DNA from: a virus
Lineage: Duplodnaviria; Caudoviricetes
IMG/VR virus record: IMGVR_UViG_3300043786_001648
Coordinates: 1-52,795 of that record
Reading direction: 5' to 3' (one strand)
Length of the DNA: 52,795 nucleotides
Within the stretch, counting starts at the first letter, position 1. Every line of letters begins with the position of its first letter. The notes under the pieces were generated by a model that saw only the letters and a list, made by a program, of their open reading frames with translations, was not told where the DNA came from and searched no databases. Below are positions 1-52,795 of this stretch, one piece after another. The position numbers were made by a program, and so were the translations under genes.

Positions 1-162
1 TCCCCCAACTTCAGGGTCGCCCGTCAGGGGGCTTGGGGGGGGGGTGCAGCGGTGCGTGGGTGGGCGAGGGTACGAGTTATGGGACTCGGGGACAGGCGCG
101 CCCGTGGTCGAGTATGCAAGCGGCGAGATTCCGAAAGAGCGCGTAAGTGCTTGTGGCACAAG
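1..162. repeat. Direct terminal repeat, left copy
   Basis: 1-162 matches 52635-52795 except that the G run after GGGGGCTT is G10 here and G9 in the right copy. Confidence 0.95.
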
Positions 163-170
163 GGTTTACG
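142..170. promoter_or_regulatory. 29-bp imperfect palindrome (possible recombinase or regulator site)
   Basis: CGTAAgtgCTTGTG-g-CACAAGggtTTACG; the right terminal repeat ends exactly at the end of the inner CTTGTG-g-CACAAG core. Confidence 0.45.
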
Positions 171-279
171 GCGATAACAAGGTCGGACTTTGGTTTCAGC
201 AAGAGGAAAGGTTGTTCGAGCCGCCGCCGCTGTTGGTTGGTGGATCATCTCGGACAGACCTCTAGTATGGAGACTGAAC

Positions 280-657
280 ATGGCTAGCAAGAAGACCGCT
301 CCGAAGTCCCTGATCGAGAATCCGACGGTGTCCCTCGACTCCGACAATGTCGTCGGAAAGCCGAGGGACTGTGGGTCGATGCACACCATCACCATCCAGA
401 TCCCGATGGGCGCCGTTTCCACCAAGCCCGTCAAGGGCAAGGAGGGGGTGACCTACTCCCGATGTGGGTCGGTCGTCTTCCCCAAGAACTTCAAGTTCCA
501 AGTCGATGGCGCTTGGTTCACCTTCGGCACCACTGCCAAGTGGTGGGATGACAAGGCTCAGTGCTACAAGGGCATGGATTCGATCTACATCAAGCCCTAC
601 ACCGAGCCGAAGGCTCGCGAGGAGAAGGAGGGTATCGAGATGCCCTCGATGGGCTGA
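280..657 (+). CDS. Hypothetical protein (first early gene)
   Basis: GGAGA RBS upstream of ATG 280; coding-like codon usage; followed by a terminator. Confidence 0.8.
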   Translation: MASKKTAPKSLIENPTVSLDSDNVVGKPRDCGSMHTITIQIPMGAVSTKPVKGKEGVTYSRCGSVVFPKNFKFQVDGAWFTFGTTAKWWDDKAQCYKGMDSIYIKPYTEPKAREEKEGIEMPSMG

Positions 658-679
658 ACGACCGTCCCGACCCAAGACT

Positions 680-718
680 GGGGAGGTGCCTCACCGCACC
701 TCCCCTTTCTTCGTTTTT
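680..718 (+). terminator. Rho-independent terminator
   Basis: GGGGAGGTGC-ctcacc-GCACCTCCCC stem followed by a T-rich tract, just after stop 657. Confidence 0.85.
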
Positions 719-827
719 GGAGTGAAGGACAGCGAACCGTTTCCCCGTCCCTCCCCTCAACTACCCCCTGTGGATGGGGCAATCCCGCGTCAAACCGACG
801 CACAATCCACACCGCAAGGAGACACCC

Positions 828-1145
828 ATGGCCGACACCACCAACACCCCCAACACCTACGCCTCCGTCGCCGTCGTCCGCGTCAACTTGATCAAGCCCG
901 ACTTCAAGACGGGCAACATGGGTGGCAAGTATTTCTCCCATGTGTGCTACGCCATCTGGAACTTCGAGGCCTCCGAAATCGTGACGGCTCTCGCCAACCA
1001 CAACCGCGGCACCACCTACGGCTACATCACCGAGGACGGCCACCTGTCTCGGGAACTCACGGTCGACCCCGACCCTGCCCCCGAACCCGAACTCCCCTCC
1101 GACGCCGACCCCGAAACGGGCGTCGCCTACGGCGACCTCACCTGA
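828..1145 (+). CDS. Hypothetical protein with acidic C-terminus
   Basis: AAGGAGA RBS, ATG 828, C-ending codons. Confidence 0.8.
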   Translation: MADTTNTPNTYASVAVVRVNLIKPDFKTGNMGGKYFSHVCYAIWNFEASEIVTALANHNRGTTYGYITEDGHLSRELTVDPDPAPEPELPSDADPETGVAYGDLT

Positions 1146-1162
1146 CCCGCCTTCCACCCCAG

Positions 1163-1246
1163 TCCCCTGCCTCCCTTGACAGGGAGGTGGGGGATTCCTC
1201 CATGCGCCCCTGCTGCTCACCCCCTGAGCAGTGGGGGTTTCTCTTC
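1163..1246 (+). terminator. Tandem hairpins; the second is terminator-like
   Basis: TCCCCTGCCTCCC-ttgaca-GGGAGGTGGGGGA, then CCCCTGCTGCTCA-ccccc-TGAGCAGTGGGGG-TTTCTCTT. Confidence 0.65.
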
Positions 1247-1310
1247 CAATGTCGGTGCGATGCACGGTGCGCACCGACTCACCAACCCAAACCCGTGCGG
1301 AGCATGACCA

Positions 1311-1886
1311 ATGTCAGACACCACCATCGTCGCCAAGCCCGCCCCGTTCACCACCAACCCCGAAGCCCCCTTCGGCCCGTCGTGCATCTCGCCCGACTTC
1401 TACATCCTCCACAAGAAGACGGCAGACCGCGAAGCCCGCATCGCCGCCCTCGTGTCGAAGAACGAAGCCGAGGGCAAGAGCACCGACCGCGTCTTTGCCG
1501 CCATCGAGGCCGACTCGACCGCACCTCTCACGACCAACCGCAAGCAGTTGAAGGAGATCGCCGTCATCATCCCCAAGAAGCTGAAGGTCAACGACCTCTC
1601 CGACATCGACTGCACCTCCAAGTTGTGGCAGGTCATCTATGGCCTCGCCCACCTCGGCATCTACTTCTCGGGCACCGACAACCTGTCCGACCGCGGCATG
1701 CTCTCGCTGCTGCAGTCCCGCATCCTCGATGAGGAGGTCAACGACATCGTCCCGAGCCCCGACATGTCGGAGTTCATCGACCTGTCGCCCTGCCCCGTCT
1801 CGGACAGCCCCGTCGACCGCGACCAGTACCTGCCCCGCCCCGTCCGTCCTGCTGCCGTCACCATGGTTGACCCCTCGGCCCCCTGA
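1311..1886 (+). CDS. Hypothetical protein, resembling a conserved family I associate with PVC-group bacteria
   Basis: 191 aa; motifs TDNLSDRGM...FIDL...DRDQYLPRP; family association is from memory and unverified. Confidence 0.75.
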   Translation: MSDTTIVAKPAPFTTNPEAPFGPSCISPDFYILHKKTADREARIAALVSKNEAEGKSTDRVFAAIEADSTAPLTTNRKQLKEIAVIIPKKLKVNDLSDIDCTSKLWQVIYGLAHLGIYFSGTDNLSDRGMLSLLQSRILDEEVNDIVPSPDMSEFIDLSPCPVSDSPVDRDQYLPRPVRPAAVTMVDPSAP

Positions 1887-1906
1887 CCGCCCCGTCCATG
1901 TCTCCG

Positions 1907-1946
1907 CCCCCCGCACCGAGTCGTTTGGTGCGGGGGGTTTCCCTTT
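1907..1946 (+). terminator. Rho-independent terminator
   Basis: CCCCCCGCACC-gagtcgttt-GGTGCGGGGGG-TTTCCCTTT. Confidence 0.75.
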
Positions 1947-1959
1947 ACAGGATACCACC

Positions 1960-2202
1960 ATGCTGAACACCTACCGACCCCACTCCGATCCCGACACCGT
2001 CCGCATCGGCAAGCCCTGTTCCTCATGCCGCATCCCCATCCGCATCGTCATGCCCGAGAAGGACTTCTTCACGGGCTGCATCCTCGCCCTCGGCGGAGCC
2101 TGTGTGGAGGACGCCTTCCCCTCCCTCGACTCCGAAACCCACGCCACCATGGTCACGGGGCTCTGCCCCCGTTGCCGCACCTCGGAGCCCACCCATGCCT
2201 GA
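1960..2202 (+). CDS. Small putative zinc-binding protein
   Basis: AGGA RBS; CSSC...CPRC pairs. Confidence 0.7.
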   Translation: MLNTYRPHSDPDTVRIGKPCSSCRIPIRIVMPEKDFFTGCILALGGACVEDAFPSLDSETHATMVTGLCPRCRTSEPTHA

Positions 2203-2368
2203 CCCCTGCAGGTACCGAGCCCACATCTGCATCGAGTTCACCACCGACCAACCCTTCCCCGAATCCGTGGCCGACCAGATCGTCCGCCGCATCGCCGACC
2301 ATGTCGGCTTTCCAAACCCCGTCGATTCCGTGTGGCTCGACGATGTCACGGAGCCCACCGATGCCTAA
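2195..2368 (+). CDS. Small hypothetical protein
   Basis: GGAG RBS; overlaps both neighbours in operon fashion. Confidence 0.55.
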   Translation: MPDPCRYRAHICIEFTTDQPFPESVADQIVRRIADHVGFPNPVDSVWLDDVTEPTDA

Positions 2369-2627
2369 CCGCAGACGCCCCAACAACCCCTCCATCATCG
2401 GATACGCCTTCAACGGAGCCCTCTGCTGCCCAAACTGCACCATCTACGCCTTCTCCACGGAGGAACTTCGTCGCCCAATCCTGCCCCCCAAACGCGAGCG
2501 GCTCGACCAGCACGGCCTGCCCGATGACATGTGCAACACCGACGACGAGCCCGTCAACCCCGTCTTCTCGACCGACGACTACCCCGATGGCTTCACCTGC
2601 GACGAATGCGGTGAACTCCAACCCTGA
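2361..2627 (+). CDS. Small putative zinc-binding protein
   Basis: GGAG RBS; CCPNC...CDECGE motifs. Confidence 0.7.
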   Translation: MPNRRRPNNPSIIGYAFNGALCCPNCTIYAFSTEELRRPILPPKRERLDQHGLPDDMCNTDDEPVNPVFSTDDYPDGFTCDECGELQP

Positions 2628-2668
2628 CCCAGACCCCAGACCCCAAACCCCAAACCACGAGACTCCCG

Positions 2669-3067
2669 ATGAACGACTTCAAGATCAAGCTCGAAATCTC
2701 CTTCCGAATCCCCGACGACTACAGCCCTGCGCTCGAAGCGCAGATCATCAAGTCCAGGATCGACCAGGCCCTCAACTCCATGGCCATCCAGCCGGCCGAC
2801 ACCGACAAGGGCTACGGCGTCTTCTCCGTCTCCCTGAAGGGCGAACCCCTTGTGCTCCCTCCCTTCGGACTCAAGCCCTACCGAGTCACCTGCACCGCCA
2901 CCATCCTCGAAAAGCTCGTCTTCTTCGTCGACGCCAAGGACAAGGAGGACGCCATCTCGATGTGCGACAACCGACACAACCGCTACACCGACAGGCACAT
3001 CGACGAGGCGGACAGGGAGCACCTCGAGACCACCGAGGAGGACAACTGGAAGGCGGAGCCCCAATGA
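2669..3067 (+). CDS. Hypothetical protein
   Basis: 132-aa ORF, typical codon usage, ATGA overlap with next gene. Confidence 0.75.
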   Translation: MNDFKIKLEISFRIPDDYSPALEAQIIKSRIDQALNSMAIQPADTDKGYGVFSVSLKGEPLVLPPFGLKPYRVTCTATILEKLVFFVDAKDKEDAISMCDNRHNRYTDRHIDEADREHLETTEEDNWKAEPQ

Positions 3068-3384
3068 ACCCCCACTGGAAGGAGACCCTCGAGTGGCTGG
3101 CCCGCAAGCACGGCCACCGTCTCTCGCTCCGCGCGATGGAGCGCATGCCTCACCTCTTCTACCTGTTCCACGGACCCCGCGTCGAGGTCAAGACCGTCTA
3201 CGACGACGGCACCCAATGGGTGCGCCGAGGCTACGTCGGCTGCTCCTCGGGACACAACCCCGTGTTCCTCCTCCTCCCCCGCTGCGACTCGTCGGGATCG
3301 TCCGACGTCCTGCACGAGCGCGACGAGATCAAGATCGTCCCGAACCCCCGCTACTTTACAGACAAGGAAACTTGTGTACCATAG
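3064..3384 (+). CDS. Hypothetical protein
   Basis: ATGA coupling, GGAG RBS; MNPHWKETLE...RRGYVGCSSG. Confidence 0.7.
   Translation: MNPHWKETLEWLARKHGHRLSLRAMERMPHLFYLFHGPRVEVKTVYDDGTQWVRRGYVGCSSGHNPVFLLLPRCDSSGSSDVLHERDEIKIVPNPRYFTDKETCVP
3355..3382 (+). promoter_or_regulatory. Putative sigma70-type promoter
   Basis: TTTACA-16nt-TACCAT in an AT-rich patch, immediately before the AGGAG RBS of the next gene. Confidence 0.55.
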
Positions 3385-3391
3385 GAGACCA

Positions 3392-3640
3392 GTGCCCAAC
3401 CTGAATCCCGACGACTTCCTCATCATCGACCCCATGAGGGCGGCCCGTCTCGGCGACCCCGAGATGCCGCCCGACCGCTTCTACCTTGTCTCCATCCTCG
3501 AGGACAAGGGGAACGACTTCGACTTCGAGGTCCTTCTCGACGGGCCGTGTGCGCTCGTCGAGGCAATCGCCATATCCGCCCGACGCGAAGGGCAGCGGAT
3601 CTGGTTTCCCAACGAGCCCTTCGGAGACCCCGACCAATGA
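3392..3640 (+). CDS. Hypothetical protein
   Basis: AGGAG RBS, GTG start, ATGA overlap with the DUF932 gene. Confidence 0.65.
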   Translation: MPNLNPDDFLIIDPMRAARLGDPEMPPDRFYLVSILEDKGNDFDFEVLLDGPCALVEAIAISARREGQRIWFPNEPFGDPDQ

Positions 3641-4440
3641 GCCTCATCCTCCATCGCGGCGGCTACGACGCCACCATCCAGCAGATCGACGCAGTCCGCA
3701 CCCCCGCCCCCACCTCCTCGCACCATCCCATCTCGCACCGCTACCTCGTCGACACCGTGCTCGAGGCCCTCGCCTACCACGGCTACACCGTGAGCCGTCA
3801 GAAGCACGGGCTCCTCGGCAAGGCGGGCGAGGACTACTTCGGCTGCCTCTACCTCGACCGCAAGTCGCCCTCCGGCGACTACCAGCACGTCCTCGGCCTC
3901 CGCAACTCGCACCGATACCGCTTCTCCGCACAGGGCGTGCTCGGTTCCTCCGTCTTCGTGTGCGACAACCTCGCCTTCCGCGCCTCCGATTCCATCATGC
4001 AGTTCTCACGCAAGCACACCACCAACATCCTCCGCGACTTCCCCCGCATCTGCGTCGACAAGGTCGCGGAGCTCCCCTCCTACTTCGAGGACACCGAGCA
4101 GCAGATATCCCGATGGCAGTCCACCCACCTCGGGGTCGGCCCGTCCACCTCTCGCCGCACCGCCGCAGAGATCTGCATGACCGCCCTCGACAAGGGCGCC
4201 GTCGGACCACGCTCCCTGCCCCGTGTGTGGCACGAGTGCAACCGTGAGGACGGACCCGGCGGACACGCCTCCCTCAAGGGCAACTCCCTGTGGTCCCTCT
4301 TCAACGCCTTCACCGAGGTCGAGAAGCAGTCCGACTCGCCCGCCGAATCCCAGCGGCGCACGGCCCGCCTCTCCACCATCCTCGACGGCTACTGCCAGGT
4401 CCTCTGCCCCGCCGAGCCCACCCCCTGGCCCGTCGACTGA
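3637..4440 (+). CDS. DUF932-family protein
   Basis: Family-typical motifs PISH, LGLRNSH, GSSVFVCDNL, HT, SLWSLFNAFTE. Confidence 0.8.
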   Translation: MSLILHRGGYDATIQQIDAVRTPAPTSSHHPISHRYLVDTVLEALAYHGYTVSRQKHGLLGKAGEDYFGCLYLDRKSPSGDYQHVLGLRNSHRYRFSAQGVLGSSVFVCDNLAFRASDSIMQFSRKHTTNILRDFPRICVDKVAELPSYFEDTEQQISRWQSTHLGVGPSTSRRTAAEICMTALDKGAVGPRSLPRVWHECNREDGPGGHASLKGNSLWSLFNAFTEVEKQSDSPAESQRRTARLSTILDGYCQVLCPAEPTPWPVD

Positions 4441-4513
4441 ACCGCTCCGCCTCTTCGCACCCCCACTGATGCGACCAGTGGGGGCCCCCCTTCACCCCTT
4501 TACGAGACACGCA

Positions 4514-4972
4514 ATGGGTTACCACGTCAACATCATCAACGCATCCATCTCCATCCCCGCCGAGATCCACGACAAGATCTGCCGGCACCTCCTCGAGTCC
4601 GACTTCATGTCCCCCGCCAACATGGGCGGCGGCCTCATGGGTGCCGACGGCAAGGGCGAGAAGTGGTTCTCGTGGGTCGACATGTCCTCCCTCAGGGACT
4701 ACCTCCTCGACGGCGATCTCGTCGCCGTGCTCGAGGAGTTCCGCTTCGACGTCGGCGTCTCCTCCTCCGGCCACATCCTCTCGCTCGACTTCGACGGTTC
4801 GATGGGCGACGAGCAGACGCTCTTCCAGTACATCGCCGAATGCCTCGACCCCGAGGAGATCCACCGCATCGACTGGCGTTCCGAGGATGGATCGCACTGG
4901 CGGTGGATCATCACCGAAGGCGACCTCCGCTCCATCGACGGCGTCCTCACCTTCCCAGGAGACTTCGAGTGA
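4514..4972 (+). CDS. Hypothetical phage protein
   Basis: MGYHVNI...WFSWV...MGDEQ...WRSEDGSHWRW; GTGA overlap with next gene. Confidence 0.75.
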   Translation: MGYHVNIINASISIPAEIHDKICRHLLESDFMSPANMGGGLMGADGKGEKWFSWVDMSSLRDYLLDGDLVAVLEEFRFDVGVSSSGHILSLDFDGSMGDEQTLFQYIAECLDPEEIHRIDWRSEDGSHWRWIITEGDLRSIDGVLTFPGDFE

Positions 4973-5667
4973 ACTCGCCCCGCTTCAACTGGGAAGGCCG
5001 CACCTATCCCCTCCTCACATGGACCTCGACCATGGGCTGCTGGTCGTGGTCCCTGCCCGCCGGCAAGGACGGCTCCTGCCCCATGGAGTCCCGAGTCGAG
5101 GGCTCCATCTGCAACGCCTGCTACGCGCAGCAGAACCGCTACCGATTCCCCACCGTGCGCTCCGCCCAGCAGGCTCGCCTCTCCTACATCACCAAGGATC
5201 CCGTCACCTGCGTCAAGCAGATCTCCGACTTCATCCGCTCCAACCGCCTGCCCTACTTCCGTGTCCACGACTCGGGCGACTTCCACAAGATGTGGCTCAT
5301 CCCCTACTGGCAGGGCGTCGTCCGCGACAACCCGTCCACCCTCTTCTGGTTCCCGACCCGTGCGTGGGTCTTCCCCGTGTGGCTTCCGTTCCTCCGTGAG
5401 CTGGCCGCCGAACCCAACGCATCCGTCCGCCCCTCCGCCATCCGCTTCGGCGACCCGCCTCCCTACATCCACGGCCTTTCCGACGGCACCATGTCGGCAC
5501 CCTCTTCCTCCGTACACGACTGTCCCAAGTCCGTGCGCGGAACCTCCTGTCCCGAGGAGGGGTGCCGCACCTGCTGGTCGAAGACCACCGAAGTCAACTA
5601 CATCCCCCATGGCCGTCCCCTTGCGGGCCGGCCCGTCGACCTCACGATCGGAGGAGCACCCCGCTGA
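4969..5667 (+). CDS. GP88-like protein (Cys-rich, possibly Fe-S binding)
   Basis: WSLPAG..SCP, ICNACYA, YFRVHDSGDF, WFPTR, C..CRTCW motifs as in mycobacteriophage gp88-like proteins. Confidence 0.75.
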   Translation: MNSPRFNWEGRTYPLLTWTSTMGCWSWSLPAGKDGSCPMESRVEGSICNACYAQQNRYRFPTVRSAQQARLSYITKDPVTCVKQISDFIRSNRLPYFRVHDSGDFHKMWLIPYWQGVVRDNPSTLFWFPTRAWVFPVWLPFLRELAAEPNASVRPSAIRFGDPPPYIHGLSDGTMSAPSSSVHDCPKSVRGTSCPEEGCRTCWSKTTEVNYIPHGRPLAGRPVDLTIGGAPR

Positions 5668-5761
5668 AACGCCTGTCCCGCTACCTGAACCCCGTCACCG
5701 TCTTCGCCATCATCGTGGTGTGGACCATCCTCTCCATCCTTTCCTCATGCAAGAGACACCC

Positions 5762-6196
5762 ATGTCAGAACCAACCCCATCATCCGAAGAGATCCTCCTC
5801 TCCTCCTTCCGCACCTTCCTCGCCACCCTCGACCGCCACTCCCCCTCCTCCAAGGGTCTCACCTACGACAGGTTCGCAGCCATCGTCTCCCCCAACCCTC
5901 CCCGAGACATGACCTACGAGGAGAACACGCTCGTCCACAACCTCGAGGAACAGGCGAGGATCATCGTCAAGGACGAGCTCGAGTCGTTCCCCGACGAGAC
6001 CCAGGCCTACGACATCGCCGTGGCCCTCGGCGACAGCCGCCAGTTCAAGAGGGCCGTGGCCGACGCCGCCGCCTCCACCGAGACGACGCAAGCCGTGGTC
6101 GAGGCCATGCTCGAGTCCGACGACTTCATCGACCGCCTCGCCGCCGCCGTGTGCCGCCGCATCTCCATCGAGCCCGTCAACAAGTCCTTCTCCTGA
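5762..6196 (+). CDS. Hypothetical protein
   Basis: ATG 5762, acidic helical protein, typical codon usage. Confidence 0.7.
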   Translation: MSEPTPSSEEILLSSFRTFLATLDRHSPSSKGLTYDRFAAIVSPNPPRDMTYEENTLVHNLEEQARIIVKDELESFPDETQAYDIAVALGDSRQFKRAVADAAASTETTQAVVEAMLESDDFIDRLAAAVCRRISIEPVNKSFS

Positions 6197-6264
6197 CACC
6201 CCCACTGGTCCGAGCGGGGGCGATGCGGCCGCCCCCTTTACCACCCACCCCACGAGACAATACC

Positions 6265-6504
6265 ATGGCAGACCGACCCTCCTCTCCCCGCGACCACTAC
6301 ACCAAGCACCTCGGCCGCCTCATGGGCTGCCGCATCACGGCCATCGTCGTCGACGACTCCGATCCCTCCGAGATCTACACGGGCTACCGCCTGCACGATC
6401 CCATCCTCGACATCGACTACGAGCTGGTCGCGCTCGCCGATCCCGAGGGCAACGGACCCGGCCACCTCTCCATCACCCTCATCAAGAAGGACGCCTCCAA
6501 GTGA
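6265..6504 (+). CDS. Hypothetical protein
   Basis: C-terminal DPEGNGPGHL motif; GTGA overlap. Confidence 0.7.
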   Translation: MADRPSSPRDHYTKHLGRLMGCRITAIVVDDSDPSEIYTGYRLHDPILDIDYELVALADPEGNGPGHLSITLIKKDASK

Positions 6505-6866
6505 AGAACGAAACCCGCAACATCCTCGTCGCCACCCTCGAACGGTGCTTCACCGCCGAGGGCATGCACCTCCCCGCCGGCCAGACCGTCTACGTCGTCG
6601 GCTCCCTTCCTCCCGCATGGCCCGAGGACGGCAACAACTTCCTCGCCGCCACCACCGCAGCCGTCGACAAGTACGGCATCTCCGTCGGGTGGCTGGCCTC
6701 CATCCCCAGGCACTACGTCAAGGCGCAGCGGGTGACCCCCCTCTTCGACCTCCACCACCTCGACGAGGCCCTCTTCTGCGCCATCGAGTGCGCCATCTCC
6801 GACCTCGACGACGCCCGCCACCCGCCTCGTCCCTCTCCCTCCCCCTCGAAGGAGGCCCGCCAATGA
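6501..6866 (+). CDS. Hypothetical protein
   Basis: GTG start coupled to the upstream stop; AAGGA RBS. Confidence 0.7.
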   Translation: MKNETRNILVATLERCFTAEGMHLPAGQTVYVVGSLPPAWPEDGNNFLAATTAAVDKYGISVGWLASIPRHYVKAQRVTPLFDLHHLDEALFCAIECAISDLDDARHPPRPSPSPSKEARQ

Positions 6867-7174
6867 CCGACACACCGAGGACGGACAAGGCGGCGTGGCG
6901 CGAGCACCAGCAGTCTGTGGTCGATGCCGACTTCGCCCGCCAACTGGAGCGGGAACTCGCCGCGCTCAAGGCCGAGGTGAGCCGCATCAGCCTTCGATGG
7001 GAGATTGCAGATCACCGCGTATCTCTTCTATGGGCCGAGCGCGACGAGGCGCGGGAAATGTACTGCCGTGAGGCGGCACGGCATTCGGTGTGTCGCCGAA
7101 GCATAATGGACGCGCGGACAATCGCCAGAATGAACGGCTGGGACTGCTTCGACGCGAAGGAGGCGAAGCCGTGA
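6863..7174 (+). CDS. Hypothetical phage protein (TPRTD...ADFARQLERE type)
   Basis: AAGGAGG RBS; coiled coil; C-terminus ERDEARE.YC...GWDCF. Confidence 0.75.
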   Translation: MTDTPRTDKAAWREHQQSVVDADFARQLERELAALKAEVSRISLRWEIADHRVSLLWAERDEAREMYCREAARHSVCRRSIMDARTIARMNGWDCFDAKEAKP

Positions 7175-7410
7175 CCGAGCGAGACGACATACCCAAGAGG
7201 CTGCGAGAGCAAAGTGTCGGGGACTACTCTGTTTCACTTTGGGATGAAGCCGCCGACGAGATCACCCGACTCCGCGCCGACCTCGCGCAGCGCACCGTTG
7301 AGCGAGACGAGGCGCGGCGGGAGGTGTGTGAGTTGCTGGCGCGATCTATGAAAGGGCCGATGGAGGTCGCCGCCGATCGCGGCTGGGACTGCTTCGAGGA
7401 GGCGAAATGA
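7171..7410 (+). CDS. Hypothetical phage protein (EAADEI..LR type)
   Basis: AAGGAGG RBS, GTG start; C-terminus paralogous to the preceding gene. Confidence 0.75.
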   Translation: MTERDDIPKRLREQSVGDYSVSLWDEAADEITRLRADLAQRTVERDEARREVCELLARSMKGPMEVAADRGWDCFEEAK

Positions 7411-7706
7411 GGGAGATCGAGATCGAGATCAAGGGCGACGAGCCCGAGGTGGTGCTCCGCCTCGCACCCGCAGGCTCCATGATCATGGCGTTCTACGACA
7501 CGTGGACCAACCCCTCCCACGTCTACGACCGCGGGGACCACACCGTGATCGGCCCGAAGGAGCACTTCCAGCGGATCCTCGACGTCTACGTCCAGCACCC
7601 CGACGGCGAGGAGCACGGCCTCGACTGGTCCGAGCTATCCCAATGGTCTGACGCGCACGACTGGATCATGTCCAAGTGCGTGGAGCAGACGGAGGACCGC
7701 CGATGA
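7407..7706 (+). CDS. Hypothetical protein
   Basis: GAGGAGG RBS, ATGA overlaps on both sides. Confidence 0.75.
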   Translation: MREIEIEIKGDEPEVVLRLAPAGSMIMAFYDTWTNPSHVYDRGDHTVIGPKEHFQRILDVYVQHPDGEEHGLDWSELSQWSDAHDWIMSKCVEQTEDRR

Positions 7707-8365
7707 TCGAGCTCCACCAGCTGAAGGGCCACAAGGACTGCACGGCGTGCGAGCGGCACGCCGAATGCCCGAGGAACCCGGGGGTCCCCACCGAAAGGTG
7801 GGGGCTCCCTCCCTCCCCATCCGTGCCCGTGCTCGTCGTCGTCGGCCCGTGCTCCACGTACACCGACCACATCCTGTGGTCCCCCTTCTACGGCAAGACG
7901 GGCGACGTCCTCCGCAACATCCTGCTTGACGAACTCGCTACTTTGTGTACCATCTACGGCACGGCACTCGTCCGCTGCCACTCCGCCACGCCCCCGAAGT
8001 CGAGGCACTACAAATCCTGCCGCCCGCACCACGAGGACGACGTCCGCCACATCCTCGGCGAACACCCTTGCTCCGACGTGCGCTTCCTACTTCTCGGCTC
8101 CGACGCCGTCGCCCAGTTCCACCGCACCTGGACCGGCAAGCCCCGCTCCTTCAGGGACGCGCTCGCCTCGAACGGGCGCCCTCTCCAAATCGCCACCCGC
8201 CAGTGCGCCGTCTTCTCCACGTACTACCCGGGCGCCGTGCTCCGGAACAACTCCCTGATCCATTCCGTCGAGGACCACATCGAGCTCCTCGTCAACACCA
8301 TCCGCGGACATGCCCCCGTCCCCACCGAACCCGTCATCCTTCCCGTCAGGGGCCCACGCTCCTGA
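7703..8365 (+). CDS. Uracil-DNA glycosylase family 4-like protein (catalytic motifs degenerate)
   Basis: CTAC..H cluster motif, PFYGKTG..L, ALVRC, C, LLLG..A, TYYPGAVLR (canonical TYHPA..LR). Confidence 0.7.
   Translation: MIELHQLKGHKDCTACERHAECPRNPGVPTERWGLPPSPSVPVLVVVGPCSTYTDHILWSPFYGKTGDVLRNILLDELATLCTIYGTALVRCHSATPPKSRHYKSCRPHHEDDVRHILGEHPCSDVRFLLLGSDAVAQFHRTWTGKPRSFRDALASNGRPLQIATRQCAVFSTYYPGAVLRNNSLIHSVEDHIELLVNTIRGHAPVPTEPVILPVRGPRS
7926..7953 (+). promoter_or_regulatory. Putative internal sigma70-type promoter upstream of the polymerase
   Basis: TTGACG-16nt-TACCAT; shares TTGTGTACCAT with the 3355 element. Confidence 0.5.
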
Positions 8366-10349
8366 CCCCCGCACCATCAGCCTGGACATCGAGACCTATG
8401 GGATCACCCGATTCAACGCCGCCGGCCGACCGCTCCCCCGACAGACCTGCTTCCATCCCGCACGCTCCATCGCTGTCGATGGGTGCGATCGACGTGACCT
8501 TCTGCAGACCGTTTCAATCACTGTGCCCCGTGCCGATGTTCAGCTGGAACTCCTTGTTCCCGGGCCCACCTTCGTCTTCCAGCTCCACCTCGAGTCCCAC
8601 CGACGGCACCTCGCCGCCTGGCTCCGGCACGCCCGCACCATCATCGGAATGAACCTGCAGTTCGACCTCCTCTACCTGCGCTCCCAGCCCGACTTCCGCT
8701 TCCACCTCTCGTCCCAGTCCCTGATCGACCTCTCGGTCCTCAACTACCTTCACTCCGAGCTCCGTCCCGAGCGTTCGCTCAAGGCGCTCGGCCCCGTCCT
8801 CGGCACGCACGCCTACCCCAAGGAGCAACTCGACCGTGACGCACGCTACCCCGACGCCCGAGACCCCGGGCTCCACCGATACAACGCAGCCGACACCCAC
8901 AACACCATGCTCGCCTGCGCCGAGCTCGCCCGCCGCATCCGAGCCGACTACCCCTCCACTCCCAAGCTCTCCCCCGAGTGCCTCGCCCACTACTCCGACA
9001 CCATCTGGACGGTGGTCCGCATGTCGGAATCCGGAGTGCCTATGGACGCGGAGGGCCTATCCGGCCTCCACGAATCCACGCTGTCTGGCCTGCGGGACTG
9101 CGTTGCGTCCGCTGCATCCCTCGGGCTCGTACTCGAGGGGCCTGGAAGCGCACGATCCAAGCTGGACCTGATGCAGCGCACGTGCGCCTGGATCGAGGAG
9201 CACGCCGAGCCCTCCATCCGGTCGCACCCCATGTTCCAACTCACCGAGGCCCGCCGGGAGATCGCGGTCAACGACGTGAACCGCCAGCTCTTCCTCTCGT
9301 ATGCGCCCCCCACTGAACCCGGGCTCCGCATCCTCGGCCAGCACTCCTCGCTGCAGAAGCTCCTCTCCTCCTACCTCTACCCCCTGCTCCACCACCAGCG
9401 CAAGGATCCGTCCAACCGCTCGTCCCTTCTGATCCGCCGGCCCTCTTCCCCGATCGGCATCTCGTACCCCACGTGGTTCGTCACCCCCACTGCATCCAAG
9501 GACGGGGCCGGGGCGGAGGGCGGCACCCTGCAGGGCCGCATCACCTGCAAGAACTTCCGGCACCAGACCGACCCCGACGAGATCAAGGCCTTCTACCGCA
9601 GCCGCTTTCCCGGCGGCTCGATCGTAGGCTACGACCTGTCGCAGATCGAGATGGTGGTGGCCGGCCTCCTCTCGGGCGACGAGACCTTGCTCGCCGCCTT
9701 CCGCGCGGACCCGCCCCTCGATCTGCACACCGGTCGGGCCATCCAGGTCTTCGGCCCCGACATCGTGGACCACCCCGACTTCAAGAAGGTCTACCGGCAG
9801 GCGGCCAAGGGCGCCAACTTCGGGGACATCTTCCGCGCGGGCGCCGCCACCCTGCAGACCCAGGTCTTCAAGATGACCGGCGTCGTGGTCCCCATGCCCA
9901 TCTGCGACAACATCGTGCGCACCCGCTCCTTCTCGAGGCCCGGCCTGTGGGAGTGGCAGGAGCGGCTCATCGCCGAGACACGCGCCCGCGGATACGTCGA
10001 GCTCCCCTTCATCGGGCAGTCGCGCCGCTTCATGGGCGGCGACGCTTACGACATCTCCGAGATCGTGAACATGCCCATCCAATGCACGGCCGGCAACGTC
10101 CTGCTCCGCATCCAGCACCACCTGCACCGCACCCTGCCCCCGCTCGACGCGCCCCGCCCCGACATCCTCATGTTCCTCAACGTCTACGACGCCATCTACT
10201 TCGACTGCCGCGACGAAGCCGCCGTCTCCCGCCTCGACGCCCTCTTCCGTGACGCATTCACCCATGTGACAACAGCCGGATATTGGGGTAGACTGTGCGA
10301 GAAGCTGGGCCGCCACGTTCCGGTCCGATATGAACGCACCATCTACTGA
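8310..10349 (+). CDS. polA: Family A DNA polymerase with 3'-5' exonuclease domain (divergent)
   Basis: ExoI LDIET, ExoII NLQFD, ExoIII YNAAD; TLQGRIT, motif A YDLSQIE, DLH, motif B RQAAKGANFG, NMPIQCTA, motif C NVYDA. Confidence 0.9.
   Translation: MPPSPPNPSSFPSGAHAPDPRTISLDIETYGITRFNAAGRPLPRQTCFHPARSIAVDGCDRRDLLQTVSITVPRADVQLELLVPGPTFVFQLHLESHRRHLAAWLRHARTIIGMNLQFDLLYLRSQPDFRFHLSSQSLIDLSVLNYLHSELRPERSLKALGPVLGTHAYPKEQLDRDARYPDARDPGLHRYNAADTHNTMLACAELARRIRADYPSTPKLSPECLAHYSDTIWTVVRMSESGVPMDAEGLSGLHESTLSGLRDCVASAASLGLVLEGPGSARSKLDLMQRTCAWIEEHAEPSIRSHPMFQLTEARREIAVNDVNRQLFLSYAPPTEPGLRILGQHSSLQKLLSSYLYPLLHHQRKDPSNRSSLLIRRPSSPIGISYPTWFVTPTASKDGAGAEGGTLQGRITCKNFRHQTDPDEIKAFYRSRFPGGSIVGYDLSQIEMVVAGLLSGDETLLAAFRADPPLDLHTGRAIQVFGPDIVDHPDFKKVYRQAAKGANFGDIFRAGAATLQTQVFKMTGVVVPMPICDNIVRTRSFSRPGLWEWQERLIAETRARGYVELPFIGQSRRFMGGDAYDISEIVNMPIQCTAGNVLLRIQHHLHRTLPPLDAPRPDILMFLNVYDAIYFDCRDEAAVSRLDALFRDAFTHVTTAGYWGRLCEKLGRHVPVRYERTIY
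10266..10294 (+). promoter_or_regulatory. Putative internal promoter for the HTH gene
   Basis: GTGACA-17nt-TAGACT in a patch of atypical codons at the 3' end of the polymerase gene. Confidence 0.5.
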
Positions 10350-10352
10350 ACC

Positions 10353-10643
10353 ATGCAACCCAACCACCGAAAGGTCGTCGCCCTTCTCCGCAAGGGCCAC
10401 AACGCAGCGCAGGTCGCCGAGCAAGTCGGCCTGTCCCGCAAGCGGGTCTTCGACCTGGCCCGCCGCCACTCCCTTCCCACGAACCCCCTCGTCAAGCAGG
10501 GCGGACGGATCGAGAAGCAGATCGTCGAGGCCTCCCGGGTCCTCACGATCCCCGAGATCTCCCTTGCCTTCCGCCTGGCCGAGCCCGTGGTCCGCGAGAT
10601 CCTGACCCGGGTGGACCGCCAGACCAAGGCCGTGCTCCGTTGA
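10353..10643 (+). CDS. Helix-turn-helix DNA-binding protein
   Basis: GHNAAQVAEQVGLSRKRV HTH and a second HTH-like segment, LTIPEISLAFRL. Confidence 0.75.
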   Translation: MQPNHRKVVALLRKGHNAAQVAEQVGLSRKRVFDLARRHSLPTNPLVKQGGRIEKQIVEASRVLTIPEISLAFRLAEPVVREILTRVDRQTKAVLR

Positions 10644-11188
10644 AGAAGTCCTGGACCATCCTCCAGGACGACCGCGAGAAGACCCCGCTCCTGTTCCCCG
10701 CCCACCTCGTGATGCTCGACCCGGCCTCCGTCCCGGTCGACAGGCGCTCCGTCACGGTCGCCCTCACCGTCACCAAGAAGCGGCTCGCCACGGGGGACTA
10801 CGCCCTCCTCGGCCACGAGTCGCGCGTCCTCGTCGAGCGCAAGAAGGACCTCCCCGAGCTCTTCAACAACCTGCTCACCACGGCGGGCCGGGACCGCTTC
10901 GTCAAGGCATGCGACCGCTTGCGATCCGAGTGCGCCCATCCGATACTGATCCTCGAAGGGACCGTCGGCCACCTGGTCAGGACGGCCAAAGCCAAGCTAC
11001 CTGTGGACCCGTGGCTGGTGGTCGACGCCCTTCACCGCATCTGCCTCGAGCGCCGCATTCAAATCCTCTACCTTCCTTCCGCAACCGCCGACCAACGGCG
11101 ATCAGTGGGGGAGGAAATCGCTAGACTGATGATCAACGGAGCGATCACCCATGCCGAACCCCCCGCTTCAGACGTTCAGGGCAGTTGA
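10640..11188 (+). CDS. ERCC4-type (XPF/Mus81-like) nuclease, possible resolvase
   Basis: DDREK, L.TGDY, VERKK..EL, LILEG motifs. Confidence 0.85.
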   Translation: MKKSWTILQDDREKTPLLFPAHLVMLDPASVPVDRRSVTVALTVTKKRLATGDYALLGHESRVLVERKKDLPELFNNLLTTAGRDRFVKACDRLRSECAHPILILEGTVGHLVRTAKAKLPVDPWLVVDALHRICLERRIQILYLPSATADQRRSVGEEIARLMINGAITHAEPPASDVQGS

Positions 11189-12002
11189 GCCAGCCCACTT
11201 CGGGTTCGCCGCGGGCGCCACCCTGGCCTCGCAGCCCTTCGTCCTGTACCACGAGCGGTCCACCGCCATCAACGGCGCCGGTTCGCCCTTGCTCAACAGC
11301 GCCATCTCGTTCGCGTCCACGCTCCCGGAGAACCGGTTCAACCCATGGGAGTGGCGGCTCAACGACTCGTGCTACCCGGTCGCCGTCCCGAACGCATACG
11401 ACCGGCTCCACGTGTTCCCGATGTACGTCCTCTCCTCGAGCTCCGGCCTCGCCAGCGACCTCGCCTTCGGCACGGTCACCACCTACAACGCGCCGTTCGT
11501 CATGCCGTTCGGGCTGTGCTCGCAGACCCGCAACTACTCCACCTCGAACGCGCTGAACCCCCAGGTCTGCCGCCTGCCCGACGACATCCTCGCCGCCCTC
11601 GGCGTGGTCCGCTCGTTCAACACCCGGCTCAACGGCCTGTGGAACGTGCTGCCACCCTACGCCGTCAACTTCTCGACCTCGAACGGGCTTCTCGCCGTCG
11701 GCTCCAGCACCAACCCCACGTCCTACGGCCGGCACCAGACCGGCACCGGCACCGGCTACGCCCTGGCCGACGACCTCTCGATCTCCCAGGCCACGACCGG
11801 CCTCTTGTCCGAGACCGCCAACCGGTGGTCCTCGAACTCGAAAGTCCTCATCGGCATGGGCACCGACTTCCAGACCATGGGTTCCGAAGAGATCGTAGTG
11901 GCCCCGGGCTCGAGCCCGACCGGCCTGACGTTGTCCACGTCGGGCACCAACGGCGTGGTCTACCGCTGCGAATACTTCCTGATGGGCACCTTCCTCGGAT
12001 AA
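11151..12002 (+). CDS. Hypothetical protein, Ser/Thr/Gly/Asn-rich (virion or lysis associated?)
   Basis: 283-aa ORF, GGAG RBS, directly upstream of the holin cluster. Confidence 0.75.
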   Translation: MPNPPLQTFRAVEPAHFGFAAGATLASQPFVLYHERSTAINGAGSPLLNSAISFASTLPENRFNPWEWRLNDSCYPVAVPNAYDRLHVFPMYVLSSSSGLASDLAFGTVTTYNAPFVMPFGLCSQTRNYSTSNALNPQVCRLPDDILAALGVVRSFNTRLNGLWNVLPPYAVNFSTSNGLLAVGSSTNPTSYGRHQTGTGTGYALADDLSISQATTGLLSETANRWSSNSKVLIGMGTDFQTMGSEEIVVAPGSSPTGLTLSTSGTNGVVYRCEYFLMGTFLG

Positions 12003-12006
12003 TCCA

Positions 12007-12159
12007 ATGACCCTCGAACAACTGGCTACGATCCTCTCGCCTTTCGTCGCAGCCTTCTGCGCGAGCGGATGGATCCACGCACAACTCGGCCGTCTCCGCG
12101 AAGACCTCGTCCGCATGGACGAGCGCATCAAGAACCTCGAGAAGAAAACACACCCATGA
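12007..12159 (+). CDS. Small membrane protein (TM + coiled coil, XhlA-like architecture)
   Basis: Not in ORF track; MTLEQLATILSPFVAAFCASGWIHAQLGRLREDLVRMDERIKNLEKKTHP; ATGA overlap with the holin. Confidence 0.65.
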   Translation: MTLEQLATILSPFVAAFCASGWIHAQLGRLREDLVRMDERIKNLEKKTHP

Positions 12160-12356
12160 AGAAGTCCTGGAAGACCACCGCCGCCGGCATCGGCGCGATC
12201 CTCACCGCGCTCGGCTCCATCCTCACCGCCTACTTCGACGGCAACCCCGACACCATGCCCGACTACGCCGCGCTCGTCGCGGCCATGATCGCGGGCATCG
12301 GCCTCCTCGCCGCCCGTGACAACGACATCTCGAGCGAGGACGCGGGAGCCAAGTGA
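12156..12356 (+). CDS. Putative holin (2 TM)
   Basis: MKKSWKTTAAGIGAIL...IGLLAARD: two hydrophobic helices with charged ends. Confidence 0.75.
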   Translation: MKKSWKTTAAGIGAILTALGSILTAYFDGNPDTMPDYAALVAAMIAGIGLLAARDNDISSEDAGAK

Positions 12357-12655
12357 ACCGATGGCCGACCTACTCCTCGCCTTTCTCCGCTGGCTTGAAG
12401 AGCTTCTTCGCAAGCCGGCCCGGGCTGTGGACTCTGCTGCCGACCGCGCTCTTCTTGGCCGTGCTGGCCGTCGTGTTCGCGAGTGGCTGCGGGGCCCGGA
12501 CGATCCTGGTGCCGGAGGCGGCGCCGGTGCGACTCGGTCCTGACGTGCGCGCGCGCGTGTACGTCCGCGTCTCCGACGACTGGGTCCTCTCCGACAACAG
12601 GGTTCCGCTCCAAGAGGGCTGGTACCTGGTTCCTCCCTCCTTCGTGGAGGAGTGA
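12353..12655 (+). CDS. Putative lipoprotein / o-spanin-like
   Basis: Hydrophobic stretch ending in lipobox-like FASGC; Pro-rich mature part; follows the holin. Confidence 0.6.
   Translation: MNRWPTYSSPFSAGLKSFFASRPGLWTLLPTALFLAVLAVVFASGCGARTILVPEAAPVRLGPDVRARVYVRVSDDWVLSDNRVPLQEGWYLVPPSFVEE
12361..12543 (+). CDS. Nested ORF, possible i-spanin-like partner
   Basis: MADLLLAFLRWLEELLRK..., in a different frame inside the lipoprotein gene. Confidence 0.35.
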   Translation: MADLLLAFLRWLEELLRKPARAVDSAADRALLGRAGRRVREWLRGPDDPGAGGGAGATRS

Positions 12656-12658
12656 GCC

Positions 12659-13189
12659 TTGCTCAACCGCAGCCGAAAGGCCGCCGACCACGTTGGCTTC
12701 CTGACGCTGTGGTCCAACGAGGCCCACCGCAAGCAGCGGTTCCCCCGGTGGTCCCGGGACGAGATCCTCTCTGAGGCCTACGTCCAGGCCGACCGCCTCC
12801 TCGGCACCGTCTACGACCCGTCCAAGTCCACGGTCGTCACGTTCCTCAAGTCGTTCCTGTGGGGCGCCGTCCACTACGCCTACTGGACCGGATCCGGCTA
12901 CCGCTTCACGGAGTCCGGGCTCCGCTTGAAGTTGTCCGTGACAAACGATACACTCTGTGAAGAGGTCGCCCGCCCTGCCTCCCCCACTGATCCGGATCTT
13001 CCGGACCTGACGGAGGAGGAGTGGACGATCGTCCGCCTTCGTCGCGACGGATACACCATGATCCGCATCGCAGCGGTCCTCGGCCTGAAGTCCCCGCAGT
13101 CCGTGTACAACCGCCTCGTCAAGATCAGGGACAAGATCCAAGGAGAGAAAAATGCCCCCCGAGATCCCGCCGACCCCGCTCCCGACTGA
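12659..13189 (+). CDS. Sigma-factor-like protein (region 2 + region 4 HTH)
   Basis: DEILSEAY...YDPSKS..TFL...LWG and LTEEEWTIVRLRRDGYTMIRIAAVLG...SVYNRL; GGAGGAG RBS. Confidence 0.7.
   Translation: MLNRSRKAADHVGFLTLWSNEAHRKQRFPRWSRDEILSEAYVQADRLLGTVYDPSKSTVVTFLKSFLWGAVHYAYWTGSGYRFTESGLRLKLSVTNDTLCEEVARPASPTDPDLPDLTEEEWTIVRLRRDGYTMIRIAAVLGLKSPQSVYNRLVKIRDKIQGEKNAPRDPADPAPD
12926..12954 (+). promoter_or_regulatory. Putative internal sigma70-type promoter
   Basis: TTGAAG-17nt-TACACT; a CCCCCACTG site lies 26 nt downstream (12981). Confidence 0.5.
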
Positions 13190-14576
13190 CCGTGGCAAGA
13201 GCGCCCGCCAGTTCCTCGAGAGCGAGGGCCTCATCGCCCGCATCCCGTCGATCCGCAGCTCCGACTACGGCTCGGCCCTGACCGATCCGTTCGGCTACTA
13301 CCTGCGGCGCCGGCTCGGCCTGACGCCCGCGCTCATGTACTCCGAGGCCCTGTCGCGCGGCTCCTACTTCCACACCCTGTTCGCCCTCTATGACCGCGGC
13401 GACCGCTGGCAGATCTTCCAGCGCCAGTGCGCCGTGCGCCTCGCCGAGATCAACCGCATCTGCAAGGACCTCCGCATCTCGGAGAACGCCCGCGCGGAGG
13501 CCGTGCAGAACGAGCAGACCGACCAAGCCCTCGCCTCGGCATGGTTCAAGGCCTTCGAGGAACTGCCCTGCATCAAGGGCAAGTCCGCCCTCCAGTTCCT
13601 CGACTCGTCCTACACCAAGATCGGCGCCGAGCTCCGCCTCACCTGGGTCGACGAGCGGTTCCCCCGCTGCCGCCAGGTCGCGCAGTTCGACCTGCTCCTC
13701 CTCGACCGGCGCACCAACCGGCTGTGGATCGTGGACGCGAAGACGACCTCCGCACCCCCACTGATCCGCCTCTCGACCGTGCGCGAGGAGTTCCAGACCA
13801 TGCACTACTTCCACGCCCTCGAGTGGTTCCTCGAGCGCGGCGTCCTGCAGAAGCGGTTCGACCTGCCCGACGACGTCTCCATCGGCGGCATGATGCACAT
13901 GGCCGTCCTCAAGCCCTCGATCGTGTTCGGCCAGTCCGACCGCGACTTCCACCTGGAGTCCGAGGGGAAGCGCAGCGGCGTGTCGGGCCGCATCATCCGC
14001 ACCCCCGTCAACCTGCGGGACCAGGGCACCCACGTGATCCAGTGGACCGCGGGCCAGCCCTACCCCGAGCCGTTCTGCGGCACCGTGGACGAGTGCCTCG
14101 CCGAGCTGCACGAGCGCACGGGCAAGAAGCCCGAGAAGGTGTACCGCGGGGAGCCGACCCTCTCCAACTACGCGGCCCGCTGCATGCGGTGGTACATGGG
14201 GCAAGATGAGTACACTGACAAGGCCCCGGACTTCGAGAACGATCCGCCCATCAACATTTCCTACACTCATTCGTCGGTCGGGCTTGACAACGACTGGCGC
14301 TCCGACTACCTTACCCGTGTTGCCATGATCTACAAGTTGGCAACCACAGAGGCGAACCCATGCAACTTCCTGAAGAACATCGACTCGATCCGGATGGGCA
14401 ACAGGCTGGCCCACTACAGCCCCTTCTACCTGACGGAGCCGAAGGACTGGCCGTCGCTGGTGCAGTCCCAGCAGTTCCTGGTGGCGCACCGAGACGCAGC
14501 CGAGCTGCCCGAGGTGCCCGAGCCCCACGAGTTCGACGGACTGGTCGAAAGCCTCGAACCCGAACTCCAGTGCTGA
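13152..14576 (+). CDS. PD-(D/E)XK (RecB/Cas4-like) exonuclease
   Basis: AL.RGSYFH, AELRL, QFDLLL, IVDAKTT, Q..HY motifs; AAGGAG RBS. Confidence 0.8.
   Translation: MPPEIPPTPLPTDRGKSARQFLESEGLIARIPSIRSSDYGSALTDPFGYYLRRRLGLTPALMYSEALSRGSYFHTLFALYDRGDRWQIFQRQCAVRLAEINRICKDLRISENARAEAVQNEQTDQALASAWFKAFEELPCIKGKSALQFLDSSYTKIGAELRLTWVDERFPRCRQVAQFDLLLLDRRTNRLWIVDAKTTSAPPLIRLSTVREEFQTMHYFHALEWFLERGVLQKRFDLPDDVSIGGMMHMAVLKPSIVFGQSDRDFHLESEGKRSGVSGRIIRTPVNLRDQGTHVIQWTAGQPYPEPFCGTVDECLAELHERTGKKPEKVYRGEPTLSNYAARCMRWYMGQDEYTDKAPDFENDPPINISYTHSSVGLDNDWRSDYLTRVAMIYKLATTEANPCNFLKNIDSIRMGNRLAHYSPFYLTEPKDWPSLVQSQQFLVAHRDAAELPEVPEPHEFDGLVESLEPELQC
14284..14312 (+). promoter_or_regulatory. Putative internal sigma70-type promoter
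   Basis: Perfect TTGACA-17nt-TACCTT in a region of atypical codon usage. Confidence 0.6.
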
Positions 14577-14932
14577 TGTTCGAGAACGAGTACGTGGCGG
14601 CCGTGATCGGCCCCAAGCTGCTTCCTCTCTGCCACAGCTGCTCGTCGCTCTCCGACCTCTGCTCGGAGTTCGAGAAGCAGTGGGGGTTCCGCCTCAACCG
14701 GACGAAGGCGCAGCGTTGGCTCTCGATCCTCGGCATCACGCCTCGCTCCCAGACCGTGTTCGTCGGCCTCCAGGCGGAGCCGACCCACCACCCAGTGGGG
14801 GTGACTCCGCTCGAGCCGCAGGACGTCGACCTCGACGCGGGCTTCGGCGGCCGCCTCCCCGATTCATTCATGCAGGGCGCCATGCCGGGCGGCGTCTTCG
14901 CGAACGTGGACATGCCCGGCTTCAAGGAGTGA
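14576..14932 (+). CDS. Putative winged-helix DNA-binding protein
   Basis: TGATG coupling; SLSDLCSEFEKQWGFRLNRTKAQRWLSILGIT resembles a winged HTH. Confidence 0.55.
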   Translation: MFENEYVAAVIGPKLLPLCHSCSSLSDLCSEFEKQWGFRLNRTKAQRWLSILGITPRSQTVFVGLQAEPTHHPVGVTPLEPQDVDLDAGFGGRLPDSFMQGAMPGGVFANVDMPGFKE

Positions 14933-14935
14933 GAG

Positions 14936-15829
14936 ATGCTTACGACCGAGGCAGGAAAGCTGCCGCAGCAGAAGTACCCGTCGCTCGGGTTCTCGGGGGT
15001 CCGGATGGTCCATCCGCCCGAGCGCCTGTTCGGCCTGATCTGCGGCCTCCCGGGTGAAGGCAAGTCCCAGTTCGTCCACTCGCACCCGGACGCATGGGTC
15101 TGCAACATGGACTGCACGTCGTCGCTCGGCAATCCGCTTGCGACGATATGGCCCGGCATCAACCCGGCGGGCCAGCCGATCGACGTGAACGGCGAGCCGC
15201 TCGTCCTCACGTGGGAGGCCGTGCAGGCCAAGATCGACCTGCTCTGCAACCTCGCGCGGAACAACCAGCCGCGCCCGGCCACCGTCTTCTTCGACTCGCT
15301 CGGCACGTGGATCCCGCTCCTCAAGGACTGGATCACGCGCTCGAACGACAAGAAGGACTGGCGCGACATGGACGGGCGCCGCTCGTGGGACCAGCTCTAC
15401 GACATGGTCATCGACACGTGCCTCACCCTGCGCCGCTTCGGCTACGGGGTCTACGTGATCTGCCACGTCGTCAACGCCAAGATCCCCCTGGGCGACGACC
15501 GCTACGTCTTCAAGCCCGAGCTCACGATCACGGACGGCTTCTACAAGAGGCTCTACCCGCTGTTCGAGCTCGTCGCCGCGGTCAGCTCCGAGTGGGTCAC
15601 GGAGCAGAAGGAGATCCAGCAGCCACCCATCGTGAAGGACGGCAAGACCGTGACGCTCAAGCCCAAGGTCGTCACCGAGAAGCGCAAGCGTTACCTGTTC
15701 TCCGTCGATTCGGAGACGCTCTCCGGCATCACGAAGCACCGCGTCAAGATGTCCGCGGAGTTCGAGATCCCCGAGTACAACGCATGGGCAGAGTTCGTCC
15801 GCCAGTACACCATCAACTCCGGGGCGTAA
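14936..15829 (+). CDS. AAA_24/Sak4-like ATPase (recombinase)
   Basis: Walker A GLPGEGKS, Walker B VFFDS, VICH; located between nuclease and SSB-like gene. Confidence 0.8.
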   Translation: MLTTEAGKLPQQKYPSLGFSGVRMVHPPERLFGLICGLPGEGKSQFVHSHPDAWVCNMDCTSSLGNPLATIWPGINPAGQPIDVNGEPLVLTWEAVQAKIDLLCNLARNNQPRPATVFFDSLGTWIPLLKDWITRSNDKKDWRDMDGRRSWDQLYDMVIDTCLTLRRFGYGVYVICHVVNAKIPLGDDRYVFKPELTITDGFYKRLYPLFELVAAVSSEWVTEQKEIQQPPIVKDGKTVTLKPKVVTEKRKRYLFSVDSETLSGITKHRVKMSAEFEIPEYNAWAEFVRQYTINSGA

Positions 15830-15861
15830 CCCCGGTCAACCCTTTCAGGAGAGTCAGAGTC

Positions 15862-16425
15862 ATGGCAAACAGCAAGATCAGCGCGATGTTCGCAGCACAG
15901 AAGAAGGCGTTCGGAGACGCCAACCCCGACACCGGCGTGGGCGGCCTCGGCGAGTGGCCGGCCGAGGGGGAGCACGACTGCTATGTCCTCGCGCTCGAGG
16001 TCAACGACAAGGCGACCTACAAGTTCCAGGACCCGCAGGGCCAGGCCGTCGAGCTGCCGGCCACGGAGTTCCGCTTCCGCTACCAGCTCCTCAACGACGA
16101 GACCAACCCCGACAGCCCGCTCGTGTGGGGCGGCGCCCCGTTCGGATTCCCCGATGACGCCTCCCGCGTCACCGCCGAGGGCCGCCGCACCGGCCTTCAG
16201 ATCGAGCGCAACCGCTTCTGCGGCCATCTCTCGACCCTGCTTGGAACCAAGGTCGGAACCGCCGATGGTCTCGATGTTGCCGACGCGATCGAGAAGGTGA
16301 TCTCCACCCTCTCCTCCGACAAGCAGGTCGTGGCCACCGTCCGCTGCCAGTACCGCAAGGGCAAGGGCAACAGCGCGAGCCGCATCTACAAGACGGAGTT
16401 CCTCAACAAGCTCCTGTCGGCCTGA
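15862..16425 (+). CDS. Putative single-stranded DNA-binding protein
   Basis: AGGAG RBS; P.EGEHDCYV N-terminal motif and position after the Sak4-like gene; function inferred from synteny. Confidence 0.55.
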   Translation: MANSKISAMFAAQKKAFGDANPDTGVGGLGEWPAEGEHDCYVLALEVNDKATYKFQDPQGQAVELPATEFRFRYQLLNDETNPDSPLVWGGAPFGFPDDASRVTAEGRRTGLQIERNRFCGHLSTLLGTKVGTADGLDVADAIEKVISTLSSDKQVVATVRCQYRKGKGNSASRIYKTEFLNKLLSA

Positions 16426-16443
16426 TCCGCACCCCCACTGATA

Positions 16444-16474
16444 GAGGGGGTGGGGCCCACAAGCTCCACCCCCT
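16444..16474 (+). terminator. GC-rich hairpin after the replication operon
   Basis: GAGGGGGTGGGG-loop-CTCCACCCCCTC; no clear U-tract; adjacent to the 9-mer at 16432. Confidence 0.45.
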
Positions 16475-16563
16475 CCACACAGTTCTCCCTCGGTCAGGGA
16501 GCCGGGAGTGCATCCGCGCCTTCCTCACGGACAAGTGTCATGTCTCCACTTGAAAGCGCAGCG

Positions 16564-17109
16564 ATGGATCAGCCTACTGAGCCCCCGGCTCCCTTCACCG
16601 ACCACCTGGTCAAGGGCTCTCTCGAGGTCCGCTCGAAGGCCCACAGGCCATGGGTGCTCCCCATGCCCCTGAAGGCCCAGTTCACAGGATTGTCGGGGGC
16701 AGGAGTCCAGTACCCGGGGACTCCTGCCTCCGGCCTCCTCAAGGCCCGCGTCCACGTCCTCCCCACCATGCTCCTGTTCCCGGGATCCAGTGGGGGTTTC
16801 AAGCACTGGCTCGTCCTGTCCGCGGCGGAGGACCAGGACACGGCGGCACAGGCGCAGTTCGAGTTCGAGCAGGGTCCGTACCATCGCGTGGACGGTCCTC
16901 TCTGCAAGGGCATCCTGCACGGCTCGAGGCACGGACTGCACATGATCGACGCCGACCTTCCGGCCAGCACTCTTTCCTCCTTGGCGACCAGGATCCTGGA
17001 ACTTGACTCCAGCTCCAGGATCCTGGTACGCCTTTCCCCCCGGCAGATGCCGGTGCAGCTCCGCACGTTCAGGGACTCGTCCCTGATCCAGCTGTGGTGC
17101 CCGGTCTAG
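16564..17109 (+). CDS. Hypothetical protein (start uncertain)
   Basis: ORF ends with its stop overlapping the convergent gene's stop (CTAG). Confidence 0.55.
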   Translation: MDQPTEPPAPFTDHLVKGSLEVRSKAHRPWVLPMPLKAQFTGLSGAGVQYPGTPASGLLKARVHVLPTMLLFPGSSGGFKHWLVLSAAEDQDTAAQAQFEFEQGPYHRVDGPLCKGILHGSRHGLHMIDADLPASTLSSLATRILELDSSSRILVRLSPRQMPVQLRTFRDSSLIQLWCPV

Positions 17110-20100
17110 TAGGAGCCGAAGGGCTCGAAACCCCCACTGGATGCAGCGGCTACGGCCTGCTGCTCGGGGCTCAGGACCACGGGGTCGATGCGCCTGGCCT
17201 GCATGCGCTGACGCGCGGTGTCGGCGCCCGTGAGCGCCTCCTCCGGCAACCCCAGGTTCTCGGCGCGGCCAGCCGCCATCTGCTGGAACATGGGCCGCTG
17301 GTCCGGAGGCATGCGGTCGAGGATCCTCTCGGTCCTCGAGACCGTCCTGTTCTTGACGGCGTCGTCCAGCTGCTCCTTGCTGATGGTCAGCTCCATGCCG
17401 TAGCGCCGCTTGAACTCGGCGCGGATCGACTGCATCTTGGGGATCTCGTTCGACAGCAGCGCCTGGATGGCCCGCTGCCGGTACTGCACGATCTGCTCCC
17501 GGTTCTTCAGGAGGAACCCGTCGAAGTCGGCGGTCTCCTTGAACGCATTCAGGTCGACGCCGAGCTGCCGCGCGAAGATCATGCCCGGGGACTGGAAGTC
17601 CACCAGGGTGCCGTCCCTCTTGAACACGGGGATCAGGCCGTCCTCGGTGCGGCGCGACGGATCGATGTAGGTCTTCTGCAGGAAGTCGATCGGGGCCGGC
17701 GCCTCGGGTGCCATGCCCAGCGCGCGCGAGAGGGCCACGCCGCCGGGCACGAGCCGGGGGATGTTGTTGCGCAGCAGCTCGTGCTGGCCCGGGTCGAGGG
17801 CGCCCCGGATGATGTTCATCGGGATGTCGACCACGGGCGGGATCGGGATGTACTCGTTGCCGTCCTGGAAGAACCGGTCGCCGCCGACCACCTGCGTGAG
17901 GCTGGCGCCGTAGAGACCGGGCGCAAGGTTGACGCCGAAGGTGTTCTTGCCCACCTCGTAGAAGATGGCGCTGATGCCCATGCCGCGGATGAAGTCCTGC
18001 GTCATGCCCTTGAGCCGGCCGCGCCCGCCCAGCCGCCCGGCCTCGTAGGTGAAGCTCGTGGCGCTGCGCACGGGGAAGCTGAGGAACTGCCGGAACAGCG
18101 GGTTGTTGCCCGCGCGGCCGAACGGGCTCACGCCCTGGAACGCCATCGGCGTGTTGAGCGCGTTGCCGCCGAACTGGGTCGAGCCCACGAAGTCGTCGAC
18201 GTCCCTCAGCAGCCGCTGGTACCCGGGCGTTCCCTTCGAGATGTCGATGCCCTTGCTCCTGTACAGGTTCTCGACGGTGTTGGCGGCGACCGTGCGGTTC
18301 AGCCACTCGGCCTTCTCGAACAGCTTCATCGGGTAGTCGTAGAAGTACGACTCCTTGCGGCCCACGCCCGCGAGCGCGTCCGACTGGTAGGAGATGTTGT
18401 CGAGCGTCGAGAAGGTGTCGCGCCCGATCTGCAGCAGGTTCTCGCCGTCGACGTCCGCGTACTTGAAGTGCTTCGAGATCAGGGCGCGGTGGTCCTCGTC
18501 GGTCAGCGCCTTGAAGCCGTGCTTGCCGACGCGCTCCCCGATGTACCCGCCGAGCTCCTTGAACGCCGTGGTATACGCCTTCAGCACATTGGGAAGGCCG
18601 GCGTAGCTGGCGGCCAGCAGCAGCGGCTGCATCATGTTCATCGTGACGCTTCCCAGGTTGATGCCGAGGTGCGTCACGTAGAAGTACCGGGCCAGCTCGC
18701 CGCTCACGCTCTTGGCCTTGCCGAACGTCAGCTCCGAGTCGGCCACCCCCTCGAGCCTCGAGTACAGGCCCTTGCCCCAGTCGCCCGAGTCCCTCATCGC
18801 CTTGCCGATGCCGCTGTCGAGCAGCGTCCTCAGCCCCTGCTTCCCCTTCATCAGCGCCATCTGCGTGGCCACGTGCTCCGTCTTCTGCACGCCCGTGGCG
18901 CCCCGCAGGATCGTCTCGATCGCCTCCTTGGCGAACCGGTCCTCGAGCAGGAAGTGCTCCTCCTGGAACACCTGGGCCAGGCTCTTCCTGCCCGGGTCCA
19001 CGAGGCCAGACGACGCCCGCATCGCGTCGATCTCCTTCAGCTTCTCGGGCTTCGCCGCGCCCCGCGTGTCCTTGACCGCCTGCGCCAGCTTCGGCAGCTG
19101 GTCCTCGGTCTGCACGTACAGCGCGTGCGTCACGCCCGTGTCCCGGAAGTACCTCGACAGCGACTCCTGCGCGTTCATCCTGTAGGTCCGCGCGGCCTCG
19201 CCCCTGTCCTGGATTCCGCGCACCCGCTTCTGGCTGCGACCCAGCAGCTTGTCGCCCTCGGCCGTCCTGCCGAACCTCGAGAACATCCGCTCGAGGTCCT
19301 CCGGGTCCCACACGCCGGCCGTGCTGGTGCGGCTGAGGGCGCTGCCCGTGGCCACCAGGCTGCGGCTCCTCCGCTGCTCGAGCACCTCCTGCATGCTCCT
19401 CGAGCCCTTGAGGTCGATGATGTTCCGCGGCATGTAGAACTCGGGCTGGCCCTCGATCATCTTCCGGAGGTGGCCCACCATGGCCTGCTTGTCCACGGCG
19501 CCGCGCGCGATCGCCGCGCTCATCTCCGGACCCAGCATGGCCGCGGCCATCTCGGCGCCCACGCCCTTGAACGCGCCATCCTGCCTGAACCCCATCCTGA
19601 TTCCCTGCCACGCCCTCAGCAGCTTCTGCTCGTCGGCCACGAACTTGCCCACGCGGGCGCTCGCCGCCTCGTCCCCGAACAGCTTCATCCTGCGGTCTGC
19701 CATGGCTCCCCTGTACGCATCCCTCAGCTTCTCGATCCCCAGCCTCCTGACCACCCCGTCCATGTCCTGGGCCACCACCGCCTTGGCCACGTCCTCGCTG
19801 ACCTCCACGTCCCAGCCGCCACGCTGCCGCCACTCCTTCGCCGTGTGCTTGCCGCCCCTCTTCTTCGACACGAACTTCTGCCCGTCGATCGTCCGCACCA
19901 TCTTCAGCACGGTCGTCCGGCTCTCCCTGTCGAGCCCGGCCAGCGACGCATAGAGCGCGTCGTTCAGCTCCTGGGCCCTCGCCTTCTTGACCGCATCCGT
20001 CATCAGCTCCGGGTTCAGGCTCTCCAATCCCTCCCGCTCGAGCACCTCCCGCAGCGGCGCCGCCACCCGCCCCATCATCTCCTCCTCCAGCCGGTTCACG

Positions 20101-20525
20101 TCCTTCATAAAGGCCTGGGTCGCCGGCGTCAGCGCCGTGCCCCTGAACAGCTGCTGCGGGGCCAGCGCCCCCAAGGCCGCGTGCATTCCACCCTGCTCCT
20201 TCACGAACGGGCTGAACTTGCCGCCCATGTCGAAGATGGCCTTGCCCGTCCTCGACAGCATGGTTCCCCCCACTGGACTGGTGACCGCCATCAGCAGCAC
20301 GAACGGGTTCGTCACGATGTCGACCACCGCGTCCGTCACCGAGTTCCTGCCGATCTGGTCCTTCAGCCGCTCCGTGAACGAGTCCCTCTCGACCGGGCTC
20401 AGCCCGTCCGAATCGACGAGCGTCTGCAGCGCCCCTCTCAACGTGATCTCGTTGTCAAGGGCCTGGGTCAGCAGGATCTGGGGCTTGTCGTAGCTCGAGA
20501 TTCCCTGGTAGCTGAAGGCGGTCAT
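17106..20525 (-). CDS. Large internal virion / DNA-ejection-type protein
   Basis: 1139 aa, helical; last gene of the late arm; GGAG RBS; function inferred from size and position. Confidence 0.65.
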   Translation of the reverse strand: MTAFSYQGISSYDKPQILLTQALDNEITLRGALQTLVDSDGLSPVERDSFTERLKDQIGRNSVTDAVVDIVTNPFVLLMAVTSPVGGTMLSRTGKAIFDMGGKFSPFVKEQGGMHAALGALAPQQLFRGTALTPATQAFMKDVNRLEEEMMGRVAAPLREVLEREGLESLNPELMTDAVKKARAQELNDALYASLAGLDRESRTTVLKMVRTIDGQKFVSKKRGGKHTAKEWRQRGGWDVEVSEDVAKAVVAQDMDGVVRRLGIEKLRDAYRGAMADRRMKLFGDEAASARVGKFVADEQKLLRAWQGIRMGFRQDGAFKGVGAEMAAAMLGPEMSAAIARGAVDKQAMVGHLRKMIEGQPEFYMPRNIIDLKGSRSMQEVLEQRRSRSLVATGSALSRTSTAGVWDPEDLERMFSRFGRTAEGDKLLGRSQKRVRGIQDRGEAARTYRMNAQESLSRYFRDTGVTHALYVQTEDQLPKLAQAVKDTRGAAKPEKLKEIDAMRASSGLVDPGRKSLAQVFQEEHFLLEDRFAKEAIETILRGATGVQKTEHVATQMALMKGKQGLRTLLDSGIGKAMRDSGDWGKGLYSRLEGVADSELTFGKAKSVSGELARYFYVTHLGINLGSVTMNMMQPLLLAASYAGLPNVLKAYTTAFKELGGYIGERVGKHGFKALTDEDHRALISKHFKYADVDGENLLQIGRDTFSTLDNISYQSDALAGVGRKESYFYDYPMKLFEKAEWLNRTVAANTVENLYRSKGIDISKGTPGYQRLLRDVDDFVGSTQFGGNALNTPMAFQGVSPFGRAGNNPLFRQFLSFPVRSATSFTYEAGRLGGRGRLKGMTQDFIRGMGISAIFYEVGKNTFGVNLAPGLYGASLTQVVGGDRFFQDGNEYIPIPPVVDIPMNIIRGALDPGQHELLRNNIPRLVPGGVALSRALGMAPEAPAPIDFLQKTYIDPSRRTEDGLIPVFKRDGTLVDFQSPGMIFARQLGVDLNAFKETADFDGFLLKNREQIVQYRQRAIQALLSNEIPKMQSIRAEFKRRYGMELTISKEQLDDAVKNRTVSRTERILDRMPPDQRPMFQQMAAGRAENLGLPEEALTGADTARQRMQARRIDPVVLSPEQQAVAAASSGGFEPFGSY

Positions 20526-20542
20526 GGTCGCTCCATCCTCTC

Positions 20543-20577
20543 AAAAGAAGAAGCCGCCCCATAGGAGCGGCCTCCTC
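20543..20577 (-). terminator. Rho-independent terminator
   Basis: On - strand: GGAGGCCGCTCC-tat-GGGGCGGCTTC-TTCTTTT. Confidence 0.75.
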
Positions 20578-20599
20578 CAAGGGGAGAAAAATGCTCGAA

Positions 20600-21076
20600 T
20601 CAGAACTGGCTGCGCCACCTCAGAAGGATCGACGCCGGACCCGTCACGCCCGTCGCGGCCGCGCTGGCGCACAGCCACAGGTACGACCCTGCCTTGATGA
20701 TGTTTCCCCGTTCGGTGCTGTCCGTCGCCACGAACCCCTGCGTCACGCCTCCCTGGACCAGCTTGTCCCACGTCACCTGCAAGGGATACGTGGCGCCCGT
20801 CAACAGGTTGACGGCCGAAGTGACGTCCGTCTGACCGGCGACCGGTGTGGCGAAGTTCGGAATACCTCCGTTGGAGAGCTTCAGGAGCTTCACGTTGATG
20901 CCCGGGGCGCCGTTGCTGATGTTGTCCGGCAGCGTCAACACGACCTCGTCCAGCACGACGTCCCGATCGAAGTACCAAAGCAGGACGTTCGCCGCGGCCA
21001 ATGTGCCCAAGTTGGCCACATGAACCATGAAGTCGTTCGGGTAGTGACGGGTTTCAAGCGGGATCTGGGTAGGCAT
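20600..21076 (-). CDS. Putative small structural (decoration-like) protein
   Basis: 158 aa, beta-rich composition, GAGGT RBS, own terminator. Confidence 0.65.
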   Translation of the reverse strand: MPTQIPLETRHYPNDFMVHVANLGTLAAANVLLWYFDRDVVLDEVVLTLPDNISNGAPGINVKLLKLSNGGIPNFATPVAGQTDVTSAVNLLTGATYPLQVTWDKLVQGGVTQGFVATDSTERGNIIKAGSYLWLCASAAATGVTGPASILLRWRSQF

Positions 21077-21084
21077 GGAGCACC

Positions 21085-21594
21085 TCAGTAGGAAGAGATC
21101 AGGTTGCGGAGCGCATCGGGAGATTCAGGGGCCGACTGGGGTCTTTCAAAGCCCCCTGTCGCCATTTGGTAGGCCACGCTCTCGAGGAAGTCGCTCTTCT
21201 CGGCACCCCCGATCACGACGGCGCCCTGCGGCAGCGTCCGTCCGACCAGCAGCTGATTGTACAGCTGCGGGTTCGCGGCGGCCAGCCTCGCCATGTTGTC
21301 CGCCATCGCCCTCTGGAGCCGCTGCGCCCTCAGCGCCTGGGCCTGCTCTCCCCTCCTCCTGCGCTGCTCGGCCTCGAGCATCTTGTTGAAGCCCTTGAAC
21401 TCGTCCTTCGCCGCGCCCGCCAGCCCGGACGCGATGTCGCCGGCGAACAGCGCCGTCGGCAGCCCAACACCCAGCGCGAGCGTGGGCGTGCTGAAGTCGA
21501 ACCCTGCGCCCTGGGCGCCCTTGGCCACCTTGCCGGCCGCCGGCTTCAGCAGCGATCCCAGCTTCTTGAACGCCTCTCCTGCGATCCTGCTCAT
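21085..21594 (-). CDS. Hypothetical virion-associated protein
   Basis: MSRIAGEAF..., GAGGT RBS, ATGA overlap; Gly/Ala hydrophobic segment + coiled coil. Confidence 0.7.
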   Translation of the reverse strand: MSRIAGEAFKKLGSLLKPAAGKVAKGAQGAGFDFSTPTLALGVGLPTALFAGDIASGLAGAAKDEFKGFNKMLEAEQRRRRGEQAQALRAQRLQRAMADNMARLAAANPQLYNQLLVGRTLPQGAVVIGGAEKSDFLESVAYQMATGGFERPQSAPESPDALRNLISSY

Positions 21595-21953
21595 TGGCCC
21601 ACCTCGATGAACTGGTAGTTCTGGTCGATCCCGGCCAATCGCTCGGCCACCTTCCTGTCCGTCATGGTCGCGAGGCCCACGAGGCTCACGCCCTCCTCCT
21701 CCATCCATCTCGACCACACCCACACCCTGTCCTTGCGGCGGAGCGCGGCCGTCTTCCTCATGTCCCACAGGAACCTGCGCACGTCGGCCTTCGCCTTGAG
21801 CGCCTGTCCCTGCACGACCAGCGGCTCCCTGCTCACGTTCACCAGGACACCCCCACTGGTCTCCGTCTCCGTGACCTTCACCAGGGAGAAGCCCCGGTTG
21901 TTGTGGCTCTCGGCCACCCTGTGGCTCAGCGACTTCACCTTCTCAAGCAGCAT
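21591..21953 (-). CDS. Hypothetical protein
   Basis: 120 aa, TGATG coupling with the upstream gene. Confidence 0.7.
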   Translation of the reverse strand: MLLEKVKSLSHRVAESHNNRGFSLVKVTETETSGGVLVNVSREPLVVQGQALKAKADVRRFLWDMRKTAALRRKDRVWVWSRWMEEEGVSLVGLATMTDRKVAERLAGIDQNYQFIEVGQ

Positions 21954-24547
21954 CAGAACCTCGCCATCATCTCGGCCATGGTCGGCTGGCTGGGCATCGC
22001 GATCGACGCGAGCAGGTCCTCGTTGGACCGGATCAGCCGGTTCATGTCCGCGTTCTCACTATACACTCTCCGCATCTCGTCAAGGTCGCGCTGCCGCTGC
22101 ACGCCCGCCAGGCCGATCATGGCGTTCTGGGCGCCCAGCATCTGCCGGCCCATCGCCTCCTGCTCCATGCCCCCGCGCGCGCCGCCCAGGGCCTCCATCA
22201 CCCGGAGCCGCTCCTCGTCCCCTCGGTCCAAACTCTGGCCCTTCAGCCGGCTCAGCACCTCGTAGACGCCGAACGCGATCCCGATCGGCCCCAGGAACCT
22301 CGCCAACCCCGACAACCTCGACGCCCCCTTCGCCAGGTTCCCCGCCGCTCCCCCTCCGCCCGCTCCCGCCGCTCCACCTCCACCCGCGGCCGCGGTCGGC
22401 CCGAGCATGTCCCCGATTCCGACGCCCGGCGCCGGGGGCCTCGGGAGAGGCGAGAACGGCCGGGTCGGCTTCGGAGCCGGAGCCCCCGTCGGAGCCCCCG
22501 TCGGCGCAGGCGTAGGAGCCGGAGCCGGAGCCCCTGCCTTCGCCGCCCTCCCTGTCTTCTTGGCCGGAGCCGCAGCCGCAGCCTCGGGAGCCTCGGGCAC
22601 CTGGGGCGGAGGAGTCTCAGGGATGGGAGGCATCTTCACCCCAGGAGCCGCCGCCTTCGCCGCCTTGGCCGCTGCGGCCTTCTCCCTCCATGAGTTGATC
22701 CGCTTGTCAAGGGCTTCGGGAAGCTCCTCGATGCTCTTGTAGGGGCCCTTCTTCGCGGTCTTGTTGATCGCCTTCAGCAGCTCCTCCTCCGCCAGCCCGT
22801 CCTTTTTGAGGAGCTCGCGCAGCTTCTGCGCCCGCGAGGCCGGCATCTTCGGGGGCGCCATCTCGGAGACAGGGGGCATCCTCACCTGACCACCGGGGAC
22901 AGCCTCCTCGATGGGCGGCATGCGGACTTCGCCGCCGTCCTCGATCGAGGGCATCTTGATTCCTCCCGAGGCGTCGGCAGGCTTCGCGGAACCCCTCGAG
23001 ATCGCCTTGCCCTTCTGCTTTCCTTCCTTGATGGCCACGGCCTGCTCTCCTTGCTCAGCCCTTCGGCTGCGAATGAACCCCTGAAGCGTCTCGACGTCCT
23101 TCTCGCGCAGGTTCGCCAAGACCGCCTGCTGCGTCTTCGCGCGGCTCAGGTCGACCTTGATGCCCTGCTCCGCGATCACCTGCTTCAGCTCCTTGATCGT
23201 CTTGGCGCCCGACACCGCCCGCAGCTGGCTGAAGAGCGCCTTCTTCTGCTGGTTCATCAGCTTCTTGTTGCCCTGCAGCTTGGCCCCCATGGTCTGCCCG
23301 CGGGCCTGGATGTCCCGCTCGGCGATCTCGGCCTTCACCGCGGGCGCCGTCTTCTTGATGTCCACCACGCCCTTGCGCACGCGGCCCCCGCTGAAGAACT
23401 TCGTGTGGAGCGCCGCCATCCTGTTCATGGCGCGGTTCTGGTCCTGCGGCGTCTTTGCATCGGCGAGCTGCTTTTGCAGCTCCTTCAGCTCCTCGGCCAG
23501 CAGCGTGCCCGGACGGCCTCCCTCGAGCAGGTCGAGGGACTCGTCGAGCATCATCACCTCCTCGGCCTTCATGCGGTCGACCCTGCTGAGGAGCAGACGG
23601 TTCTGCTGCATGCGATCGCGCACGCTCTTGAGGCGCTCGCTGCTCGCCTCCCCGAAGTTCTTCTTCAGCAGGTCCTGGGTCGTGACCACCCGCTTCTCGC
23701 CGCCTCCATCCGCGTCCGGCACCATCTTGCCGGGCAGCGCCCTGGCCTCCGCCCGCGCGGCGCCCTTCTCGGCCGCCAGCTTCTTGGCCTCTTCCTTCTT
23801 CTGCGCCGGGCTCTTGGCCGCCTCCCTCTTGGCCCGGTTCGCGCGCATGGTCACGTTGGCCTTGGCCGCCGAACTCTGCGCCTCAGCCTCGAGCCAGTTG
23901 TCCATGAACCTGCGGGTATCGGCGTTGTCGGGCAGCTGGTCGAGCTGCTTGATTCCCGTGCGCGACTCGAGCAGCAGCCGGTCGGCGTCGACGCCCCGCG
24001 CGGCGGCCCTCTCCCGGAACTCGTTGGCGGCCTCCTGCCCGAGCTCCTTGACGCCGGCCTTCTCGGCCGCCTTCGGCATCGGGGGCACCACCATGGGCTC
24101 CTGCGACTTCGGCTCGTCCTTGACCTTCCGCGTCGGCTTCTTCTCCTCGCGGGTGCCCGCGGTCATCTCGCTGGCCGCCGGCTCCTTCTTGGGTGACGCC
24201 GCAGCCGCGGCCTCTGCAAGCTCCCTGTTGCGCCGCGTGACCTCGGACTCGCCCTCCGGCTCAGGCAGGGGCGTCCCCGCCTTCTTGCCCTTCTTCGCGG
24301 CGCCCGCTGCCGGCGCCGGAGCCGCCGAAGCCACGGGAGCCTCCCCCTTGTCGAGCGCCTTCAGCACATACCGGCCGTCCCTCTTGACGAAGTCCTTCTC
24401 CATGGCCTCCACGATGGCGATGGCCTGTTCGTCCCCGGCGTTCGCCTTCTCCGCGAGGTCAATCCGCGCCTGATAGACGTGCTTGATCCCCATCTTGGAG
24501 AGCTTCTCGATCTGGGCCTTGGTGAAGAAGTCCTCGAGATTCGCCAT
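21953..24547 (-). CDS. Lys/Ala-rich low-complexity protein with C-terminal hydrophobic segment (ejection-type?)
   Basis: 864 aa; repeated (I/V)(K/R)MP(P/S) motifs; FLGPIGIAFGVY. Confidence 0.75.
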   Translation of the reverse strand: MANLEDFFTKAQIEKLSKMGIKHVYQARIDLAEKANAGDEQAIAIVEAMEKDFVKRDGRYVLKALDKGEAPVASAAPAPAAGAAKKGKKAGTPLPEPEGESEVTRRNRELAEAAAAASPKKEPAASEMTAGTREEKKPTRKVKDEPKSQEPMVVPPMPKAAEKAGVKELGQEAANEFRERAAARGVDADRLLLESRTGIKQLDQLPDNADTRRFMDNWLEAEAQSSAAKANVTMRANRAKREAAKSPAQKKEEAKKLAAEKGAARAEARALPGKMVPDADGGGEKRVVTTQDLLKKNFGEASSERLKSVRDRMQQNRLLLSRVDRMKAEEVMMLDESLDLLEGGRPGTLLAEELKELQKQLADAKTPQDQNRAMNRMAALHTKFFSGGRVRKGVVDIKKTAPAVKAEIAERDIQARGQTMGAKLQGNKKLMNQQKKALFSQLRAVSGAKTIKELKQVIAEQGIKVDLSRAKTQQAVLANLREKDVETLQGFIRSRRAEQGEQAVAIKEGKQKGKAISRGSAKPADASGGIKMPSIEDGGEVRMPPIEEAVPGGQVRMPPVSEMAPPKMPASRAQKLRELLKKDGLAEEELLKAINKTAKKGPYKSIEELPEALDKRINSWREKAAAAKAAKAAAPGVKMPPIPETPPPQVPEAPEAAAAAPAKKTGRAAKAGAPAPAPTPAPTGAPTGAPAPKPTRPFSPLPRPPAPGVGIGDMLGPTAAAGGGGAAGAGGGGAAGNLAKGASRLSGLARFLGPIGIAFGVYEVLSRLKGQSLDRGDEERLRVMEALGGARGGMEQEAMGRQMLGAQNAMIGLAGVQRQRDLDEMRRVYSENADMNRLIRSNEDLLASIAMPSQPTMAEMMARF

Positions 24548-24549
24548 GG

Positions 24550-26241
24550 TCAGCCCCCGCTCCTGCTACGAACTTCCTGAAGAAGGCCCTCGAGCGCGTC
24601 CACGTTGAACTGCTCGGCTCCCGCCATCGCCGCGCCCGTGTACGCATCGGTCGCCGCCCTCTCGCGCTCGAGGAGATCCTGCGTGCCCATCGCGGTCTCG
24701 CCCGCCTGACGCTCGAGCTCGAGCACGGTCTTGGCGATCTCCTTCGGATCGAGATCGAAGCCGAGGTCCTTGAGCCGCGGGTCGTTCTCGATCAGGAGCT
24801 GCACGATCTCCTCCATCTGCGCCGGGTCCCGAAGACCGAGGCGCCTGGCCTCGTCCTGGAACTCCTGCATCTGCGGGGCCGCCTGGTCCATCGCATACGC
24901 CTGCATCGCCATCCTGTGGACACGCGGCATGTCGAACTTCACCATGTCCACGAGCTCTCCGCCCGCGAGGTCCCGCATGAACTTCTCGTCGTTGGTCACG
25001 CTCTCGATGCCGTCGACGATGGCCCCCACGCCCCGCAGCGTCTTCTCGAGGATCGCGGCCTTGTCTCCCTGGATGCCCGACGCCGCAAGACCCTGGTCCG
25101 ACACCATCGCCGACGACCCCTCGGACAGCGCCTCCAGCGAACCCAGCATCGCCAGGATCTGGGTGTCCTGCATGCCCGACGACCTCAGCTTGCCGATGCC
25201 CTCGGCCACCTTCTTCCGGGCCTCCTCGGCCACCCTCTTGTCCTCGCCCGTCGCAGGCCTCCGGATCAGCTCGTCCTCGACGCCCGACAGAACCGCGCCG
25301 TTCACGATCAGCCCGACCATCACTTCCTTGGCCGCGGCCTTCTGCTCCGGCTTCAGGCCCAGGCCCTCGTCGTAGCCCTCGAACGCCTTGTCGATCACCT
25401 GCGTCGCGAACTTGGTCGGGCTCCGCTCGGTCACGGTCATGCGCTCGCGCGTCCACTCCTCGTCGCTCAGCCCGAACGTCGCGTCCAGCAGGTTCTGCCC
25501 GAGCACCTTCCACATGCCGAGGCCCTGCGTACCCACGCCCATCACGTCTCCGAACGGGGCGGCGCGCGCGGCCTCGCCCATGAAGCCCCCGGATTCACGG
25601 GCGTTCTGGAGGATCACGTCCGACACCGCGCTCGACATCGCCTTCCGGGCCGACTCGTCGAGCGTGGTCTGCGCCTGGTGGTACGCCTGCAGCCGGGCCT
25701 CGACTTCGCGGCCGCGCTCGGTGCGCACGGTGCCCGCCAACCCCTTGGCCTCGCGTCCCGCGTTCAGCGCCTGCTCGAGGCTCCTGGCCCTCTCCTGCAT
25801 CTTCCTCTTCTCGGCGCGGAGCGCCTTCAGGGTCGGATCGTCCTTCTGCCCGGCGATCGCCTGCGCCGACAGCTGCTGCGCCTTCGCCTTGGCCCTCGCG
25901 ATCTCGAGCCCGATCTCCTGGTCGAACATGCGCAGCTCCTTGTCCTGGGCCTGCGAGGCCTGGAACTGGGACTGCTGCTGCGCCAGCTCCTGGCCCTGCA
26001 TGCGCTCGCGGCTCTCGTTCAGCTTCTGATAGTTCTCGGCCTGCGCCTGAAGGTCTCGGCGCTGCATGCCCTCCTGCATGTTCTGGCCGCGCAACTGCAC
26101 GTCCTGCGCCCTGCGCTCAAGCCCGGCGGCCCGCTGCTGGGCCTCGCGCTGGAACGTGGCCTGCTGGTTCTGCGAGGCCTGCCCAAGGAGCTGGCCCCCC
26201 GCGAGAAGACTCTCGAGCTGCTGGTTCGGTACTGAGGACAT
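24550..26241 (-). CDS. Gln-rich coiled-coil internal virion-type protein
   Basis: 563 aa, coupled to neighbours. Confidence 0.7.
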   Translation of the reverse strand: MSSVPNQQLESLLAGGQLLGQASQNQQATFQREAQQRAAGLERRAQDVQLRGQNMQEGMQRRDLQAQAENYQKLNESRERMQGQELAQQQSQFQASQAQDKELRMFDQEIGLEIARAKAKAQQLSAQAIAGQKDDPTLKALRAEKRKMQERARSLEQALNAGREAKGLAGTVRTERGREVEARLQAYHQAQTTLDESARKAMSSAVSDVILQNARESGGFMGEAARAAPFGDVMGVGTQGLGMWKVLGQNLLDATFGLSDEEWTRERMTVTERSPTKFATQVIDKAFEGYDEGLGLKPEQKAAAKEVMVGLIVNGAVLSGVEDELIRRPATGEDKRVAEEARKKVAEGIGKLRSSGMQDTQILAMLGSLEALSEGSSAMVSDQGLAASGIQGDKAAILEKTLRGVGAIVDGIESVTNDEKFMRDLAGGELVDMVKFDMPRVHRMAMQAYAMDQAAPQMQEFQDEARRLGLRDPAQMEEIVQLLIENDPRLKDLGFDLDPKEIAKTVLELERQAGETAMGTQDLLERERAATDAYTGAAMAGAEQFNVDALEGLLQEVRSRSGG

Positions 26242-27449
26242 CAGAGGTTCCTAAAGTCAGGAGGTGCGATCTGTCCGAGGCCCGGAGTCGTCACGCCCGC
26301 GAGCCATCCGCTCAGCGCGGCGTACATGCTGGTCGTTCCGCGGCGGTTGCCCTGGATCATGTCGTACATCTCCTTGTAGCCGCCCACGAGCAGGTTCACG
26401 GCCCCGAGTTCCGAAGCCGCGCTCATCTGCTCCATGGTGACCCGCAGGTTCGACGACAGCTCGGTCATCGCGGCCCGCTGCCGCTGCGCGTCCACCGTCT
26501 GCGCCCCGAACGCGGTGCCCACCTGGCCCCTCAGCTGGCCGCCAGCCATCGTGGTCTGCGACTGGGCCTGCCGCAGCGCCGCAAGGTTCTGGCCCATCGA
26601 GGCCATCGTGTCGTTGAACTGCGTGTAGATCTGGTTGATACCCGTCGACGTCTGCTCCGCGACGTCCCTCTGCATCGTCGTCCTGATCGCGGCCTGCTCG
26701 GCCGGCGTCATCATCGTCCCGTCCGGGTTCACGCCTCCGTTCAGCTGGGCCATCGCGCTCTGCACCTGCCTGCTCAGCCCGACCGCCAGGTCCTTGGCCT
26801 GCAGCGCGGTCCGGTCCTGGTACTCCCCCATCGTCCGCTCGTATCCGGCCACGGCCCCGGCCGCCTGCTCGTTAGCGCGCGCGATGTCCTGGCCCACGGC
26901 ACCGATCTGCTGGTCCCTGAACCTCACGAACTCATCGAAGCCCTGCCGCCCGAGCTGCTCGGCACCCTGCGCCTGGCCCTCCAGCGTCTGCCGCGCCCTC
27001 TCGTCCTGGCCCCTGATCGCCTCGGCGCCCTGCCCCACGGCCTGCCCGAACTGCCCAGCCACCTGGTTCAGCCGTCCGAACTGCTGGTCCATGATGTCCT
27101 GCTGACGCTGCATGTCCCCGAACACGGCGCCCGAGAACAGCGAGTTCCACGCGCCTTGGCTCCCCTGCCGCCGCCCAAACCCCGAGCCCCCTTGCCCTCC
27201 CGAGGGATTGAATGGTCTCCACCGGCCGCCCGAAGCCTGGGCGACCGAAGGCCGGGGGCCCGTGAAGGACGGCCCGCCCGTCGGATTGAACGGCGTCCAG
27301 GTCCGCTGTGGCAAGTCCTGCCTCGACCCTCTGTTAGCGGCCTGCCCCGCCTTCCGGAACGTCGGGCCAAGGGAACCCCCACTGGATCCGCCGAACGGCG
27401 AGAACTGGCTCAAGGGGTCCGGTGCAGGGAAAGTCTGGAACTGGCTCAT
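26241..27449 (-). CDS. Gln/Gly-rich internal virion-type protein
   Basis: 402 aa; duplicated W.PFNP.GG; TGATG overlaps. Confidence 0.7.
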   Translation of the reverse strand: MSQFQTFPAPDPLSQFSPFGGSSGGSLGPTFRKAGQAANRGSRQDLPQRTWTPFNPTGGPSFTGPRPSVAQASGGRWRPFNPSGGQGGSGFGRRQGSQGAWNSLFSGAVFGDMQRQQDIMDQQFGRLNQVAGQFGQAVGQGAEAIRGQDERARQTLEGQAQGAEQLGRQGFDEFVRFRDQQIGAVGQDIARANEQAAGAVAGYERTMGEYQDRTALQAKDLAVGLSRQVQSAMAQLNGGVNPDGTMMTPAEQAAIRTTMQRDVAEQTSTGINQIYTQFNDTMASMGQNLAALRQAQSQTTMAGGQLRGQVGTAFGAQTVDAQRQRAAMTELSSNLRVTMEQMSAASELGAVNLLVGGYKEMYDMIQGNRRGTTSMYAALSGWLAGVTTPGLGQIAPPDFRNL

Positions 27450-30400
27450 CAGCTACCTCTTGGGTTCGTCGTTCGCTCGACCCCGGTGATCGTGCCTTTC
27501 ACGATGCATCCCAGCAACCTGAACTCGAGGTCCGGGCACAGGATACGGACTCCGGGCGTCAGCGACGTCCCCTTCACTCCGTATCGCCCCTCTGAATCAT
27601 CAGATCCAAAGGCCGCATACACCACCCCCTCGTGGTCCTGGACGCTCTCATACTGGGCCCCTTCCGTGTCCAAGGTGTCCCCCACTGCATAGGGGGTCTC
27701 CTGAGTGCCGCGCCACACGAGCCCCCTGAACCGGGCCAGCGGCGCATTTGCGGTGACCGCGTCGTTCAGTGGGGGTCCCGCGACGTCGCTGAACGCGCAG
27801 CCCACCGAGCTCACGATCTTCATGCGGAAGAAGTCCGCGTTCGAGAACTGCATCCCCTGCTGGTCCACGAGCCCGACCGGGTGCCCGCCCCACTCGAACA
27901 CCACCGGGCTCACCACGAACACGTCGCCCTGCCGCACGTCCGCGACCCACGCGGTCGGACCGCCGACCAACGGAGGCGAACACACCACCTGCGTCGCCGA
28001 GTTGTAGAGGACCCGGAACTTCTTGCCGATGTGCTGCTTGTTGTGCTGGCTGTCCACGAGGTAGACCCACGCGCCCTTCCACGCATCGGTCCCCACGACC
28101 GTCCCCGTGCCTGCGCTGATCGGCACCAGCAGGTTCACGGAGTCCCAGTTGGCCGACGCGACGAACCGCGAATCGCCCGCGAAGTCGAGCGTCGTGATCC
28201 TCCTCGCCCCGTTCCACGACGTCGTCGCCCCCGCGATCGTGCGGCTCCTCGCCTCGTCGACCACGTACAGCGCCGGGCTGAACGAGGCCCCGGACCCCAC
28301 GCCCGCCATCCTCGTGTCCGGGTTGTTCATCAGGAAGAAGGCCCGCCTCGTCAGCGGGTTGGCCGCGCTTCCCGAGCCCGTCCAGTTCAGCGGCCACGGT
28401 CCCTGGGTCGCCAGGTCGAACGACGCATCCGCGACCTTCGTCGTCTTGCCCGTGCCGAACCACAGCACGTAGGACTCCTGCTGCACCGGGTTGTGCACGA
28501 ACAGCGCATTCATAAAGGGATCGTGCGCGATCTGCACGGACGCAAGGTCCGCGGCCCACTCCCGCACCACCACGAGATTCAGGTTCCTGATCTCGTCGAG
28601 CTGGCCCTGCCCGTCCACGCTCGAGAGCCCATGGGTCGTCACGAAGTACGCGGCGCTTCCCACCGAGTCCACGGCCCTGTGGTTCACCACGCCGTAGCCC
28701 TCGTGCATCTCGGTGACCCTCAGGTACGGGCCGCTCCTCCGCACCAGGTACGCCCTGTCGCTTGACAGACCCACCAGGTTGGAACCGGCCTTCGAGAACG
28801 CCACGACCTCGTTGCTCGGGATCGTCGGGTTGTACCGGTTGAACGGCGGAAAGAGCTCGGGGCTCATCTCGACCAGCGACGACCACCGCATCTCGCCGAG
28901 GCCCCTCACGACGTCGGCGGTGGACGCCTGGTCGCCGGTGCTCGGCGGCGGCACACGCACCTTCGACACCACCAGCGTGTTCTGGCAGAACGCCGCGGCC
29001 CCCGCGAACGGCATCTTCTCGTCGAAGACGCTCCGGTCCACGTAGGCCTGCTGGTACACGAGCTGCTTGTCCTCGAGCTCGTAGAAATACATCGCGTGCC
29101 TGTTCGTCGTGACCGCCGGGTCGAACGTGCGCGACGATCCGTTCCTGCAGGTCCAGTAGTCCTCCAGGGTCACGACCGCGTCCAGCAGGGGAATGCCGGC
29201 CATCATCGTGCCGCCCGCGTCCTGCACCTTCACGCTCCTGTACACGTACATCAGGTCGTACTTCGCCGAGTCGTACACGATCTCGACCCCGATGTACTGG
29301 TCCTGCTTGACGCTGATGTTGTTGCCGTTCTCAGTGCGCACGACCGTGAAGTCCTCGCTCCGCACCTGAGCGACCTCGCTGAACGCGCTCCTGCGCCCGG
29401 TCCTCGAGTCCACCAGCACGTACCCGAAGCTGTAGTCGCCGGGCTCGAACTTGCGGGCCTGGAACCTGTTCTCCGTCGTGAACGAACCGCCCGAGCTCTC
29501 CTCGTAGAAGCCGGTGCAGTCCACGCGCCGCGCCGCCACCTTCCACAGGTACTTCTTGCCGTAGGCCAACCGACCCTGCGGAAACAGGCTCGCGGGCTCG
29601 AAGCTCGTCACCGACAGTCCCGCCGGCAAGGTGGCCAACTGATGGTTGTCGAGAACCCCCTTGCCCTCCTCCACCATGAACACCAGCCACGACACGTTTG
29701 CGTTGACCGCGGCGCCGCTCGGGTAGTACGTGGTCCAGTCGAGCTTCGGGGTCACGCTCACGCCCGTCTGCTTGTTCGCCGGGCTCAGGAGCTGCGTGGT
29801 CACGCCCGTCACGTCCGTGCACCCCGAACCAGTGGGGGTGTGCGTGTACGGCGAACCCGGCTGCGTCACCGCGGGCGGGCTCGGGAACGTGTCGCTCGCG
29901 CAGAGCCCGCTCACCTGGTCCGGGAACAGCTGCTCCGCCGTGTACGGATTGTCCGACAGCAGCACGACCTGCGCGACCGCGGGCCTCGTCCCGTCCACCG
30001 ACGTGAACGACCCGGGCGCGATGCCCCGCTCGGGGCTCTTCAGGGAGGGCTGCAGGCCCGGCCCCGGCAGCGCACCCCCACTGGTCAGGCCGATCACGCG
30101 GGGGGTCAAGAAGGTCTTGTTGGCGTAGGTGACCACCAGCTTTGGGCGGATGAACTCGCTGGCCTGAGTGCGGGCGGCCACGCTCACAAGGCCCGTGCCT
30201 GCCGTGGTGCCGCGCAGCGCGAGGTCCACCTTGGCCGAGGTCTGGTAGGTGCTCAGGAGGCAGTTGCCGACGATCGTCTTGAGCGCGGCGTCCTCGAACC
30301 TCACGCGCCCCACGAAGCCCCCGTTGACCGTGACCGTCGAGGTGGTCGCCGTGTCCCAGGTGCCGCCCGCCGTGCTCCAGTTGACCGCGGTCTTCCGAAG

Positions 30401-31168
30401 GAGCCAGGTGGCCGTGGCCTCCTCCCACAGCTGGCCGCTCGCCCCCGGATCCGTGACCGCGTTCAGCGTCAGGGGCACGGCGGGGGTCGACGTGTTTCCT
30501 GACACCGTGATCTCGACGCGGGCGCTCTCGATCGCCTGGCCGGCCTCGGCCGACGTGTCGAAGCGCAGCAGCGTGTTCCGGACAGACGTGCCGGTGGCGA
30601 CCTCGAGCGTCGCGGCCGACCCGTAGTTCGTGGTGGTCGCGGCCGCGCTCAGGAACGTGTCGGCCTCGGCCTCGTACTCCTTGGTCCGGGTGGCCTCCAC
30701 GTAGAAGATCGCGGGGCTCCTGCCCTCCACGAACACGTAGACGAAGCGGCCCATCACCTCGACGTCGAACTGGGCCGTGAGGCTCACGCCCTGCATCACC
30801 AGCCGGCACTTCTCCCACACCTGCGTCGCCGAGTTCCACCAGTCGATGAACACGTCGCCAGTCGCCGCCAGGAAGTTGCTCTTGGCGCGGTACACGAAGC
30901 CGTAGCCGTAGGCCTCGGCGCCGATCCTGAAGTCCACGGCCTTCACGTCCACCACGGTCGACGCGCTCGAGTAGCCGGCCTGGAGCTTCAGCTGGTCCAT
31001 CTCGTGGACCTTGCGGTAGCCCGGGAACGGACGGAGGCCTCCCTCGCTGCGGCCGTCGACGCCCGTCATCTCGGACGACAGGCCGCGCTGGACGCCGGGG
31101 CGCTCGATGCGCTTGTCGAGCGTCGTCTCCATCACGGGGTACGACCAGTCGGTCTTCATGTCAGGCAT
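27449..31168 (-). CDS. Putative tail tube/nozzle protein with inserted DNRLRE-like and Ig/FN3-like domains
   Basis: 1239 aa; EADTFL....TNYG...LLRFD...WEE..ATW (DNRLRE-like); LLSPAN.QTGVSVTPKLDW...YLWKV (FN3-like); RWSS...PE.F and YG.V....V (nozzle-like). Confidence 0.6.
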   Translation of the reverse strand: MPDMKTDWSYPVMETTLDKRIERPGVQRGLSSEMTGVDGRSEGGLRPFPGYRKVHEMDQLKLQAGYSSASTVVDVKAVDFRIGAEAYGYGFVYRAKSNFLAATGDVFIDWWNSATQVWEKCRLVMQGVSLTAQFDVEVMGRFVYVFVEGRSPAIFYVEATRTKEYEAEADTFLSAAATTTNYGSAATLEVATGTSVRNTLLRFDTSAEAGQAIESARVEITVSGNTSTPAVPLTLNAVTDPGASGQLWEEATATWLLRKTAVNWSTAGGTWDTATTSTVTVNGGFVGRVRFEDAALKTIVGNCLLSTYQTSAKVDLALRGTTAGTGLVSVAARTQASEFIRPKLVVTYANKTFLTPRVIGLTSGGALPGPGLQPSLKSPERGIAPGSFTSVDGTRPAVAQVVLLSDNPYTAEQLFPDQVSGLCASDTFPSPPAVTQPGSPYTHTPTGSGCTDVTGVTTQLLSPANKQTGVSVTPKLDWTTYYPSGAAVNANVSWLVFMVEEGKGVLDNHQLATLPAGLSVTSFEPASLFPQGRLAYGKKYLWKVAARRVDCTGFYEESSGGSFTTENRFQARKFEPGDYSFGYVLVDSRTGRRSAFSEVAQVRSEDFTVVRTENGNNISVKQDQYIGVEIVYDSAKYDLMYVYRSVKVQDAGGTMMAGIPLLDAVVTLEDYWTCRNGSSRTFDPAVTTNRHAMYFYELEDKQLVYQQAYVDRSVFDEKMPFAGAAAFCQNTLVVSKVRVPPPSTGDQASTADVVRGLGEMRWSSLVEMSPELFPPFNRYNPTIPSNEVVAFSKAGSNLVGLSSDRAYLVRRSGPYLRVTEMHEGYGVVNHRAVDSVGSAAYFVTTHGLSSVDGQGQLDEIRNLNLVVVREWAADLASVQIAHDPFMNALFVHNPVQQESYVLWFGTGKTTKVADASFDLATQGPWPLNWTGSGSAANPLTRRAFFLMNNPDTRMAGVGSGASFSPALYVVDEARSRTIAGATTSWNGARRITTLDFAGDSRFVASANWDSVNLLVPISAGTGTVVGTDAWKGAWVYLVDSQHNKQHIGKKFRVLYNSATQVVCSPPLVGGPTAWVADVRQGDVFVVSPVVFEWGGHPVGLVDQQGMQFSNADFFRMKIVSSVGCAFSDVAGPPLNDAVTANAPLARFRGLVWRGTQETPYAVGDTLDTEGAQYESVQDHEGVVYAAFGSDDSEGRYGVKGTSLTPGVRILCPDLEFRLLGCIVKGTITGVERTTNPRGS

Positions 31169-31607
31169 CGATCGCGCTCCTCAGTTCGTCCGAGAGGGGA
31201 CGCCGCGGCGCCTCCTCGTTCCTCCACAGCCCGAACGGGCAGCTCGCCGCGGGCATCCGTCCCTTCACCGTCAGCTCCGCCCTCGACTTCTCGCCGCACC
31301 CGCACTTGGTGCACCACCCCAGCTTCCCGGGCTCCTCGGCCCGCTTCAGGTGGTCGCATGCGTTGCAAGTCTCGAGCCTCCTGACCAGCTCGTCCACCCC
31401 CACTGGTCCCTTCACCAGGAGGCTGGCCTCGGCCTTCGCATACGACAGCGCCTTCTGCGCGAACGTCAGCGGCACGCTCCGCCCGGCGTGCCCCGGGTTC
31501 CGCGGCTTGATCTGCTCGCAGGGTCCCCCGCACGGCTTGCCGCCCACGCGCGGGTGCGTGCACCTGGTCCCTCTCAGCCAGAAGCAGTCTACAGGCTCCA
31601 TGTCCAT
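31161..31607 (-). CDS. Small Cys-rich protein (DUF6171-like C-terminus)
   Basis: RLETCNACDHL...WCTKCGC...K..MP..SCPFGLW; AAGGA RBS. Confidence 0.7.
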   Translation of the reverse strand: MDMEPVDCFWLRGTRCTHPRVGGKPCGGPCEQIKPRNPGHAGRSVPLTFAQKALSYAKAEASLLVKGPVGVDELVRRLETCNACDHLKRAEEPGKLGWCTKCGCGEKSRAELTVKGRMPAASCPFGLWRNEEAPRRPLSDELRSAIDA

Positions 31608-32986
31608 TGAATGGTCCTTTCGTCCGACTCGCACCACGCCGGCCAGTAGCAGACCGTCCCCGGAAACTCCACCAGTTTCCCGTTCGCATCATTGCAGGGA
31701 ATGAAGCAGCTGTTTCCCGCAGTGGCGCAGAAGTAGAACGAGCCCTTCCCGGTCGGCGGGCAATACTCGCCCTCGGGGAACGTGCCGGTCAGCGCCGTGC
31801 ACGGCTGGCATCCGCCCTTGCCGGCCATGTCGTCGCTGCCAGTGCATAACACGTTGTTGAAAACCGGTGCCGGGTGGCTGTCGCAACCGAGGGTCGGGGC
31901 GTCGAAGGTGCTCCCGTTCAGGCAGTTGCCCTTGCCGAGCACGGCGAAGGGCTCGATGCACGGCGTCCACGCCTCGGACGAATAGCAGCTGGAGTCGTCG
32001 CCCTCGCAGTCGACGCAGCACGGGTCCCTGTTGTCGGGCCAGTCCGTAGGGTCGCCCGACCACCTCTCGTAGGTGCCCGACCCGGTGGCGCCCGCGAAGC
32101 TGGGACGGAACACGAGCACGGGCTTGGCGCACCCCTCCTTGCAGTACCCCTCGACGCACGCGATCGCCAGGACCTGGTTGGACCGGGCCAGCGTGGTCAG
32201 CTTGTAAGGAACCCCGGTGTCGTCGAGAGGCCCGCGATCGCACGGACTTTCGTCGCACGTGTCTCCGCAGGTCGATTCTGCACAGAACCCCGGCGCCAAG
32301 ATCGTGCCCGTCCAGTTCCATTCCTTGGTCTCGATCAGCTTGAAGACGATGTCGTCGACGGTCTGCGGACAACCGCAGTCGGTGCAGCCCACGGGGATGT
32401 TGTCGCCGGTGACCTCTCCGTCGGCGCAGTTGGCGCCCATCGCGCTGCCGCAGTTCCAGCTGAGGCACGGGTTCGTGCTGGTAAGGGCGAGGAATCCGCC
32501 GAAGAGCGGGTCGTCGCACATGAAGTCGGTGCCGCACGCGCACGGGTCCGTGTTCGAGAGGCCACCCTGGATGTTGGTGAGGCAGCCGCTGTCGGTGTAG
32601 TCGGCCGTGCAGCACTGCGGCGGGCAGAAGTTCTGGCAGACGTGGTACGAGCCGACGTCGTAGGTGCGCTCGATGCGCTGGTACGAGAAGTCGACCTGCT
32701 GCGCCGAGAAGCGGAACAGGTTCGGCCAGTTGAGGCTGGGGGAGCCGGCGGCCGCGAAGTCGCACGTGGTCCCGGACTTCGTCATGGTGGCCGTGATCGT
32801 CCAGTAGACCTCCTTGACGATCAGGGTGGTCGGTGAAGCCGAAGGCAGGATCTTGCGCTCCACGATCGCGGAGCCCGAGAGCGTCACCGTGATCGGTCCC
32901 GCGGGGCTGCAGGCCCACCAGTCGCAGCAGTCGGTCTCGCACTCCTCGGTGCAGCAGCAGGCGGCGGCGATGGCGCCGTTACTCAC
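31589..32986 (-). CDS. Extremely Cys-rich protein in the tail cluster
   Basis: 465 aa with 45 Cys by my count; starts AAACCC; GGAGGT RBS. Confidence 0.8.
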   Translation of the reverse strand: MSNGAIAAACCCTEECETDCCDWWACSPAGPITVTLSGSAIVERKILPSASPTTLIVKEVYWTITATMTKSGTTCDFAAAGSPSLNWPNLFRFSAQQVDFSYQRIERTYDVGSYHVCQNFCPPQCCTADYTDSGCLTNIQGGLSNTDPCACGTDFMCDDPLFGGFLALTSTNPCLSWNCGSAMGANCADGEVTGDNIPVGCTDCGCPQTVDDIVFKLIETKEWNWTGTILAPGFCAESTCGDTCDESPCDRGPLDDTGVPYKLTTLARSNQVLAIACVEGYCKEGCAKPVLVFRPSFAGATGSGTYERWSGDPTDWPDNRDPCCVDCEGDDSSCYSSEAWTPCIEPFAVLGKGNCLNGSTFDAPTLGCDSHPAPVFNNVLCTGSDDMAGKGGCQPCTALTGTFPEGEYCPPTGKGSFYFCATAGNSCFIPCNDANGKLVEFPGTVCYWPAWCESDERTIQWTWSL

Positions 32987-33764
32987 AGGTCACCTCCAGC
33001 GGGTTCGGGGTCTCGAACCACGGGACGCAGTTCTCGTCGAGCACGAGGTCGACCACGGCGCCGTTCGGGATGCGCAGCCTCGAGAGGATCGTGCCCACGG
33101 GGACCACGTTGCCGCCGTCGTTCGGCATCGACGTCTCGTACTCGTTGGCGGCGTCGCCGTAGGCCGAGCTCGAGCGGCCCGAGCCCGCCAGCTCGCCCCA
33201 CGAGTAGGTCCAGTAGGTCTTGCCCGAGACCGTGAACGGCCCAGAGGCCCCTGTGATCTGGGCCTTCAGGACGGTCTGGGATGGACCGCAGCCGCAGTCG
33301 CAGCCCTTGGAGCCCCCGCCGCCTCCGCCACCCCCACTGGTCGGCGAGCCGCAGCCGTCGGCCAGGCATTCGTCGATGCCGAGGTAGATGCCGTTGGGGT
33401 CCTGGATGCACTTGCCCGAGAGGCACGAGTACCGGATCCGCTCCTCGGGACCGATCGGGGGCACCGAGTCCGGATGCGCCGTGGGAGCAGTGGGGGTGCC
33501 CAGGCTGCCGATCAGGTTGAAGATGGTGGGCGAGAAGTCGCCCGTGAAGGCGCCGCTTCCGCCGGGGCCCTCGATCAGCGGGGACGGGCCGGACTGGCCG
33601 GGCATGTCGCCGGGGCCCGAGGTCGGGTAGGCGTCGTTGAAACGGAGGCCGGGCACCACCGTGAACCGCTGGAACCCGAGGTCGAGCCGCCGGACGATCC
33701 CCCGTGAGAAGCCGGGGTTCGACTCGAGGTCCTGCATAGCCTGGTTGAAGGCCTCGTTCTGCAT
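32979..33764 (-). CDS. Gly/Cys-rich tail-associated protein
   Basis: 261 aa; YSCLSGKC..DPNG.Y....EC....C module, poly-Gly linker, GCDCGC. Confidence 0.75.
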   Translation of the reverse strand: MQNEAFNQAMQDLESNPGFSRGIVRRLDLGFQRFTVVPGLRFNDAYPTSGPGDMPGQSGPSPLIEGPGGSGAFTGDFSPTIFNLIGSLGTPTAPTAHPDSVPPIGPEERIRYSCLSGKCIQDPNGIYLGIDECLADGCGSPTSGGGGGGGGSKGCDCGCGPSQTVLKAQITGASGPFTVSGKTYWTYSWGELAGSGRSSSAYGDAANEYETSMPNDGGNVVPVGTILSRLRIPNGAVVDLVLDENCVPWFETPNPLEVTCE

Positions 33765-33767
33765 GGC

Positions 33768-34652
33768 TCAAAAGGTGAAGAGGTTCTTGTTGTCGGCGGT
33801 GCCGCCGGTGAATCGCTTGCCCGTGCGTGAGTTCATGTTGCCCAGCATGTCGTGGGCCGTCTTGATCGCGGACTTGTAGGAGAGCATGAGGAGCTGCATC
33901 TGGGCGCCCGTGATCTTGCGGCCCGTGCCCGCGCGCATGGCCGCGCTCAGCGAGACGGCGTCGATCATGGGCTCCAGGAGAAAGGGAACTACCTCGTACG
34001 AGTACGATCCGGCGGTGTTCGTGGCCGCAGTGCGAAGCGTGAGGATCCGCGTGGCCGCATCGTGCGCCGAGACGACCAGCTCATCGGTGACCCCCGATCC
34101 GAAGATCCGCAGATAGCACCCCACGTAGGCGTTCTGCCGCTTGTCCCTCGAGCCGAGCGTCGGGTTGAGCACCATCGTGAACGTGCCGTTCGCGTTCAAG
34201 GTGCCCTGCGCCGGGGTCTCGTGGTGGGCCTGGACGTCGCCGCTCGGGATGTAGGCGATCGAGAACTCGCGCCCCGACGTCGGCGGCGGCTCGAACGAGA
34301 TCAGGTTCCCCTGGAGCGCCCAGCCCGGGCCGTACACGTTGAACTGGTTCCTCGGATGGAAGTCCTCCGTCCAGGCCCCCGTGTCCGCGTTCTTCAGCCC
34401 GACCCTCAGGACCTGCCTCACAGTGGGGGGCAGCAGGTAGTCCTTCACGCCCTCCGACACCGTGAGCGTCAGGTTCTGGATGATCTGGACGTCGCTCATC
34501 ATCGAGACGCGCGACAGGACGTCGTTCATCGCGCTCGAGAGGAAGAAGCGCACCAGGTAGTTGTCGTCGTACTTGGCGTCGAGGTCGGGGTCGTCCAGGT
34601 AGTGGCGGACCTTCTCGCAGTACGTTCGGAGGATGGAGCCGGATGAGTGCAT
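33768..34652 (-). CDS. Putative head-tail adaptor / tail tubular protein A-like
   Basis: 294 aa two genes after the capsid gene; N-terminal KVRHYLDD...YDD..L..FLS.A and ..DY.LP pattern typical of adaptors. Confidence 0.55.
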   Translation of the reverse strand: MHSSGSILRTYCEKVRHYLDDPDLDAKYDDNYLVRFFLSSAMNDVLSRVSMMSDVQIIQNLTLTVSEGVKDYLLPPTVRQVLRVGLKNADTGAWTEDFHPRNQFNVYGPGWALQGNLISFEPPPTSGREFSIAYIPSGDVQAHHETPAQGTLNANGTFTMVLNPTLGSRDKRQNAYVGCYLRIFGSGVTDELVVSAHDAATRILTLRTAATNTAGSYSYEVVPFLLEPMIDAVSLSAAMRAGTGRKITGAQMQLLMLSYKSAIKTAHDMLGNMNSRTGKRFTGGTADNKNLFTF

Positions 34653-34655
34653 GGT

Positions 34656-35207
34656 TCAGCCCGTGGAGATGATCTTGCCCTGCATGGCCCAGTTCAGGAG
34701 TTCTCGCATCTCGTCGACCTGCTGGTCCTCGTCCGGCACGTCCTCAAGACTCAGATTGTCGGCGGCCTCGTCCAGCCCCCGGGCCTTCAGGATCCGGGCC
34801 ATGTCGTCCATGGCCGTCTTGCGGTCGAGGAGCCTGAGCTGGCGCTCGCTGATCTTGTCGAGCCGCGCCTTGCGCTCCTCCTCCACGACCACGTGGCCGG
34901 GCCGGCACCTGGACACGATCCACTCCATGTCCGGGAGGTCCGCGGGGTCCTCCTCGGGCTTCCCCGAGAAGACGCAGATCTCGACGCACACGGCCACGCC
35001 CTGGCCCCACGTGCGCGGCTTGACCGACCAGCAGGCCAGCCCGAACATCTTGGACCTCCGGTGGTGGTAGACGAACAGGTCCTTCTGGCCGGTGCGCTCC
35101 CGGACCGCCTTGATCCACGGGCCGTCCGGCACGAGCTCGAACCTCTCGGGATCCATCTCGGTACCAAGCAGGATGGCCGCCGTGATCTCGTCGTCGCTCA
35201 TCGCCAT
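34656..35207 (-). CDS. Hypothetical protein
   Basis: 183 aa, AGGAG RBS. Confidence 0.75.
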   Translation of the reverse strand: MAMSDDEITAAILLGTEMDPERFELVPDGPWIKAVRERTGQKDLFVYHHRRSKMFGLACWSVKPRTWGQGVAVCVEICVFSGKPEEDPADLPDMEWIVSRCRPGHVVVEEERKARLDKISERQLRLLDRKTAMDDMARILKARGLDEAADNLSLEDVPDEDQQVDEMRELLNWAMQGKIISTG

Positions 35208-35222
35208 TCCGTTCTCCTATGC

Positions 35223-35252
35223 AAAGGGGCCGCCCCATTCACGAGGCGGCCC
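35223..35252 (-). terminator. Terminator-like hairpin after the capsid gene
   Basis: On - strand: GGGCCGCC-loop-GGCGGCCC-CTTT. Confidence 0.6.
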
Positions 35253-35280
35253 CAGTGTAACCGATGAACCCGTCAGGGGA

Positions 35281-36933
35281 TCACATGTAGAGGCGATCCT
35301 CGGTGAGGCCCGTGAGCTTCATGCCGTTCACCTGGTCGGGCACGAGCTGCATGCGGATGCGGCCGGGCATCTGCGAGGCCTGGGTCACGAGGTTGGCTCC
35401 GCCGCCGCTCGCGGTCTGGTAGACCGGGAGCTGGTTCGTGGAGGTGCCGGTGATGGCGCCCGCGACGAACTCGAACGGGATGAACGCATCGGCCTCGCTC
35501 ATCTTGGAGACGCCCTTCGGGCTCGGAGGCACGTACTTCTTCCAGTTCGATCCGCCGAGCTTGAGGCCGTAGAGGGTGCCCGCCTCGACGAAGCGCGAGG
35601 TGTGGCCCTTGTAGGTCTTGCCCTCGAACGTGAAGCTGAAGCCCTCGGCCTGGCCCTCGTTCGTGATCGACGAGGGGCGGTTCGTGCGATCGATGCGGTA
35701 CTGGCCGATCTTCTGCGACTCGTAGGCGCTCCACACGCCCTCCGACGCGATCAGGGTGTCGATCGTGTTGCCGAGCGGCTCGAACGCGCTGTGGACGCGC
35801 TGGAGGTAACGCTTCATGTTGTACTCGGTGAGGACGCCGTTGACCGCGTACTTGAAGCTCTTGAACTCCGGCCGCTCGAGCACGTCGATGTGCATGGCCG
35901 AGTCGGACTCCGCGCCGAGGAGCGAGGTCGGACGGGCGCCGCCCGTCTCCGCGCCGCTCTTCAGCCAGCTGTTGATGCCCGCGATGCCCGTGAAGGTCGT
36001 GGTGCCCGTGCCGTTCTCGAGGTGGCTGTTCGCGTACACGATGTAGGCCCCGTTGAGGTCGGCCGCCGTCGCCACCGTGCCGCCCGAACCCGTCGCAAGG
36101 CTCGACCGGAACGAGGTCGTGTTCGTATTCGACACGAGGACGACCGTGTTCGTGAGCGGGTCCACGTTCTCGACGACCAGCTGCACGCGGGTGCCGCGGG
36201 TCGCCTGGGAGAGCGTGAGGGTGCCTGTCACGACCTGAGCGGCCGTGTCGTTGGAGCGGATGCCGTTCGTGTGAAGGATGTCCACGCGCTGGCCGCGCGC
36301 GAAGCGGTGGCAGGCCTGGTTGTCCGGGTTGAACGAGATGCGGTAGTAGGTGCTCGTGCCGGACGGAGGGGTCGGGGTGCTGAGGACCGCGTTCGAGATC
36401 GCGCACAGGCGGTAGTTCTCGTTCTGCGAGAGGTACCAGTAGTTGCAGAGCGTGAGCGCCATGTTGCGGGCGAACGCGGTCAGCTTCGGCGCCACGACCT
36501 GGTTGATGAGCGCGGGCGTCGCGTCGGCCTGCTTCTCACCGAGGGTGATCATCAGGTTAGTGACGAGCGAGCGCATCGGGATGCCGAGCTGGTACGGCGT
36601 AGCGTTCGGACCCTCGAGCGGGCTCGGGTACGCCTGGTTCGCCTGCTGGGTGTGCATCAGCGAGCCGATCGAGTCGGTCAGGTCGCCGTACAGGTCCTTG
36701 TTGCCGAAGCCCTGGCCGGCCTCGATGACACCCGTGAGGCTGCCCATGTACGTCTTGATGATCTTGAGGTCGCGGCCGAGGTCGCCGGAGTTGCCGACGC
36801 CCTGGCTGGTGACGGCCTTGTCGCGCCACACCGGATCGAGTCCGGCGAGGAAGACGCGAAGGCTCTTGTTGAGGACTTCCTGGATTCGGTTGGACTGACG
36901 ATCGAAGATCGAGCCCGTTGTTGCGAATGGCAT
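35281..36933 (-). CDS. Putative major capsid protein
   Basis: 550 aa directly after portal and scaffold, followed by a hairpin; strongly biased codons; GIAGINSW and terminal ..GMKLTGL pattern. Confidence 0.7.
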   Translation of the reverse strand: MPFATTGSIFDRQSNRIQEVLNKSLRVFLAGLDPVWRDKAVTSQGVGNSGDLGRDLKIIKTYMGSLTGVIEAGQGFGNKDLYGDLTDSIGSLMHTQQANQAYPSPLEGPNATPYQLGIPMRSLVTNLMITLGEKQADATPALINQVVAPKLTAFARNMALTLCNYWYLSQNENYRLCAISNAVLSTPTPPSGTSTYYRISFNPDNQACHRFARGQRVDILHTNGIRSNDTAAQVVTGTLTLSQATRGTRVQLVVENVDPLTNTVVLVSNTNTTSFRSSLATGSGGTVATAADLNGAYIVYANSHLENGTGTTTFTGIAGINSWLKSGAETGGARPTSLLGAESDSAMHIDVLERPEFKSFKYAVNGVLTEYNMKRYLQRVHSAFEPLGNTIDTLIASEGVWSAYESQKIGQYRIDRTNRPSSITNEGQAEGFSFTFEGKTYKGHTSRFVEAGTLYGLKLGGSNWKKYVPPSPKGVSKMSEADAFIPFEFVAGAITGTSTNQLPVYQTASGGGANLVTQASQMPGRIRMQLVPDQVNGMKLTGLTEDRLYM

Positions 36934-36961
36934 GTTTGGTTCCTACGCCCCACGGGCGCGT

Positions 36962-37879
36962 TCAGACGACGGATTGACTGGGGGATTCCACGAGGCCCCG
37001 CTGAATCGAATCCGCGGCGAACTCCTTGACCTGGTTCTCCAGGCTCGAGAAGTCCATCCCGGGCTTCCATTCCGGCGCGGGGACCGGCTTCGTTCGCAGG
37101 ATCTCCTGTGCATCCAGTCCGTCTGCTGTTTCCGACGTCCGACCGAGACGGTCGAGATCGCCGATTACCGAACGGAACGTGCCGACGACAGGCTCTACTG
37201 CCTTCTCGACTTCCTCGGCCATCCAAGCGTCCTCGAAGGTGCCTGCCGCCGCACGGCGGGTCTGCATCCGGTCCAGGGCCTTCTGCTCGAGCTGAGCCCG
37301 AAGAGCCTGTTCCGCCTGCCTGGCACCCTCTTCTCCGCGAAGTGTCCGAGAAGCCTCGAGGAGTTTCTGAAACTCCGGGTTGGTTTTCAAGACGCGGTCC
37401 AGCTGTCCGTCGAGGGACTGCCGGAGTTCGCGCACCCTCATCTTGTGAAGCTCGGCGCGGTGCGCCTCCAGCTGTGCCTTGATCTCTTCTGCGCTGTTGC
37501 TCATTGGGTCCTCTGTTTCACCCCCACTGGTTTCGTCCTCGTCGTCCTCCGGGAAGTCCGGAAGCTCGATCTCCTCCACCTCGTCCTCGTCCTCGTCCTC
37601 GGCCGCGGACGCGGCTGGCTCCGTCGTGCGGCGCGTGGCCTGCACGTACTGCTCGATCTGCTCGTCCTCGTAGCCGAGGTTCTGCAGCACGTTGCGGACG
37701 GCCTCTTCCTTGCGGCCCGGGGGAGCCTCGGCCTGGAACAGGACGCCGACCTCCTGGAGGTCCTTCTGCAGCGTGTCGTTGATCTCGATCGCGTCCTTGA
37801 GGTCCTTGTGGCTCTGGATGAGCTCGGCCAGCGAGATCTCGCTGCCGTCCTCGAGGGTGACCTTCGTTTCGGGGTCCAT
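36962..37879 (-). CDS. Putative scaffolding protein
   Basis: Acidic coiled coil; KVTLEDGSEISLAELIQSH N-terminus; lies between portal and capsid. Confidence 0.7.
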   Translation of the reverse strand: MDPETKVTLEDGSEISLAELIQSHKDLKDAIEINDTLQKDLQEVGVLFQAEAPPGRKEEAVRNVLQNLGYEDEQIEQYVQATRRTTEPAASAAEDEDEDEVEEIELPDFPEDDEDETSGGETEDPMSNSAEEIKAQLEAHRAELHKMRVRELRQSLDGQLDRVLKTNPEFQKLLEASRTLRGEEGARQAEQALRAQLEQKALDRMQTRRAAAGTFEDAWMAEEVEKAVEPVVGTFRSVIGDLDRLGRTSETADGLDAQEILRTKPVPAPEWKPGMDFSSLENQVKEFAADSIQRGLVESPSQSVV

Positions 37880-39892
37880 TTACGGTCCTCTTTGCGGCAT
37901 CGGCGGAGCCTGGGGGCCCGCCGCCTGGCCACCCTGCAGCTGGGCCATCTGCTGGTCCAGCTTCGACAGCATAGCCACATCGTCAGGATTGGGAAGGGCG
38001 TTCGGCATCACAAGGCCCATGAAGCCCATCAGCGTCTTGTGGTACTCGATGAAGGCGTTCTGCACCTCGGCCGCGGCGACCGCCATCACGGGGCTCGCCA
38101 TGAACGAGTTGAGGACCCGGATCTGCATCTCGGGCTTCGTCATCTGCGGCGTCAGCACGACCTGGCCGGGGGTCTTGCCGTCGCCGTACAGGAGCAGGCA
38201 GTTCCGCACCACGGACTCGTAGGCCGACTGGTGCTCGTCGGTCCACATCGCGAAGTCGAGGCCTTCCTTCAGCGCGAACAGCATGAAGGTGTCGGGGTCG
38301 ATCTGGAACTGCTGCTGGAGCGCCAGGGCCTCCTGCTTGCGGGCCACCTTCGACCGCGGGTTGATGTCCTTGATCTTGAAGGAGAGCTGCGAGAGCGACG
38401 GCAGCGGGTTCGACTCGAAGCTCACCGCCATCGTCTCGGGGTCCACCACGACTCCCGCGAGGTCGAGGGTCAGCTGGTCCACCGTGAACGTGCGCGGGCT
38501 GAACACGACCTCGCGCACGGCGCTAGCGAGCACCGACCGGTAGGCGTCGCCCCACGCCGCCTGCACCCCGGCGGTCGGCGTGTTCATCGCGCGGTTCACC
38601 TGCTCGTCGAGGAACTGGAGGCCGGTCGCCGAGTCCACGCGGCCCTTCTCGGCCAGCAGGTCCCGGATCGGGTTGAGGCGGTCGATCTGCGAGACCGCGA
38701 ACGAGCTCACCTTCCCGGGCACGTCGCCGCTCGTGAACGGCGTGATGTTGAACGGCCTGAAGCCCTCGCTGATCGGGTCGGGCTCCCACGGGAAGACGCG
38801 CAGGCCCTGGCCCACGTCGCGCAGCATCGTGTTCGCGTTGAACGACCCGTGCGGCAGCACCAGCACCCCGTACTTGTCGATGTCCCGGATGTTCTGGAAC
38901 AGCGACTTCTGCAGGCGCTCGGCCTCGCGGCACAGCGAGAACAGCAGGTCGAAGACGCCGGCCCCGTGGAACGAGCCGTTCTCCATGAACCGCGCGAAGC
39001 CGATCGGGCAGTAGACCTCGCGTCCCTCGAACGACTCGTCGTGGAGCGTGCACTCGCCGCTCGTCACGATGTACCTCTCGACCGTGTCGCGCGGCCCCTT
39101 CAGCCACAGCTCGCGCACCCTCACGACCTGCTGCGACTCCTTGTCCGAGTCGTGCATGGCCATGCGGTCGTCCGAGTACGTGACCTGGGACCCCAGCGTG
39201 TACTCGTTGGCGGTCTGCTGCTCGTAGGACTCCCCGGGCCGGATCGTGTAGTACTCGATGCGGTCCTTGTTGCGGGTCACCTTCGAGCCGAACTTCTCCT
39301 TCAGGTACTCCATTGACACCATGCGCTGCCTGAGAAGCCCGCGCTGCTTCGTGTAGTCGTGCACGAGGCTCGGGAACGGAAACAGCTCCATCGGGTGCAC
39401 GACCTCGAGGTCCGTCGTGAGCCCGACCGTCGGATGGTTCACGATGTGGCCGGTGACGCCGCAGCTGCCGAGCAGCGTGAAGATGTGGTTGAACTGGGGG
39501 ACCACCCGCTGCAGCTGGTGCTCCGACACGACCTGGTCCAGCATGATCTGGGCCACCGACCTCTGGCGGATCGAGCTCAGCGAGGAGCCGACGCGCTGCA
39601 CCAGCGGCCTGAAGTCGAGGCTGCTCAGCCTGCCCGAGATCTGGTCGACGGCCTTCAGCAGCTCGCTCGACTGGAACTCGAGCCGGTCCTGCTCGTCGAG
39701 GTACGAGTAGCGGACGGTGCCGCTCTCGGGATCGAACACGTCAAACTGCCGGGCCCCCTGCAGGTAGTACAGGGCCACCAGCCAGGTCGCCCTCCGGTAC
39801 GACAGGCGGTTCGTCTCCCGCTCCACGTGGGCGTCCACGATCCGGGCCAGCGCCATCGGGTCCTTCGTGAGCTTGATCGGGTCGGTTGCCAT
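37880..39892 (-). CDS. Putative portal protein
   Basis: 670 aa after TerL; VRELW, G...SATG.Q.L.EQ motifs; Gln/Pro-rich tail; AAGAAAGG RBS. Confidence 0.75.
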   Translation of the reverse strand: MATDPIKLTKDPMALARIVDAHVERETNRLSYRRATWLVALYYLQGARQFDVFDPESGTVRYSYLDEQDRLEFQSSELLKAVDQISGRLSSLDFRPLVQRVGSSLSSIRQRSVAQIMLDQVVSEHQLQRVVPQFNHIFTLLGSCGVTGHIVNHPTVGLTTDLEVVHPMELFPFPSLVHDYTKQRGLLRQRMVSMEYLKEKFGSKVTRNKDRIEYYTIRPGESYEQQTANEYTLGSQVTYSDDRMAMHDSDKESQQVVRVRELWLKGPRDTVERYIVTSGECTLHDESFEGREVYCPIGFARFMENGSFHGAGVFDLLFSLCREAERLQKSLFQNIRDIDKYGVLVLPHGSFNANTMLRDVGQGLRVFPWEPDPISEGFRPFNITPFTSGDVPGKVSSFAVSQIDRLNPIRDLLAEKGRVDSATGLQFLDEQVNRAMNTPTAGVQAAWGDAYRSVLASAVREVVFSPRTFTVDQLTLDLAGVVVDPETMAVSFESNPLPSLSQLSFKIKDINPRSKVARKQEALALQQQFQIDPDTFMLFALKEGLDFAMWTDEHQSAYESVVRNCLLLYGDGKTPGQVVLTPQMTKPEMQIRVLNSFMASPVMAVAAAEVQNAFIEYHKTLMGFMGLVMPNALPNPDDVAMLSKLDQQMAQLQGGQAAGPQAPPMPQRGP

Positions 39893-40235
39893 GTCGTGCC
39901 TTTCTTGCCGCGTACCCTCCCGGGACCAGCTTGATGCGCTCCTTCACGGGAGCATACTGCTTGACCACGTCCTCGGAAGGGAGAGACCCTTCGTATGCAC
40001 CCCCACTGATTCCCACGGAGGGGTGCCTGGGGCCGTTGCCGTAGTAGGACAGGCAGAGTATCCCTAGCCAAGTATCGGACAGCGTCACGGTCGCGCCCAA
40101 CGGATTGGCCTGCGCGGGTTCCTTGTCCGCGGAGCCGCCGAAGTACCAGCGCGACATCGCCTCGAAGAGGGCGAGCGGCACCCGGCACTCAGGCCTTTGA
40201 GGCTGCGGACCTTGATGGGGATGGGGTTCGTGCAT
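39741..40235 (-). CDS. Hypothetical protein between TerL and portal
   Basis: Fills the gap; internal duplication SRWYFGG / LSYYGNG; overlaps both neighbours. Confidence 0.5.
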   Translation of the reverse strand: MHEPHPHQGPQPQRPECRVPLALFEAMSRWYFGGSADKEPAQANPLGATVTLSDTWLGILCLSYYGNGPRHPSVGISGGAYEGSLPSEDVVKQYAPVKERIKLVPGGYAARKARHGNRPDQAHEGPDGAGPDRGRPRGAGDEPPVVPEGDLAGGPVLPAGGPAV

Positions 40236-42153
40236 CGAGGATCTCGTTGACCTGGTCGACCGTCAGCCGGGAAAGATCGAGGCCTTCGCCGACGTGGACG
40301 CCGTCATGGTAGAAGTCGCCGTCCTTGAGGCGGTCGAAGAGGGTCTTGTCGGCCGCGGCGCCCGGCGCCTTCGAGAGCCGGCCCTTGAGGACGAACTGGC
40401 TCATGGCGACGGCGTCGATGCAGTCGTCCTTCTCGAGGCCGCCGTCCGGCGCCTCCGGGTTGAAGGACTCGATCTGGTCGAAGAGGAGGCGCCACGGGAG
40501 CTGCTCGCGGAGCCACATCGGCAGCTTGATCTTGCCGTGCTCGAAGCGGAAGTTGAGGGCCGCGATCTTGTCGGTCTTCTCGGCCATGCCCGGGTTCAGC
40601 TTCACGATGCGGGGCAGGTGCTCGGTCCCGGCCATGTCGCGCGCGCGCGTGGACACGATCGAGTGCAGCGAGTTGTAGAGCGAGACGCCCTCGCGGATCG
40701 ACTCGGGGTGGACCGTGGGGCACCTCCACTTGTCGGCCATCGAGAAGATCGCCTTGACCTGGTCGGGCTCGCGGCACTGGCGGGCCCAGAGGCCCAGGAC
40801 GAAGAGGTCGTTCTGGGGCGTCACGGCCATGAGGCAGGCCACCTTGAAGTCGGAGTCGGTGGTCGCCGTGTGCGAGGTGTCGGCCGTCATAAAGAGGCGG
40901 GCGTACCGGCCCAGGAAGTCGGGCAGCGGCATCTTCATGCGGTGGCGGGCGCCGTCGCGGACCTCGTTCCAGCAGATGCAGGTCGTGGTGGCGAACGGCG
41001 TCTCCAGGCGGTCGTCGATGTCCTCGAACGTGTAGCCGTGGGTCTCGGGGTCGAGGGTGCCGAAGAAGGCGCCGTGGCCGTCGCCGGGTGACGCCATGTA
41101 CTCGGAGGCGAAGTTGGAGGGACCGATCGTCTCGCGGATCTCCTCGAGGCTCATGGCGGCCGCGAACCGCTGGTTCCCCTTGGCGAGCTCGAGGCGGTCG
41201 GCGATCGTGGCCGGCCACATGTCGGGCCAGCACGAGACGATGCCGCCATCCTGCTCGAGGGCCGCGGGGATCACGAGGCGGGACCAGCGGTTGAAGCGGA
41301 CGTCCTTCGCGCGGGAGCCCTCGGGGGTCTCCTCGACCTGCATCGCGTGCCACAGGTAGTGGCGCTTCGACACGAAGGTGCCCACCCAGTCGACGCCGGT
41401 GTCCGGGCGCGTGACCATCGGGATCACGATCTTGAAGAGGAGCTCGTCCATGTAGGCGCGGAGCACCGACATGCTCGTGGTGGCCTTGGGGTCGTACTCG
41501 GGGTCGTCGAGGCGGTACCGGCGGGGACGGCCGCCGCGCTGCTTCGACATCGCGCTGATGAAGCGGATCCAGGAGCTGTTGCCGAGGTTGAGGTGCTCGG
41601 TGCTGAACGAGCCTTCGCCGCGGCGCGGCACGATGCGTCCCGAGTCGAACTCGGGGCTGAAGTCGTCGACGATGCGGCTGTTGTGCAGGAACTGGCGCTT
41701 CATGCGCTCGCCCATCTCGCGCGTGTTCGGATGCGAGCTGGTGGCGTAGACGAAGGAGTAGGCGTCCTTGGTCAGGAGCCTCAGCATCATGTCCTTGCAG
41801 TTCAGGTAGCTCTTGGCCGAGCCGCGCGGCGCCACGGTCGCGGTCAGGCGGTACGCGGCCCACTGCCGGGCCACGATCCAGTGGAAGTCGGGGGTCTCGA
41901 GCGGCGAGTCGTCGTAGAAGAGGGGGTTGAAGTCGTCGTCTTCGTCGGGCGTCAGGTAGTGGGCGTCGAAGAACCAGAGGGACGCCACCAGGTTGTCGCC
42001 GCGCACCGTGCCCGAGGCCTCCGGCAGCGACCACAGCGAGCATGCGTTGACGCGGGCCTGGCGCTGGCCGTCATGGGTCAGCGCGTCGTAGTCCGGGGGG
42101 AGCGGAAAGAGCTCGTTGCCCTGGTCGCGGGTCTGGATCCTCTTGGGCTGCAT
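40189..42153 (-). CDS. terL: Terminase large subunit
   Basis: Walker A APRGSAKS, RG.RP....LDDPE Walker B, VGT motif, nuclease MTADT...DF and DDCIDA. Confidence 0.9.
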   Translation of the reverse strand: MQPKRIQTRDQGNELFPLPPDYDALTHDGQRQARVNACSLWSLPEASGTVRGDNLVASLWFFDAHYLTPDEDDDFNPLFYDDSPLETPDFHWIVARQWAAYRLTATVAPRGSAKSYLNCKDMMLRLLTKDAYSFVYATSSHPNTREMGERMKRQFLHNSRIVDDFSPEFDSGRIVPRRGEGSFSTEHLNLGNSSWIRFISAMSKQRGGRPRRYRLDDPEYDPKATTSMSVLRAYMDELLFKIVIPMVTRPDTGVDWVGTFVSKRHYLWHAMQVEETPEGSRAKDVRFNRWSRLVIPAALEQDGGIVSCWPDMWPATIADRLELAKGNQRFAAAMSLEEIRETIGPSNFASEYMASPGDGHGAFFGTLDPETHGYTFEDIDDRLETPFATTTCICWNEVRDGARHRMKMPLPDFLGRYARLFMTADTSHTATTDSDFKVACLMAVTPQNDLFVLGLWARQCREPDQVKAIFSMADKWRCPTVHPESIREGVSLYNSLHSIVSTRARDMAGTEHLPRIVKLNPGMAEKTDKIAALNFRFEHGKIKLPMWLREQLPWRLLFDQIESFNPEAPDGGLEKDDCIDAVAMSQFVLKGRLSKAPGAAADKTLFDRLKDGDFYHDGVHVGEGLDLSRLTVDQVNEILDARTPSPSRSAASKA

Positions 42154-42452
42154 CAGCCCCCACTGGTCACGAGGAGGTGCGCCGAGGCCAGCATGCAGAG
42201 CGCGGCCAGCATGTCGGCGGGGTTCTCGGTGGCGGGGCTCATGCTGTGCAGGCGGGCGGCGATCGCCGTCCACTTGTCGTTGAGGCGGCCGTCCGGGCCG
42301 ACGAGCTCCTCGCGGATGCGGCGCCCGAAGTCGGAGGCGCTCCCGACCGCGCGGTCGACGTCGATCACGCCGAGGTCCTCGTAGACGTAGGCGCCCCAGG
42401 ACGCGAAGTCGGTGTCCCGCAGCTCAGGCAGGCGGAGGTCCAGCTTCTCCAC
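42153..42452 (-). CDS. Hypothetical protein (GTG 42452 or upstream ATG 42578)
   Basis: TGATG coupling to TerL. Confidence 0.6.
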   Translation of the reverse strand: MEKLDLRLPELRDTDFASWGAYVYEDLGVIDVDRAVGSASDFGRRIREELVGPDGRLNDKWTAIAARLHSMSPATENPADMLAALCMLASAHLLVTSGG

Positions 42453-42837
42453 CGGCGACGGACGGGGGGAGGACGCGGGACGCGAGGGGGCCGGTGCCGA
42501 GGGACTGGAGGCGACGGACGCGCTCGAGGAGGCGCGATTCTGAACGGGTCTGCTCGACGAGGTTTCCTTGCTGGTCATGGGTCACCATCCTAACCGATCC
42601 GGTGCTGATCATGCCATTCACTTCCGCGACTTCCCGTACACGCCTGTTCAGGCGCTGAAGCGCGGCAAGACGGGTGTTGTCCTCGAGCGAGTTGCGGGCG
42701 ATGTCGATGTACATCGAGACCTCCTCCTCGACGTCGAAGCCCGAACGCTGGATCGCGGCGGCCACGCCGTCGATCGAGAACATCGACCTGATCGTGTCCT
42801 CGCCGTTCTCGATCTGCTCCTTCTTCTTCGAGCTCAT
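42424..42837 (-). CDS. Possible terminase small subunit
   Basis: 137-aa helical protein upstream of TerL; ..DNTRLAALQRL pattern; AAGGAGGAGG RBS; function inferred from synteny. Confidence 0.5.
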   Translation of the reverse strand: MSSKKKEQIENGEDTIRSMFSIDGVAAAIQRSGFDVEEEVSMYIDIARNSLEDNTRLAALQRLNRRVREVAEVNGMISTGSVRMVTHDQQGNLVEQTRSESRLLERVRRLQSLGTGPLASRVLPPSVAGGEAGPPPA

Positions 42838-44183
42838 GCCGCCTCCTCCTTGTTGAACGCCGCGAGACCAGAGCTGATGACCGCGGCAAGGGCCAGGATG
42901 AACGGCGCCGGTCCAAGGCCCCTCGCGATCCCCGGCTTCGCGTTCGGCATCTTGGACGCCGCCTTGCGCAACTCGCGCATGGCCTCTTCCGGCGACGCGC
43001 GGCCCTGCTGCACGGCCGTCTTCGTGAACCGCGTCGGCACCGCCGTGTTCTTGCGCTCCGCCGGCGCCAGGAAGCCGCTGATCTCCTCGACGATCGTCCT
43101 TCGGTCCGCCAAGGGGAGATCGAAGTCGATCTGCTTCGGATCGGAAAGGACGGCCAGCGTGCGCGCAGCCACCTGGCTCGGGTCCTTCTTGTAGGCTTCC
43201 TTGTACTCCGGGATGGTCATCCCCATGGCGGAGATGACGCGCCGTTGATCATCCATGGAGAGGGTGGCCTTGAGGCCCTTCATCACCTTGGCAGCGTTCT
43301 CCTCGGCGCTGGCGCGGGCGGCGCGGACGGAGACTCCGCCGGCGGCGAGCGCGGCCTCGCGGAGATCCTTGCGGGCGATGCGGCTCATGGGCTGGAAGAC
43401 GCCTTCCTCGCCGAAGATCTCGGGCGTCAGCGGCAGGTTCCCGCGCGACTGGGGCCCGCCTCGGAGGCCGATCGAGGCCGCGTAGAGGTCGACGTAGGGC
43501 ATGGCGCGGGCCAGCTGGGGGCCGCCGACTCCGAACGCCTTGCCCTGCCCGCCCTTCCGGCCTGCGACGGCCATCTCGGCGATGGGGCGCAGGAGCTCGG
43601 CGCGGTTCCTGCGATCCGAGAAGCTGGCCGACTGCGGCGCCGTCACGAGGCCGGCCAGCCACAGCGAGGCGACGATCGCGTCCCGCATGTTGGTGCGCCT
43701 GATCCATGGCCCGTTGGCCACGCCGAGGTTCATCAGGACCTTGAGGTTGCCCTCCTTGACGAAGGGCTCGAGCGCCCGGGCGGCCGGGCGCCACTCTGCC
43801 TCGGTCACCGGGTACTTGCCGGGCCGGAGGACCTGCTGGATCTGGGACTGCAGGCGCTTGGTGGCCGCCGGATCGTCGATGACCCCGAAGTCGAAGCCCG
43901 ACGACAGCATCGGCAGCCCCTTGCGGACCTGCACCTGGATGTCGCGCGGGCGCTCGATGCTGAACTCCTCGGCGAGCGGCGCGAACCGGTCCATGATCTG
44001 CTGCACGGACTCCTCGAGGGCGCCCGCATTCGTCCGCGGCGACATCTGGCTCCCGAACGAGAGCATCCCGTGGAGGCCCGACACCCTCGGTACCGGCGGA
44101 TGCGCGGAACCGTGGCGGCGCCGAAGACTCTCCATCCCGGAAAGGCCCAGGTCCTGCAGGGACTCGCCTTCGAGCGGCTTCAC
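42834..44183 (-). CDS. Hypothetical protein with C-terminal hydrophobic helix
   Basis: 449 aa, GAGGAAGGA RBS, GTG start; ends PFILALAAVISSGLAAF. Confidence 0.7.
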   Translation of the reverse strand: MKPLEGESLQDLGLSGMESLRRRHGSAHPPVPRVSGLHGMLSFGSQMSPRTNAGALEESVQQIMDRFAPLAEEFSIERPRDIQVQVRKGLPMLSSGFDFGVIDDPAATKRLQSQIQQVLRPGKYPVTEAEWRPAARALEPFVKEGNLKVLMNLGVANGPWIRRTNMRDAIVASLWLAGLVTAPQSASFSDRRNRAELLRPIAEMAVAGRKGGQGKAFGVGGPQLARAMPYVDLYAASIGLRGGPQSRGNLPLTPEIFGEEGVFQPMSRIARKDLREAALAAGGVSVRAARASAEENAAKVMKGLKATLSMDDQRRVISAMGMTIPEYKEAYKKDPSQVAARTLAVLSDPKQIDFDLPLADRRTIVEEISGFLAPAERKNTAVPTRFTKTAVQQGRASPEEAMRELRKAASKMPNAKPGIARGLGPAPFILALAAVISSGLAAFNKEEAA

Positions 44184-44231
44184 AGGTCCTTCCTCACTCG
44201 GTCTCCTCCTGCGAATGGATCGGGATCTCGA

Positions 44232-45620
44232 TCATGGCGCGGTGTACCCCTGCACATTGATGTGGACCTTGGCGCCCGTCGTCGCGCACACCACCTGAAG
44301 AGGCACAGCCGCGCTGGCGGCGCGAAGCGGAGTCGGGAACACCACGCTGAAGTTCGGGGTGTTCGCAGGAAGGCGGCACCGCCAGATCGCGTTCGCAAGG
44401 TTGTCCTCGATCACGATCTCGGTCGCGACCGAGGCGGAGTCGTTCGAGACCTGAAGACCCGTGATGTATCGTCGGAGACCCGCCGCTGGTGCGCCCGCGA
44501 GAGTCACCGCCGTGGTGTTGGTAATGCCGCCCGTCGCGCCGACATACTGCCAGTCCGACTCGGGGATCGAGAACGGCTTGACCACAAGTGCGCCGACCAA
44601 GGTCGTGATCAGGTCGGCCACATCGCCACTCGCCACGGCAGTGTAGTTCGTGGAGACTGCCCTCGCACCAGCGATCACAGGAGCCGTTGCCCCTCGGACG
44701 GCATCGTGCGCCACGGCTCCGACCACCGCAGGGTTTCCAGAGACGGCCACGGTTCCGATGGGAGTGCTTGCAGCCGTCGCGCCCGCGAGAAGGACGGACA
44801 TCGCGTTGCCAGCGACCGTGTTGCCGCGGCCCGCGGTGATTTCCGCCGTGAGCTCCGCGTAGTCCTGCACCGAGATGTACTGGATGTCCGCGTTGGTCGT
44901 GTCGGCGGGCGCGGTGCCGCCGTTGAGCCACCGAAACCTGACCTTGTACAGCGCGTTCGGATCGGGAATCTGCTGGTGGCGGCGGTAGGAGTTGGCGCGA
45001 CCCGTGACCGCGTCGAGTGTGCCGCCGTGGAACCACGCCTCGTCCGCGTAGGGTTCCAACTCGTAGACCGAGACACCGCCAGCAGTCGTCGGCACCGTTA
45101 CCGCCACCGATGTGAGGCGGGCAAGACCGCCGTTCTGCACCTCATACTTGGCCTGAGTCGCGGTGGTGCCGTCGAACAGCCACGAAAGGCAATGATTGCC
45201 GTCCGGGGCTCCGGTTGACGGATCGACGCTCACGGCCTCGATGTAGAACGACTGGTTCGCTCTCCGCGCCGACAGGGTCAGGCCGACCGAGACACGGAAC
45301 GGGATCGTGAAGGTCTCCTTCGAGGTAATCGAGGTCGCTGAGTTGATCGTGGTTCCGGAGCTCAGTCGAACGACACCAGCCGTGACGACGGAGGCCGCTC
45401 CGCCCGGGCCGACGATGGTGTCCCACTTCGCTGTGTCGGGTGCCCCGACCACGGTGAACGAGTCGCGCCACTTCTTCTGGACGCTCTTCACCTTCACCAT
45501 GTCTTCGGCTGCGTCATAGCCCTCGATACGATGCACGGGCGTGTGAACGCCTCCGGTCTCGACGGTCCGGAGATCCTGGTTTGCGCCGAGGGCGTCCTTG
45601 ACGGTCACGTTGTTGGGCAT
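44232..45620 (-). CDS. Putative tail fibre / virion appendage protein
   Basis: 462 aa, Thr/Ala/Val/Gly-rich beta composition; codon usage differs from neighbours. Confidence 0.65.
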   Translation of the reverse strand: MPNNVTVKDALGANQDLRTVETGGVHTPVHRIEGYDAAEDMVKVKSVQKKWRDSFTVVGAPDTAKWDTIVGPGGAASVVTAGVVRLSSGTTINSATSITSKETFTIPFRVSVGLTLSARRANQSFYIEAVSVDPSTGAPDGNHCLSWLFDGTTATQAKYEVQNGGLARLTSVAVTVPTTAGGVSVYELEPYADEAWFHGGTLDAVTGRANSYRRHQQIPDPNALYKVRFRWLNGGTAPADTTNADIQYISVQDYAELTAEITAGRGNTVAGNAMSVLLAGATAASTPIGTVAVSGNPAVVGAVAHDAVRGATAPVIAGARAVSTNYTAVASGDVADLITTLVGALVVKPFSIPESDWQYVGATGGITNTTAVTLAGAPAAGLRRYITGLQVSNDSASVATEIVIEDNLANAIWRCRLPANTPNFSVVFPTPLRAASAAVPLQVVCATTGAKVHINVQGYTAP

Positions 45621-45628
45621 GGTCGGAC

Positions 45629-45796
45629 CTAGAAGAAGAAGGGCAGGTACATGGAGTTCTCAACTATCGAGAAGTCCAGAGAAGGATCTGGAGGAAGAGT
45701 ACTGCCCCCCACTGATGGCTGGGAGGAGATCGCGATCGCGGAGTTTCGGCGGGCCCTCATGGCCGCCGCGAACCTTGGTCTTCGTGCACGGGCCAT
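45629..45796 (-). CDS. Small hypothetical protein
   Basis: GAGGT RBS; MARARRPRF...LDFSIVENSMYLPFFF. Confidence 0.55.
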   Translation of the reverse strand: MARARRPRFAAAMRARRNSAIAISSQPSVGGSTLPPDPSLDFSIVENSMYLPFFF

Positions 45797-45798
45797 GT

Positions 45799-46071
45799 CT
45801 ACCTCTGCGGCTGCTCGGGGTCTGCGGGAAGGGGAAACGTCGGCGATGCGATCGTGTCCGCAACGATGCGGTGGGCCGGTTCGTCCGGTACCGGGATCAC
45901 CCAGCCCTCCACGGCCTCGCGCGGCTCCGCCCACCTAGCCGTCTGGGCGTCGGGATCGACCGCGCCCGTGGCGGCGTTGACTCCGTCGATCGGACAGCCC
46001 ATGAGGGCGCTGATCTCGGAGTCTGCGGCCTCGGCCTGCTGCTGGGTGTCGAACAAGTACCAGTCTGGCAT
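45799..46071 (-). CDS. Small acidic protein (tail-fibre chaperone-like)
   Basis: GAGG RBS; TARWA.P....GW..PVP; follows the LamG-like gene. Confidence 0.65.
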   Translation of the reverse strand: MPDWYLFDTQQQAEAADSEISALMGCPIDGVNAATGAVDPDAQTARWAEPREAVEGWVIPVPDEPAHRIVADTIASPTFPLPADPEQPQR

Positions 46072-46081
46072 GGATGCCTCG

Positions 46082-46915
46082 TTACGGTGCGCTGTTCTTG
46101 TATGGATGCAAGGCAGGAAGGGACGCCTGCATTCCCCACTTCCACGCGAGGTATCCCTCGAATGACTGTCGCTCCACCGTGGTCAGCATCCTGTTCACGA
46201 CCACGACCTCCCCGATCGTTACATCGGACGAGTTTCCTCCGCCGTTCCATGCGCCGAGTTCAAGCCCAGAGATCGGCCTCGTTCCAGAGTTGACGACGGT
46301 GTTCGTTCCCTGAAGGCTTGCCTCGCTCGCTGCACCGTTCAACTGGCCGACATGGAGATAGTCCGTGTTCTGGGAAAGGGCGCCAGGAGGTCCAGCGCCG
46401 CTTCCAGCAAACTGGTTGAGGCCGTAGGTGATTCCGCCGTCGTTGGAGAAGGTGTTGATGGCTGTACCAGAGGCGTTCGTACCGCCGTCGTTGATGTCGG
46501 CGGACGCCACCATCATGCCGCTCTGGACGAAGTCGGCGGACGCTGGGGTTCGGAAAGCCCACGCGATCGTGAACGGCTGCGCCACGATGCCGAAGGCGTT
46601 GCGGATGTGGGTGAAGGTGGAGTTCACGAACTGGATCGCGGGCTTTCCGCCGATCCCGCTTGCGAGGTAGTAGGGCTGCCACGAACCCGTGGCCTGCGAC
46701 AGGTGGCGGGCGTTGGGGGTCTTGTCGCGCCATTGGCTGACGCGGGACGGAGAGCCGCCCTGCGTGATCGTCGTTGCGTCGGTGGCGTCCACCCACACGA
46801 CGAGCGCGGCACCGAGGGCGTCCGGGGTCCAGGCGCCGCGGCCCGAGGACGCGACAACGGCCTGCCGTGCATGGCGGGCAGCCATCGCGATCCTCGGCCG
46901 CCGGCCCCTGCCCAT
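46082..46915 (-). CDS. LamG/ConA-like lectin-fold virion protein
   Basis: WTP......WVDATD, VSQWRDK, QP.Y, IGEVVV.N..L...ERQ..EGYLAWKWG...LP..HPYK. Confidence 0.8.
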   Translation of the reverse strand: MGRGRRPRIAMAARHARQAVVASSGRGAWTPDALGAALVVWVDATDATTITQGGSPSRVSQWRDKTPNARHLSQATGSWQPYYLASGIGGKPAIQFVNSTFTHIRNAFGIVAQPFTIAWAFRTPASADFVQSGMMVASADINDGGTNASGTAINTFSNDGGITYGLNQFAGSGAGPPGALSQNTDYLHVGQLNGAASEASLQGTNTVVNSGTRPISGLELGAWNGGGNSSDVTIGEVVVVNRMLTTVERQSFEGYLAWKWGMQASLPALHPYKNSAP

Positions 46916-47013
46916 TACTTGCAGCCCTTGCCCTTGGCCTTGCCCTTCGGCATCGGCTTGGCGGACTTCCCGAACAGGTAGGGCTTCTTGCCCGAGGTCT
47001 TCTTCATCTGCAT
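46915..47013 (-). CDS. 32-aa highly basic microprotein
   Basis: Not in ORF track; MQMKKTSGKKPYLFGKSAKPMPKGKAKGKGCK; TAATG coupling to the LamG-like gene. Confidence 0.6.
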   Translation of the reverse strand: MQMKKTSGKKPYLFGKSAKPMPKGKAKGKGCK

Positions 47014-47064
47014 CTCTGCTCGCTTTCCGGGCCAGTGGCCCTTGGTGACACTACGATCATACCG

Positions 47065-47313
47065 TCAACAGGCCCACTTGCGGAGACTCTTGTTGATCCT
47101 GGACTTCGGGTCGCTCGCCGTCTTCTTGGAGGTGAGCCGCCTCTTCATGCCCTGCATCCGGGCGCAGAAGCTCCGCCGCCGGGACCCGCCCTCGGGCTGC
47201 GGCGCCTTCAGGTTCCCGCCGGTGGCGCGGTTGTACGCGGCTCGGCCCGCGGCGTTGAGACCCCCACTGGGATCCCGGTGCTCGGCCTTGAAGTTGAACC
47301 GCTTCTTCGCCAT
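47065..47313 (-). CDS. DUF6321-like small basic protein
   Basis: GGLNAAGRA.YNR.TG.NLKAP...RR.SFCARM.GMK...DP.SRINKSLRKW.C. Confidence 0.8.
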   Translation of the reverse strand: MAKKRFNFKAEHRDPSGGLNAAGRAAYNRATGGNLKAPQPEGGSRRRSFCARMQGMKRRLTSKKTASDPKSRINKSLRKWAC

Positions 47314-47861
47314 CAGCGGTCCTTCCACTTGGAGGGCGCAGGCTTGGTGAAGATGACCCGGCCTACATCATCCACCACTTGCTGCCTTCCCTTCTTCGGG
47401 GCCTTTGCCCTGAGCCCCCTCGAAGTCATGTACCTCTGCTCCTGCCTGGCCTCTTCCAAGTTTTCTTCCCTCTTCCACCGAGAAGGGTTTTCCGGCCCGA
47501 CGCGTTCCATTCTCTTTGCAAAGGTCTGCTTCTTCTTGTCTTCCCGGAGAGGCGGCATCTTGATCTTGCCGCTTCTGTCCGTTGCCTGCTCCATGGCGTC
47601 CTGGATCGCGCCCTGGTCCATCTTCTTGATGGCCGTCTTGTCCTGGAGGCGGGTGTAGAGCACCTTGGGCACGGCGATCTTGCCTTCAGGGATGTCGGCG
47701 CCCGTGGCCTTCCGATAGGCCGCCTGGATCCGCCCTCTCTGGTCCTTGAACTTCTCGATCATGTCGGGCAGGTCGGAAGTGCCCTTCTTGACGCCGGAGG
47801 ACTTGAGCCCGCGGACGAGGTCCACGAAGGCTTGGCGGGCGATGACGACGAACTTGGCCAT
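47313..47861 (-). CDS. Basic hypothetical protein
   Basis: 182 aa, Lys/Arg-rich; TGATG coupling. Confidence 0.7.
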   Translation of the reverse strand: MAKFVVIARQAFVDLVRGLKSSGVKKGTSDLPDMIEKFKDQRGRIQAAYRKATGADIPEGKIAVPKVLYTRLQDKTAIKKMDQGAIQDAMEQATDRSGKIKMPPLREDKKKQTFAKRMERVGPENPSRWKREENLEEARQEQRYMTSRGLRAKAPKKGRQQVVDDVGRVIFTKPAPSKWKDR

Positions 47862-47864
47862 GGG

Positions 47865-48326
47865 TCAGGGTTCCTGGGGGCAGTGGGGGTGAAGGAGGCT
47901 GAGCATGCGGCGGGCGGCGTCCCGCGATTCGTCGATCGTGCGCTGCTCGAGCTCGACGCCGTCCATGATGCGGACCTTGTTGATCTCCTCGACAAGCATC
48001 GGAAGGTTTCGCTCGATGTATTCGCGGGACACCGAAAGAGCGTCCCTCGCGGTGAGACGGCCCTTGGCGATCTTCTCGGAGCCGGGCACCACGAAGTCGG
48101 GCTGGCCGAAGCGGCAGGCGGCCCACATGCCGATCCGGAACATGTGGAGGTTGACGAGGCAGTCGTCGTTGATGAAGAGGAGCGGCACCCTGATGCGCCG
48201 GCACAGTCGGCGGAAGGCGCTCGGGGAGAGCTGCATCTCGGTGCAGAATCTGGACTCGTGGACCCAGCGGAGCCCGCCGCCGAGGCTGAACGACATGCCG
48301 TCGCGCTTCTGCTTTCTCTTGGTCAC
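47865..48326 (-). CDS. Hypothetical protein (possible DNA-binding)
   Basis: GGAGG RBS, GTG start; MQLSPSAFRRLCRRIRVP. Confidence 0.65.
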   Translation of the reverse strand: MTKRKQKRDGMSFSLGGGLRWVHESRFCTEMQLSPSAFRRLCRRIRVPLLFINDDCLVNLHMFRIGMWAACRFGQPDFVVPGSEKIAKGRLTARDALSVSREYIERNLPMLVEEINKVRIMDGVELEQRTIDESRDAARRMLSLLHPHCPQEP

Positions 48327-48327
48327 G

Positions 48328-50940
48328 TCAGCCTCCCTGGTTGAAGCCCATCAGGACGCCGTCGACGAGGGACCGGAGCCGGTCCTCGTTCTTCTGGAGC
48401 AGGTCGGCCTGCTTGCGCTCGGCCCTCGAGAACTGCCGGTCGAACGTCATCTGGCCGGGCACGTCCTTCGGGGGCGGGGCCATGTCGGGCGTGCTGACGC
48501 GCGGGGTGCCGCGCATGGCGGCCTGCTGTTCCCGGAGGTACCGCTGCACGTTGGCCGCGGCCGGGCTGCCGGCTCCGCCCCTTTGGGCGTCCCATGCGTT
48601 CACGCGCCCGCGCGGGACCCCCGAGAAGGCAGCGTCGTCGCCGGTGCGCATGGCGCCGCGGTTGATGAGGTTCTCGGACGGGTAGTCGGTGACGGGGCTG
48701 TTGAAGAAGGTGCGGAGCTTCGAGACGGCCTCGTCGGGGGTGGCGGCCGCGAAGTTCGAGTTGAGGTACTTCTGGGCCTGCTGGACCTCGGGCACGTCGA
48801 AGCCGCCCTTGAGCTGCTTCAGGTTGCCCTTGATGAGCCAGCCGTCGGCGTCGGTCCCGAAGAACGGGTACCACTCGCCCGCAGTCTTGCCGGAGGTGCC
48901 GCCCTGGCTCCGGTAGAAGGGGACGGTCTCGCCGTTCACCTTGAGGAACACGACCGGGCGGCCGCCTTCGCCGGGGCTGTCGATGACGGTGAAGGAGCCG
49001 GTGCGGCCGGTCTTCGGGTCGGTGACGACCTGGAAGGTGGGGCTGTCGGGCGCCGTCTGGAACTCGCGGACGACGTTGAGGTTCTTGGTGTCGGAGGGCG
49101 CCGTCGACCGGCGGAACCCGGGCAGCAGCCCTTGTTCGGCGGTCTCCCGGACCGCGATCCCCGGATCGACCTTGCCCGATGCGGATGCGTCGCGGGCGGC
49201 GGCCTCGGGGGTGGTGCGGGCCGTGGCGGCCAGGCCTTCCTTGGACGCGGGCGCGGGCGCGGGAGCCGCCTTGGCTTCGGCCTGCACGGTCGACAGGGCG
49301 TCGTCGGTGACGGAGCCCGGGGGCAGCTGGCGCGACACGGGCGCGGGCCCGGGCGGCGGAGTCACGAGCGTGCGCTCGAGCTGGCGGTTCGGCGCCGCGG
49401 GACCGGGAGGGGGCGTCACGAGCGTCCGGGGAGGCAGCTGGCCCTGCGGCGGCTCGGGAGCAGTGGGGGGCACCAGGCGCTGCTTGCGAATCACGGGGAG
49501 CATCAGGCCGAGGCCAGCCATGAGGGTGTCGTCCTCCATGGTCTCGGAGGAAGCCGCCTGGTTCATGGCTCCGATTCCGGCGATGCCGGCCCCGACCGGG
49601 GCGCCCGGGCCCACGGCGCTGCCGAGGTAGGCGAGGCTCTCGAGCTGGGATCCGAGGTTGAGGCCGGGGGTGCGCTCGTTGAGGCCCTGGACGCCGGCCG
49701 CGAGATGCTCCCCGAAGCTCTGCGGGCCCTCGGGTCCGGGCGAGATCGTGGTGCCGTAGCGATCGGGGTAGGCGCGGGCGAGCCTGCGGTTCAGGTCGGC
49801 GTGGAAGCCGGCGAGACCGCGCTCGCCCATGGTGGCGACGTCGACGCCCTGACGCTTGTACTCCTCGACCAGCTTCTCGTACTCGGCGCGGTACTCGGGC
49901 GGCCGGGAGGCCCACGCGGCCTCGAGCCTTCCGTCCATGCCGAGCGCGGCCTTCTCCATGGCGCCCGCGGTCACGGGTCCCTGGGCCTGGGCCTCGAGGT
50001 CGGAGAGTGCGGCCATCTGCTCGCCCATCGGGTAGTCGGCGAGCGTCTTGATCATGGCGTTGCGGGCCGCGGGGTCCATCGCGCGGAGCCGGGCGCCGAA
50101 GCCCTCCTCCTCGCGGCCGAGCGCGGCGATCCGCTGCTTCACCTCCGGAGACAGCCTGTTGAGCACGAAGTCCGATTCGGTGGGTTCGCCCGGCTTCGGG
50201 CTCGGAGGAAGCGGCCTGGTCGGCTTGGCGTCGGGACCCCACGTCCTGTAGAACTCGCGGTAGATGGCCGGGTCTATCCCTGGTTCGGCGACTTCGGAGA
50301 GGGCGCTCTGGGGCGTGGAGCGGAGGAGCCCGCGAATGTCGGACTGGGACTTGACAGGCGGAGCAGATTGGGTAGGCTGTTCGGCAGCAGTCGCAGAAGC
50401 AGTCGAAGAAGCAGCACGGTCTCTCTCGTCACGACGCTCCCGCGCGGCCCTACGGGCTGCCCCTTCTGCCCTAGTCCTTTCAAGCATCAGTTCGTAGTTT
50501 CGGGCCGACTGTCGGCCGAGGCGCTCCGACTCGCGCTCGACGGCTCCAAGTCGGTTGAGCTCGTTGCGGTACCTCTCGCCGACCCTCTTGTAGGAGAGGG
50601 CCGGGACTGCTTCGCCGCGGGCCTCGCGCTCCTTGAGCCCGGCGAGCTCGGCCTCGTACATGGTCTTGGCCGCGACACGCTGCTCGGACTGGTCCATCAT
50701 CGAGCGGTACTTGTAGGAGCGGGGGTAGTCGCCGCGGGCGTCCGGAACCTGCCGGGGCCGAGGGGCGGGGGCCGGCGTGGGCGCGGGTGCGGTGGGACGC
50801 GGAGCAGGAGGCGCGACGGGGCGTGCTTGTCGCGCGGCGGCGGGAGCGGCCGTCTGCGGTGGAACCCGGCGGGAGAAGCCCATCGGGTTCGACCAGTCGG
50901 CCGTGAAGAAACTAGACCAGGGATCAGGAAGCTGGGACAT
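48328..50940 (-). CDS. Large low-complexity protein with a compact C-terminal globular domain
   Basis: AAGGAG RBS before ATG 50940; Pro/Ala-rich linkers; domain VPFYRSQGGTSGK..GEWYPFFG...GWLIKG. Confidence 0.75.
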   Translation of the reverse strand: MSQLPDPWSSFFTADWSNPMGFSRRVPPQTAAPAAARQARPVAPPAPRPTAPAPTPAPAPRPRQVPDARGDYPRSYKYRSMMDQSEQRVAAKTMYEAELAGLKEREARGEAVPALSYKRVGERYRNELNRLGAVERESERLGRQSARNYELMLERTRAEGAARRAARERRDERDRAASSTASATAAEQPTQSAPPVKSQSDIRGLLRSTPQSALSEVAEPGIDPAIYREFYRTWGPDAKPTRPLPPSPKPGEPTESDFVLNRLSPEVKQRIAALGREEEGFGARLRAMDPAARNAMIKTLADYPMGEQMAALSDLEAQAQGPVTAGAMEKAALGMDGRLEAAWASRPPEYRAEYEKLVEEYKRQGVDVATMGERGLAGFHADLNRRLARAYPDRYGTTISPGPEGPQSFGEHLAAGVQGLNERTPGLNLGSQLESLAYLGSAVGPGAPVGAGIAGIGAMNQAASSETMEDDTLMAGLGLMLPVIRKQRLVPPTAPEPPQGQLPPRTLVTPPPGPAAPNRQLERTLVTPPPGPAPVSRQLPPGSVTDDALSTVQAEAKAAPAPAPASKEGLAATARTTPEAAARDASASGKVDPGIAVRETAEQGLLPGFRRSTAPSDTKNLNVVREFQTAPDSPTFQVVTDPKTGRTGSFTVIDSPGEGGRPVVFLKVNGETVPFYRSQGGTSGKTAGEWYPFFGTDADGWLIKGNLKQLKGGFDVPEVQQAQKYLNSNFAAATPDEAVSKLRTFFNSPVTDYPSENLINRGAMRTGDDAAFSGVPRGRVNAWDAQRGGAGSPAAANVQRYLREQQAAMRGTPRVSTPDMAPPPKDVPGQMTFDRQFSRAERKQADLLQKNEDRLRSLVDGVLMGFNQGG
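49310..49440 (-). repeat. Intragenic tandem repeat
   Basis: QL..RTLVTPPPGPA..R repeated about 2.5 times. Confidence 0.7.
50351..50378 (+). promoter_or_regulatory. Putative sigma70-type promoter (antisense to the late gene, pointing at the helicase)
   Basis: TTGACA-16nt-TAGGCT in a patch of atypical codons. Confidence 0.5.
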
Positions 50941-50957
50941 AGGTGTCTCCTTCAGGA

Positions 50958-50986
50958 AGGATAATCGGATGACGCTGGGCACACAA
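50958..50986 (-). promoter_or_regulatory. Putative promoter for the leftward (late) arm
   Basis: On - strand: TTGTGT-17nt-TATCCT directly upstream of the AAGGAG RBS and ATG 50940. Confidence 0.45.
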
Positions 50987-52396
50987 CAAAATCCGCTGAG
51001 GACTACGGAGCCGATGAAGGTCGCACGGGCGATGCTGAAGGTCTGTCACGAGGACGGGCTTGGGCTGAAGGAGGTGCAGGGGAGGTTGTTCGAGTGGTAC
51101 GGCGGCAAGTGGGTGCAGAGGGACCTGCAGTGGCTCGAGGACGCCGTGTGGCGGTGGACCGAGGACCTGCACGTGAGCGACGATCCGAACGGGCTCGTGG
51201 TCGAGAGGTACGGGCCGACGGAGTCGAAGGTGAACGGGATCGTGCGGGCGATGCAGGCGCTGTGCCGGGTGGCGGGCACCGAGGTGCCGCAGTGGCTGCG
51301 GCCGGAGCTGAGGGACAGGCTCGAGGACCCCCACTGCTCGGTGAGCTTCAGGGACGTCGTGGTGGACGTGCGGGCGAGCGCGGCGTCCGGGGGGATCGTG
51401 TGCGTGCCGCGGACGGTGGAGTGGTTCGAGCCGTGCGTGGTCGACGTGGATTTGGATGGGGATGCCGGGTGTCCAAGGTGGATGCGGTGCCTCGAGGAGT
51501 GGAGCGGCGGCGACGAGGCGTGGAAGGAGCTTCTGCAGCGGTGGATGGGCTACTCGCTGATGAGCCACCGAAGGTACGCCAAGTGGATGCTTTTTCATGG
51601 GAAGATCAGGGCCGGCAAGGGGACGATCGGAACCGTGATGCGGTGGCTGATCGGCGGGACCGGGTTCGTGGGCACGAGTCTGGACGAGCTGGCCGGCAGC
51701 TTCGGGCTCGACGGGATCGAGTTCGCGCGCGTCATGTGCGTGAGCGAGGTCTCGGCCCTGGATTCGAGGGAGGGAGAGGTCGCCGTGCGGGTCCTCAAGA
51801 ATGTGCTCGGCAGGGACCCGATCTCGGTGAACGCGAAGTACAAGCGGCAGATCCGGAACGTCGTGATCAACGCGGCGCCGTGGGTGCAGAGCAACGAGAT
51901 CCCCCAGCTGCCGAACAAGGGGAGAGGGCTCAGCGGCAAGATGCTGGTGTTGCCGTTCGAACACTCGTTCGAGGGCCGTGAGCAGTTCGACCTGATGGAC
52001 GTGCTCAAGGGAGAGCTGCAGGGGATCGCGGCCTGGGCGCTCAGGGGAGCCATCAAGCTGGAGGCGGCCCCCGAGACCGAGAAGTTTCCCCCCACTGGAT
52101 CGGCCGCGCGGCTGGTCCGGGACTACCACCTGGCCAACAACCCGTTCGATTACTTCTTGGAGGCCCGGTTCGTGAGGAATCCCCAGGGGTTCGTGAGCAA
52201 CGAGGCCGTCCGGAGGGAATGGAAGGACTGGGTGCGGTCCAATAACGTGCAGATGAAGGTGGCCGACAACCAACTGCTAGGGCGTATTGTGAGCGAGAGT
52301 AGCTGGATGTTGAACAGAGTCAGGAAAGGTGCTGAAGGATTGCGCGCGATCGAGGGTCTTTCGCTGAAGAAGGACAAAGACGACGAACTGGACTGA
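50969..52396 (+). CDS. D5/P4-like SF3 helicase (no primase domain visible)
   Basis: Walker A GKIRAGKGT, Walker B CVSE, G.D.ISVNAKYK, SNEIP, VLPF, L.GI..WA..G. Confidence 0.85.
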   Translation: MTLGTQQNPLRTTEPMKVARAMLKVCHEDGLGLKEVQGRLFEWYGGKWVQRDLQWLEDAVWRWTEDLHVSDDPNGLVVERYGPTESKVNGIVRAMQALCRVAGTEVPQWLRPELRDRLEDPHCSVSFRDVVVDVRASAASGGIVCVPRTVEWFEPCVVDVDLDGDAGCPRWMRCLEEWSGGDEAWKELLQRWMGYSLMSHRRYAKWMLFHGKIRAGKGTIGTVMRWLIGGTGFVGTSLDELAGSFGLDGIEFARVMCVSEVSALDSREGEVAVRVLKNVLGRDPISVNAKYKRQIRNVVINAAPWVQSNEIPQLPNKGRGLSGKMLVLPFEHSFEGREQFDLMDVLKGELQGIAAWALRGAIKLEAAPETEKFPPTGSAARLVRDYHLANNPFDYFLEARFVRNPQGFVSNEAVRREWKDWVRSNNVQMKVADNQLLGRIVSESSWMLNRVRKGAEGLRAIEGLSLKKDKDDELD

Positions 52397-52634
52397 CCGC
52401 TGAGGGCACTGACAGGTTTTTCCCACAACATTTCTCCTTATATCTTCTCCCCTTTATCTCTCTCTCTATATCTGTCAGTCTTGTCAGTAGAGAGAAGAGA
52501 GAGAGAGAAAGGGCCTTGGGGCTTCAGGAACGGGGTTCGATGGACCGATAAATGGTCAGACGGCACCGGTGGGTCTGGCGGTAGGTCTGACAGTGGGCCT
52601 GTCAGGGGGCAAAATCTCAGACAAAAATGGTCTT
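52397..52634. promoter_or_regulatory. Putative replication origin / non-coding control region
   Basis: AT-richer; pyrimidine tract facing a purine tract (inverted repeat); repeated CTGACA/TGTCAG; adjacent to the helicase. Confidence 0.55.
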
Positions 52635-52795
52635 TCCCCCAACTTCAGGGTCGCCCGTCAGGGGGCTTGGGGGGGGGTGCAGCGGTGCGTGGGTGGGCGA
52701 GGGTACGAGTTATGGGACTCGGGGACAGGCGCGCCCGTGGTCGAGTATGCAAGCGGCGAGATTCCGAAAGAGCGCGTAAGTGCTTGTGGCACAAG
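52635..52795. repeat. Direct terminal repeat, right copy
   Basis: Matches 1-162 with a 1-nt G-run deletion. Confidence 0.95.

Follow-up and report, generated by a model that had tools for sequence, protein, structure and literature searches.

Gene content of the phage genome

The window analysed here is the complete 52.8-kb genome (52,795 nucleotides) of an uncultured lake-water phage, and its G+C content is 66.6%, compared with an earlier by-eye figure of 68%. A family A DNA polymerase (8310–10349, + strand; PF00476, E = 4.3e-17) is followed by a 96-amino-acid helix-turn-helix (HTH) protein (10353–10643, +), whose best match among Pfam HTH families has an E value of 1.1e-5 yet falls short of the curated cut-offs. 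This gene overlaps by 4 nt the gene for a 182-amino-acid ERCC4/XPF-type nuclease (10640–11188, +; PF02732, E = 4.3e-8), in which the GDY and ERK residues are invariant in all eight homologues. The order polymerase-HTH-ERCC4 is kept in six of the six relatives that carry both genes (G001, G002, G003, G009, G010 and G013). A recombination module is also present, with a PD-(D/E)XK exonuclease (13152–14576, +; PF12705, E = 2.1e-10; phrog_1218 exonuclease) and a Sak4-like single-strand annealing ATPase (14936–15829, +; PF13479; phrog_124).

The gene at 50969–52396 (+) encodes a 475-amino-acid D5/SaPI-Rep-like SF3 helicase with a C-terminal winged helix. In the structural model (overall pLDDT 61.7) the winged helix spans residues 411–466 with fair confidence, and the top fold match is the SaPI5 primase-helicase (E = 6.8e-4), which the protein also matches in sequence. 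PHROG primase profiles cover only the helicase half of this protein. The gene adjoins an AT-rich repeat region (52436–52513) that looks like a conventional origin. The ORF at 12659–13189 weakly matches region 4 of ECF sigma factors (E = 0.0044, under the cut-off), and the 47865 protein, named in the original prediction as a possible binding protein, is conserved but has no assigned fold.

Six-frame searches of the window yielded no Prim-Pol, Toprim_2 or DnaG zinc-ribbon domains, and no N6/N4 or C5 DNA methyltransferase domains. Neither an integrase nor an immunity repressor was recognised when 40 ORFs were compared with Pfam, 30 with PHROGs and 10 with NCBIfam, and the phage ORFs searched against these three collections, in which many window ORFs match no family, include no recognisable helicase-nuclease of the RecBCD/AddAB type.

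A nine-nucleotide word is repeated throughout the genome

An exact count found 35 copies of CCCCCACTG in the window, 23 on the + strand and 12 on the − strand, distributed genome-wide with a mean gap of 1496 nt, or about one per 1.5 kb. The 34 positions listed in the original prediction are all correct, and one + copy, at 3069, had been overlooked; its tally for the left arm thus stands for the six − copies and becomes eight, rather than seven, for the + copies. Dinucleotide shuffles give 1.08 ± 0.99 copies (maximum 4; none of 100 reach 35), Markov models of orders 0 to 4 predict 1.34, 0.90, 0.43, 0.31 and 0.71 copies, and an order 3 model with the copies masked predicts 0.18. Over-representation is therefore real and stronger than first stated, with 35 copies observed where about one is expected.

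The word is sharply delimited. CCCCCACT is followed by G in 35 of 35 cases and CCCCACTG is preceded by C equally often, while the 27 kinds of one-mismatch variant, pooled, occur four times compared with 9.7 expected, so that there is no halo of near matches. The flank bias reported previously was recovered: the base 5' of the word is A in 24 of the 35 copies, the second base 3' is T in 21 and A in 10 (31/35), and the third is C in 18 and T in 11. Beyond about 3 nt the flanks are random.

Gene calls wholly contain 25 of the 35 copies, whereas shuffles that preserve both codons and protein sequence give 1.44 ± 0.98 (maximum 5 in 1000). These genic copies use all six frame and orientation classes (2, 8 and 2 in frames 0, 1 and 2 with the C-rich strand as sense; 1, 4 and 8 with the G-rich strand as sense), and they draw on rare codons, as had been proposed: the word accounts for 8 of the 27 AGT codons (among 1057 Ser codons), 8 of the 47 ACT codons (among 947 Thr codons) and 2 of the 37 CCA codons (among 965 Pro codons). 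By contrast, the coding-driven word AGGGCAA is co-oriented with the gene strand in 23 of 23 copies.

Locations of the copies

The first copies are at 1229–1237 (−), outside the gene calls and kept at the aligned place in G001; at 3069–3077 (+), 2 nt past the stop of ORF 2669–3067; at 4460–4468 (+) and 4476–4484 (−), the left and right arms of an inverted pair (hairpin) 3' of a DUF932 gene; and at 6199–6207 (+), directly past a TGA and outside the gene calls. In relatives G001 and G003, a different GC-rich hairpin is aligned with the 4460/4476 pair. The polymerase gene holds copies at 9307–9315 (+; PPTE), kept among relatives in G003 only, and at 9484–9492 (+; TPTA), kept in G001 and G002. A copy in the ERCC4 nuclease gene (11103–11111, −; SVGE) and one in the exonuclease gene (13755–13763, +; PPLI) are each kept in G001, G002 and G003; the copy at 12981–12989 (+), in ORF 12659–13189, is kept among relatives in G002 only. 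Two copies outside the gene calls follow, at 14678–14686 (−; kept in G001) and 14793–14801 (−; not kept in G001), and an intergenic copy lies at 16432–16440 (+), 7 nt past a stop codon and kept in G001, G002 and G003. The copy at 16788–16796 (−) is in a 23-nt inverted-repeat arm paired with 17120–17142 (91% complementary), and the opposite arm carries the copy at 17131–17139 (+), where two transcription blocks converge.

Further along, copies occupy 20267–20275 (+), in a 1139-amino-acid gene and kept in G001 and G002; 21850–21858 (+), in ORF 21591–21953 (TSGG) and kept in G003; and 27376–27384 (+), in ORF 26241–27449 (SSGG). A 1239-amino-acid gene carries four: 27679–27687 (+; not kept in G001, G004 or G005), 27767–27775 (−; PPLN; kept in G001), 29830–29838 (−; kept in G001 and G005) and 30075–30083 (+; TSGG), the last two being joined by a 16-nt inverted match that involves 30070–30085. 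ORF 31161–31637 contains the copy at 31397–31405 (+), and ORF 32979–33764 contains those at 33331–33339 (+; TSGG) and 33488–33496 (−; TPTA), neither of which is kept in relatives. An adaptor-like gene holds 34421–34429 (−; kept in G001). Deeply conserved copies lie at 37521–37529 (+), in ORF 36962–37879 (kept in G002, G003, G004 and G005), and at 40000–40008 (+), between ORF 37880–39892 and the large terminase gene (kept in all five of G001–G005); the terminase gene itself has a copy at 42157–42165 (+; QWGL; kept in G001 and G005). The remaining copies are at 45706–45714 (+), outside the gene calls; 47261–47269 (+), in a DUF6321 gene and kept in G001 and G002; 47881–47889 (−), in ORF 47865–48326 and kept in G001; 49461–49469 (−), in an 884-amino-acid gene; and, within the helicase gene, 51328–51336 (+; kept in G001 and G002) and 52089–52097 (+; kept in G001, G002 and G004).

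Conservation and turnover in related phages

The same word or a clade-specific variant of it is present in every relative examined. The variants share a CCCC core (…ACTC, …ACTA, …GCT, …TCC and C6AC) and track the terminase tree, across relatives whose G+C content ranges from 38 to 67%, with 10 to 64 copies per record. Sites are fully conserved at 16 of 28 places in G001, compared with a fraction of 0.195 for random 9-mers, and at 11 of 11 in G002, compared with 0.041. Sites also turn over at constant number: the window (G000) and G001 each have 35 copies, yet the two have in common just 16 of 28 and 16 of 30 aligned sites. Separate assemblies of numerous samples contain the word again, at shared and non-shared places.

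The codon-preserving shuffles, the six frame classes, the rare codons, and the conservation and turnover in relatives together establish that the word is kept by selection at the DNA level and not at the peptide level. The word thus serves as a site recognised by a protein, hereafter the reader. The original prediction of an undescribed recognition system thus stands as regards a DNA recognition site; the system may or may not be phage-specific and undescribed.

These same data bear on the view that the repeats have no function and arise from repetitive peptides, biased mutation, faulty assembly or a small mobile repeat. Two pairs of copies are indeed identical over longer stretches (23 nt and 16 nt), but the shuffles, frame usage, random flanks and missing halo all argue against this explanation, as do the recurrence in independent assemblies and a site conservation far above that of random 9-mers, leaving it scarcely credible. 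A MITE- or REP-like element in particular was rejected, given the random flanks and the lack of repeat families beyond the two pairs.

Orientation and spacing

In 13 of 14 genomes, the other being a tie, most copies have their C-rich strand opposite the sense strand of the terminase gene, which places the G-rich word on the strand of the late genes. Over seven class representatives this polarity amounts to 121 versus 70 copies (p = 2.8e-4; about 1.7:1), and the minority strand contributes 20–50% of copies across the 14 genomes. Within the window, polarity is equal in the two oppositely transcribed blocks (10:6 and 13:6), and it thus follows the genome rather than transcription. Relative to the sense strand, the whole window has 14 C-rich and 21 G-rich copies, and the ratio of C-rich to G-rich is 10:6 for the + block and 6:13 for the − block. 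Word orientation stays the same across the origin-like region and across the GC-skew turn.

Copies on the + strand are spaced more evenly than random in the window (CV 0.61, p = 0.011), in G001 (CV 0.59, p = 0.007) and in G009 (CV 0.32, p = 0.004), and the per-strand CV is below the random mean in 13 of 16 strand sets. The two orientations alternate above chance (Stouffer z = 3.3, seven genomes).

These patterns are relevant to the possibility that the word is a signal for transcription or translation, such as a stoperator-like repressor site, a phage sigma promoter or a ribosome-binding site. The weak sigma match of ORF 12659–13189 is compatible with this idea, and several copies lie directly past stop codons, with nine sites within 60 nt of a gene end compared with 5.4 expected (p = 0.08). 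However, most copies are genic, orientation relative to the sense strand flips between transcription blocks, a start codon is mostly absent after G-rich copies, in G011 also, and no integrase or repressor was recognised among the ORFs searched. A signal of this type is consequently very improbable. Stoperators are oriented with transcription, are mostly intergenic and belong to temperate phages, whereas the window word ignores transcription and has 25 of its 35 copies in genes, which bears out the earlier judgement that stoperators are a poor fit. The stoperators of cluster A mycobacteriophages are dozens of asymmetric sites across the phage genome with a small monomeric HTH reader (PMC9283540). 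Peptide, repeat-element, promoter, ribosome-binding and stoperator explanations are all excluded by the data on counts, frames, orientation and conservation.

The word as a candidate nicking or priming site

The word might instead be a private site at which a phage-encoded, sequence-specific enzyme nicks or primes one strand. Such an enzyme would supply the family A polymerase with regularly spaced 3' ends on either strand, would replace the missing primase, and could seed strand-displacement or recombination-dependent replication. The best candidate would be the HTH protein at 10353–10643 together with the ERCC4 nuclease, beside the polymerase gene; alternatively, the SF3 helicase may load at the word through its winged helix.

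Several observations are consistent with this scheme. None of the three primase domain types was found in the six-frame search, and the 475-amino-acid helicase has no room for one, although the phage might use a novel or a host primase. Further points are the 4-nt overlap between the HTH and ERCC4 genes, the position that both retain behind the polymerase in all six relatives with the pair, and the invariant nuclease residues; kilobase-scale even spacing on each strand fits priming. Primases follow rules for a cryptic template nucleotide and a purine start; read as templates under these rules, the variants would give primers that begin with purine-G followed by a run of G, with the cryptic nucleotide corresponding to the last, variable base.

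A precedent exists in phage tf, which has 14 nicks at TACT/RTGMC, only 17 genome sites within one substitution of this sequence, and sites kept in relatives (PMC3517423). Phage-private, sharp, asymmetric 9-mers therefore occur, and the window word has similar sharpness and variants that follow the phage tree. The nick sites of tf/LUZ24, T5 and phiKMV are, like the window word, repeated regardless of genes. However, nick sites in phages of the tf, T5 and phiKMV types are all on one strand (PMC3517423) and number 4–14, whereas the word in this lineage is on both strands and occurs 10–64 times per record. The inverted pair at 4460/4476, with its copies 16 nt apart, presents a further difficulty, since nicking of both arms would produce a double-strand break. 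Bidirectional lagging-strand priming is not supported, because orientation does not flip at the origin-like region or the GC-skew turn. For the helicase variant, the AT-rich repeats at 52436–52513 could be the winged-helix target instead. P4 alpha binds an asymmetric 8-mer, but iterons cluster at one origin, whereas the window word is dispersed and the AT-rich repeats are separate from it. We regard nicking or priming as the main alternative to the Chi-like reading discussed below, possible but somewhat unlikely.

Resemblance to uptake sequences

The word could also be a self tag that a DNA-binding protein reads without processing a strand, in the service of packaging, condensation, entry or site-specific base modification, and that formally resembles the uptake sequences of Neisseria and Haemophilus. 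Uptake sequences include related variants that share a common core. They are 9–12-mers with a flank preference, are present in both orientations at about one per 1.1–1.5 kb, are found in genes and form inverted terminator-like pairs (PMC2397512). The anatomy of the window word fits closely in each of these respects of length, flank, orientation, density, genic location and inverted pairs.

Hairpin pairs are found at non-orthologous places in G000, G002 and G003, which suggests that copies settle at any position where the sequence is unconstrained. Of 66 viral contigs that carry the hairpin form, 16 have further copies, and every one of these encodes homologues of window phage proteins; of the other 50, 47 encode none. 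No further copy accompanies the hairpin form at 75 of 80 metagenome loci. Dense copies are found only in one phage lineage among the data searched, whereas for uptake sequences it is a competent bacterium whose chromosome carries them densely. A conserved strand polarity would be needless for a double-strand binder, and, as regards base modification, the six-frame search found no N6/N4 or C5 methyltransferase domain. We know of no phage with genome-wide packaging or entry tags, and none turned up in the literature searched. These considerations make a self tag unlikely.

A Chi-like signal is the best fit

Among the readings considered, the single best fit casts the word as a Chi-like signal, dependent on orientation, for a helicase-nuclease that processes DNA ends; we assign this reading a probability of roughly 0.4. 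In this mechanism, the enzyme would enter DNA at a free double-strand end, which could be either end of the injected, circularly permuted genome, a rolling-circle tail or a headful-cut end. It would then track along the DNA, read the G-rich strand (CAGTGGGGG in the clade of the window) and, at the word, switch from degradation to the production of a recombinogenic 3' end. This end would feed the phage annealase and resolvase module to support recombination-dependent replication. Both orientations would be needed everywhere because the ends are permuted, and a directional rolling-circle and packaging end would add the moderate polarity. We infer both the tracking nuclease as reader and the ends as entry points. 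In G002 and G013, a 99-nt end overlap closes each record on itself, and these overlaps are compatible with permuted or circular maps.

The original prediction had set Chi aside on account of the mixed orientations, but this objection does not hold: a permuted genome needs both, and a conserved polarity (121 versus 70 copies) does exist. Chi is likewise an exact word, in keeping with the 35 exact and four one-mismatch copies here. To our knowledge, Chi words are all 5–8 nt, whereas the window word is at least 9–10 nt with flanking preferences. The Chi-rich phages LLS and MD8 resemble the window phage in having a G-rich asymmetric word that is above chance, inside genes and present at about one per 1.5–2 kb, and in having related words that differ between groups. 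In a lambdoid survey, LLS has 23 Chi (one per 1.86 kb) and MD8 has 32, with polarities of 20:3 and 32:0, and the active Chi orientation in lambda-type phages is that of the late-gene strand (PMC12315714), which is also the majority G-rich orientation of the window phage. Polarity in the present lineage is weaker (1:1 to 4:1), and the window word is evenly spread, unlike the LLS copies, which are clustered toward one end.

The gene content cuts both ways. The phage exonuclease, Sak4-like annealase and ERCC4 nuclease favour a Chi-like signal, whereas the lack of a recognised RecBCD/AddAB-like enzyme among the phage ORFs searched counts against it. So does the presence of the phage's own recombination module, since phages with such modules tend to be Chi-less in the survey (PMC12315714). 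Ends of homology blocks fall no more than 100 nt from a site in 23–38% of cases, two to three times the 12–13% for random sites; this enrichment would favour the Chi-like reading but is confounded by the anchoring of alignments at conserved words and by nearby gene ends. Within the Chi-like reading, a host RecBCD/AddAB enzyme is tentatively favoured as reader over a phage-encoded one.

None of the cellular genomes searched is rich in the word. Copies number 0–119 per genome across 251 members of one phylum, which may not be that of the host, similar to a reversed-word control, and 0–107 across 41 genomes of one class of that phylum, which likewise may not be the host's. The only link between this phylum and the phage is a single 3.2-kb contig, present in one of 401 genomes.

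Host or phage as the source of the reader

Across these readings, there is not far short of an even chance that a protein of the phage itself reads the word, which would then be a private self-recognition code whose variants co-evolve with the reader. Such a code could serve in discrimination between self and host DNA, in nick-primed or recombination-dependent replication that dispenses with a primase, or in protection from the phage's own nucleases. The 10353 HTH protein, being translationally coupled to and conserved with the nuclease, is a reasonable candidate reader.

The lineage of uncultured phages involved is described as large and globally spread. If the host reads the word, these phage genomes would reveal which Chi-type words uncultured bacteria of fresh and marine waters use, Chi sequences and hosts would become predictable from viral metagenomes, and the Chi-rich strategy would reach beyond temperate lambdoids to a lineage that is unrelated to them, apparently virulent and employs the word in both orientations. 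If a phage protein reads it, the word would represent a virus-encoded self-marking code with evolving variants, of a kind not found in the literature searched, and the lineage would offer naturally diversified 9–10-bp recognition modules. With so many related genomes carrying different variants, the question of the reader can be tested directly.

A sharply defined word under selection in DNA

Across the 52,795-base window, the C-rich nine-base word CCCCCACTG is present in 35 copies, 23 on the + strand and 12 on the - strand. The 34 places listed in the original prediction were all correct on exact recount, but the list was incomplete, as a + strand copy at 3069 had been overlooked. Dinucleotide shuffles yield an expectation of 1.08 ± 0.99 copies, and none of 100 shuffles reaches 35. 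Likewise, Markov models of orders 0 through 4 predict 0.31-1.34 copies in the window, and an expectation of 0.18 is obtained after masking the word copies.

Genes were called with a simple home-made codon-usage score (87% coding in the first pass), after which three calls were removed and the helicase gene was added by hand. Synonymous codons were then permuted within each gene, a procedure that holds every protein and the codon usage of each gene constant. In 1000 such shuffles the word is found within genes 1.44 ± 0.98 times (largest count, 5), compared with 25 observed copies, in agreement with the earlier proposal that selection acts on the DNA. The genic copies also use all six strand and frame combinations, and the word holds 8 of the 27 AGT and 8 of the 47 ACT codons of the genome, as anticipated from the reported use of different frames and rare codons. 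A peptide repeat is ruled out by the frame classes and the codon-preserving shuffles, and a tandem or dispersed repeat element by repeat analysis of the window.

The next most over-represented word, AGGGCAA, serves as a useful control. Its 23 copies (about 4 expected; e.g. at 434, 16358 and 46928) are all co-oriented with genes and read Lys-Gly-Lys/Asn, and its abundance is therefore a coding effect. The nine-base word, unlike AGGGCAA, is not a coding effect. It is also sharply defined: in the window, CCCCCACT is always followed by G and CCCCACTG always preceded by C, and the 27 one-mismatch variants occur only 4 times in total versus 9.7 expected. An A precedes the word in 24 of 35 copies, which upholds the flank bias noted previously, while the bases that follow are roughly R-T-C and those further out are random. 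A literature search with the exact words returned only unrelated eukaryotic papers, and genome-wide phage words like this one were not described in the literature searched.

Clade-specific variants across a phage lineage

A terminase search of viral contigs yielded 55 related loci. In relatives with terminase identities of 71-82%, this word likewise ranks first among all 9-mers, also in one genome of only 49% G+C. Among whole records of related phages it is present in 35 (23/12), 24, 21, 18 and 12 copies in G001 through G005, respectively, versus 0-5 copies of a reversed-word control. Clades at a greater distance carry words of their own, namely CCCCCACTC in G006-G008 (17, 10 and 11 copies; 41-42% G+C), TTCCCCGCT in G009 (18-24 copies), TTCCCCACTA in G010 (13-18 copies), AACCCCTCC in G011 (44-64 copies within 40.5 kb), ACCCCTCCAC in G012, and CTCCCCCAC, with 12 copies in each of G013 and G014. 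A further search that started from the ERCC4 nuclease contributed GTCCCCCCAC; among the 45 of its 80 loci that are 12 kb or longer, CCCC lies within the most enriched 8-mer in 40. Searches of this kind now recover at least a hundred contigs of the lineage.

A terminase tree was built from 31 of the 55 loci plus the window (32 rows), excluding loci shorter than 8 kb or with fewer than 550 aligned residues. The word classes are coherent on this tree. The …ACTG class forms one 13-row clade with support of 100/100 and 49-67% G+C, and the …ACTC class spans 41-54% G+C. The finding is confirmed, and it now covers a large lineage, whose clades have their own variants of the word, instead of a single genome.

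Second words were also observed. ACTACCTG is over-represented in relatives, with 13 copies in G003 (loci L070-L072), 9 versus 0.28 expected in L019, and a further occurrence of this enrichment in L020. CCACGAGG is found in the marine clade of L029, L031 and L062, with 7 copies versus 0.32 in both L029 and L031.

Turnover of individual sites

The window and G001, with 35 copies each, are about 77% identical where alignable. The two genomes have 16 sites in common, out of 28 aligned window sites and 30 aligned G001 sites, and the remainder lie opposite unrelated sequence. Thus, sites turn over while their number stays. Conservation is all-or-none, with 16 of 28 sites fully kept in G001 (0.195 for random 9-mers), 11 of 11 in G002 (0.041) and 7 of 18 in G003 (0.175). 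A few sites, such as those at 40000 and 37521, are kept in every relative aligned. Proximity of word sites to gene ends is weak (p 0.08), and a homology-boundary test comparing block ends with word sites was confounded.

Close inverted pairs that can form hairpins number one or two per genome and occupy non-orthologous places. In the window, a 23-nt inverted repeat (16785-16807 and 17120-17142, 91% complementary) has the word in each arm, and its arms lie on either side of the final 300 nt of the rightward block, at the convergence of the two transcription blocks. Another inverted pair, of 16 nt, is located at 29828-29843 and 30070-30085.

Orientation and spacing

The rightward block extends from about 50.97 kb, across the end of the record, to 17.1 kb, and the leftward block, which includes the large terminase and structural genes, from 51.0 to 17.1 kb. 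In the rightward block, 10 C-rich copies reside on the sense strand and 6 on the opposite one; in the leftward block these counts are 6 and 13. Orientation thus tracks absolute strand and ignores transcription, in line with the original remark that sites oriented with transcription do not fit cleanly. It also ignores the turn in GC skew near 32 kb. Over roughly the first 32 kb the + strand skew is negative; beyond this it is close to zero or positive, and its turn lies apart from the gene-strand switch at 17.1 kb.

Polarity is conserved, with the C-rich word commoner opposite the terminase strand in 13 of 14 genomes (one tie) and a count of 121 versus 70 over seven class representatives (p = 2.8e-4). 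Bidirectional lagging-strand priming was rejected, because no flip in word orientation is seen. Ribosome-binding sites were also rejected, and the data on orientation, frames and shuffles contradict transcription or translation signals in general, as well as readings without function.

Spacing per strand is more even than random, with 13 of 16 strand sets under the random mean. The coefficient of variation for + strand spacing is 0.61 in the window (p 0.011) and 0.59 in G001 (p 0.007), and a value of 0.32 is found for G009 (p 0.004); significance is modest here, and genomes of one class are relatives of each other. When all sites are taken together, the coefficient of variation is lower than the random mean in each of the 14 genomes, with single p values (0.011-0.46) that are weak alone. 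The two orientations alternate beyond chance (Stouffer z of 3.3, seven genomes).

Candidate functions of the word

The record is judged 100% complete and has 66.6% G+C. Its rightward block encodes a D5/SaPI-Rep-like SF3 helicase (50969-52393), DUF932 and GP88-family proteins, a UDG-like protein, a family A polymerase, a 96-amino-acid helix-turn-helix (HTH) protein (10353-10643), an ERCC4 nuclease (10640-11188), a PD-(D/E)XK exonuclease (13152-14576) and a Sak4-like annealase. There are no tRNAs in the window.

We tentatively favor the reading that the word is a Chi-like control signal, with a probability of roughly 40%. A Chi-like control word explains more of the observations than the other readings, as it accounts for a G-rich, sharp and asymmetric word that is selected in DNA. 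Word density is comparable to that of the Chi-rich phages LLS (23 Chi sites, one per 1.86 kb) and MD8 (32 sites), as given in PMC12315714. The moderate polarity seen here places the G-rich strand on the late-gene strand, which is also its position in lambda-type phages according to the same paper. Permuted genome ends would suit evenly spaced sites in both orientations, and the phage's own recombination module would use the product of Chi-like processing. Records G002 and G013 close on themselves, and their 'direct terminal repeats' are both exactly 99 nt, which suggests that circular or permuted genomes overlapped at their ends in assembly and that the repeats are not true terminal ones; they are therefore uninformative on the true ends. 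Several points count against a Chi-like word. Its polarity is weak and its length considerable, a RecBCD/AddAB-like enzyme was not recognized among the phage proteins, Chi tends to be missing from phages that bring their own recombination genes (PMC12315714), and none of the cellular genomes searched is enriched in the word.

The HTH and ERCC4 genes share 4 nt, and their place after the polymerase gene is kept in 6 of 6 relatives holding both. The catalytic residues of the nuclease are retained, and the two proteins may constitute a two-part nuclease. The pair stays together in this position across word classes. These features, together with the lack of a recognizable primase in the phage, are consistent with private sites for nicking or priming. 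A precedent is the phage tf lineage, which owns a sharp asymmetric 9-mer and has 14 nicks (PMC3517423). This explanation is the main rival of a Chi-like word and is somewhat less probable. The tf nicks are all on one strand, and the use of both strands by the present word argues, like the 16-nt inverted pair, against simple nicking.

Less probable than either is a self tag that would serve packaging, entry or modification without being processed. The anatomy of the word resembles that of DNA uptake sequences as described in PMC2397512, and a search for N6/N4 or C5 methyltransferase domains found none, which disfavors a modification tag. Among known kinds, the word comes nearest to the sites of Chi-rich phages, to phage nick sites, and to uptake sequences, and none of the three definitions fits it fully.

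Host word or phage word

Among 66 viral contigs with the hairpin form, all 16 in which the word recurs elsewhere also encode homologues of proteins from this phage; of the 50 in which it does not recur, 47 encode none. From at least 118 metagenome hairpin loci, 80 were evaluated: 75 have neither a further copy nor a homologue, four contain a single additional copy, and one is in the lineage.

The species-genome collection contributed a single match, a 3.2-kb contig of one metagenome-assembled genome titled Candidatus Sericytochromatia. This genome, which may not be the host, has 18 copies of the word in 2.6 Mb versus 31 of the control. The 41 genomes of the class and 251 of the phylum, which may not be the host's, have 0-119 copies each, like the control. 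Density in the genomes searched, at about one copy per 30-150 kb, is what chance would give. Of 401 genomes in the phylum, only 1 has the terminase, so the host link is weak and probably reflects misbinning. In E. coli K-12 the word is found 9 times and the control 12 times. Chi-rich lambdoid phages use one Chi with hosts across Enterobacteriales (PMC12315714), and because of this precedent the presence of one word over phages of 49-67% G+C does not decide between a host and a phage word.

Additional observations on the phage and its genome

Searches of a phage collection gave no isolate matching by DNA or terminase protein. The public runs that hold the window nearly word for word carry lake-water metagenome labels, and, apart from a possible source run, three runs from three studies contain 0.84-0.94 of its sampled words. 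Contigs from runs X2-X5 are near-identical to the window, and those of X2 and X3 match it without a mismatch in pieces of 0.9-3.4 kb (up to 3.4 kb in X2); none of the 40 variant places listed, of 700, falls inside the word. Summed contig depth for the bin at 2002-2668 is 52-242 in four lake-water runs, with neighbors mostly at about 4-13, and some part of this bin is probably shared with more abundant DNA of those samples.

PDB sequence searches with four proteins of no assigned family gave no match, the literature on DUF932 offered nothing useful, and for the ORF at 11151-12002 the protein atlas was uninformative and the model has a pLDDT of 0.24. The 176-amino-acid ORF at 12659-13189 has a weak match to ECF-type sigma region 4 (E 0.0044, below the cut-off) and is conserved in the …ACTG class and in G013 and G014. 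A C-terminal winged helix is predicted with fair confidence in the model of the helicase (pLDDT 61.7), which matches the self-loading helicase of SaPI5. Directly after the helicase gene, the AT-rich region at 52436-52513 holds a 14-15-nt tandem unit, an AG run and an 18-nt inverted repeat (94% complementary). It looks like an ordinary replication origin.
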